Source: Dehalococcoidia bacterium (GTDB lineage Bacteria > Chloroflexota > Dehalococcoidia > Lucifugimonadales > UBA3495). Taken from it: DNA of 45,205 bases. Under the pieces are notes generated by a model that searched no databases, was not told where the DNA came from, and saw only the letters and a list, made by a program, of their open reading frames with translations. The translations under genes were made by a program, and so were the position numbers. Of this stretch, positions 1 to 45,205 are shown one piece after another (position 1 is the first letter of the stretch; every line of letters begins with the position of its first letter). The stretch covers positions 1 to 45,205 of the forward strand of contig CAVODA010000001.1 in NCBI GenBank assembly GCA_963694265.1, read 5' to 3'.

Positions 1-454
1 AATCCAGGGCAGATGAAACGTCCATCTTCTCGCGAAGCTTGCGGGCCAGAGCGGGGCTGGCACCGCCGGTGGAGATGGCCACGGTGACCGGGCCCTTTTC
101 CACGATGGACGGAGCGATGAACGAGCAACGAGGCATGTCGTCTACGGCGTTCAGCAGAATGCCCTGTTTCTCTGCTTCCTCGAAAATCTCTTGGTTGACC
201 ACAGTGTCATTGGTGGCGGCGACGACTAGGAACGCGCCCTGGAGGTCACCATCTTGGTACTTGCGGAGTTCGAACTCGATCTGGCCGCGCTCGGCGAAGC
301 CACAGATGCCCTGAGTGGCGTCTGGGCTGATCACGATGATCTTGGCACCTGAGTCGAGCAGTTTGGAAATTTTGCCTTCCGCGACTTGTCCGCCGCCAAT
401 GATGACGCACTTGCGTCCGGTCAAGTTTAGAAAAACGGGATAAAAAGTTGGCAT
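1..454 (-). CDS. Precorrin-2 dehydrogenase / sirohydrochlorin ferrochelatase (SirC / CysG N-terminal / Met8-like). The C-terminus runs off the window.
   Basis: My own minus-strand translation from the ATG at 454-452 reads MPTFYPVFLNLTGRKCVIIGGGQVAEGKISKLLDSGAKIIVISPD...VVAATNDTVVNQEIF...NAVDDMPRCSFIAPSIVEKGPVTVAISTGGASPALARKLREKM. It has the Rossmann GGGxxA motif and the ISTGGxSP motif typical of this family. The ORF track omits it because it is edge-truncated. Confidence 0.85.
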   Translation of the reverse strand, partial: MPTFYPVFLNLTGRKCVIIGGGQVAEGKISKLLDSGAKIIVISPDATQGICGFAERGQIEFELRKYQDGDLQGAFLVVAATNDTVVNQEIFEEAEKQGILLNAVDDMPRCSFIAPSIVEKGPVTVAISTGGASPALARKLREKMDVSSALD

Positions 455-595
455 AAGACCTCTGTAGTAGAAACCTGGCACCAGCTAGGTTTTTGGAATA
501 AGCCGTTATAACGATTGGAGTAGTACCGCTAGGTTTGCTGCGGTGAAACCATGGCGTTTACGCTAAAGAACCATGGCATCACCGGTGGTTTTGAA

Positions 596-1690
596 TCAAA
601 CCGTTATTACGGCGTCGGGCTTTTCCGCGTCTAGATATTCGTCATAGTCAGGCACAAAGTAGCGCACGCGAGTCTTCTTGTATTCCCGTGTGCTGTAGAG
701 CACCAAACGTTCGGTGATACCGGTGGCTTCGCTGATCTCATTGTTGATCTCTTCGCAGCCTTCTGGCGTGGTCGCATGGACCATGGTGAAATGGGTATAG
801 GGCCAGTCCGGGAAGGTTGGCCGCTCGTAACAGTGGGTTACGGCGTTGTGCGCGGCCATGGTTAGACCAACCTCTTCTGATCGGTCTTCCGGCACCTTCC
901 AGACAATCATCGCGTTGGCCTTGAAGCCGGAACGGCGATGGTGTAGCACGGCGCTATAACGGCGCATGATGCGGCGCTCTTGGAAGTCTTTGGCCAAGGC
1001 GAACAACTCCTCCGTGGAGATGCCCAGGTTTTTGGCGGTGTCGTCATAGGGGCGAGGGACCAGTTCCAGGTCTTCTTGCATCCCTCGTATGGCGTCTTTC
1101 TCAAAGTCAGTTACGGGCACAGCCTGGTTCCAGGAGTCTACTGCGCCCTTGTCAGCGGCGTTTTCGCCACCTGCTTTAGCATCGCCCTTATCAGCCTTCA
1201 CGTTGTCCGGGCTGAAGTTGAACGAGGAGCCCTTCTTGTTGACCATGTCAAAGTTGACACCAATCTTGAAGAAGCGTTTGGTCGGCATCAACCGTTGCTC
1301 CATAGAGCTGGTCTTGCGGGCCATGTACTCTGCGGTGGCGGCCAGGTCGTGTTCTGGTGGCACGGCCAGGGTGAACCATAGGTTGTAGTAGGAGCCTTCC
1401 CGGGCGTAGTTGTGGCTAACGCCGGGGTGTTTGTTAATCTCCATGGCTGCGTCATGCAACTGGTCCGGCTCGTAGGCCGCGGCCACCAGGGTGGTCTTGA
1501 ATCCCAGGCGGCGGGTGTCGAAGATCGCGCTAATCTGACGGAGCACATTGATCCGCTTCAATTCGGCTAATCGGTCAATAACTTCTTGTTCACTGACTCC
1601 AACCTCTTCACCCAGTTGTTGATACGGTTGGTCAACCATGGGGAAGGGCGATTGAATCAAGTTCAACAGCTTGCGATCGATGATGTCCAT
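596..1690 (-). CDS. Fused siroheme decarboxylase (AhbA/AhbB- or NirD/NirL-type; two Lrp/AsnC-like modules)
   Basis: 364-aa ORF with two homologous halves joined by a K/D/G-rich linker. The N-half reads DRKLLNLIQ...HPGVSHNYAR..YNLWFTL and the C-half reads ...HNAVTHCYERP...THFTMVH. An AGGAGG lies upstream of the ATG. The gene sits next to the SirC-like gene on the same strand. Confidence 0.8.
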   Translation of the reverse strand: MDIIDRKLLNLIQSPFPMVDQPYQQLGEEVGVSEQEVIDRLAELKRINVLRQISAIFDTRRLGFKTTLVAAAYEPDQLHDAAMEINKHPGVSHNYAREGSYYNLWFTLAVPPEHDLAATAEYMARKTSSMEQRLMPTKRFFKIGVNFDMVNKKGSSFNFSPDNVKADKGDAKAGGENAADKGAVDSWNQAVPVTDFEKDAIRGMQEDLELVPRPYDDTAKNLGISTEELFALAKDFQERRIMRRYSAVLHHRRSGFKANAMIVWKVPEDRSEEVGLTMAAHNAVTHCYERPTFPDWPYTHFTMVHATTPEGCEEINNEISEATGITERLVLYSTREYKKTRVRYFVPDYDEYLDAEKPDAVITV

Positions 1691-1805
1691 AGCTGTTCTT
1701 GGTCCTCCTGATGAGTTTGAATAAGTTCTCTAAGTTAATTCGCTATTTGGTGCTGCGTTGGTTCTATATCCCTTTGGATTGATTATGGGACTATGAAACG
1801 GGGTA

Positions 1806-2432
1806 TTAACCCATAGATTTGCTAGGTTCTTCATATGAATCCGCCATTCCAACCAGCACGCGGTCTGCGGCCTCAATAATCTTGGCCCAGGCACCTGGGT
1901 TGGTTGAGTCCAGGACCATGGTCCTGAAAAATACGAAGGCTTCGATAGCGTCTTTCAGGGTTACGCCCCTTTCAGACATCTCTGTGCCGTATTCGCGGCC
2001 CAAAAGGTGGGCCTCTTCTAGCAGTTCCAGTCGGCGACGGCGGGCCCCCGACTCCTGAAGTAGCAGGGAAAGCAGGCGGCGTCCAAAGAGCCGCATCCTA
2101 ACCTTGCCCTCTTCCTCCACACTCTGATACCAGGGTTGCTGGAGGACATCGTTCCGGCTGAGACGGCGGCGAATCTTACGGAGGGCCGAGCCTTCAATGG
2201 CGTCTTCCCGTCCGTGTTCCTGAGCCTGCTCGGGCGCATTGGCGAACGATTCCACATCCGTGCGGAGGAACCGTCGGTGACCACCGGGCGTTCGGTAAAC
2301 TCTCAGGTAGCCGTTGTCGGCCCACTGACGCAGTGTTGTGTTGCTGACATCAAGGATGCGGCAGGCGTCTCTAAGGGAAAGCCATTGAGACTTATCTACT
2401 ATTTGACTGTCAGCGGTCTGAATTTCTACCAA
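1806..2432 (-). CDS. MerR/excisionase-type (HTH_17) DNA-binding regulator with an uncharacterised helical C-terminal domain
   Basis: The N-terminus WLSLRDACRILDVSNTTLRQWADNGYLRVYRTPGGHRRF is a typical MerR-superfamily HTH. The annotated start is a TTG with no obvious SD, so the start is uncertain. Confidence 0.65.
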   Translation of the reverse strand: MVEIQTADSQIVDKSQWLSLRDACRILDVSNTTLRQWADNGYLRVYRTPGGHRRFLRTDVESFANAPEQAQEHGREDAIEGSALRKIRRRLSRNDVLQQPWYQSVEEEGKVRMRLFGRRLLSLLLQESGARRRRLELLEEAHLLGREYGTEMSERGVTLKDAIEAFVFFRTMVLDSTNPGAWAKIIEAADRVLVGMADSYEEPSKSMG

Positions 2433-2645
2433 AATTAATCAATCCGACGGGTTGTATTAAGGGGTTTTAGTCCCAAAAACCTATAAAAATCTGTAAGAAA
2501 CTGAGCTTTTAACTCATAATTTTATCAAAGTTAGCATACGGGTTTGCAACAGTCAATAACTCCCAAATCATGCTCAATAATAATGCTAAATACGTGCCTG
2601 AAATTCCCTTTATTAGACCAGTTATGTAATGCTATATCCAGGTCA
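2433..2645. promoter_or_regulatory. AT-rich divergent intergenic/promoter region between the HTH regulator (-) and pcm (+)
   Basis: This ~210-bp stretch is visibly much more AT-rich than the rest of the window and has several TATAAA/TATATC-like hexamers. I could not place the individual -35/-10 pairs confidently. Confidence 0.4.
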
Positions 2646-3311
2646 ATGTTGGAACGAGAACTGGACAAGAAGTTCATTTCCGACCGAAAAGAGTTGTTCT
2701 CCAATCTACGCCGCAAGATCAGGGAGATTCCCGTCCTGAGAGCTATGGAACGCGTACCCCGCGATGTTTTTGTTCCAATCAGTGAGCGGCCCCTCTCCTA
2801 CCGTGATATTCCTCTGGCCATCGGTGCCGGCCAAACGATTTCTCAGCCCTATATAGTTACCCTGATCACTGAGGCTCTTCGTCTCCAGCCCGACGACTGC
2901 GTCTTGGAAGTGGGCGGTGAACCTGGCTACCAAGCCGCTGTTCTGGCCGAGATGGTCCCTAAGGGCAATGTTGTGACCGTAGAATTGGTCCGGAGCCTGG
3001 CCCAACAAGCCCGGGAGACTCTGAGCGAGCTTGAGTACCGGAACATAGTTGTTGAAGACTATTACAATGAACTGGGCTGCTCCTGGCGCGGGCCTTATGA
3101 CGCCATTGTCGTCTCTGCTGCCATGCCGAGATTGTCCCCAACGCTCATTTGCCAACTGGCGGTTGGTGGCCGTATGGTTGCTCCGGTGGGTGACCTGGAG
3201 CGTCAAGAACTGGTCTGCATGCTGCGGACCGGTGAGGGAATTTCGATCCGGATGCTCGGTTCCTGTCGCTTTGTTCCCCTGCTCGGTGATGAGGCCTTTC
3301 CCTCTTCCTAA
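2646..3311 (+). CDS. pcm: Protein-L-isoaspartate O-methyltransferase
   Basis: Contains the motifs AMERVPRDVFVP, GAGQTISQPYIV, GPYDAIVVSAA and GGRMVAPVG. I chose the ATG at 2646 (221 aa, the usual Pcm length) over the ORF-track start at 2544, which lies in the AT-rich promoter region. SAM motif I is unusual; see the finding at 2901-2930. Confidence 0.85.
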   Translation: MLERELDKKFISDRKELFSNLRRKIREIPVLRAMERVPRDVFVPISERPLSYRDIPLAIGAGQTISQPYIVTLITEALRLQPDDCVLEVGGEPGYQAAVLAEMVPKGNVVTVELVRSLAQQARETLSELEYRNIVVEDYYNELGCSWRGPYDAIVVSAAMPRLSPTLICQLAVGGRMVAPVGDLERQELVCMLRTGEGISIRMLGSCRFVPLLGDEAFPSS

Positions 3312-3364
3312 CGGAACCCCTTCTCAGTAAACCTTGGCGCGGTTAAAGTAGCCAACTAATCATA

Positions 3365-4177
3365 TTGAAGCTAACCGCAGAACTCTCCGATTCACTGAAC
3401 CAAGCCGCCACGCTCATGTTGCGCTCAAAACATGTCGTTGCCCTGGCCGGGGCCGGGCTTTCGGTTGAGAGCGGAATCCCGCCGTTTCGTGGGCCAGGCG
3501 GACTTTGGACCAAGTATGGCGAGCCAACCAATCTTTCCTATCGGGAGTTCTTGCGTGACCCGCAGGAGTGGTGGGAAGCCCGGTTTCGCAATGAAGACCG
3601 CCCCGGAGACCCGACTTACGAGTTGAAAGTGGCTGTGGATCAGGCCCAACCCAATCCAGGGCACTACGCCATGGTTGAGATGGAGCAGCAGGGCTTTTTG
3701 CAGTACTTGGTTACGCAGAACGTAGATAACCTCCACCGGGTTGCGGGCAGCCAGAATATGTTGGAGATTCACGGCAACCGCACCTGGCTGCGGTGTATCG
3801 ATTGCGCCGACCGTCAGCCCAGGGATGGCTATCATTTTGACAGCCTGCCACCCAGGTGTATCAAGTGCGGCGGCATAATCAAGATTGACACCGTCATGTT
3901 TGGCGAGCCCATACCCGCAGATGTGCTACTGGCCTGCCGTGAACAGGCGGAGACGTGCGACTGCATGCTGTTGGTGGGCACCTCCGGCACGGTTAACCCG
4001 GCGGCCCGCCTGCCGATCGTCGCCAAGGAGTTGGGCGCAACGCTGATTGAGATCAACCCAGATGAGACTTCGCTCACGTCCTGGTGTGACATAACCCTAA
4101 ACGGCCCTTCCGGAGAGCTATTGCCATTACTGCTAAAACGGCTCCAGAATGGCGGCGTTGCCGAGCCTGGCAAGTGA
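3365..4177 (+). CDS. cobB: NAD-dependent protein deacylase, Sir2 family (CobB-type, with Zn ribbon)
   Basis: Contains the motifs GAGLSVESGIPPFRG, TQNVDNLH and EIHGN, plus the Zn-ribbon cysteines CIDC...CIKCGG. The start is a TTG and is uncertain by a few codons. Confidence 0.8.
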   Translation: MKLTAELSDSLNQAATLMLRSKHVVALAGAGLSVESGIPPFRGPGGLWTKYGEPTNLSYREFLRDPQEWWEARFRNEDRPGDPTYELKVAVDQAQPNPGHYAMVEMEQQGFLQYLVTQNVDNLHRVAGSQNMLEIHGNRTWLRCIDCADRQPRDGYHFDSLPPRCIKCGGIIKIDTVMFGEPIPADVLLACREQAETCDCMLLVGTSGTVNPAARLPIVAKELGATLIEINPDETSLTSWCDITLNGPSGELLPLLLKRLQNGGVAEPGK

Positions 4178-4184
4178 GCCTATA

Positions 4185-4193
4185 TGTTATAAT
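4185..4193 (+). promoter_or_regulatory. Candidate extended -10 promoter element (TGtTATAAT) upstream of the MscS gene
   Basis: The sequence tatatgTTATAAT has a perfect TATAAT at 4188-4193 preceded by TG at 4185-4186. There is no good -35. Confidence 0.35.
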
Positions 4194-4306
4194 TTCGACG
4201 CCGTAATCAGGCGCTAACTGTCGGATTATGCGGCGCATCCACGGTTAGAATTGACCCCCTTTGGCCGAGAACACAGTGCATTTAGCTTAAGTATTAGCCC
4301 CTTTTA

Positions 4307-5590
4307 ATGGAGCCCAACTTGATGGAACCCATATTAGCCCGTTTCGGACTGGGCGACCCGGAGTGGTTGGACCCCGCCACCGCCGCCGTCATCGTTGCAA
4401 TCGGTCTTGTGGTGGCATTTTTGTTCCACAAGTTACTCTTTCCCCTGATTATAAAATTTACCCAATTGACCCCCACTGACCTGGACTCCCGTTTGGTGAA
4501 GTCAGCCCGCTGGCCCCTCTCCTTGGGAATCGTGACGCTGGGAGTCTATCTGGGGCTGACCATTGGGTTGGACCTGACCGGCGGGCAGCAAGACCGGACC
4601 GACACCATTGCCAGCGCAGTTGGCGTTGTCATCGGCATATTGGTGGTGGTTGGGCTACTCTCCAGCGCCATCGATTGGTATCTTGCGTCGTTGGCCTCCC
4701 GTGCCAACCACATAGTGGACCTGCGACTCTTCCCGCTGATACGTCGAGTGGGCGGCGTGGTCATCTACGGCATCGGCGCGCTGCTGGTGTTGGATGTGAT
4801 GGACATCAACATTAGCCCCCTGATCGCCGGTCTTGGTCTGGGTGGTTTGGCTGTCGCCCTGGCAATTCAGCCGACTCTCGCCAACCTGTTCGCGGGTACC
4901 TACGTGATGACCGAGGGTGTTATAGCCACCGGAGACTACATTGAGCTTGAGAGCGGCATGGCCGGGTACGTGGTGGAGGTCGGTTGGCGGAGCACCCGCA
5001 TCCGCACCTGGGGCAACAACCTGGTGGTTGTGCCCAACGCCCGTTTCGCCGAGACGATCATCACCAACTACCAACAACCGGTTCCGGCGGTCAACGTCTA
5101 TGTGACCTGCGGTGTGAGTTATGACAGTGACCTGGACCACGTGGAAGACATCTGCCGAGAGGTGATGGACGACCTGGTGACGAATGACCAAAACGCAATC
5201 CGGTCCTACGGTTCTTGGTTTGCCTTTGACGCCTTTGGCGAGTCCAACGTGGATTTCTGGCTTTTCATGCAGGCCCGAGACCGCCTCGCCAGCTTCAACC
5301 TGCAATCGGCTTTGATTAAAAACCTGCATCGCCGTTTCAGAGAAGAAGACATCGTCATCAACTACCCGGTGCGCACTCTGCAGTTTCCAGACGGATTCAC
5401 CCCCGACATGGTTGGCGCAACTTCTACCGCAGCCAATTCTCCGGCAGCTCCGTCCCGCCCACCTCGCCACGCCCGACCTCCCGGAGAATTGCATCTAACT
5501 GAGGAAGGAGGCCCCGACATTGGCGGCGTCCCACCCGGCGGCGGAGAAAGCCCAATGGGGGGGGCGGATGGCCCCGACGGCCCCGGCTAG
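4307..5590 (+). CDS. Small-conductance mechanosensitive channel (MscS family) with a Pro/Gly-rich C-terminal tail
   Basis: The N-terminus has several hydrophobic TM segments. The conserved MscS core reads LGLGGLAVALAIQPTLANLFAG...GDYIEL...GYVVEVGWRSTRIRTWGNNLVVVPN. The tail reads GGPDIGGVPPGGGESPMGGADGPDGPG. Confidence 0.85.
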   Translation: MEPNLMEPILARFGLGDPEWLDPATAAVIVAIGLVVAFLFHKLLFPLIIKFTQLTPTDLDSRLVKSARWPLSLGIVTLGVYLGLTIGLDLTGGQQDRTDTIASAVGVVIGILVVVGLLSSAIDWYLASLASRANHIVDLRLFPLIRRVGGVVIYGIGALLVLDVMDINISPLIAGLGLGGLAVALAIQPTLANLFAGTYVMTEGVIATGDYIELESGMAGYVVEVGWRSTRIRTWGNNLVVVPNARFAETIITNYQQPVPAVNVYVTCGVSYDSDLDHVEDICREVMDDLVTNDQNAIRSYGSWFAFDAFGESNVDFWLFMQARDRLASFNLQSALIKNLHRRFREEDIVINYPVRTLQFPDGFTPDMVGATSTAANSPAAPSRPPRHARPPGELHLTEEGGPDIGGVPPGGGESPMGGADGPDGPG

Positions 5591-5594
5591 GCGG

Positions 5595-5613
5595 GCGGCG
5601 AAGCCGCGTTTTG
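5595..5613 (+). terminator. Weak candidate intrinsic terminator after the MscS gene
   Basis: GCGGC-GAA-GCCGC forms a 5-bp all-GC stem followed by GTTTTG. It is short, so confidence is low. Confidence 0.3.
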
Positions 5614-5636
5614 TCTGGGGGGGTGGCGGAGAAATT

Positions 5637-5668
5637 TTGGTTTCTTGGTTTCTTGGTTTCTTGGTTTT
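5637..5668. repeat. Tandem 8-mer repeat (TTGGTTTC x3 perfect, plus one 7/8 unit)
   Basis: Read directly: ttggtttc ttggtttc ttggtttc ttggtttt. It sits immediately upstream of the tRNA promoter -35. Confidence 0.9.
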
Positions 5669-5670
5669 GC

Positions 5671-5699
5671 TTGCCCGTGCCTCTGTCAGTCGCTATAAT
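5671..5699 (+). promoter_or_regulatory. Sigma-70-type promoter for tRNA-Ile (-35 TTGCCC, 17-bp spacer, -10 TATAAT)
   Basis: TTGCCC lies at 5671-5676 and a perfect TATAAT at 5694-5699. The tRNA starts about 34 nt downstream of the -10. Confidence 0.6.
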
Positions 5700-5732
5700 C
5701 CTGAAGTGGCTTTTGGCCATGACCCACAATGT

Positions 5733-5809
5733 GGGCCTGTAGCTCAGGCGGCTAGAGCGCGGTCCTGATAAGACCGAGGTCGTTGGTTCGAGTCCATCCA
5801 GGCCCACCA
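5733..5809 (+). tRNA. trnI-GAU: tRNA-Ile (anticodon GAU), CCA encoded
   Basis: Manual cloverleaf: acceptor GGGCCTG/CAGGCCC, D-arm GCTC..GAGC, anticodon stem CGGTC/GACCG with loop CTGATAA, T-arm GTTGG-TTCGAGT-CCATC (one U-U mismatch), discriminator A, then CCA. Confidence 0.9.
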
Positions 5810-5823
5810 TTATGTATAAAACT

Positions 5824-5851
5824 TTGCCCCAGCCATTTATGGCCGGGGCAA
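5824..5851 (+). terminator. Intrinsic terminator hairpin after tRNA-Ile
   Basis: TTGCCCCAGCC-ATTTAT-GGCCGGGGCAA (one mismatch) followed by TTTAAT. Confidence 0.6.
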
Positions 5852-5901
5852 TTTAATATCCAAGACCAAGGCTGGGACTAAGGGACGATGTGTGAGGGAA
5901 G

Positions 5902-7020
5902 ATGGATCTGAAACTATTTATACTGATGTTATTGGGGTCTTTGGTAGTCTTGATCGTTGCCTGCGGGGGCGGAAGCAAAGATGCTACCCCTGTTTTGCCC
6001 ACATCAACCCCATTCCCCATTCAGTCGACCCCGATTCCACCAGCGCCTACCACGGTCATCCCTTCCTACAACGTTAGCGGTGTGGTGCTCGACAGCAGCA
6101 CCAGCTTTTTAGAAGGCGGGACGCTGACGTTGGAACCTTCCGGTAGAACAATAAACATCGATCCTCTGGGGGCGTTTCTACTTACCAACGTGCCTGACGG
6201 CGATTACACGGTTACTGTCACGCCCCAATGTGTTGCCTACGGTTGTTTTCAGAACAGTGTGTTGGTTGTAGCGGGCGGTGACGTCTTGGACTTCAACCTG
6301 GCCCCCTTGCCGGCCGCCGTGCTGCAAAGCGGGCCTCCAATGGCCTGGTACTACTCAATGACCAGCAGCCGTTTTTTAGTGCTGGATGAAATCGAATTTG
6401 CAGCGACCAGCCTGGTGCTGGTTGGGCAAAACGATATGCAAGCTGGTGAGACATTCAGAATGGTGCTTGCCGGTCCGTCTTGCCTTCGGTGTGCCGAATT
6501 GTTGGAGGTTGTAACCCCCGTGGAGTGGTCGGTCAGTCCGCCCATAGACGCCAGCATTGAGCCAGAAACAGGTCTAGTGACCATCAGTGATGATGCGCAG
6601 GTGGGCTCGAAGTTCACAGTAACCGCCGACGTTGGTGCGTTTGTGATCTCCAAGACCGTGACGGTCTACTCAGCGGACGAGAGCCCAATGGTTGGTGTTT
6701 GGACTGAGTTGGACACCGGCAACGTCAACCGCCTGCTGCTTACGTCTGATGGCGAGTTTGCTGTGACCATCAACCCCTATGGCCACTACCAAGACTACTG
6801 GGGCTTCTACACATTTGAAGTGACCGCCGGTGACTTGGCCATCGGAGACATTGAACTAACTGCAGACGGTGCCAACCAGGTGGCACCAGATGGACAGGGT
6901 ACCGGCACATTTTCAATCAACGCCGAGGGCAATCTGGTCCTGGAGAGCATCTGCCTAGGCCAGTGGGACCCGCCAACCCAATCTCTGATTAAGAACTGCG
7001 AGCATACTTTCACCAAATAG
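5902..7020 (+). CDS. Secreted lipoprotein with a carboxypeptidase-regulatory-like beta-sandwich segment; function unknown
   Basis: The signal peptide MDLKLFILMLLGSLVVLIVAC has a lipobox (IVAC) and is followed by GGGS. The segment VSGVVLD...TNVPDGDYTVTVTP resembles a CarboxypepD_reg domain. An SD (GAGGGAAG) precedes the ATG. Confidence 0.7.
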   Translation: MDLKLFILMLLGSLVVLIVACGGGSKDATPVLPTSTPFPIQSTPIPPAPTTVIPSYNVSGVVLDSSTSFLEGGTLTLEPSGRTINIDPLGAFLLTNVPDGDYTVTVTPQCVAYGCFQNSVLVVAGGDVLDFNLAPLPAAVLQSGPPMAWYYSMTSSRFLVLDEIEFAATSLVLVGQNDMQAGETFRMVLAGPSCLRCAELLEVVTPVEWSVSPPIDASIEPETGLVTISDDAQVGSKFTVTADVGAFVISKTVTVYSADESPMVGVWTELDTGNVNRLLLTSDGEFAVTINPYGHYQDYWGFYTFEVTAGDLAIGDIELTADGANQVAPDGQGTGTFSINAEGNLVLESICLGQWDPPTQSLIKNCEHTFTK

Positions 7021-7166
7021 TCTCCTTTCCGTAACCCCACGCTACGTGTAAATGCTGAAAAGTCCGACCTGTTCGTATCCCACTACGATATGGTAATGTT
7101 TCGTATCGTTTGCGGTTGTGCCTCCAACTAAGACCAAGTACTCAGCCGGATTTGAGAGGGATTTTT

Positions 7167-8744
7167 ATGCGTCTTCACGATTTTCTTGATTTTCACGCTC
7201 GGGAGCGTCCGGACTCGGAATTTGCTGTTATTGGAGATCGAACGGTTACATATAGCGAGGCCAGCAAGCGGATTAACCAATTGGCCAACGCATTTACCAG
7301 TGCCGGTCTCAACAAAGGAGACCGAGTCGCCTTCCTTTCCAAAAACAGCATCGAATACATGTACATGTACTACGCAGGCGCCAGGTCAGGTGTGGTTCCC
7401 GTGCCACTGAACTATAGGCTGGCTCCAAATGAGTGGGCCTATATCATCAACGATTCACAGTCAAAAATGCTGATGGTGTCCAGTGAGTATCAGGAAAGCG
7501 TGGATGGTGTGTGGGAAGAACTTGAGGCTGTTGACCAATTCGTGTCGGTGGGTGCGTCTAACAGGGGGAATAGTTCCGAAGAATGGACGGATTTTGATAC
7601 TTGGGTCAATGCCCAATCAGATTCGGCACCTTTAGAGGAAATCTCAGCCAACGACGACATTTTCCAAATGTATACCAGCGGGACTACCGGGCACCCCAAA
7701 GGAGTCATTCTCACCCATGATTCTCTGACCTCTAACCTGGTACAGTTCGCCCCTGATATTCCCATGTCTCCGGGCCACCGGACATTGGTTGCCGCGCCTC
7801 TTTATCATATCGCCGGGGCATTCAACGGTTTTTATGCTTTATACCAAGGCGGCTGTCTGATAATTCACGAAATTTTCGACCCGGCTGAAGTCGTCAAAAC
7901 CCTGGACGAAGAAAAGATCAATTGGGCCATATTGGTTCCTGCGATTATCCAAGCTTGTTTGATCGCAGTTCCAGACGTTGATCAACGCAAATTCACTGAC
8001 CTTGAAATTATCGCCTACGGAGCGTCTCCCATCGCCGAGGAGACACTTTCCAGGGGTCTGGAGGTGTTCAACTGCGACTTTGTTCAGGTCTACGGCCAGA
8101 CCGAACTATCCCCAATCGCGACTATCATGACCTCAGCCGACCATCGCATGGCGTTGAACGGTCGACCGGAGTTGCTGCTCTCTGCGGGACGGGCGGCCCT
8201 GGGTACAGACCTGCGGATAGTAGATGAAGACGATAACCAGGTTCCCAACGGGACTATGGGAGCGATCTGTGTCCGAGGCCCTCAGATTATGAAGGCATAT
8301 TGGAACCTACCAGAGGCGACCGCAGAGATGATGCGTGGCGGCTGACTGCACAGCTGTGATGCCGGAACCCTTGATGATGAGGGTTATCTTTACGTCCAAG
8401 ACCGAGTCAAGGACATGATCGTGTCGGCCGGAGAAAACGTTTATCCCAGGGTGATAGAAGAAGTCCTATTCAAGCACCCGGCCGTCGCCGATGCGGCGGT
8501 TATTGGGATTCCAGACCCGCAGTGGGGTGAGGCAGTGAAAGCGGTGGTCCAATTGCGCGATGGCGCATCAGCCACCGAAAACGAACTCATACAACATTGC
8601 CGCGGCCAGGTGGGAGGCTTTGAGCTTCCCAAGTCGGTGGACTTCATCGCAACCCTGCCCAGAAACGGCTCAGGCAAGGTGCTCAAGCGGGAATTGCGAG
8701 AACCATACTGGGAGGGCCAAGGCCGCCGAGTAGCCGGTTCGTAA
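7167..8744 (+). pseudogene. AMP-forming acyl-CoA synthetase / fatty-acid-CoA ligase interrupted by a single in-frame TGA (8343-8345)
   Basis: ORFs 7110-8345 and 8415-8744 are in the same frame (1305 nt apart, which is 435 codons), and no other stop lies between them. Motifs present: YTSGTTGHPKGV, and then ...MMRGG[TGA]LHSCDAGTLDDEGYLYVQDRVKDMIVSAGENVYP. The likely start is the ATG at 7167 (MRLHDFLDFHAR), with SD GAGAGGG. Confidence 0.8.
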
Positions 8745-8767
8745 GATTGTGGTTGACTAGCCTTCCC

Positions 8768-10597
8768 CTACCTGGGGATGTTCTTCTCCACCCATTCCAG
8801 CTCTTCTTCGGCGGTGTCGAAGTATTCAAAGCGGTGGAACAACTTTGTTGGTCCCCTTGATGCGCCCAACGCCTGGCGTTCGGCGGTGGTGGCGCGCTCG
8901 TCGATAACCAACGTGTCTGGATCGATGACCACCCCGTACGACTCTAGAGCCGCTGCAACGCTGACAAAACCGTCTAGAACGTCGTTCAGGACGTTGTCTG
9001 TTTCCCTTTCCAGCGGGTCGCCCCATCCGCCGCCGCCGGCCGTGTAAACACGCACCAAGTCGCCCTTTTTCCAGATGTTGTCATCGGAAAAGGCCCGTAC
9101 CTCTTTTTCCTGCGGCGTTCCAGGGTTTTGAACCACCCTTGAGGTGCCGCCACCCATGCCGCCGTTCACACCCCAAGTTGGGAAGATGTTGTTCTCAACA
9201 CGTAGCCCAAAAGTGCCTTCATCGGCCAGGATTCGGACGTCGCGGATGATTCCGCAGCCGCCACGCAGCTTGCCGGGGCCGCCCGAGTCCATGGCGATGG
9301 CATAGCGTTCCATGCGCAGAGGGTACTCCATTTCCATGAACTCGCCGGGGTAGTTCTCGTTGTGTCGGCTGTAAATGGCGTCCAGGCCGTCGGCGAACGG
9401 TCGTGCCCCGTGGCCAACGGCGATGCCATCGGTACAAAGCAGCCAGTTATTGGTCTCTGAATCTTTCATGCGCCAGTAGGCGATTACGTAGACCGCTGAG
9501 CCCGCCATGACCTTGCCGTCGGTGGCCTCGGCCAGCAACGCCCGCACAGAACTCTTCAGTTTGGTGAAGGTGTGGGCACGGCAACCCAACGCAGCAGGCC
9601 AGTCTGGCTGGAGGATGCTGCCTTGGCGTAACTGAACATCGTCGATGGCTGAGACCAGGCCGTGGTTGGACAAAAGCGACGTATCGTACTGATGGAAATA
9701 TTGCCCAAAGTAGGCTGCTAAGGCACCATCGCTGGCCAAGAAGTTGATGGAACCATCTGCTTGATCGTCGCTGGCGGTGGCGTCCAGGGTAATCCGGTCG
9801 CCTTCTCGTGTCAGCTTCACGTGGTAGGAGTACCAACGGTCGCTGACCCCGGCGTGATCCATGTAATCCCTGACGCTGAAACTGCCCTGGGGGATGATTT
9901 CCCGAGATTTCTCCCGCACCATCTTGGCCGTGTCGACTTGGTCGGCGTCCAGCGCGGTCAGAGTGGTCTCCTTGCCAAAGCGCTCAAACATCTCCAGCAG
10001 GCGTTCTTGGGCGCGTTTGGCGGCGGCCATCAGGGCACGGGTGTCGCCTTCCAGCAGGTCGGGGTATCGGGAGTTTCTGAGGATAATCCGGTAGGCCTCG
10101 TCGTTCAGCTTACCCTGGTCGACGATCTTGATCGGTGGCACTAGCGTGCCGTCGTGGAATATCTCAGTGTTGGCCGGGCCAATGCTGCCAGGTCGAGAGC
10201 CGCCCAGATCCCAGAAGTGGGCGAACGAGTGGCAATAGGCCACCGGCTCACCCTCAAAGAACACCGGAGCCAAGAAAGTCATATCGGGAGTGTGGCTGAC
10301 GCTGCCCTTGGACATGTACGGGTCGTTGTACCAGTACAGGTCGCCGGGGGCCATGCCCTCCACTGGATAGAAGTCCCAGACACAACCGACCATATCACTG
10401 CCCATGGCGTCGCCAAACAACTCGTGTCCGTTGCGGTCCAGGAAATTAACCTGGTAGTCCTTCTTCTCGCGGATGAACGCAGACATGGCGGTGCGCTCGA
10501 TAAGCAGTTCACATTCCAGTCTGGCAGCCCGGAGCGAGCCTCGGATTAGCTGTCGTGTTACCGGGTCCACCACCAAATCGTTATCAGTAGTTGTCAT
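8768..10597 (-). CDS. hyuB: Hydantoinase B / 5-oxoprolinase / acetone-carboxylase-alpha family subunit
   Basis: 609-aa ORF with a family-typical N-terminus (DPVTRQLIRGSLRAARLECELLIERTAMSAFIREKKDY) and a Gly-rich catalytic region. It lies 24 bp downstream of the HyuA-type gene. Confidence 0.8.
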   Translation of the reverse strand: MTTTDNDLVVDPVTRQLIRGSLRAARLECELLIERTAMSAFIREKKDYQVNFLDRNGHELFGDAMGSDMVGCVWDFYPVEGMAPGDLYWYNDPYMSKGSVSHTPDMTFLAPVFFEGEPVAYCHSFAHFWDLGGSRPGSIGPANTEIFHDGTLVPPIKIVDQGKLNDEAYRIILRNSRYPDLLEGDTRALMAAAKRAQERLLEMFERFGKETTLTALDADQVDTAKMVREKSREIIPQGSFSVRDYMDHAGVSDRWYSYHVKLTREGDRITLDATASDDQADGSINFLASDGALAAYFGQYFHQYDTSLLSNHGLVSAIDDVQLRQGSILQPDWPAALGCRAHTFTKLKSSVRALLAEATDGKVMAGSAVYVIAYWRMKDSETNNWLLCTDGIAVGHGARPFADGLDAIYSRHNENYPGEFMEMEYPLRMERYAIAMDSGGPGKLRGGCGIIRDVRILADEGTFGLRVENNIFPTWGVNGGMGGGTSRVVQNPGTPQEKEVRAFSDDNIWKKGDLVRVYTAGGGGWGDPLERETDNVLNDVLDGFVSVAAALESYGVVIDPDTLVIDERATTAERQALGASRGPTKLFHRFEYFDTAEEELEWVEKNIPR

Positions 10598-10621
10598 GAG
10601 GTTCTTGGTCCTAAGAAATTA

Positions 10622-12679
10622 TTACTTGGTTGGCCGCATGATGCAGTTGCCGTATTCGTCGATCTTTCCGGCCCAGCCTGGGTTGATCAGGACCGTCGAG
10701 TCCATGCCCTCTAGGATTGCGGGGCCGTTGATGCTGGAACCGGGTGCCAGCCGGTCGAAATGGAAGATGTTGCAATCGACGAAGCCACCGGCCTCATCGA
10801 AGAACACCGGACGCTGGCTGGCGATGGCTTTTTCAGGAGCGACCAGGTTGTCGGGACGCTTGGGCATTTCCACCGATCCCACATCTCCGGAGGCCGTCAT
10901 TCGGAGCGTCACAAACTCCACTGGCTGGTCCAATGAGAACCCATAAAGCTGTTCGTGGTGGGCGTGGAATCCCTTAACCACCTCGTCGATTGTCTCTTTG
11001 GTTACTTTTTTCGAGCCAAAATCGACAGTCACCTCAGAGCCTTGATGCTCGTAGCGGACATCGGCCCACCGGGAGAATACGTGCGCATCTGCAGGCACGG
11101 CCTCTTCAGTCAGCCAGGCGCGCCCTTCCGACTCCATCTCCGAGTAGATCCGCTCCATGCCCTCCGGGTCGTAGTCCGGCGGCGTTTGCAGGGACGTTCT
11201 GGCGTAGTCGTTCTTCAACTCAGCCACCAATAATCCGTAGGCCGAGGCGATTCCCGGATGCAGCGGGGCCACCACTTGGTTGATGCCCAGCAGGTTGGCC
11301 ACGTCGATGGCATGCATCGGACCGGCCCCACCGTAGGCGACCAGGGCAAACTCGCGAGGGTCGTGGCCCCGTTCTACGCTGACGTTGCGGATAGCGCCGA
11401 CCATGGTGTTGTTGGCGATACTCAGGATGCCGCTGGCCGCTGCGTGCACATCCATGTTCAACGGGTCGGCGATCTTCTCTTGGACGACCTTGGCCGCGGC
11501 GTCGGCATCCAATGGGAGTGACCCTCCGGCGATTTGAGTGTTGATACGACCCAAGACTATGTTGGCGTCGGTTACTGTTGGCGCAGTGCCGCCCTTGCCG
11601 TAGCACACGGGCCCAGGCACCGAACCGGCGCTGGCCGGGCCAACAGTGAGACTGCCGTAGGGCGAGACGTTGGCAATGCTACCGCCACCACAGCCAATGG
11701 TTGCGATGTCCAGCATGGGTAGTTGGATGGGCCAGGTGCCCAGCCGCCCTGCCAAGTTCAAGGTGGGGTTGCCGTCCTGCAGTAGCGCAACGTCGGTGCT
11801 GGTGCCGCCCATATCAAACGAAATTGAATTCTTTACGCCGGTATTCTCAGCTATCTGCAGGGTGGCCATAACACCGGCGGCGGGGCCGGAAAGGGCGGTG
11901 TGGACTGGCTGCCGCATGGCAACTTCGGCGCCGATCATGCCGCCGTTGGATTTCATGATGGAGAAAGACGAGTCGACGGCGTTGGCTCGCAGGGAGTTCT
12001 CCAGATTGCCAATGTAGCTGCTCACCCTGGGCATAACGTAGGCGTTTAACACCGTGGTCATGGTGCGCTCGTATTCCCGGAAAACGGCCAGCACTTCGGA
12101 TGACAGAGACACCTGGGCGCTGGGGTACTCCTCCAGAATAAGTTCCCTGGCCCGGTTCTCGTGGTCCGAGTTGGAATAAGAATGGATAAAGGAAACGGCG
12201 ATGGACGTAATCTCGTCGGCCCGAAATTTGCGGGCGGCGTCGCGGACGGCTTGTTCGTTCAGCGGAGTCAGTATCTCGCCGCCGAACCCGGCCCGTTCTG
12301 GCACCTCGACGATGTCTCGGGGGCGAACCGGGCGGTCTGGCTTGACCCATGACTGCGGGTTAACCTGCCTGGGAGTGCCGTGGCGGCCAATCTCAAGCAC
12401 GTATTTAAACCCGTCTGATACAACGAGACCTACCGGAGAGCCCTTGTTTTCCAGGATGGCGTTGGTGGCGATGGTTGTGCCGTGGAAAACGTGCTTGACC
12501 TGAGATGCCTCAACGGAGTTTGCGGCGAGTACCTCGCGGAGGCCGGTCAGAAATCCGGTGCTAGGGTCGTCCGGGGTGGATGGTGTCTTGTGAACCATCT
12601 GCTCGTTGGTGGTCAGGTTGCAGAGAACGATGTCGGTGAAGGTCCCGCCCACGTCCACTGCAACGGAATAGTCGTCCAT
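10622..12679 (-). CDS. hyuA: Hydantoinase A / 5-oxoprolinase family subunit (ATP-dependent, actin-like fold)
   Basis: 685 aa. The N-terminus VAVDVGGTFTDIV and the motif DMGGTSTDV are hallmark phosphate-binding motifs of Hydantoinase_A. Confidence 0.85.
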   Translation of the reverse strand: MDDYSVAVDVGGTFTDIVLCNLTTNEQMVHKTPSTPDDPSTGFLTGLREVLAANSVEASQVKHVFHGTTIATNAILENKGSPVGLVVSDGFKYVLEIGRHGTPRQVNPQSWVKPDRPVRPRDIVEVPERAGFGGEILTPLNEQAVRDAARKFRADEITSIAVSFIHSYSNSDHENRARELILEEYPSAQVSLSSEVLAVFREYERTMTTVLNAYVMPRVSSYIGNLENSLRANAVDSSFSIMKSNGGMIGAEVAMRQPVHTALSGPAAGVMATLQIAENTGVKNSISFDMGGTSTDVALLQDGNPTLNLAGRLGTWPIQLPMLDIATIGCGGGSIANVSPYGSLTVGPASAGSVPGPVCYGKGGTAPTVTDANIVLGRINTQIAGGSLPLDADAAAKVVQEKIADPLNMDVHAAASGILSIANNTMVGAIRNVSVERGHDPREFALVAYGGAGPMHAIDVANLLGINQVVAPLHPGIASAYGLLVAELKNDYARTSLQTPPDYDPEGMERIYSEMESEGRAWLTEEAVPADAHVFSRWADVRYEHQGSEVTVDFGSKKVTKETIDEVVKGFHAHHEQLYGFSLDQPVEFVTLRMTASGDVGSVEMPKRPDNLVAPEKAIASQRPVFFDEAGGFVDCNIFHFDRLAPGSSINGPAILEGMDSTVLINPGWAGKIDEYGNCIMRPTK

Positions 12680-12776
12680 ATTCTTGTCTAGTCCTAGTGT
12701 TTAGTTCTAGTGCAATCACGATTCAGAGGCCATTCTAACAAAGGTCAATATTCGGCGCGCGGGTGCCCTTGTTTCG

Positions 12777-12806
12777 TTGACAGCCTTTACCAACCGTGAC
12801 TACACT
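12777..12806 (+). promoter_or_regulatory. Candidate sigma-70 promoter for the molybdoenzyme operon (-35 TTGACA, 18-bp spacer, -10 TACACT)
   Basis: A perfect TTGACA lies at 12777-12782 and TACACT at 12801-12806, about 38 bp upstream of the ATG at 12844. Confidence 0.45.
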
Positions 12807-12843
12807 CACCCGGAATGACATAATCCCTGAAAGAGAATAAAAA

Positions 12844-13767
12844 ATGAAACGATTTGAATATTTGGAAGCTAGGACGGTGCGTCAAGCCATCTCCATGCTC
12901 CAGCGTCACGGCGAGAACTCCCTCACCGTGGCTGGGAGCACCGATTTCCTGGTGCGTTGGCGGGCTGGCGTTTGGAACCCTGATTATGTGATCAACATCC
13001 AGCGGGTGGCTGGTCTGAGCCGGATCACCTACAGCGCCCGCAACGGCTTGCGCATTGGCGCTTTGGTCACGATTCGCGCTATTGAACAACACGCGGCGGT
13101 GCGTCGGCACTACCCCGCCCTGGCGGCGGCTGCGGCGTCCTTCGCTGGCGTGCAGGTGCGTAACCTGGCGACCGTAGGCGGGAATATCTGCAACGCCTCG
13201 CCCTCCGGAGACACCATTCCGGCGCTGCTGGTGTTTGGCTCCGAGTGCAAGATCGTTGGCGCGGACGGCGAACGAGTGGTTGCACTGGACAAATTCTTCA
13301 CCGGCCCCGGCCAAACGGTTCTAGAACACGGTGAACTGCTGACCGAAATCCGAGTTCCGGTGCCCGCCAGAAACACCGGCTCACACTACATCAAACACAG
13401 CCCCAGAGGAGCCATGGACATCGCGACCGTTGGCGTGGCCTCATTGGTTTCCCTGGACGGACGTGGAGGCCCCTGCTCGGAGGCGCGCATCGCTCTGGGC
13501 GCGGTGGCTCCGACTCCCATCCGTGCCTACTCCGCCGAGGACTCGCTGCGGGGCCAGGCTTTAACTCAGGACTTATTAATCGCTGCCGCCAATATTGCCC
13601 GAAACGGCGTCAGACCCATTGACGATATCCGTGGCTCAGCCGAGCACCGCAAAGAAATAGTGGGCGTGCTGACCCGCCGGACGCTGGAGCAGGCCTTCAA
13701 CGCGGCCGCCAGCGGACCTTTGACCTTTAACGAACAAAGGAGGCTAACGGTACAGGCCGCTTTCTAA
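12844..13767 (+). CDS. Xanthine-dehydrogenase-family FAD-binding (medium, CoxM-like) subunit
   Basis: The sequence FEYLEARTVRQAISMLQRHGENSLTVAGSTDFLV...GNICNASPSGD...IDDIRGSAEHR is typical of FAD_binding_5 plus CO_deh_flav_C. Confidence 0.85.
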   Translation: MKRFEYLEARTVRQAISMLQRHGENSLTVAGSTDFLVRWRAGVWNPDYVINIQRVAGLSRITYSARNGLRIGALVTIRAIEQHAAVRRHYPALAAAAASFAGVQVRNLATVGGNICNASPSGDTIPALLVFGSECKIVGADGERVVALDKFFTGPGQTVLEHGELLTEIRVPVPARNTGSHYIKHSPRGAMDIATVGVASLVSLDGRGGPCSEARIALGAVAPTPIRAYSAEDSLRGQALTQDLLIAAANIARNGVRPIDDIRGSAEHRKEIVGVLTRRTLEQAFNAAASGPLTFNEQRRLTVQAAF

Positions 13768-13804
13768 GGCGGGTTCTACCGGGATGATAATCGGGAACAT
13801 AATT

Positions 13805-14296
13805 ATGAAAAAACAACTACAAATTACAGTTAATGGTGAACTTAGACAGGCTCTGGTAGAGCCGTATTACTCCCTGCTGGACACACTGCGGGACGAGATG
13901 CAACTGACCGGCACCAAGAAGGGCTGCGACGAGGGCGACTGCGGAGCCTGCACGGTGCTGCTGAACGGCAAACCGGTCTGCTCCTGTTTGGTGCTGGCCC
14001 ACGCCGCCCACGACGCGGAGGTCACAACAATTGAGGGTGTGGCCAACGGATTGGAACTGCATCCGGTGCAGAAGGCCTTTGTTGAGCACGGTGGCCTCCA
14101 GTGTGGCTACTGCACCCCGGGAATCATCCTCTCCACCGTGGGGTTCCTGGAGAGCGGCGAAGAACCGTCAGAAGAGAACATTAAACACGCTTTGGGCGGC
14201 AACCTGTGTCGGTGTACCGGGTACACCAAAGTCATTGAATCGGTATTGGTGGCCGTCAAAGCGACAAATACCGCCAGCCAAGCGGCGAGGGAATAA
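13805..14296 (+). CDS. Xanthine-dehydrogenase-family [2Fe-2S] (small, CoxS-like) subunit
   Basis: Cys motifs CDEGDCGACTV, CSC, QCGYCTPG and CRCTGY are present. The start was chosen at ATG 13805 (MKKQLQITVNG). Confidence 0.9.
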   Translation: MKKQLQITVNGELRQALVEPYYSLLDTLRDEMQLTGTKKGCDEGDCGACTVLLNGKPVCSCLVLAHAAHDAEVTTIEGVANGLELHPVQKAFVEHGGLQCGYCTPGIILSTVGFLESGEEPSEENIKHALGGNLCRCTGYTKVIESVLVAVKATNTASQAARE

Positions 14297-14298
14297 CG

Positions 14299-16578
14299 AT
14301 GGCTGAATCTGAATTTAGCGTGATCGGTAAAAATTCCATCCGTGTGGATGCCATGGAAAAGGTAACTGGCCGGGCCACCTATGCCGGTGATGTCTACCTG
14401 CCCGGCATGCTCATGTGCAAAATCATGACCAGCACCCGCAGCCACGCTAAGATTGTGAGCATTGACACAACGGCGGCCGAGGCTCTGCCCGGTGTGCGCT
14501 GCGTCATCACCGGAAGCGACTATCCGGACGTCCGATTCGGCTCCGGAGCATTAAAAGACCGGCGGATTATGGCCCGCGAAGAGGTCTTTTACATCGGTGA
14601 ACCCGTGGCCGCTATAGCAGCGGATGACGAAATTACCGCCCTGGAAGCCATCGGCCTGATTGAGATCAAATACGAAGACATCAAACACGTAGTTGACCCT
14701 CTGCAAGCCATCTACGGTAGCTCCGTGGACGTCCACTCCGACCTGGAAGACTTTGAAGGCTTCGGTTTTGCTCTGGGCGGGAATAACTGCACCATGTTGG
14801 ACTCCGACCGGGGTGACGTGGAACAGGGCTTCAAAGATTCAGACGTAATCATTGAGGAGACCTACCACACCCAGCCCATCAGCCAGGGTTTCTTGGAGCC
14901 CATGGCCTGTGTGGCCGATGTTGAAGCCAATGGCCGTTTGGACATTTATGCCTCGACTCAAGGCCCGTATCAGGTCCGCTCCCAACTTGCCTCTGTATTA
15001 GAGATGTCCATCAGCAACATCAAGGTCACAGCGATGGAGATGGGCGGCGGGTTCGGCGCAAAACTTCGCCTGGCCCTCGAAGGTTTTCCCGCGATGCTGT
15101 CCATCAAGACTGGCAAACCAGTCAAGCTGGTCTGCACTCGCGAAGAGGCCTTCACGCTGAACGGCCCACGACTCGAGACAAATATTTATCTCAAAACAGG
15201 GGTTACCAACGACGGCAAGATACTGGCCCGTGAAGCCAGGAGCGTCTTTGATGTCGGTGCCTATCTGGGCGCTGGCCCCAATGCCGGGGTTGGTCACGGT
15301 CTGGGTGCCTACAACATCCCCAACTTCAAGCTGCGCAGCTATGGTGTCTATACCAACAAGCTCTACGTTGGTTCCTACCGGGCCTCGGGCGTGGCTGATA
15401 TGAACTTTGCCACTGAGTCCCACACGGACGTAATTGCCCATAAACTGGGCCTAGACCCCATGGAATTCCGAATCAAGAACGCGTTGAGCGAAGGTGACAC
15501 TGCAGTCAACGGCTCAACCATCCCGGTCAACGGTCTCATGGAGACGATATTGGCCGTCAAAGAACGGATGGGCCTGCCCAAGAAAATGGAAGAGGGCCGG
15601 GGCGTGGGCATCGCGGTCGGCGAATGGCGTAGCGGCAGTGGCCCGTCCACCGCCTCCATTAGCGTCAACGAAGACGGCACCGTCAGCCTGCTCACCGGAT
15701 CGGTGGACATCTCCGGCAGTGATACATCCCTGGCCCAGATTGCTGCCGAATCGCTGGGTTTGCGCTTGGAACAGGTGGTGGTTGCCAAACGAAACACCGA
15801 CATGGCCCCCTTCACCGGCCCCAGTGGTGGTAGTCGTATCGTCTACAGCCAGGGTCGCGCCGTGCAGAATGCCGCTGAAGATACCAAGGCCAAGCTAATG
15901 GATCTGGCGGCTGATCGTTTGGGAGTCCCGGCCGACGCCTTGGAGTGCGCTGGCGGCTCTGTGTACGTTCAAGACAACCCGCCCCAGTCTCTGGACCTAG
16001 GTCAATTGGCCCGGATGAGCCTCACATCTCGAGGTGGGCCAATCATTGGGACCGCATCCCTGTCTAGCCTGCCATACGCGCCGGTGTTCAATGCCCAGGC
16101 CGCAGAGGTGATAGTTGACCGGGAGACCGGACAAGTACGGGTGACACGGTTTGTGCAGGCCCAGGACATTGGCAAGGCAATTAACCCGATGGGTGTGGAA
16201 GGCCAGTTGGAAGGCGGCGCGGTGCAGGGAATCGGTCGCGCGCTCAGTGAAGAGATTTTGATAGACAAAGAGACCGGGAAGGTCAGGAACCCGTCTTTGG
16301 CAACCTACCTAATGCCTTTGTCCGTGGATATGCCCGACATCGAGAATATTCTGGTGGAGGTGCCCAGCGCTGACGGGCCGTTTGGCGCGCGTGCGGTGGC
16401 GGAATCACCAGGGTTTGGCCCGCCGGCGGCTATTGCCAACGCCATCTTTGATGCGGTGGGTGTAAGGATCAAAACCCTTCCTCTGTCGGCGGAACGGGTC
16501 CTGGCCGCAATCCAAGGCCGAGATGCCGATGAGTACACGGTGGACGCCGAAGCGTTGCGGGCGGCTGAGTCAGCCTAG
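14299..16578 (+). CDS. Xanthine-dehydrogenase-family molybdopterin-binding (large, CoxL-like) subunit; not a form-I CO dehydrogenase
   Basis: 759 aa with an N-terminal Ald_Xan_dh_C-type region (RVDAMEKVTGRATYAGD). The active-site region reads GSYRASG, not the VAYRCSFR loop of form-I CODH. The start lies 2 nt after the small-subunit stop and has a GAGGGA SD. Confidence 0.85.
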   Translation: MAESEFSVIGKNSIRVDAMEKVTGRATYAGDVYLPGMLMCKIMTSTRSHAKIVSIDTTAAEALPGVRCVITGSDYPDVRFGSGALKDRRIMAREEVFYIGEPVAAIAADDEITALEAIGLIEIKYEDIKHVVDPLQAIYGSSVDVHSDLEDFEGFGFALGGNNCTMLDSDRGDVEQGFKDSDVIIEETYHTQPISQGFLEPMACVADVEANGRLDIYASTQGPYQVRSQLASVLEMSISNIKVTAMEMGGGFGAKLRLALEGFPAMLSIKTGKPVKLVCTREEAFTLNGPRLETNIYLKTGVTNDGKILAREARSVFDVGAYLGAGPNAGVGHGLGAYNIPNFKLRSYGVYTNKLYVGSYRASGVADMNFATESHTDVIAHKLGLDPMEFRIKNALSEGDTAVNGSTIPVNGLMETILAVKERMGLPKKMEEGRGVGIAVGEWRSGSGPSTASISVNEDGTVSLLTGSVDISGSDTSLAQIAAESLGLRLEQVVVAKRNTDMAPFTGPSGGSRIVYSQGRAVQNAAEDTKAKLMDLAADRLGVPADALECAGGSVYVQDNPPQSLDLGQLARMSLTSRGGPIIGTASLSSLPYAPVFNAQAAEVIVDRETGQVRVTRFVQAQDIGKAINPMGVEGQLEGGAVQGIGRALSEEILIDKETGKVRNPSLATYLMPLSVDMPDIENILVEVPSADGPFGARAVAESPGFGPPAAIANAIFDAVGVRIKTLPLSAERVLAAIQGRDADEYTVDAEALRAAESA

Positions 16579-16668
16579 GCTGGAACTTGGGCGGACTTCA
16601 ACTCAGGAATTCGGATCTCGCGCAACATAGAACAGAATTCTCAGTCCGGAGACGCACTCCCGCCAAAT

Positions 16669-16744
16669 GTCACCCTGAGCATGCCGAAGGGTCTGGCAAA
16701 TTTCGGTCTGGAAGATCCTTTGTCGCTTCACTCCTCAGGATGAC
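16669..16744. repeat. REP-like long imperfect hairpin element (single copy in the window)
   Basis: The outer arms GTCACCCTGAG (16669-16679) and CTCAGGATGAC (16734-16744) match 10/11. The inner arms GCCGAAGGGTCT / AGATCCTTTGTCGC are imperfect. The element lies in the convergent intergenic region after the large-subunit gene. Confidence 0.6.
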
Positions 16745-16763
16745 AGTCTATGGGAATGACATT

Positions 16764-16991
16764 TTAGAAGCAGATACGCGTGACGGTATTGGTCACGCCT
16801 TTTATCGGGCGAATCTTGTGCCGCAGAATCGCTGTGATGTCTTCTCGTGTGTCGGCTTCCAGGTCGACCATAAAATCGTATAGTCCCAGGACTTCATGGA
16901 CCACTGCGCCGGAGATACCATCCAGTTTTTGAATCACTTCCTCGGTGCAGGTGGGGTCCGCGTTGACCAGGATAAAAGCGTTAGCCGCCAT
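16764..16991 (-). CDS. Stand-alone Lrp/AsnC ligand-binding (RAM) domain protein, ~75 aa
   Basis: The sequence is MAANAFILVNADPTCTEEVIQKLDGISGAVVHEVLGLYDFMVDLEADTREDITAILRHKIRPIKGVTNTVTRICF. The start at 16991 was chosen because GGAGG lies 7 nt upstream. The ORF-track start at 17090 adds a non-protein-like extension. Confidence 0.7.
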   Translation of the reverse strand: MAANAFILVNADPTCTEEVIQKLDGISGAVVHEVLGLYDFMVDLEADTREDITAILRHKIRPIKGVTNTVTRICF

Positions 16992-17196
16992 GGTGTGACC
17001 TCCCTCAATAGGTTGTAGCGAGTGCGCGTGAATGCTGGTTGGCCCGTCACTAGTCGTCACTACACTTTTAGCATCCACGGTCCTCGCCATGAGTCTGTTG
17101 CTGAGACTCTAATCGAGGCTCCAGTGGGGCGGTAGATACGGCTAGACCATCTGCATAACCTGAGGCCACCATAAGCTCTCTTTTTCCCGAGTAATT

Positions 17197-17231
17197 AAAA
17201 AGCCGCCTGGTTGTTACACCAGGCGGCTTTT
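17197..17231 (-). terminator. Intrinsic terminator after the sulfite-oxidase-family gene
   Basis: AGCCGCCTGG-TTGTTACA-CCAGGCGGCT forms a 10-bp stem flanked by A4/T-runs. On the minus strand it is followed by TTTTT. Confidence 0.85.
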
Positions 17232-17251
17232 GATTGGCTAATCGATGAGAG

Positions 17252-18325
17252 TCAGGCTTTGCGCACCGTGATTGGCACCGAGTGGATAGAGTTGACCTCG
17301 TAGCCCCTGAAATTCCAGGTGGCCAGCATGGGCTGCACGTTCCCGGCGCAGTCGGTGGCTCGGGACCGAATCAGCGAGTTGCCGATGCTGACGGCCTCCC
17401 AGTCGTATTCCCAGTGCTGCCAAGAGTATTCGCCGTCGTGCTCTTGTAGCTTGGCGTCGTGCCAGGTGCGGTTGTCGTCAGTGCTCACCTCAACCTTGGT
17501 GACGGAGCCTTCGCCTGACCAGGCCACTCCCGTGACCTTGTGCTTGCCGGGCTGAATGACATCGCCTTTGTTCGGGGTGCTAATTAGCGACTTAACCTTT
17601 AGGTTGGCAACCCGTCTGGCCTTGGCATCGCCCTTGCCATCAGTGGCCGGGTAGATCCAATAGTCCATCTCATGGAACCCGCCGTTGGGGTGGTCCATCG
17701 CCACGATCTTGGCCAGCCATTTGACTGAAGTCATCCCGTACCAACCAGGAATCAGCAGCCGGATTGGGAACCCATGGTCATTGGGCAGGACTTCGCCGTT
17801 CATCTCGTAGGCCAGGATCGAATCTGGGTTGAGTAGCTTCTCCAGCGGCACACTCATCTCGTAGACCATCGTGCCTTCCGCGTGGGACTCGGTGCCGGAA
17901 TCTGCGCCCACGAACAGAACATTGGTGACAGAACCCTTCAGGCCTGCCTGTTCCAAAACGGTCTTCACCGACACACCCTTCCAGGTGGAGACACTGAGAC
18001 CGCCGTTGTCCCATTGGACACCCTCTGCCGGTGGCTGCATGGTTGACCGGCTGTTGCTGGCGCACTCCATGAGGCTGGTAATCTCATGGCTGGGCATCTT
18101 TAGCAGGCCGTCGTAGGTCAGCGTCAGAGGGTTATTAACATCGCCACTGATCGGGAATGACCAGCCGCCTGCAGCGATTTCAGGTGCGGCAAAGTGGCTG
18201 CGAATAAAGTGACCCTCAGTCTTGGAGATCGGTAGGTTCATGTCAGGTAGGAAAACGCCCGCACAGATTGGGTCCTGTGAGAGAACGTTGAGGTCGCCAT
18301 ACGAATTGGATGCTGGAACCGGCAT
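17252..18325 (-). CDS. Sulfite-oxidase-family molybdopterin oxidoreductase (Oxidored_molyb + Mo-co dimerisation domains); no signal peptide
   Basis: Contains the motifs HFIRSHFAAPEI, LMECASNSR (Mo-ligand Cys) and MNGEVLPNDHGFPIRLLIPGWYGMTSVKWL, plus a C-terminal Ig-like dimerisation domain. The SD is GGGAGG. The TGA stop is followed by a strong terminator. Confidence 0.85.
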   Translation of the reverse strand: MPVPASNSYGDLNVLSQDPICAGVFLPDMNLPISKTEGHFIRSHFAAPEIAAGGWSFPISGDVNNPLTLTYDGLLKMPSHEITSLMECASNSRSTMQPPAEGVQWDNGGLSVSTWKGVSVKTVLEQAGLKGSVTNVLFVGADSGTESHAEGTMVYEMSVPLEKLLNPDSILAYEMNGEVLPNDHGFPIRLLIPGWYGMTSVKWLAKIVAMDHPNGGFHEMDYWIYPATDGKGDAKARRVANLKVKSLISTPNKGDVIQPGKHKVTGVAWSGEGSVTKVEVSTDDNRTWHDAKLQEHDGEYSWQHWEYDWEAVSIGNSLIRSRATDCAGNVQPMLATWNFRGYEVNSIHSVPITVRKA

Positions 18326-18792
18326 TCTAGCCTCCCTAAGTTGTGGCCCGAAAAGTCAGAACCGGCTGGGCCGTGATGAGTTCGATTGATTGACCAATTG
18401 GACTCAAGTTGCAGGCAATATCTGCCAATCACTGGGTCAATGATTTCATCAATTTAGACGTCATTCGTGTTGCGGCGGGGCAGGCTACAGGCCGGGTCAC
18501 GAATCATCGCCGGATGCAGGACATCTCCCATAGGGGCGGTAGTTTATTGATTTTTATCACAGAGAAAATAGGCTCGTAAGGGCCGAATGGACGTGCTGCA
18601 GGACGGCTGATTGGCCCGAACTATTTTGTCTGATTGCTTGTCTGTTTTGATGGATGTAGCTATGCTAGCGGCAAATTAAAGCGGGCCCCGATCATAAGGC
18701 CGACAACTCCCGCCCGCACGCTCATAAAAAGACAAAACCACAAGTCCCGGACGTTGAAACAACCCGGAAGTCAAAACAAAAGGAAGATAGAT

Positions 18793-20373
18793 ATGGCCAA
18801 TACGATATCTGCCACAGACCTTAATGCCCTGTTGCAAGGCAAGACCAAATTCGGGCTCATCGACGTTCGAGAGGCCGGTGAATACAACAGTTCACACATC
18901 GCTGACTCCAGCCTGATTCCCCGTAAAGAGTTGGAATTTAGGATGGATCTCTCCGCGCCCGTCAAGGGCGAACACCTAATTGTCTGTGACGACGATGGCC
19001 GCCGGGCTACACTAGCCGCCGGTACCCTGGAACAGATTGGCTTCACCAACGTGTCAGTCTTGGACCGGGGCATCAACCAGTGGAGCACAGAAGGATTCCC
19101 CACGGAGTGGGGCAGCAACGTGGTCAGTAAGGATTTTGGCGAGCGGATGGAAGTTGAACACCACGTCCCCGAGATTGAGGCCACCGAATTGCACGCCCGT
19201 ATCGAACGCGGCGACAAGTTGGTGATTCTCGACACTCGCACGCCGGAGGAGTACCAGCGTTTCTGCATCCCCGGTGGCCGCAGCGTGCCCGGTGGTGAGC
19301 TGGCCCTGCGCGTTACTGACATCACGAAAGACCTAGACCCGGACACCACAGTGATCGTTAACTGCGCCGGACGCACCCGCAGCGTCATTGGCACCAGGGT
19401 GCTACAACGCATGGGTCTGACCAACATATTTGGCCTGAAAAACGGCACCTCAGGTTGGTTGCTGGCCGGATATGAACTGGAGACTGGCGGTGACCGACTC
19501 AGTTTGCCGGAACCGTCGGAAGAAGGCCTGGCTGCGGCAGAGGAATATGCCGCCCGGTTGGCCGAAGAAGACGGTGTGCGCTATCTGGACGTAGACGCCG
19601 TGCAGGCGATGCTGGACGAGCGGGGAGACAAGACTTGCTACTTCGTCGATGTGCGCACCACCCAGGAATACACCGCCGGGCATATCCCCGGTTTCCGCTG
19701 GTTCCCTGGCGGACAGGTTGTGCAGCGTTCGGACGATGTGCTCGTGGTCAAGAATTGTCCGGTGATCTTCTCCTGCGATGGTAAGGCCCGGGCCACGTTC
19801 ATCGCTTCTTGGTACCGGCAATTCGGGTTTGAAGAGGTCTACGCGATGGACGGTGGGGCCGTTGCTTGGGCCGCCAGCGGACGTGCGTTGGAGACTGGCT
19901 CCGGCGATGCTGGACCCAGCGGCCTGGATGCGGCCCGTGGCCAGGTAAAACTGCTTTCGCCCCAGGAACTGGATGCCGCCAAACCAGCGGTGGTCATCAA
20001 CGTTGAGATCAGCACCGATTTCTCCGGCGGCCACGTGCCCGGCGCTCGCTGGGTGCCCCGTGGTTCCATGGAACTGCAAATCGCGGAGGTTGCGCCGGAC
20101 AAGAGCGCGTCCATCGCGGTCACCTGCAACAACGGTCAAAATGCTCTTTTGGCCGGGGCCACTCTCAAGGGTCTAGGCTACCAAGATGTATCGGTCCTGG
20201 ACGGTGGTATGGCCGCCTGGCGACAGGCCGGACTTGGCATGGAACAGGGGCTGTCCGGGGTGATGCGACCCCCAACTGACGTTGTACCATCCGGCCCGGA
20301 GCGGAACTTCGCCGACATGATGAACTACCTGCGTTGGGAGACCGCACTGGGCGATAAATACGCCGCCGATTAA
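18793..20373 (+). CDS. Four-domain rhodanese (sulfurtransferase) protein
   Basis: Four rhodanese repeats have the active-site loops CDDDGRR, CAGRTRS (canonical), CDGKARA and CNNGQNA. The start was chosen at ATG 18793 (MANTISATDL, SD AAGGAAG). The ORF-track start at 18634 adds a K/R-rich non-protein-like extension. Confidence 0.8.
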   Translation: MANTISATDLNALLQGKTKFGLIDVREAGEYNSSHIADSSLIPRKELEFRMDLSAPVKGEHLIVCDDDGRRATLAAGTLEQIGFTNVSVLDRGINQWSTEGFPTEWGSNVVSKDFGERMEVEHHVPEIEATELHARIERGDKLVILDTRTPEEYQRFCIPGGRSVPGGELALRVTDITKDLDPDTTVIVNCAGRTRSVIGTRVLQRMGLTNIFGLKNGTSGWLLAGYELETGGDRLSLPEPSEEGLAAAEEYAARLAEEDGVRYLDVDAVQAMLDERGDKTCYFVDVRTTQEYTAGHIPGFRWFPGGQVVQRSDDVLVVKNCPVIFSCDGKARATFIASWYRQFGFEEVYAMDGGAVAWAASGRALETGSGDAGPSGLDAARGQVKLLSPQELDAAKPAVVINVEISTDFSGGHVPGARWVPRGSMELQIAEVAPDKSASIAVTCNNGQNALLAGATLKGLGYQDVSVLDGGMAAWRQAGLGMEQGLSGVMRPPTDVVPSGPERNFADMMNYLRWETALGDKYAAD

Positions 20374-20400
20374 GTTCAAATCAGCGCCTAATTGCTAATT

Positions 20401-20434
20401 AAAAAAGCCCCGGCTGCATCCGCCGGGGCTTTTT
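20401..20434. terminator. Bidirectional intrinsic terminator between the rhodanese (+) and MFS (-) genes
   Basis: AAAAAAGCCCCGGC-TGCATCC-GCCGGGGCTTTTT forms a 9-bp GC-rich stem with an A-run and a T-run on either side. Confidence 0.85.
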
Positions 20435-20443
20435 ATATGCCCA

Positions 20444-21745
20444 CTAGCGTGCGACCACGAGATCGGCACCGGGCAACTGTTTTTCTTTGATGGTGTAAAC
20501 GGTGCCGGTGGCCAGTAGCAGTAGGGCGATATTGCTCCAGATGGCGATTGCATAGGTGCCTTGAGCATCGTAAAGCAGCCCGCCCAGGTAGGCGCCGAAC
20601 CCGGAACCCAAGGGCATCACGGCAAACATGAAGCCATAGATAGTCCCCAACTGGGTCAGACCAAACCGGTCCGATGCGTAGGCCGCCGTGATGGATACCA
20701 CCGCGTTCCAAGAGAATCCCACCAGTAGTACGCCCAGCAACAGCACCGCGATGCCCATTGACGGTATGCCCAGAAATGGGATTCCCATGGACAGCAGCAC
20801 GAACACAAACCCGAGACCGCGTAGGTTGTAAGAAAGGCTGAGTAGCTTGCGGCGTCCGTGCTGGTCCGATAGGTGGCCCAGCAGCAAAGCCCCGATTATC
20901 GCCGCCGCTCCGATGAGGCTGAAGGCTCCGGCAGCCACCATCTTGTGGTAGCCCAAGTCCTGCACGTATGTGACGAAATGAGCGTTCACGAAGCTCATGG
21001 AATAGCCTCAAACGAAGTACCCCAGGGTTAGCCTGGCAAACAAGGGTGTGCGCAACGCTTCCCGGAATGTGGCGTCCCGACCGAGTAATTTCTTGAGGTC
21101 CGATGCCGGGCTTCTACCGGGGCCGCCTTCCGACGCGTCAAGGGGTTCCAGCCCCATTTCCTGGGGGCGGTTACGGATGAGCAGGAACCCGCCGGGTAGG
21201 ACAATCAGCAGCAGCAACCCGGCCAAGAACCAGTAGGCGTCTTTCCAGTCCAGCAGCACCAGGAATAGGGAGGCCGCCGGCACCAGGGTCATGGCACCGA
21301 ACGAACCGGCGCCGCTGACCAGCCCCAACGTGAGACCTCTCCTAGTGTGGAACCAGGCGCTAACCACCTTGGTCAAAATTGGGCCGGTGCCCAGGGTGAT
21401 CCCAATGCTCATGATGGCGAACAGCGCGTAGAGTTGCGCCAGGCTACTGATGAAGGGGATCAAGAGCAGTATCGTGCCCATTACAGTGACCCCGGAGAGG
21501 ATGGCGATCTTTGGGCTGTACCGGTCTGCCAGATATCCGGCGAGGGGCCGGAGCAGCCCGGAGATCATGAAGGTCAAGGCAAAGGCCAAGGACATTGAGC
21601 CCCGGCTCCAACCGAATTCGTCGGTCATCGGTTTGAGGAACACGCCAAAGGAAAACTGGCCGCCGGATACGCCGAAAGACACCAGCACACACCCGGCGAC
21701 AACGAACCAGCCGTAGTAGAAGGCCTTTTTGTTAAACAATCTCAT
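20444..21745 (-). pseudogene. MFS transporter (oxalate/formate-antiporter-like subfamily) interrupted by a single in-frame TGA (21010-21008)
   Basis: ORFs 21008-21745 and 20444-20998 are in the same frame (747 nt, which is 249 codons). The N-half has 6 TM segments plus the cytoplasmic loop, and the C-half has 6 TM segments. The junction reads ...RLTLGYFV[TGA]GYSMSFVNAHFVTY, which falls inside TM7. Confidence 0.75.
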
Positions 21746-21800
21746 CTGTTTCCGGCCTGTTGTTTGTCTTTTTCCTATTTAGTTCCTGGGCGTTTTCAAC

Positions 21801-22565
21801 CTACAAGTCAGCGGGCCGTTCCAATGGTGGACTGTTGAAAGATGCAGGGGATGGCTGAAAAACCCAAACCTCGGTCTGAGAGGGTAGTTCTTGTGCCGAG
21901 AACGTGGCAGTCTCGCCAACCAGCCGTTTCACCCTTGGCTGGGTAGCTAGCCAGCTTTCCGGAGGCTCTAATCCAGTGTCATCGGCCATCAGACCTGAAA
22001 TCTGATAATGCATGGGAATCACGATCTTGGGCGACAACCGCTCGACCAGAGAATCCACTTCTTCCGGTTTGAGCAGGTGGTTGGAGTCATCCACAGTCAC
22101 CAGCAGCACGTCAATCTCGCCGATAGAGCGTGTTACATCCGCTGGCCAGTCGGCCCGGTTGTCACCCAGATGCAAGAAGCTGATGCCACCAGTCTCCAGC
22201 CGGAACATTATGTTGACGAATCCCTGCAGCCCAGACCGGCCAGAATGGATGTCCTGCACGCCCCGTACCTGCATATCCTGGTTGGCAAATTCCCCCGACA
22301 TCCTGATCAAGGATGCGCCCTCCGGCAAACGCTCGGCAGCGTCATGGTCAAAATGGGCGTGGGTAATTATGCCCAAGTCACATTCCACGTCGGGAAACTG
22401 CCGGGTGAACCAGTAGCGGTCGGAACGGTTCCGGTAGGGGTCGGTCAACACCTTCAACCCAGCCTCGGTCTGCCATTGGAATGCGGAGTGGCCGTAGTAG
22501 GTCAGGGTTAGAGGGCCGCTGGGGTTTTTTGAATTGGCGGGATTGGAATCAGGGGTAGTCGACAT
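21801..22565 (-). CDS. MBL-fold metallo-hydrolase
   Basis: The sequence LTYYGHSAFQWQTEAGLKVLTDPY...IITHAHFDHD carries the HxHxDH-type metal motif. It lies upstream of the MFS gene on the same strand with a 55-bp gap. Confidence 0.75.
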   Translation of the reverse strand: MSTTPDSNPANSKNPSGPLTLTYYGHSAFQWQTEAGLKVLTDPYRNRSDRYWFTRQFPDVECDLGIITHAHFDHDAAERLPEGASLIRMSGEFANQDMQVRGVQDIHSGRSGLQGFVNIMFRLETGGISFLHLGDNRADWPADVTRSIGEIDVLLVTVDDSNHLLKPEEVDSLVERLSPKIVIPMHYQISGLMADDTGLEPPESWLATQPRVKRLVGETATFSAQELPSQTEVWVFQPSPASFNSPPLERPADL

Positions 22566-22653
22566 CTAAACCTCTAGTCGGATTCTTGTAACAATTGAGT
22601 GTAATTCTAGCCGAGGCGCAGTTTTCCTGCCATCGATAAAACCTCAGGCGTAC

Positions 22654-24012
22654 ATGGGGGCGGTGGCATCCCCGTTGCGTCAGATTGCCGAAGACCGTGG
22701 TGGCAGAATACCGGAAAGGCTGCTGGCCAAGCTTTGGAAAGAACGGGCAGCCCGCCTCACGGCATTGCGGACGGAATCTGGTCGGCGGATCAGAGTGGTC
22801 TATCCGGGTCGTTCCGGGGTGACTGCTGGTCCGGATTTTCGAGACGCCCTGCTGGAAGTTGAAGGCGTTGGTTTTGTTCGCGGTGACGTTGAGTTGCACA
22901 TCAGGCAGAAAGACTGGGATTCCCACGGTCACGGCGGAGACCCCAACTACAACGGTGTGGTGTTCCACGGGGCCCTGGAAGTCCACTCAGAGGAGACTCG
23001 CCTGCAGAGCGGAGTGTAGGCTCCGGTAGTCGATCTCAGTGCGCTGCTGGTAGATTCGGCCACGCCTGCGTTTGAGTCTGAATCGGATTCGGAATTTGGG
23101 CCGCTGATCGATCTCTGGCAGGTGTTGTCCCAGCGCGGATTTCCCCGCCCTAAGACACTGGACGAGGTTGAAAAATCCTTGGATCTGGCCGGAGACCGGC
23201 GGTTCCAATGGAAGTCGAGTTGGTTATTTCAGTGCATCCAGGCTGAGGGGCCGAACCAGGCTTCGGATCAAGGCTTAATGGAAGGGTTGGGTTACCGGAC
23301 CAACCAGCGTCCGTTCATCGAGTTGGCGTCGGTGGTGCCGTATCAGGTTTTGGCCCAGGCAGCAGGGCAGCTGGAGGCGGGCCAGCGTTGTGCTGCAATC
23401 TCTGGTTGGCTGCTTGGACGCTCCGGCTTTGGTGGGTCGATGTCGGCTTTTTCGCCCAATGAAATAGGTGAGTCGCCGCCGCAACCGAAACTGCCGCAGG
23501 GGCTTGGTGCGGCCATGAACCGGGAAGAATGGTGGTTGTTCCGTGTTCGCCCGACCAACCACCCCCGGCGGCGGATTATGGGCGCGGCCGTGATTATAGA
23601 CCGATTTATGCCCACTGGTTTGGCTGCTGGATTACGTGAAGTGGTGCAGCAGTTGAGCGCCGCCAAGCTGACAGCGTTTTTGTTGGCCAGTGGAGCGTCC
23701 GGCCCTGCGTACGTGGGTCTCGGTAGGGCTAAAGACCTGGCTGTGAACGTGGTCTTGCCGTTCATGCACGCGTGGGACCAGTGCCAGGCACTTGAAAGGG
23801 GTGAGGCTGAAATATCGTCGGCCGCGCCTGGCGTCAAACAACTGGGAGTTCCAGAACAACTCTACCGGCGTTTTACGTTGCTGGCTGAAAACGAGATAAC
23901 CCGGGAGATGACCAGTCAGTTATTGCCCACCCGTTGGCTGAGGGCCGTGAGCAACGCCCGGCGTCAACAGGGGTTGCTACATCTGTCAGAGGTGTTAAAA
24001 GGGGCCTTCTAA
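22654..24012 (+). pseudogene. DUF2851-family protein interrupted by a single in-frame TAG (23017-23019)
   Basis: ORFs 22654-23019 and 23122-24012 are in the same frame (468 nt, which is 156 codons), with no other stop between them. The N-terminal part (PERLLAKLW...RVVYPGRSGVTAGPDFRDALLEVEG..VRGDVELHIRQKDWDSHGHGGDPNY) matches my memory of the DUF2851 pattern. The combined length of ~452 aa fits the family. Confidence 0.7.
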
Positions 24013-24030
24013 GCTAGGAAGCCCCTTTGT
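23997..24030. terminator. Bidirectional terminator hairpin between DUF2851 (+) and the cupin array (-)
   Basis: AAAGGGGCCTTC-TAAGCTAG-GAAGCCCCTTT (one bulged C). On the minus strand the hairpin is followed by TTTTAA. It overlaps the DUF2851 stop codon. Confidence 0.7.
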
Positions 24031-24059
24031 ATTAATCGTTTTGCGGTGGGGATTGCTGT

Positions 24060-24404
24060 TTAGGTGGGGTCTGCCAGCGGCACAGCCAGAGAGGCTCTGG
24101 GGGTGTCGCCCAGGCTGCGGGCGATGTGCCCGTGGCCTTCCAAGTCCTCAGCCACCAGGATGTCTCCCGGTTCCATCTGGACTTTTGATCCGTCGGCGCA
24201 TTCAAACTCGGCAGTGCCAGACAGGTTGACCACGTATTGTCGCCTGGGGGCGTTGTGGTAGTCGCTGAATGACGGAGAAGTGCGTAGGCCCAAGGTTATG
24301 TCGCCGGTTCCCAACCGGTTGACGATGTTGGACATCTCCTCAGCGGTGACGTCTTCGAAATGAGACTCGCCGTCGTCGCCGGAATATACTCTGATGATTT
24401 TCAT
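24060..24404 (-). CDS. Small atypical cupin-fold protein, paralog 1 of 4 (114 aa)
   Basis: The sequence begins MKIIRVYSGDDGESHFEDV and continues ...YHNAPRRQYVVNLSGTAEFECADGSKVQMEPGDILVAEDLEGHGH. It has its own SD (AGGAG). Confidence 0.75.
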   Translation of the reverse strand: MKIIRVYSGDDGESHFEDVTAEEMSNIVNRLGTGDITLGLRTSPSFSDYHNAPRRQYVVNLSGTAEFECADGSKVQMEPGDILVAEDLEGHGHIARSLGDTPRASLAVPLADPT

Positions 24405-24479
24405 GATTGGCTCCTAGTTTCGTTAATAGCCCATGGCCGGGTTTCGTTTAAATCTTTGGTCTAGGTCTTTGGTATTTGC

Positions 24480-24821
24480 CTAGGCTTCGGCTAAGGGTAT
24501 GGCCAGGATGAAACGTTGGCCTTCGCCCAGGCCACGGGCGATGTGTCCATGGCCGGTCAGGTCTTCGGCCACCAGGACGTCACCCGGATGCATTTTCTGC
24601 TTGGTGCCGTCTGCGGTCTCGTACTCGGCGGTGCCCAGGAGATGCATGACGTACTGACGGCGGGGCGCCGTGTGGTAATCGGAAAAAGATGGGGCTTGGC
24701 GCTCGTTGAACTGGATATCTCCCTCGCCCAGCCGTCCGACGATGCCCTCTAATTCCTCGGGACTGACATTCTCAAAGTGAGACTCGCCGTCATCCCCGGA
24801 AAAAACTCGAACTATCTGCAT
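24480..24821 (-). CDS. Small atypical cupin-fold protein, paralog 2 of 4 (113 aa)
   Basis: The sequence begins MQIVRVFSGDDGESHFENV and continues ...YHTAPRRQYVMHLLGTAEYETADGTKQKMHPGDVLVAEDLTGHGH. The start was chosen at 24821 by alignment with its paralogs and an upstream GGGAGA. Confidence 0.75.
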   Translation of the reverse strand: MQIVRVFSGDDGESHFENVSPEELEGIVGRLGEGDIQFNERQAPSFSDYHTAPRRQYVMHLLGTAEYETADGTKQKMHPGDVLVAEDLTGHGHIARGLGEGQRFILAIPLAEA

Positions 24822-24930
24822 AAAGGAATTCTCCCTAATTTTAAAAATTTGGTCTCTGGAATGGAAGTTCCAGAAACAAAGCAATGTTAGCGAATATCAC
24901 CCGCCGAAGGCCCAAACTCGGCTGCGCCGG

Positions 24931-25269
24931 TTAGTCAGCTAGGGGGACGGTGCAGGTGATGCCGGGTTCGTTTCCAGCGGTCAGAGTGGTGTGACCCTGG
25001 CCGGTGGTGTCCTCGACCAAGCGGGCGTCGCCAGGACCAAACGTGTGCTTGGAGCCGTCACCGAGGCCAATCTCAATCTGGCCTGAGATGCAGATCACAT
25101 ACTGGCGGCGGGGTGCTGGGTGCCAATCGATGAAGCGACCAGCCTCGTTCTCGCTGAATTTTATAGTGGTGGTGTTGATGGCCTCGGACAACTCGGGATG
25201 TGAAGCCAAGTTGGTTTCTTCAATGTGGGTTTGTCCGTCGTCGCCGGTGTACATTCTGTAGATTCCCAT
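24931..25269 (-). CDS. Small atypical cupin-fold protein, paralog 3 of 4 (112 aa)
   Basis: The sequence begins MGIYRMYTGDDGQTHIEE and continues ...WHPAPRRQYVICISGQIEIGLGDGSKHTFGPGDARLVEDTTGQGH. The SD is GGAGAG. Confidence 0.75.
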   Translation of the reverse strand: MGIYRMYTGDDGQTHIEETNLASHPELSEAINTTTIKFSENEAGRFIDWHPAPRRQYVICISGQIEIGLGDGSKHTFGPGDARLVEDTTGQGHTTLTAGNEPGITCTVPLAD

Positions 25270-25314
25270 GTGTTCTCTCCGCGTTTTAAAAATGAATGAT
25301 TTGAGTGGTGAAAA

Positions 25315-25650
25315 TTAGGCCAGGGGTATAACTGCGGTGATGCTGGACTCGCCCTCCGGTACCTTGGTGGTGTGGCCCTTGCCGCTGGTGTCTTCCACCA
25401 AACGGGCGTCGCCAGGCACAAACCGGTGGGTGGTGCCGTCTTCCAGGCCAACATCAACCAGGCCTGAAAGAGAGATTATGTACTGCCGTTTGGGGGCGGG
25501 GTGCCAATCAATGAAATGACCGGGTGCCCACTCTCGGAAAAAAATGTGTTGGGTATTGACCGCCTCTGCCAGCTCTGGGTGGGACGCTAAGTCCAACTCC
25601 TCGATCTGACTTTTTCCGTCGCCATTTGTGTACAACCGAAATATGCCCAT
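25315..25650 (-). CDS. Small atypical cupin-fold protein, paralog 4 of 4 (111 aa)
   Basis: The sequence begins MGIFRLYTNGDGKSQIEE and continues ...WHPAPKRQYIISLSGLVDVGLEDGTTHRFVPGDARLVEDTSGKGH. The SD is GGAGAC. Confidence 0.75.
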   Translation of the reverse strand: MGIFRLYTNGDGKSQIEELDLASHPELAEAVNTQHIFFREWAPGHFIDWHPAPKRQYIISLSGLVDVGLEDGTTHRFVPGDARLVEDTSGKGHTTKVPEGESSITAVIPLA

Positions 25651-25792
25651 TTGCCGTCTCCAAACAGAGGGAATTGCCTCTTTTGCGTCAGGTACGAATT
25701 GGTGATAGCGACGCTTGGTCGAGACACTGTAATACTTGAAGTGCGATTGGGCAATATCTAACGACGTTTTTTCGGTTATCGTGCCTTCAAAT

Positions 25793-26674
25793 TTAAGTCG
25801 CAGACGTCAGAAAAACCGGGGCGTAGAGCCAACCTTCCAGCCGGGCCCTTTGAAGTTCGTTCTCGTCCGGACCCGGCGTTCCGCCGCGCTTGGTGGCATC
25901 TCCGGGGCCAGACTGGGGCACCCTGAACAGTGTTTGGTCGTTGGCCCAAAGGCAGGCAGCAACGGCGGCGACCACCGAGTCTAAGCAGTCATCGTTGCTG
26001 ATGCACTCATCTCTGAAATCGGCCAGGTTGGCTATCTCAATCCCTGATTTCATGGCCAGACCGTTCAGTATTTCACCCCTGAGTTCCACTGCTGAGCGCC
26101 CATTTTTGTAGCCCTTGAAAGGCAGACCAAAAGCTCTGAGGGCCGCGCCAGGCATGGATTCCAATAGAACAGGGCCGTTCCTGCCGTTGTCTGGGAGCGG
26201 TGGCACTTGGCAACCCTTTTGCCACAGGTCGTGTAGCATCTGCATTCCCCGAAAGGTCATGGGCACCATGTTGGGGTTGGCCTTGTGCAAACAGGAGTAG
26301 CACTCCGGAAAGTAAAAATCACCCCGGCGGTAGGGCTCACCGTGTTCGGCGACAAAATTGTCCCGCAGGACCATGAAATCTGAAAGGTCGATGGCTGCGG
26401 CGGCGTCCCAGAGCTCGGGCATGGTACTGGCTTTGGGGCGCCACTGGGTGGCGAACGATGTGGGAACAGAGAATGGAAAGTCCAGAGCGGCCACCGCGGT
26501 GTTGGGTAAAGCAGCCAGCAGGGTGGCAAGTTCTGCGCGGGGCGTGCGCTCGCAGGAAATCAGAGTGAGAACGCCACCGTTCAGTGTTCCCTGGGTTACC
26601 CAGGTATTTTGGTCGGTCTTGGCCCCGCTGTAGTCCACTCCTACAACGAGTTGATCACCTGGTTGTTGATCCAT
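25793..26674 (-). CDS. DUF429-family protein (predicted RNase-H-like fold)
   Basis: The N-terminus VVGVDYSGAK and a C-terminal region DDCLDSVVAAVAAC...EGWLYAP match my memory of the DUF429 pattern (GIDxxxx ... D.lDA.vaA ... EGWI). An SD (GGAGCG) is present. Confidence 0.6.
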   Translation of the reverse strand: MDQQPGDQLVVGVDYSGAKTDQNTWVTQGTLNGGVLTLISCERTPRAELATLLAALPNTAVAALDFPFSVPTSFATQWRPKASTMPELWDAAAAIDLSDFMVLRDNFVAEHGEPYRRGDFYFPECYSCLHKANPNMVPMTFRGMQMLHDLWQKGCQVPPLPDNGRNGPVLLESMPGAALRAFGLPFKGYKNGRSAVELRGEILNGLAMKSGIEIANLADFRDECISNDDCLDSVVAAVAACLWANDQTLFRVPQSGPGDATKRGGTPGPDENELQRARLEGWLYAPVFLTSAT

Positions 26675-26819
26675 TGAGGGCGCTCCAAACTGCCTATGTT
26701 AGAATGGGTCGGGATTTCGGTGGCTGATTCCAAGCTTGGTTTAAACAATCCGGCTTGGAAACTAAAGACTGCGGACGGTCTTTTTAGACCAGAACTTTGA
26801 GACTAGAAAAGGTGTAATC

Positions 26820-27677
26820 ATGAACTTTACCACGAGAAGAGAAAGATACCGGGGCATACTGGCCGGCGATAAGTGCGTTTACCCCGGTTCGGTGTTCGAC
26901 CCCATCTCGGCGCGCATCGCTGAGGATCTGGGATTTGAAGTTGGCATGTTTGCCGGTTCCATCGCCTCCGGAACCGTGCTGGGCGCGCCCGACCTGATAG
27001 TGTTGACCCTCACAGAGTTTGCCCAGCAGATTCACCGCATTTGCCGCGCCGGTGACCTGAGCCTGATGGTGGACGCCGACCACGGTTACGGCAACGCCCT
27101 GAACGTGATGCGGACGGTGGAAGAGCTGGAGACCGCCGGCGTTGCTGCTATGACAATCGAAGACACCGTGCTTCCCCAATCATTTGGCGGCGGCACCACC
27201 GTGTTGCCCATTGACGAGGGTGTGGGCAAGATGAAGGCGGCGCTGGCGGCCCGGACCGACCCCAACATGGTGGTTGCCGGACGGACCAGTTCCCTGAGAA
27301 TCACCGACCTGGCCGATACTATCAAACGCGTTAAAGCCTACGAAGCGGCGGGCGTTGATGCGGTGTTCCTGGCCGGTGCAACGACCAAGGCCGAGGTTGA
27401 GGCTGTTGCCGCCGAGATGAAGGGACCGCTGCTTCTGGGTGGAACCACTGGCGAGTTGGCCGACAAAGACTACCTGGGTTCCGTTGGAGTACGGGTTGCC
27501 CTCCAGGGCCACCTACCCTTTGCAGCGGCAATCAAGGCCACCTATGACACCCTAAAGGCCCTGCGTGACGGCGTGTCGCCAGCAGACCTGAAGCCCCAAC
27601 TGGCCACCTCAGAGCAGATGGACCAGTTCATGCGCAAAGCCGACTACGACAAGTGGACCACAAGTTTTCTTAATTAA
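26820..27677 (+). CDS. PEP-mutase / isocitrate-lyase superfamily enzyme (oxaloacetate decarboxylase / methylisocitrate-lyase-like)
   Basis: The sequence PGSVFDPISARIAEDLGFEVGMFAGS...LMVDADHGYGNALNVMRTVEELETAGVAAMTIEDT is typical of the superfamily. Confidence 0.8.
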   Translation: MNFTTRRERYRGILAGDKCVYPGSVFDPISARIAEDLGFEVGMFAGSIASGTVLGAPDLIVLTLTEFAQQIHRICRAGDLSLMVDADHGYGNALNVMRTVEELETAGVAAMTIEDTVLPQSFGGGTTVLPIDEGVGKMKAALAARTDPNMVVAGRTSSLRITDLADTIKRVKAYEAAGVDAVFLAGATTKAEVEAVAAEMKGPLLLGGTTGELADKDYLGSVGVRVALQGHLPFAAAIKATYDTLKALRDGVSPADLKPQLATSEQMDQFMRKADYDKWTTSFLN

Positions 27678-27705
27678 ACAGGCTAGAGATAGTTTGATTT
27701 GAAAC

Positions 27706-27741
27706 AAAAGCCGCCGCCCAGTTATCTGGGCGGCGGCTTTT
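27706..27741. terminator. Bidirectional intrinsic terminator
   Basis: AAAAGCCGCCGCCCAG-TTAT-CTGGGCGGCGGCTTTT forms a perfect 16-bp arm pair that includes the A and T runs. Confidence 0.9.
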
Positions 27742-27768
27742 GTTTGGTAGTTTTAGTCTGTTTGGACG

Positions 27769-28780
27769 CTATGGCTTGGTTGTAAGTGTAACCAGCCGCT
27801 CGGCGTTTTTGTAGCCAAGGTCAGCCTGGATCGCTGGGTCGAACCGGCCGATGAAAGCCCGTCCAAACTCCGCCAGTATCTGACCCACCTCTTCGTCATA
27901 GCCCCAGACAATATCCCCCCGATCTGTGCCCCTCATGAACCGGTCGGGATGGGTTTCAATCATGGGCCGATACATCTCATCCGCTTCATCAAGCAGATTG
28001 TCCCATTCGGCCCTCATATCGGCCAGGAAGGCTTCTTTCTCGCCAAACCTGAACGTCTCTGCAACTTCTCCGGAAATACCAAAGATGTCGTTGTAGGTGT
28101 AATAGACATTAGGATTGCGGTCCACGATGCCCTGGACGTGGGGGCGAACAAAATCGGCGTGGATGATGAATGTGACGTCTGAATATTGCTGCAGAGCCCG
28201 TTCCAGGTTGTCTTGGTGTCCCACGCCAGGGTGGAAGTACACCAGCATGTTGCCGTGGTCACTGACCACTTGGAAGTCTCCCAGGTAGATCTCAGCGCCG
28301 GGTAGGGGGTGATGGGTTCAGTTGGTGAATCTCCAACCTCGCCAGACCCGGCGAACAAACCCGGACGAACGTTAATAATCACATCAAGAATCTTGCCTCC
28401 AAGGGTAGCGACACCGTTGGCTGACGCCTGGATGAAGGGGACGAACAGATTAGGGTACTGCTGAACCGCGCGGTGGGCTACCTAAATCGCGGGAGATGTA
28501 ATCTCCGGGAAGGTTGGGAAAAAGGCAAAGGCCTTGATGCGGCCCTCGTTTTTAAGAGTGCAGGCGATGCGGTCGATATTCATCGTCCGACCCAGGATCG
28601 GGCGTTGCTCCTGGGTAATGGTGTCGTATTTGTCAGACTCTGCGCCTCTGGGCGACACGTAACCGGTGTCTTGTTGTCCGTTTTGATCCCAATGCTTATC
28701 CAATATCAGTGGGCGTCGATGTGAGAAACGGTCAGTTGCTGATTAAAAAATTCATCTGCTGGGACGATTGTCCCAATGTC
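27769..28780 (-). pseudogene. Amidohydrolase (Amidohydro_2-like) pseudogene with at least two frameshifts and an in-frame TAG; 5' boundary uncertain
   Basis: Three minus-strand frames carry successive family segments. The first ends ...LTVSHIDAH[TGA 28708-28706]. After a frame change comes ...MNIDRIACTLKNEGRIKAFAF...SPAI[TAG 28484-28482]VAHRAVQQYPNLFVPFIQ...GLFAGSGEVGD. After a second frame change near 28300 comes ...GAEIYLGDFQVVSDHGNMLVYFHPGVGH...DVTFIIHADF...NVYYTYNDIF...DRFMRGTDRGD, which is ORF 27769-28269. Confidence 0.75.
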
Positions 28781-29116
28781 GGCATGGTCTTTTTGATGTA
28801 CGAGAACATCGGCACTGAAGCCGATTGTTTGCGGGCCATTGAGGGTTCGCCGTTGATCTCTCCTGAACCAATGCCGGGAATATTCTGGGGTTGTCGACCG
28901 GTGATTGACTGGCTGAATAAGCCGGCCAGACACCCAGCCCGTGCCAATCAACCTGCTACGTAAATCGCTCCTCGGATTTACAACAATAGACAACTTCACC
29001 GCTGGTGACTTGTGGAGTAAACTAGGGCCTGTGACCGTTGACCCCACGCTTGGAAAGAGGTTTGGGGCCGGTTATTAGCCCAAATCACTTCACTTAATCA
29101 CTTTAGGAGTACAGCC

Positions 29117-29509
29117 GTGAAAGTTGCCTTGAATCACCTTCATTTCCGCAGTGGAGACCCAGATGCCGCCGCCAAGTGGTATTGCGACAATTTCGGCGCT
29201 GCCATCACCTCAGAGCGCCCGTTGTCCACCACAAAGTCGATCCAGCTTGAGTTGAACGGCGAGCATATGATGACCATATCCGGCTGTGCCGAGGGCGAAG
29301 ACCCCATCGCCGGGACAACCGAACCTCGTTACGGCCTGGACCACTTTGGCTTTGAAACCGACGACCTGATAGAGCTATGCGCCGGTCTGAAGAAAAACAA
29401 CGTGAAGTTCAACTGCGAGCCGTGGACCATGCCCTCAGGCACGATGGTCGCGTTCGTTGTAGCACCAGATGAAGTATCAGTGGAGCTTATTCAACGCCCC
29501 GCTGAGTAA
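29117..29509 (+). CDS. VOC / glyoxalase-family protein (130 aa)
   Basis: The sequence LNHLHFRSGDPDAAAKWYCDNFGA...GLDHFGFETDDLIELCAGLKKNNVKF...VELIQ is typical of glyoxalase/bleomycin-resistance proteins. It has a GTG start with a TAGGAG SD. Confidence 0.75.
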   Translation: MKVALNHLHFRSGDPDAAAKWYCDNFGAAITSERPLSTTKSIQLELNGEHMMTISGCAEGEDPIAGTTEPRYGLDHFGFETDDLIELCAGLKKNNVKFNCEPWTMPSGTMVAFVVAPDEVSVELIQRPAE

Positions 29510-29557
29510 TACAGGTAATCCCGGGTAATCCGCAGCTTGGGTTAGAAGTTGTTTGAC

Positions 29558-30418
29558 CTAGTCTGGAGCGATGCCATCAAAGAAATCTGATGCCACGGTC
29601 TCAGCAGAGGCAACATCCGGGCGGGCGCGGATGTAAAACTCCCGGCCCAATACCCACGCCGCAAGCTCCCTTGGCACCCGGTGGTAGGGCCAGTCCGGAG
29701 CCACCTGGGTGCGGTGACAGATGATGCAGGCCATCTTGGTTTCAAGATGGTCTGACACGTCCAACTCCAGGTGTATCTCCTCCGGCGGGTTGCCGTGGTC
29801 CAGTTGCTCCGGGCTGGGCATTGGGAAATCAATCCCGGCCTCGCGTAGCTTGGTGGCCCACTCCAGTCGAAACCCCTTGGGTCGAGCGCTGTAGAAAAGA
29901 CGCTGGGGAGTATATGGCTCTAGGCCGTCTTTCAATTGGTCGGGAAAGGCCGCTGGGTCTGATGCTAGATCAAAGGCCTTCGTGGCGTGCTTGGACACGG
30001 CAATATGGTCCGGGTGGCCGTAGAGCCCGCCTGGCTCAAACGTGAGCACCACCTGGGGCCGAAATTCTCTGATTTCCCGTACAAACCGCTCCACTACCTC
30101 GTCTTCCGGTGCCTTGATGTAGGCCCGTGGGTGGTTGTTGGCTTCCCAGCCGGCCATGCCAGAGTCGCGGTATTCCAGCAAAGCGTGGCTTTCCAGCCTC
30201 AGGGCTTGAACTGCGCAAGAAAGCTCTATCCTCCGGACCTCACCCAACGTCTCCCGAGTGGCCGCGCCTTCCTGCCGGATGTCTCCCTCTTCGCCCAGAG
30301 TGGTGGTCACCAGACGCACGTGTCGGCCTTCCGCCACGTTTTGGGCCAACACTCCGCCCACGGGAAATGCCTCGTCATCAGGATGGGCAAAGCAAGCCAA
30401 AAGGCGAAGTCCAGGCAT
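29558..30418 (-). CDS. LmbE/PIG-L-family N-acetylglucosaminyl deacetylase or amidase (MshB/Mca-like)
   Basis: The N-terminus LLACFAHPDDEAFPVGGVLA carries the AHPDDE motif. Other motifs are HPDHIAVSKH and ICHRTQV. A strong SD (AAGGAG) precedes the ATG. Confidence 0.8.
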   Translation of the reverse strand: MPGLRLLACFAHPDDEAFPVGGVLAQNVAEGRHVRLVTTTLGEEGDIRQEGAATRETLGEVRRIELSCAVQALRLESHALLEYRDSGMAGWEANNHPRAYIKAPEDEVVERFVREIREFRPQVVLTFEPGGLYGHPDHIAVSKHATKAFDLASDPAAFPDQLKDGLEPYTPQRLFYSARPKGFRLEWATKLREAGIDFPMPSPEQLDHGNPPEEIHLELDVSDHLETKMACIICHRTQVAPDWPYHRVPRELAAWVLGREFYIRARPDVASAETVASDFFDGIAPD

Positions 30419-30520
30419 TTATATACTCCTTATTCCAAAGTTGTTTTTGCATACTAAACCCAGGGGCATGCCAGGTTCGGACCGCAACCAAACCCGCCCA
30501 ACAAAACCTGGCTGAGCCAG

Positions 30521-32149
30521 TTAGTAGGAGGTGGCTATGCCGTCTCCCCTGGGGTCGGATGCTCCGATCAGCACCTGTCGTTCCTGGTCGATCAGGATCA
30601 ACTGCACCTTGCCGTCATACTGGCCCACGTTGCGTCGGGTCACCTTATGTCCTAGCTTTTGTAGACCTTCAACCGTTTTTTCCGGCATCTCCGGCTCAAC
30701 ACGCAATTCCATGGCCGTCTCAATGCTAGCGGGGTCGGTGCCGGGGTAGCTCCACCAGCGGGGAGCGTCCACAGCAGCCTGGGGGCCCATGCCAAAGTCC
30801 AAGAGGTTGGTGATGATCTGCACGCCGGACTGAGGCTGGAAATCGCCACCGGGAGTGCCGCCGACGATGTGGGCCTTGCCGTCTTTCAGCGTCATGTAGC
30901 AGTTCAGAGTGTGCATAGTGCGTTTCGTGGGCGAAAACTCGTTGGGGTGGCCCGCTTCCAGGGTGAACCCGCGACCGGCGCGATTGTTAAATAAAATTCC
31001 GGTTCCGGCGGCCATGAACCGGGAACCAAAGCCATGGGACAGGCTGTGCACCCAGGAGACCGCGTTTCCGGCGCCATCAGCCACGCAAAAATAGGTGGTG
31101 TTGCCGTCGGTGCGACCTGCTTCCAGGTCGGGTGACTCTCCGCCGGCCTTCTCTAGATTGATCTCACCGCGGCGTCGGTCGGCGTACTCCTTGGAGATGA
31201 TCTCTTCCAGAGGCCATTCCACGATGCGGGGGTCACCAGCCAGGCGGTTACGGTCGTCGTAAGCTATCTTTTTGGCTTCAACCATTAGGTGGATAGCTTC
31301 CGGATTGTCATAAGACATCCCGGAAAGATCAAATCCTTCTATTATATTAAGCATCTCCAAGTGTAGGAAGCCCTGGGACGGAGGCCGAGTTTGGTAGACC
31401 ATCTCGCCTCGGTAGGTGGTGCCGATGGGGTCGTAGACATCCACTTCATGGTTGGCGAAGTCCTCTGCAGTGAACAGGCCACCAGCGTCGTTCAAAGCCT
31501 TGACCATCTTCCGGGCCAGGTCGCCTTTGTAGAACTCTTCAGCCCCGCCCTTGGCGATACGTCGCAGCGACTCGGCCAGGTCTTTGTTTACCAGGAGATC
31601 GCCCTCCCCCGGAGTCTTGCCGTCGGCCAGCAGCACTTCAGCTGTTGACGGGAAACCGGCCAACCTTGAGGCGTTGTTGGCAAAGTTCTGTGCGATTTTG
31701 GGAGCCACGGCAAACCCTTCTTCGGCGTATCCAATGGCGGTGTCCAGCAATTGTTCGAAGGGCTTGGTGCAGAAACGACGGTGCACCTCTTCCCAGGCGG
31801 CAACCTCACCAGGCACGCCCACTGAGTGGGGGCCTTCTAGGGGCATCTTGGTCAGGCCCTGCTTCCGGTAGTACTCCGCGCTGGTGCCAGAGCCGGGAAC
31901 TCCGGCGCTACTCATGCCGGTCACCTGTTTGGTTTCAGCCTCGTAGAGCAGGATGAACGAGTCACCGCCAATGCCGCAACTGGGCACAATGGTCACGGTT
32001 TCAGTGGCTGCCACGGCCAGGGCGGCGTCAAAGGCGTTGCCCCCTTCTTGCAGTACCTTTAGTCCTGCGGCGGCAGACAGCGGTGAGTTTGTGCAGACCA
32101 TGCCGTTTTTACCGTAAACAACTTGCCGGGAAGGTCTTGCTGTAGTCAT
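30521..32149 (-). CDS. ggt: Gamma-glutamyltransferase family protein, no signal peptide
   Basis: The sequence GMVCTNSPLSAAAGLKVLQEGGNAFDAALA...GNTTYFCVADGAGNAVSWVHSL (catalytic Thr)...GGTPGGD is family-typical. The start was chosen at ATG 32149. Confidence 0.8.
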   Translation of the reverse strand: MTTARPSRQVVYGKNGMVCTNSPLSAAAGLKVLQEGGNAFDAALAVAATETVTIVPSCGIGGDSFILLYEAETKQVTGMSSAGVPGSGTSAEYYRKQGLTKMPLEGPHSVGVPGEVAAWEEVHRRFCTKPFEQLLDTAIGYAEEGFAVAPKIAQNFANNASRLAGFPSTAEVLLADGKTPGEGDLLVNKDLAESLRRIAKGGAEEFYKGDLARKMVKALNDAGGLFTAEDFANHEVDVYDPIGTTYRGEMVYQTRPPSQGFLHLEMLNIIEGFDLSGMSYDNPEAIHLMVEAKKIAYDDRNRLAGDPRIVEWPLEEIISKEYADRRRGEINLEKAGGESPDLEAGRTDGNTTYFCVADGAGNAVSWVHSLSHGFGSRFMAAGTGILFNNRAGRGFTLEAGHPNEFSPTKRTMHTLNCYMTLKDGKAHIVGGTPGGDFQPQSGVQIITNLLDFGMGPQAAVDAPRWWSYPGTDPASIETAMELRVEPEMPEKTVEGLQKLGHKVTRRNVGQYDGKVQLILIDQERQVLIGASDPRGDGIATSY

Positions 32150-32467
32150 CTTGAAACACGCTCCCAATGGCTAGATAAGTTTTTTGCTTCCTGTGGTTTT
32201 CACGTGGTTTTTGAATGAAGCCTCTGTCACGTCTTTTAAAACGCAACGGCAACAGGCAGAAGTGTACGTTTGCCATCCTGGCCCAGTCAATTGTGGCGGG
32301 GGTAAATAACCAAGAACGCCCGCAATTGCGGGTCCGAAATTCGTCCCAAATAAGCGCCGTTTGGCCGTTTGACAGCCCCGATGGGTACATCTACAATCCG
32401 GCTCGTGGCGGCGTGCTCTTTCTTGACCGGTAATGCGCCATGATTTATGTCTAAATCGGAGGCCGAT

Positions 32468-33439
32468 ATGGCTGAGTTGCTAGGTCTGGGTTGTTCCCAC
32501 GGACCCATCATCCTCACCCCACCAGAGGTCTGGCACAAAAGCCGTGAGCGGATATTTGGGAGCAACCCAAATTTTCAAGCTCCGCCCCAACTCATTGAGG
32601 CCTTGGGCGATGACAATGGTCTAACCCAAGACCGCCTGGACCAGCAGAAGATCGTAGCCGCCTTCCAGGTGATGCGGGACCGACTCCACGAGTGGAACCC
32701 CGACGTTTTATTGGTCATCGGGGACGACCAGGCCGAAAACTTCAAACAGGATAACCTGCCTCCGTTCTGCCTCTACACCGGCAGCGAGGTGGACGGCTAC
32801 CCGTTCAAGAATACGGCCGGCAGCAACAACCGCCGGGACGCCGCCGCCGACACTAAATTCAGCTTTAAATGCCCTTCAGAATTCTCACGGGACCTGCGCA
32901 ACTCCCTGATTCGTGACGGCATCGACATGTCATCTTCCAGCGCTTTGACTGGCTGAGAATGGGGTTTGGCCCACGCCATCATCAACCCATTGGTGTATTT
33001 GGACCCGGTAGGCAAGTTTCCCCTCCCACCATTGTTCGTGAACTGCTATGGTGAAGAAGCCGGCCCCGATTATCCGCCCCGGCCCACCGCACGGCGCTGT
33101 TACGAAGTTGGCCAGGCGATACGCCGGTTCTTAGACACTAGGACAGAGCGGGTGGCCGTGGTTGCGTCGTCTAGTTGGTCGCACAGCTTTTTGGCCCACA
33201 AGTATGACTGCTCTGCATTTGACCTGGATTCCGACCGTCGTTATCTAGAGATGGTGCGAGAGGGTAGGGGCAGCGAACTGGCGAGTCTGACTCCTGAAGA
33301 ACTGCAGGACTCTGGCGACCATGAGATATTGAATTGGATCATTGCCCTGGGGATTCTGGGCGACGTTCCCGCAGAGATAGTAGACGTGAGGGAGTCACAC
33401 ACCCAATTGGCATTTCGGGTGGCGGCTCTCTGGGGATAG
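32468..33439 (+). pseudogene. LigB-type (class III extradiol dioxygenase-like) protein interrupted by a single in-frame TGA (32954-32956)
   Basis: ORFs 32447-32956 and 32966-33439 are in the same frame (519 nt, which is 173 codons). The family landmarks are GCSHGP, VLLVIGDDQAENF, [TGA]EWGLAHAIINP, ASSSWSH and GDHEILNWI. The start at 32468 was chosen because GGAGG lies 6 nt upstream. Confidence 0.7.
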
Positions 33440-33520
33440 ACCAAGCACTGATTTAAGACAGATTGATTAAGAATTGGAGGCCCAAGTTATGGTGCGGGCC
33501 ACCCAACCACAGGAGGAACG

Positions 33521-34603
33521 ATGCACTACGGTCTTGTTATGGAATGTGATTACCGCTATGGCCACTCGATAGAGGAGGGCTTCGACGAAGCCTTTGCCAT
33601 CGCGGACTTAGCTGAAAAAGGCGAACTGGACGGGGTTTGGCTAGCGGAGCGTCACTTTGCGGCGCCCAAAGACCCGCTGGACCCGATGGGCGGCGGAATA
33701 CCCTCTGTGGTGTCCACGCCGTTAATCATCTGCTCGGCCATAGCAGCCCGCACTGAGCGTCTCAGGATCGGTGTTGGTGTGAACGTATTACCCCTGATCC
33801 ATCCGGTTAGGTTGGCGGAAGAGATCGCCACGCTGGACCATATCAGTCACGGACGCGTGGATTTTGGCATTGGACGCAGCGGGTTCATGAGGGCCTACGA
33901 GGGATATGACATCCCTTATTCCGAGAGCCGAGAACGTTTCCAAGAGAGCCTCGAGATCATCCTGGCTGCCTGGAGCAACGAGCGGTTCTCCTACGAGGGT
34001 AAGTACTACACGCTAAACGACGTTTGCGTGATTCCCAAACCGTTTCAGCAGCCATTCCCGCCGCTGCGGATGGCCGCCACCACCAAAGAAACCTTCCCGC
34101 AGGTGGGCAAGCTGGGTTATCCCATCTTTGTGGGACTGCGAGGCTTGGACCGCCCAGATCTGGTTGCGCTACTAGAGACCTACCGAGAGGCCTGGCGGGA
34201 AGCTGGTCACGCCGGTAACGGCGACGTTTACCTGCGTATCCCTGTCTACGTGGGAAAAACCCAGGAAATAGCCTACGCAGAAGCCGAAGCAAGTACCATG
34301 CGGTCTTACCGACGTATGGCTCAGAACTTTGCTTTGTCAGCAGCTAATCCCGGTGCGGTGGCTTCAGAAGACCGGGCGGCGCGGGGAGCGGCCCTTGCTG
34401 CGATTACTTATGAGGACCTGATTCGAGACCGTTTGGCCTACGGCAGCCCAGATAGCGTGATCAGCCAACTGAAAGACATTACGTCAGAACTGGGGTTATC
34501 AGGCATCGTGGCCGAGACCAATGTGGGCGGGCTGATACCCCGTGAGCAAGTAGCCGCTTCGATAGATCTTTTCTGTAAAGAGGTTGTACCAGGCCTGCGC
34601 TAG
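33521..34603 (+). CDS. Luciferase-like (LLM class) flavin/F420-dependent monooxygenase or oxidoreductase
   Basis: The sequence DGVWLAERHF...RLRIGVGVNVLPLIHPVRLAEEIATLDHISHGRVDFGIGRSG is typical of the bacterial luciferase family. The SD is AGGAGG. Confidence 0.8.
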   Translation: MHYGLVMECDYRYGHSIEEGFDEAFAIADLAEKGELDGVWLAERHFAAPKDPLDPMGGGIPSVVSTPLIICSAIAARTERLRIGVGVNVLPLIHPVRLAEEIATLDHISHGRVDFGIGRSGFMRAYEGYDIPYSESRERFQESLEIILAAWSNERFSYEGKYYTLNDVCVIPKPFQQPFPPLRMAATTKETFPQVGKLGYPIFVGLRGLDRPDLVALLETYREAWREAGHAGNGDVYLRIPVYVGKTQEIAYAEAEASTMRSYRRMAQNFALSAANPGAVASEDRAARGAALAAITYEDLIRDRLAYGSPDSVISQLKDITSELGLSGIVAETNVGGLIPREQVAASIDLFCKEVVPGLR

Positions 34604-34625
34604 ACCGTCGGAGCAACAAAATGAT

Positions 34626-34652
34626 GGGCACGGTAATCACCGTGCCCTTTTT
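34626..34652 (+). terminator. Intrinsic terminator after the LLM gene
   Basis: GGGCACGGT-AATC-ACCGTGCCC followed by TTTTTG. Confidence 0.85.
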
Positions 34653-34692
34653 GTTGAAATCACCTGAAACTTTTTTCGGCGTAAGAACCTCT

Positions 34693-34847
34693 TGTAGGGG
34701 CGGGTTGAAAACCCGCCCTGTTTTTCGTCAGCCAATCCTCTTCCAATCAGACAAACAAGACGTAAACAAACAATTTCGCCGAGAAATTTCAGGGCGATAT
34801 GAAACGTGATTTACGCAAGCAGGGCGGGTTACAAACCCGCCCCTACA
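34693..34847. repeat. MITE-like element, copy 1 (155 bp): hairpin-forming 28-bp terminal inverted repeats around a ~99-bp core
   Basis: The left end is TGTAGGGGCGGGTTGAAAACCCGCCCTG (34693-34720). The right end is CAGGGCGGGTTACAAACCCGCCCCTACA (34820-34847), which is the reverse complement of the left end apart from the loop bases. Each end is itself a GGGCGGGTT..AACCCGCCC hairpin. A second copy lies at 39989-40142. Confidence 0.7.
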
Positions 34848-34877
34848 GAACGGTGGTAGGTCCCATTTCAATCAGAC

Positions 34878-35663
34878 CTAAAGCCTTGGCAGCACGTACT
34901 CGTTTATTGCCACGGCCAGCCCGTCTTCTTGAACCGAGGGCGCTACGAAATCAGCGGCGGCCTTGACCTCTGGAGGTGCGTTACCCATAGCGACGCTAAA
35001 CCCGCAAATTTCCAGCATAGGCAGGTCGTTGTAACTGTCGCCAATGGCCACCATGTTGGCCGGGTCCACGCCTAGTGTCTCGCCCACGCGTGAGATACCA
35101 GCTGCTTTATCCACTCCAGCCAGCGTGAAATCCACGGCCCACAGCCCGTTGTAGGGCAGGATGGCCTTCACCACGTACATGTCTTTGTTGCTGCTGAAAT
35201 GGGCGGCCAAAATATCGGCTGTGGCCTCATCCATGTCCAGGGCAGATACCCGAATCAAGTCCCAGTTCGGCACATCGTCAAAGGTGCTGGCGGTGCCGTT
35301 GTCGTGGGTGGCGACAAACGCTGCTTTCATTTCCCTTAGCTTGGTCACCACCAATTCGGCGTTGGCTGACCCCAGGGGTGCGGTCCAGACTGATATGTCG
35401 CGCACCGGGTCCAAGATGTTGGCGCCGCCGTCGCAGAGCTGCAGAGTCGTCAGTCCCAGCTGTTTGGAGTAGTTGAGGGCGTCGGCTGGCTCCCGCCCAG
35501 TGGCGATGAACACTTTTATCCTGTTTGAAAGTCCCACCACGGCTTCGCGTACCGGAGGGGAGATCTTCTCATCGGGGCCGATTAGGGTGCCGTCCAGGTC
35601 CAGAGCGGCGGCCAGAATTGACGATTTTTTGTTGTCCCCTGAGTTAGATGAGCTGTTGACCAT
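34878..35663 (-). CDS. HAD-IIB (Cof-type) phosphatase
   Basis: The motifs are LDLDGTL (motif I), FIATGR, and IGDSYNDLPMLE...VAMGNAPPEVKAAADFV (motifs III/IV). Confidence 0.8.
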   Translation of the reverse strand: MVNSSSNSGDNKKSSILAAALDLDGTLIGPDEKISPPVREAVVGLSNRIKVFIATGREPADALNYSKQLGLTTLQLCDGGANILDPVRDISVWTAPLGSANAELVVTKLREMKAAFVATHDNGTASTFDDVPNWDLIRVSALDMDEATADILAAHFSSNKDMYVVKAILPYNGLWAVDFTLAGVDKAAGISRVGETLGVDPANMVAIGDSYNDLPMLEICGFSVAMGNAPPEVKAAADFVAPSVQEDGLAVAINEYVLPRL

Positions 35664-35814
35664 GACATCCTTTGGGCGTAATTATCGGCTTCCGCAATTC
35701 TACATGACCGAAGCTGCAGTCGATTAAAATCACCAAATAGATAATTATTGGGTAATAAAAGTTCTGATAGCTTACTGGTGTCTGATACGTGGATGCTTAA
35801 GACAGGCGTGGAAG

Positions 35815-36636
35815 GTGAATGGGATCACTAGAACAATTGCTCTGTCCGTATTCTTGGCGTTGGCAAACGCCGGTTGCAGCACGGTTGCGAACACGGTGTA
35901 GCCAACTGCTGCCCCTAGCTCAGCATTGATGAATATTCCGACTATCGTTGCAGCTCCGCCAACCGCTGACTACACCAAAGCAATCAACGATGCCGGGTTT
36001 GAGGCCCAACGTGCAAACGGCTGGCCTACACCCCAAGGTTTCATACCCACACCCACTCTCAGCAATCCTCCCACTGACGAATCAGGCTGGTTCTACGTCG
36101 AACCGGGCGAGTGTGATTTGGGAACTGCGACGACGGTGGGAAATTTGATTGACCTTACACGCGAAATGTACGCCTTTATCGATATAAGCACCGCTGTCGA
36201 TGAAGCGGAATTGGTCAGAATGGCTGACGTCATCATTCACGGTGTACCAGTAGGGGAGATTGAAGTTAGACCGCCCAGGGATTCCTTAGGCATGACCACG
36301 TATTACCAGGATGTGGAAATCCTAAATGTGCTCAATGGGGAGGTGTCTGGCGACATGGTCCGTGTGCTCCAGGTCGGCTTAGATTGGCCCACCCTTCCGG
36401 AAAGTCTGGAGAAATACCAAATTGTGCTCGCTCCTGGCAACAACTTGGGATTCCCTGGGCCGTTGAACCAATGCCCCCAAGTGCTATTTCTCATCGGGTC
36501 ATCGGCCGGTGTCTTCGTATCGGTTGGAGAGGCACAAGGTGTCTTCCAATTGGGAATAGATGAAAAGATCTTTTACGCCCAGGAGTTCAAGTCTTTTTTG
36601 GGCTTGGACGTGGATGGGGTGAAAAAGAAGGTTTAG
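35815..36636 (+). pseudogene. Putative lipoprotein whose signal peptide is separated from the mature part by an in-frame TAG (35899-35901)
   Basis: The GTG at 35815 opens VNGITRTIALSVFLALANAGCSTVANTV[TAG]PTAAPSSALMNIPTIVAAPPTADY.... It is in the same frame as ORF 35926-36636 (111 nt, which is 37 codons). The upstream piece has an n-region, an h-region and a Cys, which is typical of a lipoprotein signal. The start codon is uncertain. Confidence 0.55.
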
Positions 36637-36677
36637 GAAATCGCCAAACCCTGACGTTAGTTGGACAACTTTAGAAC

Positions 36678-36717
36678 AAAAAAAGGCCCCCTTCCTCCAG
36701 AGGAAGGGGGCCTTTTT
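36678..36717. terminator. Bidirectional intrinsic terminator
   Basis: AAAAAAAGGCCCCCTTCCT-CCAG-AGGAAGGGGGCCTTTTT forms a 12-bp GC-rich stem flanked by an A-run and a T-run. Confidence 0.9.
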
Positions 36718-36743
36718 GATAGTCAATGGGTAAAATTGCGGGG

Positions 36744-37199
36744 TTAGTTGAAGACCAACTCTGTGTTTTTCCGTTCCGGGTCGCGCATGATGGCCAAACC
36801 CTCTGCAGGGCTCTCTTGGGAGTTGCAATACAACTCAATGCCATTGCCTTCCGGGTCTTTGATGTAGATGCTCTTGGTCATGCCGTGGTCGGTTGTCCGA
36901 ATCTCGGCGCTGTCGTAGTGGTCCTGCAGCTTGTGCCAGTACTCGGTCAGTGTTTCGAAATCATCCACGAGGATGGCCATGTGGTTCAGGCCAACATCAC
37001 CGTCTGAAGTGTCGGCAGCGTCCTCTGGGGCTTGGAAGATGGCCAGGTCATGGTGGTTCTCGCCAGCGGTCAGGAAAGTCCCAAAGCCAGGGCGTTCCAG
37101 AGCAATCTCAAAACCGATTACTTCAGTGTAGAACTTGGTGGCGGCGGTAAGGTCTTTAGCGTTGATAACCAAGTGGCCGATTCTTGCTGGTTTTGGCAT
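36744..37199 (-). CDS. VOC-family protein, extradiol-dioxygenase/glyoxalase-like (151 aa)
   Basis: The sequence IGHLVINAKDLTAATKFYTEVIGFE...HHDLAIF...GLNHMAILVDD...SIYIKDPEGNGIELY is family-typical. The SD is AGGAGG. Confidence 0.75.
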   Translation of the reverse strand: MPKPARIGHLVINAKDLTAATKFYTEVIGFEIALERPGFGTFLTAGENHHDLAIFQAPEDAADTSDGDVGLNHMAILVDDFETLTEYWHKLQDHYDSAEIRTTDHGMTKSIYIKDPEGNGIELYCNSQESPAEGLAIMRDPERKNTELVFN

Positions 37200-37335
37200 A
37201 TCAGTCCTCCTAACTTTCCCCTAAATATCGGGGAGCTACGAATAAGACGCGTTCCAGATAGTGATAATTTACGTTCCGAATACTATACCGTTTCAACGGC
37301 AAAAATCCAAGAGGCAAGGCGGAGCCAAGCCGTCT

Positions 37336-38790
37336 TCAGCCCTCGCGCTCCAAAAAGCGCTGTACGCGGTCCGTGGCGTTTGTTTTGTCGTAGCCCTGGT
37401 AGAGCAGCATGGTATTTCTCACGGGGTCTCCGCCAAAGAAGCGTTCGTACAGTATCTGCCGGCCGCCAAAGGCACTGCAGGCCACGTCCCATGCCAGGTG
37501 GAACAGGCGTACACGGTCTTTCGCACCAGCTGTCTCGGTAGCCAGGTAGCGTTCTAACTCAGGGGCAATCTCGGCTTGGAAGTCGGACTCCGTTGGTAGG
37601 ACCATCAAGCTGCTGGAGCCGAGCAATTGCACGATCTCGGCCATTCTCGGGTACATGCTGTTTGCGAAAATGGTCCTGGCGGCGGTGAGCGGGCCAAATG
37701 ACGGGCACATCATGCCCCATTCGTTTAATTTGGCGTCGGCTTCCGCAGCCCGGACGCAGGCTTTCAGCAGCTCCAGATTGACTATGATCTCGCCGATCCG
37801 TTCCTGAACGTGTGGGACCTCGGTTGACCCCAATGTCTCAGACATGAGCGACGTCAGGCCCAACATGAACTCCGTTTTGATGACGGTGCGGTTGACCACC
37901 TGGTGGCCGGTGTGGGAGGTGGACTGGGTCGCCGCCGCAAATTTATTGGCCATTTCCACGTCGCCCAGCAGAAAAATGCGTTCCCAGGGCACAAACACGT
38001 TGTCGAAGAGCACTACAGCGTCCATCTCTTCAAACCGGGATCCCAGGGGATGGTCAAAGTTGGAACGGCCCAGATCCAGGCTCTCACGGCACATGAACTT
38101 CATGCCGGGCGTGGCACAGGGCAGGGCAAATGAGAATGCCTGCTTCTTGGCCTCGTCGCCCAGTAGATGAGTGCGTGTTGGGTAGACGGCAATCTCATCT
38201 GATATCGGCCCCAGTGTGGCCAGGATTCGGCTGCCATGCACCACGATACCGGCATCGGTCTCTTTCACCACCGTCAGGGCTACCCGGTCTTCGATGCGGT
38301 CCAGGACCGAGGTATTACGGCTGCGTTGCAGGTTGACCAGGGTGTGGGTCATGGTCAGGTCATTCTCGCGGATGTATTCGTGGTAGTTTCGAACGTTATC
38401 TCTGAATTCTGGCCGGTTGGCTGCAAAGAATTCCGCCGACCCAGCCCAACCAGAGATGCCGCAGTTGAGAAAATCGGGCGTGCGGGCCATCATGCCGCAG
38501 CTTTCCCACGCCCAATTGGTCATCATCTCCCGTCGACCAACCAGGTCTTCAATGGTGTTTGGGATGATAAAAGACCGCCCGACCGGGTCTCCTGAAGTAG
38601 GCGACTTGAAGGTCATAGCGTCTTTGGTGGCTGGGTTGTGCTGCAGGTCGTAGAGGGCCGCCAGCGAGCGCACGCCGTTTCTGAAGGCGGGATGGGTGGT
38701 AACGTCGTCCACCTTCTCGCCGCTAATCCAGACTTCAGCAGGATTCTTTGATAGGTGGTCGATGTATTGTTGCCCCGTTCTAGCGGGCAT
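37336..38790 (-). CDS. HpaB-family two-component flavin-dependent monooxygenase, oxygenase component (4-hydroxyphenylacetate 3-hydroxylase-like)
   Basis: 484 aa. The sequence TGQQYIDHLSKNPAEVWISGEKVDDVTTHPAFRNGVRSLAALYDLQ...GMMARTPDFLN is family-typical. The SD is GGGAGG. Confidence 0.8.
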   Translation of the reverse strand: MPARTGQQYIDHLSKNPAEVWISGEKVDDVTTHPAFRNGVRSLAALYDLQHNPATKDAMTFKSPTSGDPVGRSFIIPNTIEDLVGRREMMTNWAWESCGMMARTPDFLNCGISGWAGSAEFFAANRPEFRDNVRNYHEYIRENDLTMTHTLVNLQRSRNTSVLDRIEDRVALTVVKETDAGIVVHGSRILATLGPISDEIAVYPTRTHLLGDEAKKQAFSFALPCATPGMKFMCRESLDLGRSNFDHPLGSRFEEMDAVVLFDNVFVPWERIFLLGDVEMANKFAAATQSTSHTGHQVVNRTVIKTEFMLGLTSLMSETLGSTEVPHVQERIGEIIVNLELLKACVRAAEADAKLNEWGMMCPSFGPLTAARTIFANSMYPRMAEIVQLLGSSSLMVLPTESDFQAEIAPELERYLATETAGAKDRVRLFHLAWDVACSAFGGRQILYERFFGGDPVRNTMLLYQGYDKTNATDRVQRFLEREG

Positions 38791-39035
38791 GATTCAGCCT
38801 CCCAGCAGGATTGGGGCGAGTTTAGCAGTGACCAAATTGGGTGTCAAAACTGACTCGTCTAAACGGGGCATTATTGTCTCTGGCACAAAAGGCACTATGT
38901 GCCCCATGTGGCCCGGAAATTAAGACCCTTTTGGCCTTCCAATCAGAGCTGCATGACCATATTGAGTTTCGGAACCGGACTTTAGAATGCAAATGTCAGA
39001 TGGAGCGGTCTGCGATTAGGAGAGGGGAAAATCAG

Positions 39036-39536
39036 ATGTACAAACGAATATTGGTTCCTTTGGGCGGGTCACCAACGGGAGACCGAGTTCTGCCGTACGT
39101 GAGGAACTTAAGGCGAAAACTAGGTGCCAAGGTTGAGTTATTCCGGGTGTTTGAGTCGGAACCTGAGTACTTCTATCCCGAACCCTTCTTGTATCAAGAC
39201 TGCACCGAAGATTCAGAAATCTATCGGGAAGAAGTCATGACGTCGTTGGGCACGGCGAAGACGAACCTGGAAGCTGCGGGAGTGGCGGCGGTGGCGGTCA
39301 TGCATGAACCGGATCACCCGGAAACCGACCTAACTGAGACAGGTCATAGCTGTGGCACTCCGGCGCAGCACATAGTCTCAGAGTCCCAAAAGGTGTCCGA
39401 CACCCTGATTGTCATGGCCACCCACGGGCGCGTCGGCGTTGGTCGGTGGGTCATGGGCAGCGTCACCGACAAAGTACTTCACGCGGTGAAAACGCCGGTG
39501 CTGATTATCCACAGGAGCATAACGATGCGATTCTAG
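39036..39536 (+). CDS. Universal stress protein domain 1 (probably the first half of a frameshifted tandem-USP gene)
   Basis: The sequence MYKRILVPLGGS...LIVMATHGRVGVGRWVMGSVTDKVLHAVKTPVLIIH is a complete USP domain. The SD (AGGAGAGGGG) precedes the ATG at 39036. After LIIH this frame ends quickly (RSITMRF, then a stop). Confidence 0.75.
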   Translation: MYKRILVPLGGSPTGDRVLPYVRNLRRKLGAKVELFRVFESEPEYFYPEPFLYQDCTEDSEIYREEVMTSLGTAKTNLEAAGVAAVAVMHEPDHPETDLTETGHSCGTPAQHIVSESQKVSDTLIVMATHGRVGVGRWVMGSVTDKVLHAVKTPVLIIHRSITMRF

Positions 39537-39881
39537 ACGGTTCCATTGGCCATATCATCGTTCCACTGGACGGATCAGAACTGGCAGAGCATATCTTGCC
39601 CCACGCCGTTGCGCTCGCCAAAGGACTAGACCTAAAACTCTGTTTGGTGCGAGTGTCGCGGGGCGACAACATGAGTGAATCAGAGCGTGAGGGACTGGAT
39701 CTACTGGCCAACCAAATACGGAGTGAAGGAGTGGCCGACGTGGAGTGCAAGATTCTTTACGGAGACCCTTCCAGAGCCATAGTGGATCTGACCTACGAGT
39801 ATCCAGACGACCTGGTGGCAATGACCACCCACGGCCGTTCCGGGATGAGCCGCGGGGCCGGTTCTAGTCCTAAGAGGCTGA
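39512..39881 (+). pseudogene. Universal stress protein domain 2, out of frame with domain 1 and lacking the conserved C-terminal segment
   Basis: In the -1 frame relative to domain 1 the sequence reads QEHNDAILDGSIGHIIVPLDGSELAEH...DLVAMTTHGRSGMSR. Restoring one C at ATCCAC(C)AGGAG would fuse it to domain 1. After GRSGMSR the expected W..GSV..V segment is missing. A third frame reads AAGPVLVLRG and ends at the TGA at 39879-39881. The open frame otherwise runs into the MITE-like element. Confidence 0.6.
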
Positions 39882-39988
39882 CCAACCCCGAAACTCAAAC
39901 AGGCAACGGAATTAATAAAGGGATACAGATTGGCTGTGCCCCTTTATTTTCGACCACATCGATATTGGACATTGGTGGTGTTCGGTAT

Positions 39989-40142
39989 TGTACGGGCGGG
40001 TTGGAAACCCGCCCTGTTCGCAACAGGCAATTTCCAAACCATCAATAAATCAGGGGTAATCCACAAACATAGAAGGGAAAATTGGCGACGAATTCAGGCA
40101 TGTATACCGATGAAACCAGCGGGTTAAAAACCCGCGCCTACA
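39989..40142. repeat. MITE-like element, copy 2 (154 bp), same orientation as copy 1
   Basis: The left end is TGTACGGGCGGGTTGGAAACCCGCCCTG (39989-40016). The right end is CCAGCGGGTTAAAAACCCGCGCCTACA (40116-40142). The core shares blocks with copy 1 (TTCG.CA...CAAT..TCC.A.CA.ATCAG ... AATT.GCG.CGA.A.TTCAGG ... GAAAC). Confidence 0.65.
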
Positions 40143-40165
40143 GGCATGGTAATTGGTGGGATAGC

Positions 40166-40411
40166 TTAGGCGATTAGGTTTGCGGCAAAATAGTAGCCGC
40201 TGAAGCCCAGCACCGCACTGCTGATGACTCCCAACATGCCCAGGTACTGGCTCCCATTCGCCACGGTAATCATCCCGGCCGCTATCCCCAGTACGCCGAA
40301 AATCAACGGTGTAACGGCCACCGAAATCAGTGCCATGAACAGACTGTCAATTCCGAACCAGCGGCCAGACTTGTTTTTGAACACGTTAATTCTCATTAGA
40401 ACTTTGCCCAC
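40166..40411 (-). CDS. Small integral membrane protein (2-3 TM), function unknown
   Basis: 81-aa ORF with hydrophobic stretches FMALISVAVTPLIFGVLGIAAGMITV and LGMLGVISSAVLGFSGYYFAANLI. I recognise no family, and the start is uncertain. Confidence 0.5.
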   Translation of the reverse strand: MGKVLMRINVFKNKSGRWFGIDSLFMALISVAVTPLIFGVLGIAAGMITVANGSQYLGMLGVISSAVLGFSGYYFAANLIA

Positions 40412-40660
40412 AATTACTTACTTAAACACTAAGTTAAATTAAACGAAAATATATTTAATTAAGAAAGTATTACGAGAAGTAAATTAAGTGAATCCGCTAA
40501 TGATAATGGGTGCCTAACCGCAGTTACCGTTTCACCTGTGGTGTGGTATGTTACCCGCGTCTTTCAGGCTCGTGGATACCCACCAGATATTCAGTAGATA
40601 TACCCGAGTATTGTTGCGGCTCAAAGTTTGGTTGAAGACGGTTTCTTGTAGGAGGAACGT

Positions 40661-41767
40661 ATGAAAGGTCGAGTGGTAGTTTGCAAGGAATACGGCAAAC
40701 CTTTTGTGATCGAAGAGTATGAAGTGCCGGAGCCCGCTCCAGGCGCAGTCATACTACGCATGACCCAAGCCGGAGTCTGTGGTTCTGACCTCCACACCTG
40801 GCGCGGCGACCAGACTCAGCAGAACCTGCCCCTGCCTCCCACAGGCCGGGCCATGGGCCACGAAGGCACCGGAGTTGTGGAGATTTTGGGAGAAGGCGTG
40901 GAGACAGATTCCGCCGGAGCACCCATCAAGAAGGGCGACCGCGTGATCTATGCCGCCGTCTTCCCCTGTTATCACTGCCGCCAGTGCCTCAAGGGCAACA
41001 CCAACTGGTGCATGAACCGGAACTACCCCGCCGCTGGGGTGTGGCCGTATTTCACCGCCACCTACTCCGACTACCTGTACCTGCCGAACCGACACCCATT
41101 CTTCAAGGTCCCGGACGAGCTGGACGACAACATCTTGGGGCCGGTGAACTGCGCCATGGGCACCGTGACGACTGGGCTGATCAGGGCTCAAGCCGGCGAG
41201 GGTGACTACGTGGTCATACAGGGCGCCGGTGGCCTGGGAATTCATGCCACCGCCATGGCCAAGGAAATGGGCGCCGACCGGGTGATCGTGATTGACCGCC
41301 TGGACAACCGCCTACAACTGGCCGAGGAATTTGGCGCCGACCACACCATCAACATCGAAGAGTTCAACACGCCCGAAACACGACTGAATCGCGTTAGGGA
41401 ATTGACCGACGGGCGTGGCGCTGACGTGGTGATGGAATTGGTGGGTCGGGCCGAATTGCTGGCTGAAGGTATCGATATGCTGAGCAACGGCGGCACTTTT
41501 GTGGAGATCGGTGATATCGTTCGTGGAAAACAGGTGTCAATCGACCCCTCAAAACTGCTCACCGGCAAGAACATCATCGGTTCCCTGATGTACAAGCCGG
41601 AATTGCTGCCCAGATTGCTCAACTTTCTGGTGCGCAAACAGGACGTTTTGCCCTTCGACAAGATCGTCTCACACCAGTTCCCGCTGGCCGACGTCAACGA
41701 AGCGTTCGCCCAAGCAGAGTGGGACCAAAGCCAAACTCCAATCACCAGAGCTATGCTGGTTCCCTAG
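40661..41767 (+). CDS. Zinc-dependent alcohol dehydrogenase (MDR superfamily)
   Basis: Contains the motifs GVCGSDLH, GHEGTGVV, the structural-Zn cysteines CYHCRQCLKGNTNWC and the NAD motif IQGAGGLG. The SD is TAGGAGGAA. Confidence 0.85.
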   Translation: MKGRVVVCKEYGKPFVIEEYEVPEPAPGAVILRMTQAGVCGSDLHTWRGDQTQQNLPLPPTGRAMGHEGTGVVEILGEGVETDSAGAPIKKGDRVIYAAVFPCYHCRQCLKGNTNWCMNRNYPAAGVWPYFTATYSDYLYLPNRHPFFKVPDELDDNILGPVNCAMGTVTTGLIRAQAGEGDYVVIQGAGGLGIHATAMAKEMGADRVIVIDRLDNRLQLAEEFGADHTINIEEFNTPETRLNRVRELTDGRGADVVMELVGRAELLAEGIDMLSNGGTFVEIGDIVRGKQVSIDPSKLLTGKNIIGSLMYKPELLPRLLNFLVRKQDVLPFDKIVSHQFPLADVNEAFAQAEWDQSQTPITRAMLVP

Positions 41768-41825
41768 GCAGGTACTTAGGTGGTATCTGGCGCGACAAGT
41801 GATTCAGTCTTAGAAGGGAAATCCG

Positions 41826-43055
41826 ATGGTGGCGAATAATGACCCGGCGCAACAAATGATTGAGCCGCGCCAAGACCTGGTAGAAGCGGCCCGAAAGGCC
41901 GCCCTGAAGATTGCTGGGCGCGCTCAGGAGACCGACCGAACCCGCCGGGTGCCCGTGGAAAATATCCAGGACCTGCACGAGGCGGGCCTGTTGACCGTCG
42001 CCATTCCCAAAGAACAGGGCGGCACCGAGGCTGACCTGGTGACCCAGGTTGCCCTCTACGAACTTATCGGCGGGGCCTGCGCCTCTACAGCTTGGCTCAT
42101 GGGAAACCACTCAGTGTTGTGTAGCAGGTCACTGGGCATGATGGGAGACGCCTCCCATTGGCTAATAAAAGACGTTGTGGAAAATGGGTCACTGATTTCT
42201 CATGCTGCCATTCCCGGCGGGGATACCAAGCCAGCACCCGGCGGGTTTACTGCCTCCGGTCGTTGGCCATTCGTCAGCGGCTCCAGCATATCCACCTGGA
42301 TGTTCCTCAGCACCATGGTTCCGGGGCCGCCGCCAAACTTTAAGGGGTCCACGCCGCCCGCCGCCTACAACCGATGGTTGGTATTGCCCACCAGCCAACC
42401 TGGCCTGACCATTGATGAGACCTGGATGGCGATGGCTGCCCGTGGTTCCATGACCCATGACGTGGTGCTGGACCAGGTGTTTGTGCCTGAAGATATGGCC
42501 CCGGTGGACAACCGCCCGCTTACCTACCAGCCGTGGCTGCCCAACGGCCCGGCAGCCCTTAAAGTGCCGACCAAGGCCCGGGTCTGGATGTCGGGCATGG
42601 CGCTGGGCATCGCCCAAGCTGCTCTGGACGAGACTATCGAGTTTGGCAAAGGTCGCAGCATGACTCTGGGCGGCAAACCCAGGAGCAGCATGCCGGGCAA
42701 CCAGTTTGCCGTGGCCGACGCCGCCATGGCCATCGAGTCTGGCCGCGCGCTACTGGTCCAAGAAGTTCGCAAGATCACCGCCAAAGCCATTTCCGGCGAG
42801 GATTTTGTCCCCGATGACGCTGCCAGGATTGAGATGGCCGGGTTGGTTGCGAGAGAAAACGCACAAAAAGCAGTGGACCGACTCTTTGCCGTCCGAGGGG
42901 CCCACGGCCTCTACGAAACTGGCAACTTTGAACGCTACTACCGCGACGCCTGTATGGGCACCCTACACGCAGTAAGCGCCCCAGACCTGGTGCGCGAACA
43001 GCTAGGCAAGCACCTCTTCAACATACCGATAAACGTAGAGCCGCGCTGGTCGTAA
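41826..43055 (+). CDS. Acyl-CoA-dehydrogenase-fold flavoprotein (possibly a group-D flavin monooxygenase rather than a true ACAD)
   Basis: 409 aa. The sequence IAGRAQETDRTRRVPVENIQDLHEAGLLTVAIPKEQGG... and the C-terminal YRDACMGTLHA resemble the DszC/SfnB/HpaH-type branch of the ACAD fold. Confidence 0.7.
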   Translation: MVANNDPAQQMIEPRQDLVEAARKAALKIAGRAQETDRTRRVPVENIQDLHEAGLLTVAIPKEQGGTEADLVTQVALYELIGGACASTAWLMGNHSVLCSRSLGMMGDASHWLIKDVVENGSLISHAAIPGGDTKPAPGGFTASGRWPFVSGSSISTWMFLSTMVPGPPPNFKGSTPPAAYNRWLVLPTSQPGLTIDETWMAMAARGSMTHDVVLDQVFVPEDMAPVDNRPLTYQPWLPNGPAALKVPTKARVWMSGMALGIAQAALDETIEFGKGRSMTLGGKPRSSMPGNQFAVADAAMAIESGRALLVQEVRKITAKAISGEDFVPDDAARIEMAGLVARENAQKAVDRLFAVRGAHGLYETGNFERYYRDACMGTLHAVSAPDLVREQLGKHLFNIPINVEPRWS

Positions 43056-43084
43056 CTGGTCACGCTCAGGTTTTGCAAAAAAAT

Positions 43085-43116
43085 AAAAGACCCCTTCCAG
43101 ATCGAAGGGGTCTTTT
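43085..43116. terminator. Bidirectional intrinsic terminator
   Basis: AAAAGACCCCTTC-CAGATC-GAAGGGGTCTTTT. Confidence 0.85.
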
Positions 43117-43159
43117 GCATCAACTCCGTTATATGGAAACCCGCCTATGGCGGCGGCGG

Positions 43160-43303
43160 TTAGTCTGAGGAGGGGAGTTTTCTGGGTTCTTGGATTTCCA
43201 TGATTTTTTCGCAGCAGATGATTTCGCCGCCGCCGCTCTTAGTGCAGAGCACGCCGCTGTTGCAGGTCTCACAGACGTATCGTTTGCCTAGTTGGTTGGC
43301 CAT
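43160..43303 (-). CDS. Desulforedoxin-like small metal-binding protein (47 aa; CxxC...CC)
   Basis: My own translation is MANQLGKRYVCETCNSGVLCTKSGGGEIICCEKIMEIQEPRKLPSSD. Its CxxC-x15-CC spacing matches the desulforedoxin / desulfoferrodoxin N-terminal pattern (compare D. gigas Dx, ...[27 protein letters not shown]). GGAGGA lies 8 nt upstream of the ATG. It is below the ORF-track length cut-off. Confidence 0.75.
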   Translation of the reverse strand: MANQLGKRYVCETCNSGVLCTKSGGGEIICCEKIMEIQEPRKLPSSD

Positions 43304-43362
43304 TTAGAGGTCCTCCCCAGGGGTTTGGTACTAATTTCAGGGATATGTTCGAGTAAAGTCGG

Positions 43363-43479
43363 TTACTTGAGTTCCATGGGGGTTTCGCAGCAGGCGATAG
43401 CGCCGTCCCCGCCCTTGGTTACAATGAACTCCGAACCACATTTGCCGCATACGTAGCGTTTGCCAGTCTGATTAGCCAA
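43363..43479 (-). CDS. Desulforedoxin-like small metal-binding protein (38 aa; CxxC...CC), paralog of the previous gene
   Basis: My own translation is (TTG)ANQTGKRYVCGKCGSEFIVTKGGDGAIACCETPMELK. It has the same Cys spacing. It has a TTG start with GGAG 7 nt upstream. Confidence 0.65.
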   Translation of the reverse strand: MANQTGKRYVCGKCGSEFIVTKGGDGAIACCETPMELK

Positions 43480-43607
43480 CTTTTAGCTCCAATTCTTGCA
43501 TGTTTCCCGGACGTTTCTAAATAGTTTCTAGAACGCTCCTAGGATCGTACCAATTATAGACATGCCTTAAAGGGGATTCAACTGAGGCAAACAGGTCTGA
43601 GACCAGG

Positions 43608-44048
43608 TTATGAGTCTGCTGCGTCTGATTTTTCTGCGAACCGCACCAAGAAAGTAGCCTCGCCTAGGGGGATGCCGTCAAAGAGAATGGCGGCAGAATG
43701 AATTCCTGGCTTCTGCACGGGAATCCGGAAAGTCTTAATCCACCGCTGGAATAAGATGCCTTTTTCCCATTCCACTTTCTGGGCTGGGGGTGTTTCCAGA
43801 GGGATGCCAGGCGTCTTCAGAGTCACAAATAGGTAGTGGTCTCCGGGATCAACTCCGCCAATACAGAAGGCCAAGTTGAAATCTACGGTGGCAAGCACCG
43901 GGTCATCCGGGTCAGCAGAGCCGTCTGGTTCGGGCAATTCAAACAGGTCGACAATGCCCTTCAGAGTTAGGTCACCGCCGTCTTCTTCTGCGGTGTCTCT
44001 ACAGAAGAGGGCGTATTTCAAAAAGGGGACGCTGGCTTCACCGGCCAA
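43608..44048 (-). CDS. Hypothetical protein (146 aa), family not recognised
   Basis: The ORF has a TTG start preceded by AGAGG 7 nt upstream. The composition is protein-like (FLKYALFCRDTAEEDGGDLTLKGIVDLFELP...). Confidence 0.5.
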   Translation of the reverse strand: MAGEASVPFLKYALFCRDTAEEDGGDLTLKGIVDLFELPEPDGSADPDDPVLATVDFNLAFCIGGVDPGDHYLFVTLKTPGIPLETPPAQKVEWEKGILFQRWIKTFRIPVQKPGIHSAAILFDGIPLGEATFLVRFAEKSDAADS

Positions 44049-44280
44049 GTTGGAACCTCTCTAATGGTTCGTGGATAGTTAGTGTTGGATTGGTCGTGAT
44101 AAATCGCTGGTGTTTAGTAGTGACCAGCCTCCTGAGGGTACGACAAACGGACGACGAACAGACGACCAATTCTAGCATGGCACCCAGCTACGAAAAACGT
44201 CTAGCCGCAGCAGTTTTGCATAGCCCATTGCCAACTGCGTTCAATATTGAGAAACTAGGCGCTAATATTCAACTCGGGGG

Positions 44281-44934
44281 GTGGCAGTAGTGGCGTTGAC
44301 GCAGGAAACACAGCTAACCCAGGAAAAATTCGACCAGGGGATGACCACCCAGCAGTACATTGACCAGATAAAGGTCAATAAAGACCCGTTTGTGTCTATC
44401 TACGAGGCGGTCCAGGTCCCAGCAGATTCACTAAGCCTGTTTAACGGCCTGAGTGAGCCGCTGAAGCTGGCCGTTTTCACTGCCGATTGGTGCGGTGACG
44501 CCATGAGCACCACTCCCGTGATTCTGAAGCTGGCAGACACCATTCCCAACATTTCATTGCAGGTGTTCAATAGGGACGACGAACTAGAACTGAGCAACAG
44601 TCTTTTGCCTGAGGCCCGCGCCGGTACCGTGCCCATCTTTGTGGTCATGGACCAGGATATGAACCAGAAAGTCCGTTTCATCGAAACCGCGAACACTTTG
44701 GTGCCCGCGATTGATGCCATGGATGAGGCCATCGATCAAGAGACGGCTGGCATGGAAGAAGTTGAAGCAAGGCGGGCCAAACGCGGCCGCCGTAACGCCT
44801 ACCGAGTTGAGCACGCCCGCGCCTGGGGTGATGTCATATTGAAGGAATTTGGCGGTTTGGTCGCCGATTCTTTGGTAGGGAAGCAAGAAGACCTTCCTCT
44901 TCAGGGCGGCACCAAGTGGTCTCCTGAGGACTAG
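44281..44934 (+). CDS. Thioredoxin-fold protein with a single-Cys WCGD motif
   Basis: The sequence EKFDQGMTTQQYIDQIKVNKDPF...LAVFTADWCGDAMSTTPVILKLAD...VFNRDDELE...GTVPIFVVMD matches the pattern of a widespread thioredoxin-family protein. The GTG start is uncertain by a few codons. Confidence 0.7.
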   Translation: MAVVALTQETQLTQEKFDQGMTTQQYIDQIKVNKDPFVSIYEAVQVPADSLSLFNGLSEPLKLAVFTADWCGDAMSTTPVILKLADTIPNISLQVFNRDDELELSNSLLPEARAGTVPIFVVMDQDMNQKVRFIETANTLVPAIDAMDEAIDQETAGMEEVEARRAKRGRRNAYRVEHARAWGDVILKEFGGLVADSLVGKQEDLPLQGGTKWSPED

Positions 44935-44945
44935 TTGCTAGCGCT

Positions 44946-45090
44946 GGAAAACTATTCCGCTAGGCTGATAGCTTCTCTAAAATCTAATCGCCTGGCGACA
45001 ATCATTTTTACCGGAAAACTATTCTGCCAGGCTGACAATTTCGAAAGTATCAGATGGCCCGGCGACAATCATTTTTATCGAAAAACTATT
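44946..45090. repeat. Tandem direct repeat, 67-bp period, 2 full units plus an 11-bp partial third
   Basis: Unit A spans 44946-45010 and unit B spans 45013-45077. They share GGAAAACTATTC(C/T)GC(T/C)AGGCTGA and GGCGACAATCATTTTTA around a variable middle. The third unit restarts with GAAAAACTATT at 45080-45090. The repeat ends 14 nt before the next ATG. Confidence 0.85.
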
Positions 45091-45104
45091 AATAGAGAGG
45101 GGTG

Positions 45105-45205
45105 ATGGCTGAAGAGCTAATTGGTATGGAAGACATGGCGGCTATCTTTGAGGTGACTGACGCCTTGGGGATACACCGCGAGTCGGTACGAGTCGAACTC
45201 ACGAA
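45105..45205 (+). CDS. 5' end of an unidentified protein-coding gene (runs off the window)
   Basis: The ATG at 45105 is preceded by GAGAGGGG. The open frame reads MAEELIGMEDMAAIFEVTDALGIHRESVRVELT.... It is too short to assign. Confidence 0.4.
   Translation, partial: MAEELIGMEDMAAIFEVTDALGIHRESVRVELT

What the first reader, a model, noticed from the sequence alone, without database searches (positions are those of the whole stretch)
7167..36636. Five otherwise intact genes each carry exactly one in-frame stop codon (3 TGA, 2 TAG) with no frame change
Seen directly, the five cases are: (i) the acyl-CoA synthetase, TGA 8343-8345; (ii) the MFS transporter, TGA 21010-21008; (iii) DUF2851, TAG 23017-23019; (iv) the LigB-like gene, TGA 32954-32956; (v) the lipoprotein, TAG 35899-35901. 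In every case the two ORF-track pieces are in the same frame, no other stop lies between them, and family-typical sequence continues on both sides. Each lesion is therefore one nonsense codon and not an indel. Two further genes carry frameshifts plus stops (amidohydrolase 27769-28780 and tandem USP 39036-39881). That is roughly one gene in six, in a region that otherwise looks well maintained, with good SD sequences, strong terminators and intact operons. TGA and TAG are genuine stops here. For example, the TGA ending the sulfite-oxidase-family gene is followed directly by a strong terminator, and TAG ends the Mo large subunit. A plain genetic-code change therefore does not explain the pattern. 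The remaining explanations are recent nonsense pseudogenisation (each stop is one substitution away from TGG/TGY/CAG/CGA), consensus, assembly or population-polymorphism artefacts, or context-dependent read-through or suppression.
Basis: partly seen in the sequence, partly recalled or inferred. Interest (0 to 1): 0.75.

Follow-up and report, generated by a model that had tools for sequence, protein, structure and literature searches.

The report
One selenocysteine codon, four young pseudogenes
The five in-frame stop codons are real and occur in a wild marine SAR202 (Chloroflexota) population; four are recent gene-killing mutations in dispensable genes, and the fifth is almost certainly a conserved selenocysteine codon in a membrane transporter family that the selenoprotein catalogues I checked do not list.

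Summary
All five in-frame stops are at the stated coordinates. They recur in dozens of independent metagenome assemblies of one ~99.9 %-identical SAR202/Dehalococcoidia population, so they are not assembly artefacts. They are of two kinds.

(A) The MFS transporter TGA (21010-21008, minus strand) is not a lesion.
- The same codon is TGA in 62 of 62 related loci, down to 58 % amino-acid identity, and in a subfamily at 36 % identity.
- All 18 uninterrupted homologs examined have Cys at that position.
- The coding frame stays under purifying selection across and beyond the TGA.
- The lowest synonymous-site variability in the whole gene lies just downstream, over a conserved hairpin.
This is the signature of a selenocysteine codon with a bacterial SECIS. 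A 2026 selenoproteome review and NCBIfam list no MFS selenoprotein.

(B) The other four stops are young nonsense mutations: acyl-CoA synthetase TGA, DUF2851 TAG, LigB-like TGA and lipoprotein TAG.
- The closest relatives carry TGG, CAG, TGG and GAA at these codons.
- LigB and the lipoprotein evolve with pN/pS of about 1-1.9, against 0-0.12 in intact neighbours (the HAD gene, with only 3 differences, is uninformative).
- A sister species has deleted DUF2851 and the frameshifted gene.

With the two frameshifted genes this is ordinary decay of accessory genes. The adjacent housekeeping genes are intact.

The parts
20444..21745 (-). MFS transporter gene related to the OFA/SfMCT families, 433 codons, read through one UGA. 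Proposed selenoprotein gene.
   Evidence: Pfam MFS_1 spans both halves. Best NCBIfam matches are SfMCT and the oxalate/formate antiporter family, all below cutoff. The best PDB match is SfMCT 6g9x. Read-through alignments to 62 related loci contain only this one stop.
21008..21010 (-). Proposed selenocysteine codon (UGA), codon 246, in the first transmembrane helix of the C-terminal half (TM7).
   Evidence: TGA in 62/62 loci down to 58 % identity, and in the distant homologs L162 and L165. The top 120 database homologs are all ~246-aa N-terminal fragments. All 18 uninterrupted homologs examined (404-445 aa) have Cys here, in the motif G[FY]FVCG[FY][TS]M.
20968..21008 (-). Candidate bacterial SECIS. 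The core hairpin is AUGAGC-UUCGUGAAY-GCUCAY (20998-20978), with possible lower pairs reaching back to the UGA.
   Evidence: Codons 248-256 form the window of lowest synonymous-codon entropy in the whole gene: 0.35 bits against a gene mean of 1.41. Ser AGC is 55/58, Phe TTC 58/58, Val GTG 57/58 and Ala GCT 58/58. RNAalifold predicts the consensus hairpin. 92.7 % of cells are paired, against 20-41 % in slid controls, with one compensatory A-U to G-C change in L162. The fit to the published bSECIS criteria is only partial.
7167..8744 (+). Acyl-CoA synthetase pseudogene. Nonsense TGA at 8343-8345 replaces the Trp of the GGW(L/M)HTGD motif.
   Evidence: TGA in 20/20 population contigs. All other listed homologs are not cut at this codon (mostly 519-534 aa full length; a few shorter records such as P0140, P0143, P0235), and the four read, including those at 81 % and 76 % identity, have W here. 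Derived T396S, G397C and G421A lie at otherwise invariant columns downstream of the stop.
22654..24012 (+). DUF2851 pseudogene. Nonsense TAG at 23017-23019, derived from CAG.
   Evidence: TAG in 14 contigs and CAG (Gln) in L023, which encodes an intact 452-aa protein. Relatives have Q, R or other residues at this variable site. The gene is largely deleted in sister species L074 and is broken in L043.
27772..28706 (-). It has a frameshift near 28299-28311 and has lost about 184 N-terminal residues.
   Evidence: blastx against the intact ORFs of L034 and L031 matches in two frames, and only to subject residues 185-500. The intact relative has no Pfam, NCBIfam or PDB match. The region is absent from L074.
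32447..33439 (+). LigB-like extradiol dioxygenase pseudogene. Nonsense TGA at 32954-32956, derived from TGG.
   Evidence: TGG (Trp) in L079 (98.6 % identity, intact 323-aa gene), L074, L032, L035 and L043. pN/pS against L079 is 1.01. Eight window-derived non-synonymous changes lie on both sides of the stop; seven are amino-acid or start-codon changes, including W130R, E188V and L194P, and the eighth is the stop itself.
35815..36636 (+). Lipoprotein pseudogene. Nonsense TAG at 35899-35901, eight codons after the lipobox Cys.
   Evidence: L079 has GAA (Glu) and an intact 287-aa ORF with the signal peptide and lipobox LANAGC. pN/pS against L079 is 1.87, from 12 non-synonymous and 2 synonymous changes.
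38841..40048 (+). Tandem universal-stress-protein gene with a probable 1-nt frameshift between its two Usp domains, around 39511-39536.
   Evidence: Usp domain 1 is complete in one frame and domain 2 begins in another. Reading 'PVLII' followed by 'PQEHNDAILDGSIGHIIVPLDGS' requires one extra base. The pieces also vary among population contigs.

Best explanation
The window comes from an uncultured marine SAR202-type Dehalococcoidia (Chloroflexota) population. Its five in-frame stops have two unrelated causes.

(1) MFS transporter. The UGA in the MFS gene is a programmed selenocysteine codon. During translation, a short hairpin that starts 9 nt after the UGA would recruit the SelB-Sec-tRNA complex, so that Sec is inserted. 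Sec occupies the position where uninterrupted homologs have an invariant Cys. That position is in the first helix of the C-terminal domain (TM7), one of the helices that line the MFS transport cavity. The product is a full-length 433-residue carboxylate-type transporter. What the Sec does is inferred only; substrate or soft-ligand contact, or redox gating, are possibilities.

(2) The other four stops. These are ordinary single-step nonsense mutations that inactivated accessory genes: TGG to TGA twice, CAG to TAG, and GAA/GAG to TAG. They swept to high frequency or fixation in this nearly clonal population. Those genes, and the two frameshifted genes, are now decaying neutrally. Homologous genes have already been deleted in a sister species.

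Shown: conservation of the UGA, the Cys homologs, the synonymous-site constraint, sense alleles in relatives, and pN/pS of about 1. Inferred: actual Sec insertion, and loss of function of the ACS and DUF2851 products.
For: MFS as a selenoprotein gene:
- TGA sits at the same codon in L031 and L033 (78 % nucleotide identity), with synonymous changes downstream.
- The 120 best homologs, down to 64 % identity, are all ~246-aa fragments ending at this codon.
- 62/62 loci from metagenomes and GTDB genomes have TGA there, never TAA, TAG or a sense codon, and it is the only stop in each read-through alignment.
- The three codons between the UGA and the next ATG vary almost only at third positions: Gly GGN, Tyr TAY, Ser/Thr.
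- All 18 uninterrupted homologs retrieved have Cys at the aligned position.
- The minimum of synonymous entropy for the gene lies over the hairpin directly after the UGA.
- A subfamily at 36 % identity also has TGA, with a compensatory stem change.
- Two Dehalococcoidia MAGs are among the ten most selenoprotein-rich bacteria in BSepDB, with 49 and 46 genes (PMC13326102).

The other four as pseudogenes:
- ACS: the four nearest homologs read have W here, and none of the ~120 listed homologs outside this population ends at this codon.
- LigB: TGG in a 98.6 % strain and in four other species.
- Lipoprotein: GAA in the 98.6 % strain.
- DUF2851: a CAG allele in L023.
- pN/pS is 1.01 (LigB) and 1.87 (lipoprotein), against 0.00-0.12 for GGT, LLM and glyoxalase.
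- The LigB changes are mostly window-derived and lie on both sides of the stop.
- The sister species L074 lacks most of DUF2851 and the whole frameshifted gene.
- Eight complete haem, IlvD, malic-enzyme and Ni-SOD genes just upstream are all intact.
Against: - No Sec machinery (selA, selB, selC, selD) could be examined in this genome. No tRNA-Sec was found in the 1.8 Mb of fetched loci, which do not sample whole genomes.
- The hairpin fits the published bSECIS model only partly. The stem is 5-7 bp. The loop is 9 nt and begins UU unless two inner U-A pairs form. The predicted energy is -5 to -8 kcal/mol, against the model's limit of -7.5 or lower.
- Covariation is minimal because the element is nearly invariant.
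- For ACS no sense allele was found in the population, and the excess of derived changes downstream of the stop is not significant (3/53 against 1/88).
- For DUF2851 there are too few substitutions to measure selection.
- TGA is an unusually rare terminator in this lineage. This leaves some room for leaky UGA decoding.
Confidence: 0.85

Rival explanations
1. The MFS gene is a conserved split gene. UGA is a true stop, and the C-terminal half is translated separately from the ATG 9 nt downstream by termination-reinitiation. Two six-helix halves then assemble in the membrane.
For: An ATG lies four codons after the UGA in every sequence, and gene callers annotate two ORFs. Split MFS halves can assemble; this rests on general knowledge from LacY work and was not tested here.
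Against: - The break would fall inside a transmembrane helix, at a residue that is an invariant Cys in uninterrupted homologs.
- The three 'spacer' codons keep Gly-Tyr-Ser/Thr, with variation almost only at third positions. They are therefore translated in frame.
- The stop is TGA in 62/62 loci and never TAA or TAG.
- The Met is equally conserved in the Cys homologs (CGFTM), so it is not a dedicated restart codon.
- No purine-rich Shine-Dalgarno sequence precedes it (sequence read directly).
Confidence: 0.07
2. All five stops, or at least the two TGAs at Trp positions, are read through. This lineage would decode UGA ambiguously, through weak RF2 termination, near-cognate tRNA-Trp or a suppressor, so the genes remain functional.
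For: - Both non-Sec TGAs replace Trp codons.
- TGA ends only 4 of 47 genes here and 0 of 11 long ORFs in the sister species. It ends about 29-35 % of long ORFs in other SAR202 and Dehalococcoidia.
- The ACS stop is fixed in all sampled contigs.
Against: - LigB evolves neutrally and has accumulated radical derived substitutions on both sides of the stop.
- Relatives at 98.6 % and 87 % identity have TGG.
- TGG to TGA is simply the commonest transition route to a stop.
- Four genes still terminate with TGA.
- Neither the other genes of the window (six-frame scan) nor the housekeeping genes called intact just upstream show an in-frame TGA.
- No suppressor tRNA was seen in the fetched DNA.
- The stop-usage comparison mixes a curated gene list with raw ORFs and uses small numbers.
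Confidence: 0.05
3. The stops are assembly, consensus or sequencing artefacts, or minority alleles promoted into a consensus.
For: Sense alleles do exist for DUF2851 (L023), LigB and the lipoprotein (L079).
Against: - The same stops are in dozens of contigs from different projects and assemblers, namely ENA, JGI and Logan records with MEGAHIT-style and scaffold-style names.
- Contigs fetched through neighbouring genes are unbiased for these sites and still carry the stops.
- The sense alleles sit on distinguishable haplotypes. L079 is 1.4 % divergent overall.
Confidence: 0.01
4. The TAG codons encode pyrrolysine, or the ACS and LigB TGAs encode selenocysteine too.
For: TAG and TGA are the codons used for Pyl and Sec, and the class is rich in selenoproteins.
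Against: - Relatives have Gln or Glu at the TAG sites and Trp at the TGA sites, not Lys or Cys.
- These stops are confined to one shallow lineage.
- The gene families are not Pyl-using methyltransferases.
Confidence: 0.01

Closest known systems
Bacterial selenoprotein genes with an in-ORF SECIS hairpin (archetype: E. coli fdhF; consensus bSECIS model of Zhang and Gladyshev as summarised in PMC13188914)
   Same: - An in-frame UGA is conserved across orthologs.
- Cys-containing homologs exist.
- A stem-loop lies immediately 3' of the UGA, inside the coding region.
- The UGA-to-loop spacing is about 15-17 nt, against 16-37 nt in the model.
- A 'GU' lies in the loop.
- The host class is known for large selenoproteomes.
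   Different: - The protein is a polytopic MFS transporter, not a soluble redox enzyme.
- The hairpin is short and weak. It meets the 'G in the first two loop positions' rule only if two extra U-A pairs form.
- The Sec machinery and actual Sec insertion are unverified here.
Previously predicted Sec-containing transport proteins: YeeE/YedE thiosulfate transporter family, SaoP/SaoB/SaoX, SO_0444 Cu/Zn efflux family, mercuric transport protein, a cation-transporting ATPase (PMC13188914)
   Same: Membrane transport proteins in which Sec replaces a Cys. In close relatives the gene neighbours a four-domain rhodanese and a SorA-like sulfite dehydrogenase. This resembles the sulfur and metalloid context of those families.
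   Different: - The fold and family differ: MFS_1, related to the OFA/MCT families.
- The review text contains no 'MFS', 'major facilitator', 'PF07690', 'antiporter', 'lactate' or 'oxalate'.
- No NCBIfam selenoprotein model matches.
- More distant members sit among organic-acid and aromatic catabolic genes, with no constant partner.
SfMCT L-lactate transporter (PDB 6g9x/6hcl) and the oxalate:formate antiporter OxlT (8hpk), which are OFA/MCT-type MFS transporters
   Same: Best structural and family matches over the full length: E 2e-29 to SfMCT, and NCBIfam SfMCT and OFA models. SfMCT has a Cys one position from the aligned Sec, in the same helix ('YFCGSF' against 'YFVUGYS').
   Different: All family scores are far below the curated cutoffs (152 against 320 bits), so this is a separate subfamily. 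OxlT has no Cys there. The substrate is unknown.
Ordinary bacterial pseudogenes formed by nonsense and frameshift mutation in accessory or paralogous genes
   Same: - Single-step mutations away from sense codons that are retained in relatives.
- pN/pS of about 1.
- Further lesions and deletions in sister lineages.
- Housekeeping neighbours are untouched.
   Different: The density is high for a free-living marine bacterium: about 6 of 44 genes, four of them by nonsense mutation. Nearly all the lesions are at or near fixation across many samples.

Membership tests
Bacterial selenoprotein gene (MFS gene) | In-frame UGA conserved at the same codon among orthologs | tested here: met
   TGA in 62/62 loci at 58-100 % amino-acid identity. 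TGA also in L162 and L165, a subfamily at 36-44 % identity. The top 120 database homologs are all truncated there.
Bacterial selenoprotein gene (MFS gene) | Homologs with Cys aligned to the UGA | tested here: met
   18 of 18 uninterrupted homologs (404-445 aa) have Cys in G[FY]FVCG[FY][TS]M.
Bacterial selenoprotein gene (MFS gene) | Coding frame conserved and under purifying selection downstream of the UGA | tested here: met
   Read-through alignments of up to 433 residues contain only this stop. Variation in codons 247-249 and beyond is mostly at third positions.
Bacterial selenoprotein gene (MFS gene) | bSECIS: loop of 3-9 nt, upper stem of 4-16 bp, G in the first two loop positions, 16-37 nt from the UGA, MFE of -7.5 kcal/mol or lower (PMC13188914) | tested here: inconclusive
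   A hairpin with a 5-7 bp stem and a 9-nt loop (UUCGUGAAY) lies 15 nt after the UGA. Conservation at synonymous sites is extreme. The G rule is met only with additional inner U-A pairs, which leave a CGUG loop. MFE is -5.1 to -8.2 kcal/mol for the core hairpin where it is the predicted fold. There is one compensatory change.
Bacterial selenoprotein gene (MFS gene) | selA, selB, selC (tRNA-Sec) and selD in the same genome | not testable with these tools
No tRNA-Sec occurs in the fetched loci. There is class-level support only: Dehalococcoidia MAGs with 46-49 selenoprotein genes.
Bacterial selenoprotein gene (MFS gene) | Selenium actually incorporated (labelling or mass spectrometry) | not testable with these tools
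   This needs an experiment.
Nonsense-mutation pseudogene (ACS, DUF2851, LigB, lipoprotein) | Sense codon at the site in the closest relatives, one or two substitutions away | tested here: met
   ACS: Trp in all four homologs whose sequence was read; no other listed homolog ends at this codon. DUF2851: CAG in L023. LigB: TGG in L079, L074, L032, L035 and L043. Lipoprotein: GAA in L079.
Nonsense-mutation pseudogene (ACS, DUF2851, LigB, lipoprotein) | Relaxed selection after the lesion (dN/dS near 1, loss of conserved residues) | tested here: met
   Met for LigB (1.01; eight window-derived non-synonymous changes, counting the stop and the GTG-to-ATG start change) and for the lipoprotein (1.87), against 0-0.12 in GGT, LLM and glyoxalase (HAD 0.66 on only 3 differences). 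Only suggestive for ACS (TGD-motif G397C and others). Not measurable for DUF2851.
Nonsense-mutation pseudogene (ACS, DUF2851, LigB, lipoprotein) | Gene dispensable: lost or broken independently in related lineages | tested here: inconclusive
   DUF2851 is deleted in L074 and broken in L043. The frameshifted gene is deleted in L074. ACS is absent at the syntenic position in L032 and L043. LigB, however, is intact in all other species seen.
Stop-codon reassignment (UGA to Trp or Gly, as in genetic codes 4 and 25) | UGA no longer terminates genes and occurs widely at conserved sense positions | tested here: not met
   Four genes end in TGA. Only two TGAs lie at Trp positions in 45 kb. The flanking housekeeping genes are called intact, with no split genes. 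TGA terminators are nonetheless depleted.
Pyrrolysine decoding (TAG) | TAG conserved among orthologs, in Pyl-using enzyme families, with pylTSBCD present | tested here: not met
   The TAGs are lineage-specific and relatives have Gln or Glu. The families are DUF2851 and an unclassified lipoprotein.

The most novel reading that the evidence does not exclude
This lineage may be in a state of partly ambiguous UGA decoding. It belongs to a class with very large selenoproteomes. It uses UGA as a terminator unusually rarely: 4 of 47 genes here and 0 of 11 long ORFs in the sister species. It has also fixed TGG to TGA changes in two genes. If UGA termination is weak, for example through reduced RF2 efficiency or efficient near-cognate or Sec-independent read-through, such 'nonsense' alleles would be only mildly harmful and could spread. 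That would be an observable early step towards stop-codon reassignment in a free-living, abundant ocean bacterium.

A more probable novelty is independent of this reading. I put it at about 0.6 that it both holds and is undescribed: the Sec-containing MFS transporter is a new selenoprotein family, widespread in deep-ocean SAR202.
Probability: 0.06. Interest if true: 0.8.

Novelty: new member of a known kind. Interest (0 to 1): 0.45.

Why it matters
Four of the five stops matter little. They show that a cosmopolitan SAR202 population carries a patch of recently killed accessory catabolic genes.

The fifth matters more, for three reasons.
- It points to a large family of Dehalococcoidia/SAR202 MFS transporters that public annotation systematically splits into two 'truncated' proteins, but which appear to be single selenoproteins.
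- Sec in a cavity-lining helix of a secondary transporter is unusual. Most selenoproteins are soluble redox enzymes.
- It gives a concrete target for asking what selenium does in transport, and a SECIS variant that sits at the edge of the current search model.

There is also a practical lesson. In-frame TGAs in selenoprotein-rich uncultured lineages should be checked against orthologs before being counted as pseudogenes, and the reverse also applies.

Tried and rejected
- Rfam scan of the window found only tRNA-Ile and no known recoding element.
- ARAGORN on the window and on all 1.8 Mb of fetched loci found no tRNA-Sec and no suppressor tRNA. These loci are not whole genomes, so this is uninformative.
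- Single-sequence folding of the 74 nt after the MFS UGA gave a different MFE structure with a modest z-score of -2.5, so it was not decisive.
- Covariation counting on the hairpin shows it is almost invariant. Only one compensatory pair was found, so covariation alone does not prove the structure.
- I looked for a constant genomic partner of the Sec-MFS gene. Rhodanese, SorA-like and metallo-beta-lactamase neighbours are conserved only among relatives at 80 % identity or more. Distant members sit beside various catabolic enzymes.
- I treated L015 as an independent 98.4 % lineage, then rejected this. Its divergence is confined to a recombined tract at 29117-31745.
- Differences in gene-call lengths among loci (LigB second piece 62 against 157 aa) looked like extra lesions. 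L030 is 100 % identical to the window, so these are gene-caller differences.
- Look-up of the last window gene, to extend downstream, found nothing on record.
- Pfam, NCBIfam and PDB searches could not name the 'amidohydrolase' or the lipoprotein.
- Literature searches for a Sec-containing MFS, or for SAR202 selenoproteins, found nothing specific.

Full report
**The observation.** Translating the five genes in the stated frames shows one stop codon in each and no frame change: TGA 8343-8345 (acyl-CoA synthetase, ACS), TGA 21010-21008 on the minus strand (MFS transporter), TAG 23017-23019 (DUF2851), TGA 32954-32956 (LigB-like) and TAG 35899-35901 (lipoprotein). Pfam domains run across the stop in four of them. 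A six-frame scan for isolated stops with long open stretches on both sides recovers the same long cases and adds no other credible one. TAA, TAG and TGA all terminate genes in the window, at 20, 15 and 4 of 39 genes respectively.

**Not an artefact.**
- The truncated products are on record verbatim in 38, 111 and 34 blocks of the public assembly collection. These are ENA, JGI and Logan records from different projects and assemblers.
- The retrieved contigs are 99.6-100 % identical to the window, so this is one nearly clonal natural population.
- Contigs fetched through a particular truncated product are biased for that stop. I therefore also fetched contigs through intact neighbouring genes.
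- In those unbiased contigs ACS is TGA in 10/10, LigB is TGA in 8/9 and the lipoprotein is TAG in 8/9.
- DUF2851 is TAG in 14/15 contigs that were not selected on it.

**Organism and relatives.** A scan of GTDB species representatives with the DUF2851 protein returned only Chloroflexota, Dehalococcoidia and 'SAR202 cluster' MAGs. The closest is L074 (DUCU01000032, about 87 % nucleotide identity), a sister species. L031-L035 and L043 are at 70-80 %.

**The MFS stop differs from the others.**
- *Conservation in relatives.* L031 and L033 have TGA at exactly the same codon. The context RLT[LM]GYFV-TGA-GYSMSFVN is conserved, and synonymous differences continue downstream.
- *Database homologs.* In the 5.8-billion-protein database, the 120 best homologs, down to 64 % identity, are all ~246-residue fragments covering the first 55-57 % of the query. 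The whole family is cut at this codon by gene callers.
- *Metagenome scan.* The scan gave 64 loci. Together with L031 and L033, 62 span the site, and all 62 have TGA there as the only stop in the read-through alignment, down to 58 % identity.
- *Uninterrupted homologs.* An exhaustive profile-free search with the C-terminal half found uninterrupted homologs of 404-445 residues at 31-44 % identity. All 18 that I retrieved have Cys at the aligned position, in the motif G[FY]FVCG[FY][TS]M.
- *Translation across the UGA.* The three codons between the UGA and the next ATG keep Gly-Tyr-Ser/Thr and vary almost only at third positions. The ribosome therefore reads through in frame.
- *Synonymous-site constraint.* Among 58 distinct sequences, the six-codon window with the lowest synonymous-codon entropy in the whole gene is codons 248-255, at 0.35 bits against a gene mean of 1.41. 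Ser is AGC in 55/58, Phe TTC in 58/58, Val GTG in 57/58 and Ala GCT in 58/58.
- *Hairpin.* These codons form the hairpin AUGAGC-UUCGUGAAY-GCUCAY, which RNAalifold also predicts.
- *Distant subfamily.* A subfamily with only 36 % identity in the C-terminal half (L162, next to an MsrA gene) again has TGA at this codon. Its hairpin is AUGGGC...GUCCAU, with one A-U to G-C compensatory change.

Taken together, a conserved UGA, a Sec/Cys homolog pair, in-frame purifying selection and an RNA element immediately downstream are the standard bioinformatic signature of a bacterial selenoprotein gene.

**Limits of the selenoprotein case.** The hairpin fits the published consensus only partly. That consensus requires a loop of 3-9 nt, a stem of 4-16 bp, a G in the first two loop positions, 16-37 nt from the UGA and an MFE of -7.5 kcal/mol or lower (PMC13188914).
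- Stem and loop sizes fit, and the spacing (15 nt to the 9-nt loop, 17 nt with the inner pairs) is at the lower edge of the range.
- The G rule holds only if two inner U-A pairs leave a CGUG loop.
- The predicted energy is -5 to -8 kcal/mol.

BSepDB reports that about 13 % of bacterial selenoprotein genes lack a canonical SECIS. It also lists two Dehalococcoidia MAGs among the ten most selenoprotein-rich bacteria (PMC13326102). I could not examine selA, selB, selC or selD in this genome.

**What the MFS protein is.**
- It is closest to the SfMCT L-lactate transporter and the oxalate/formate antiporter family, but scores far below their cutoffs.
- The Sec lies in the first helix after the long central loop (TM7).
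- TM7 is one of the four cavity-lining helices in the canonical MFS fold. This last point rests on established knowledge and was not tested here.
- Close relatives keep a four-domain rhodanese and a SorA-like sulfite dehydrogenase next to the gene.
- More distant members sit among varied catabolic genes.
- A 2026 review of prokaryotic selenoprotein families contains no MFS entry. No NCBIfam selenoprotein model matches.
- NCBI records name the fragments simply 'MFS transporter'.

**The other four stops are young nonsense mutations.**
- *ACS.* Every listed homolog outside this population runs past this codon (most are full length, about 521 aa). The nearest ones, at 81 % and 76 % identity, have Trp in GGW(L/M)HTGD. 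The window copy also has derived T396S and G397C in the TGD motif, and G421A, all downstream of the stop.
- *DUF2851.* One population contig (L023) has CAG and encodes an intact 452-aa protein. The gene is largely deleted in L074 and broken in L043.
- *LigB.* The gene has TGG in L079, a strain 98.6 % identical over this stretch, and in L074, L032, L035 and L043.
- *Lipoprotein.* L079 has GAA and a complete 287-aa ORF with a lipobox.

Between the window and L079, pN/pS is 1.01 for LigB and 1.87 for the lipoprotein. It is 0.12, 0.00 and 0.07 for the intact GGT, luciferase-like and glyoxalase neighbours. With L074 as outgroup, the window lineage carries eight derived non-synonymous LigB changes, counting the stop itself and a GTG-to-ATG change at the start codon. 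Among them are W130R, E188V and L194P, and they lie on both sides of the stop. This is neutral decay, not functional read-through.

**The two frameshifted genes.**
- Region 27772-28706 matches a conserved ~500-aa ORF of relatives in two frames and lacks its first ~184 residues. The whole region is missing from L074.
- The tandem USP changes frame between its two domains.
- By contrast, the eight complete haem-biosynthesis, Ni-SOD, IlvD and malic-enzyme genes immediately upstream of the window are intact in all four contigs examined.

**Rivals.**
- *A split MFS gene with restart at the ATG.* This is contradicted by the in-frame constraint on the three intervening codons, by the exclusive use of TGA, by the position inside a helix at an invariant Cys, and by the same Met being present in the Cys homologs.
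- *Lineage-wide leaky UGA.* The only support is that TGA terminators are rare here: 4/47, against 20/68 and 146/420 long ORFs in relatives (p about 0.009 and 0.0001). This is a rough comparison of a curated gene list with raw ORFs. The decay of LigB argues against it.
- *Artefact, pyrrolysine, or extra Sec sites.* These are excluded by the data above.

**Verdict.** Four stops and two frameshifts are ordinary recent pseudogenisation of accessory genes in a clonal SAR202 population. The fifth is a probable selenocysteine codon in an apparently unlisted, widespread MFS selenoprotein family. That part is the interesting one, and it remains to be confirmed by finding the Sec machinery and a Sec-containing peptide.

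Noticed in passing
window, all gene ends; L158, L074, L031-L073: TGA is a rare terminator in this lineage: 4 of 47 genes here and 0 of 11 long ORFs in sister species L074. It ends about 29-35 % of long ORFs in other SAR202 and Dehalococcoidia loci. TAG is unusually common across the class. The comparison is rough.
   Followed up: partly
window 24060-25650 (minus strand): Four tandem paralogous genes of ~111-134 aa, with a weak Cupin_2 match. They cross-hybridise with each other and are conserved as an array in all SAR202 relatives.
   Followed up: no
window 8745-8767 (between the ACS remnant and hydantoinase B); L005, L085, L089-L091, L093: Some population contigs carry an insertion of about 0.9 kb here that encodes a 177-aa HicB-like antitoxin-domain protein. 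It is absent from the window.
   Followed up: no
L015 versus window 29117-31745: One population contig (k141_1339064) is otherwise ~99.9 % identical but has a tract with pS of about 0.3-0.37 across the glyoxalase, PIG-L and GGT genes. That is the same divergence as to sister species L074, which suggests a recent recombination import.
   Followed up: partly
window 16754-18625 and 20440-21802, compared with L074: The sister species lacks the SorA-like sulfite dehydrogenase region and the whole Sec-MFS gene. The selenoprotein transporter is therefore itself part of the flexible gene pool.
   Followed up: partly
window 18634-20373: The protein next to the Sec-MFS gene has four rhodanese domains. 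It gives sub-threshold matches to NCBIfam 'rhodanese-related (seleno)protein' and to the selenoprotein TsoB. The window copy has no in-frame TGA.
   Followed up: no
window 35860-35880 versus L079: A hexamer repeat (TTGGCG) in the lipoprotein signal peptide differs by two units (12 nt) between strains. The start codon is GTG in the window and ATG in L079.
   Followed up: no
L162 205-777: In the distant Sec-MFS subfamily the transporter gene lies directly downstream of a methionine sulfoxide reductase A (PMSR) gene. MsrA is a family with known Sec forms.
   Followed up: no
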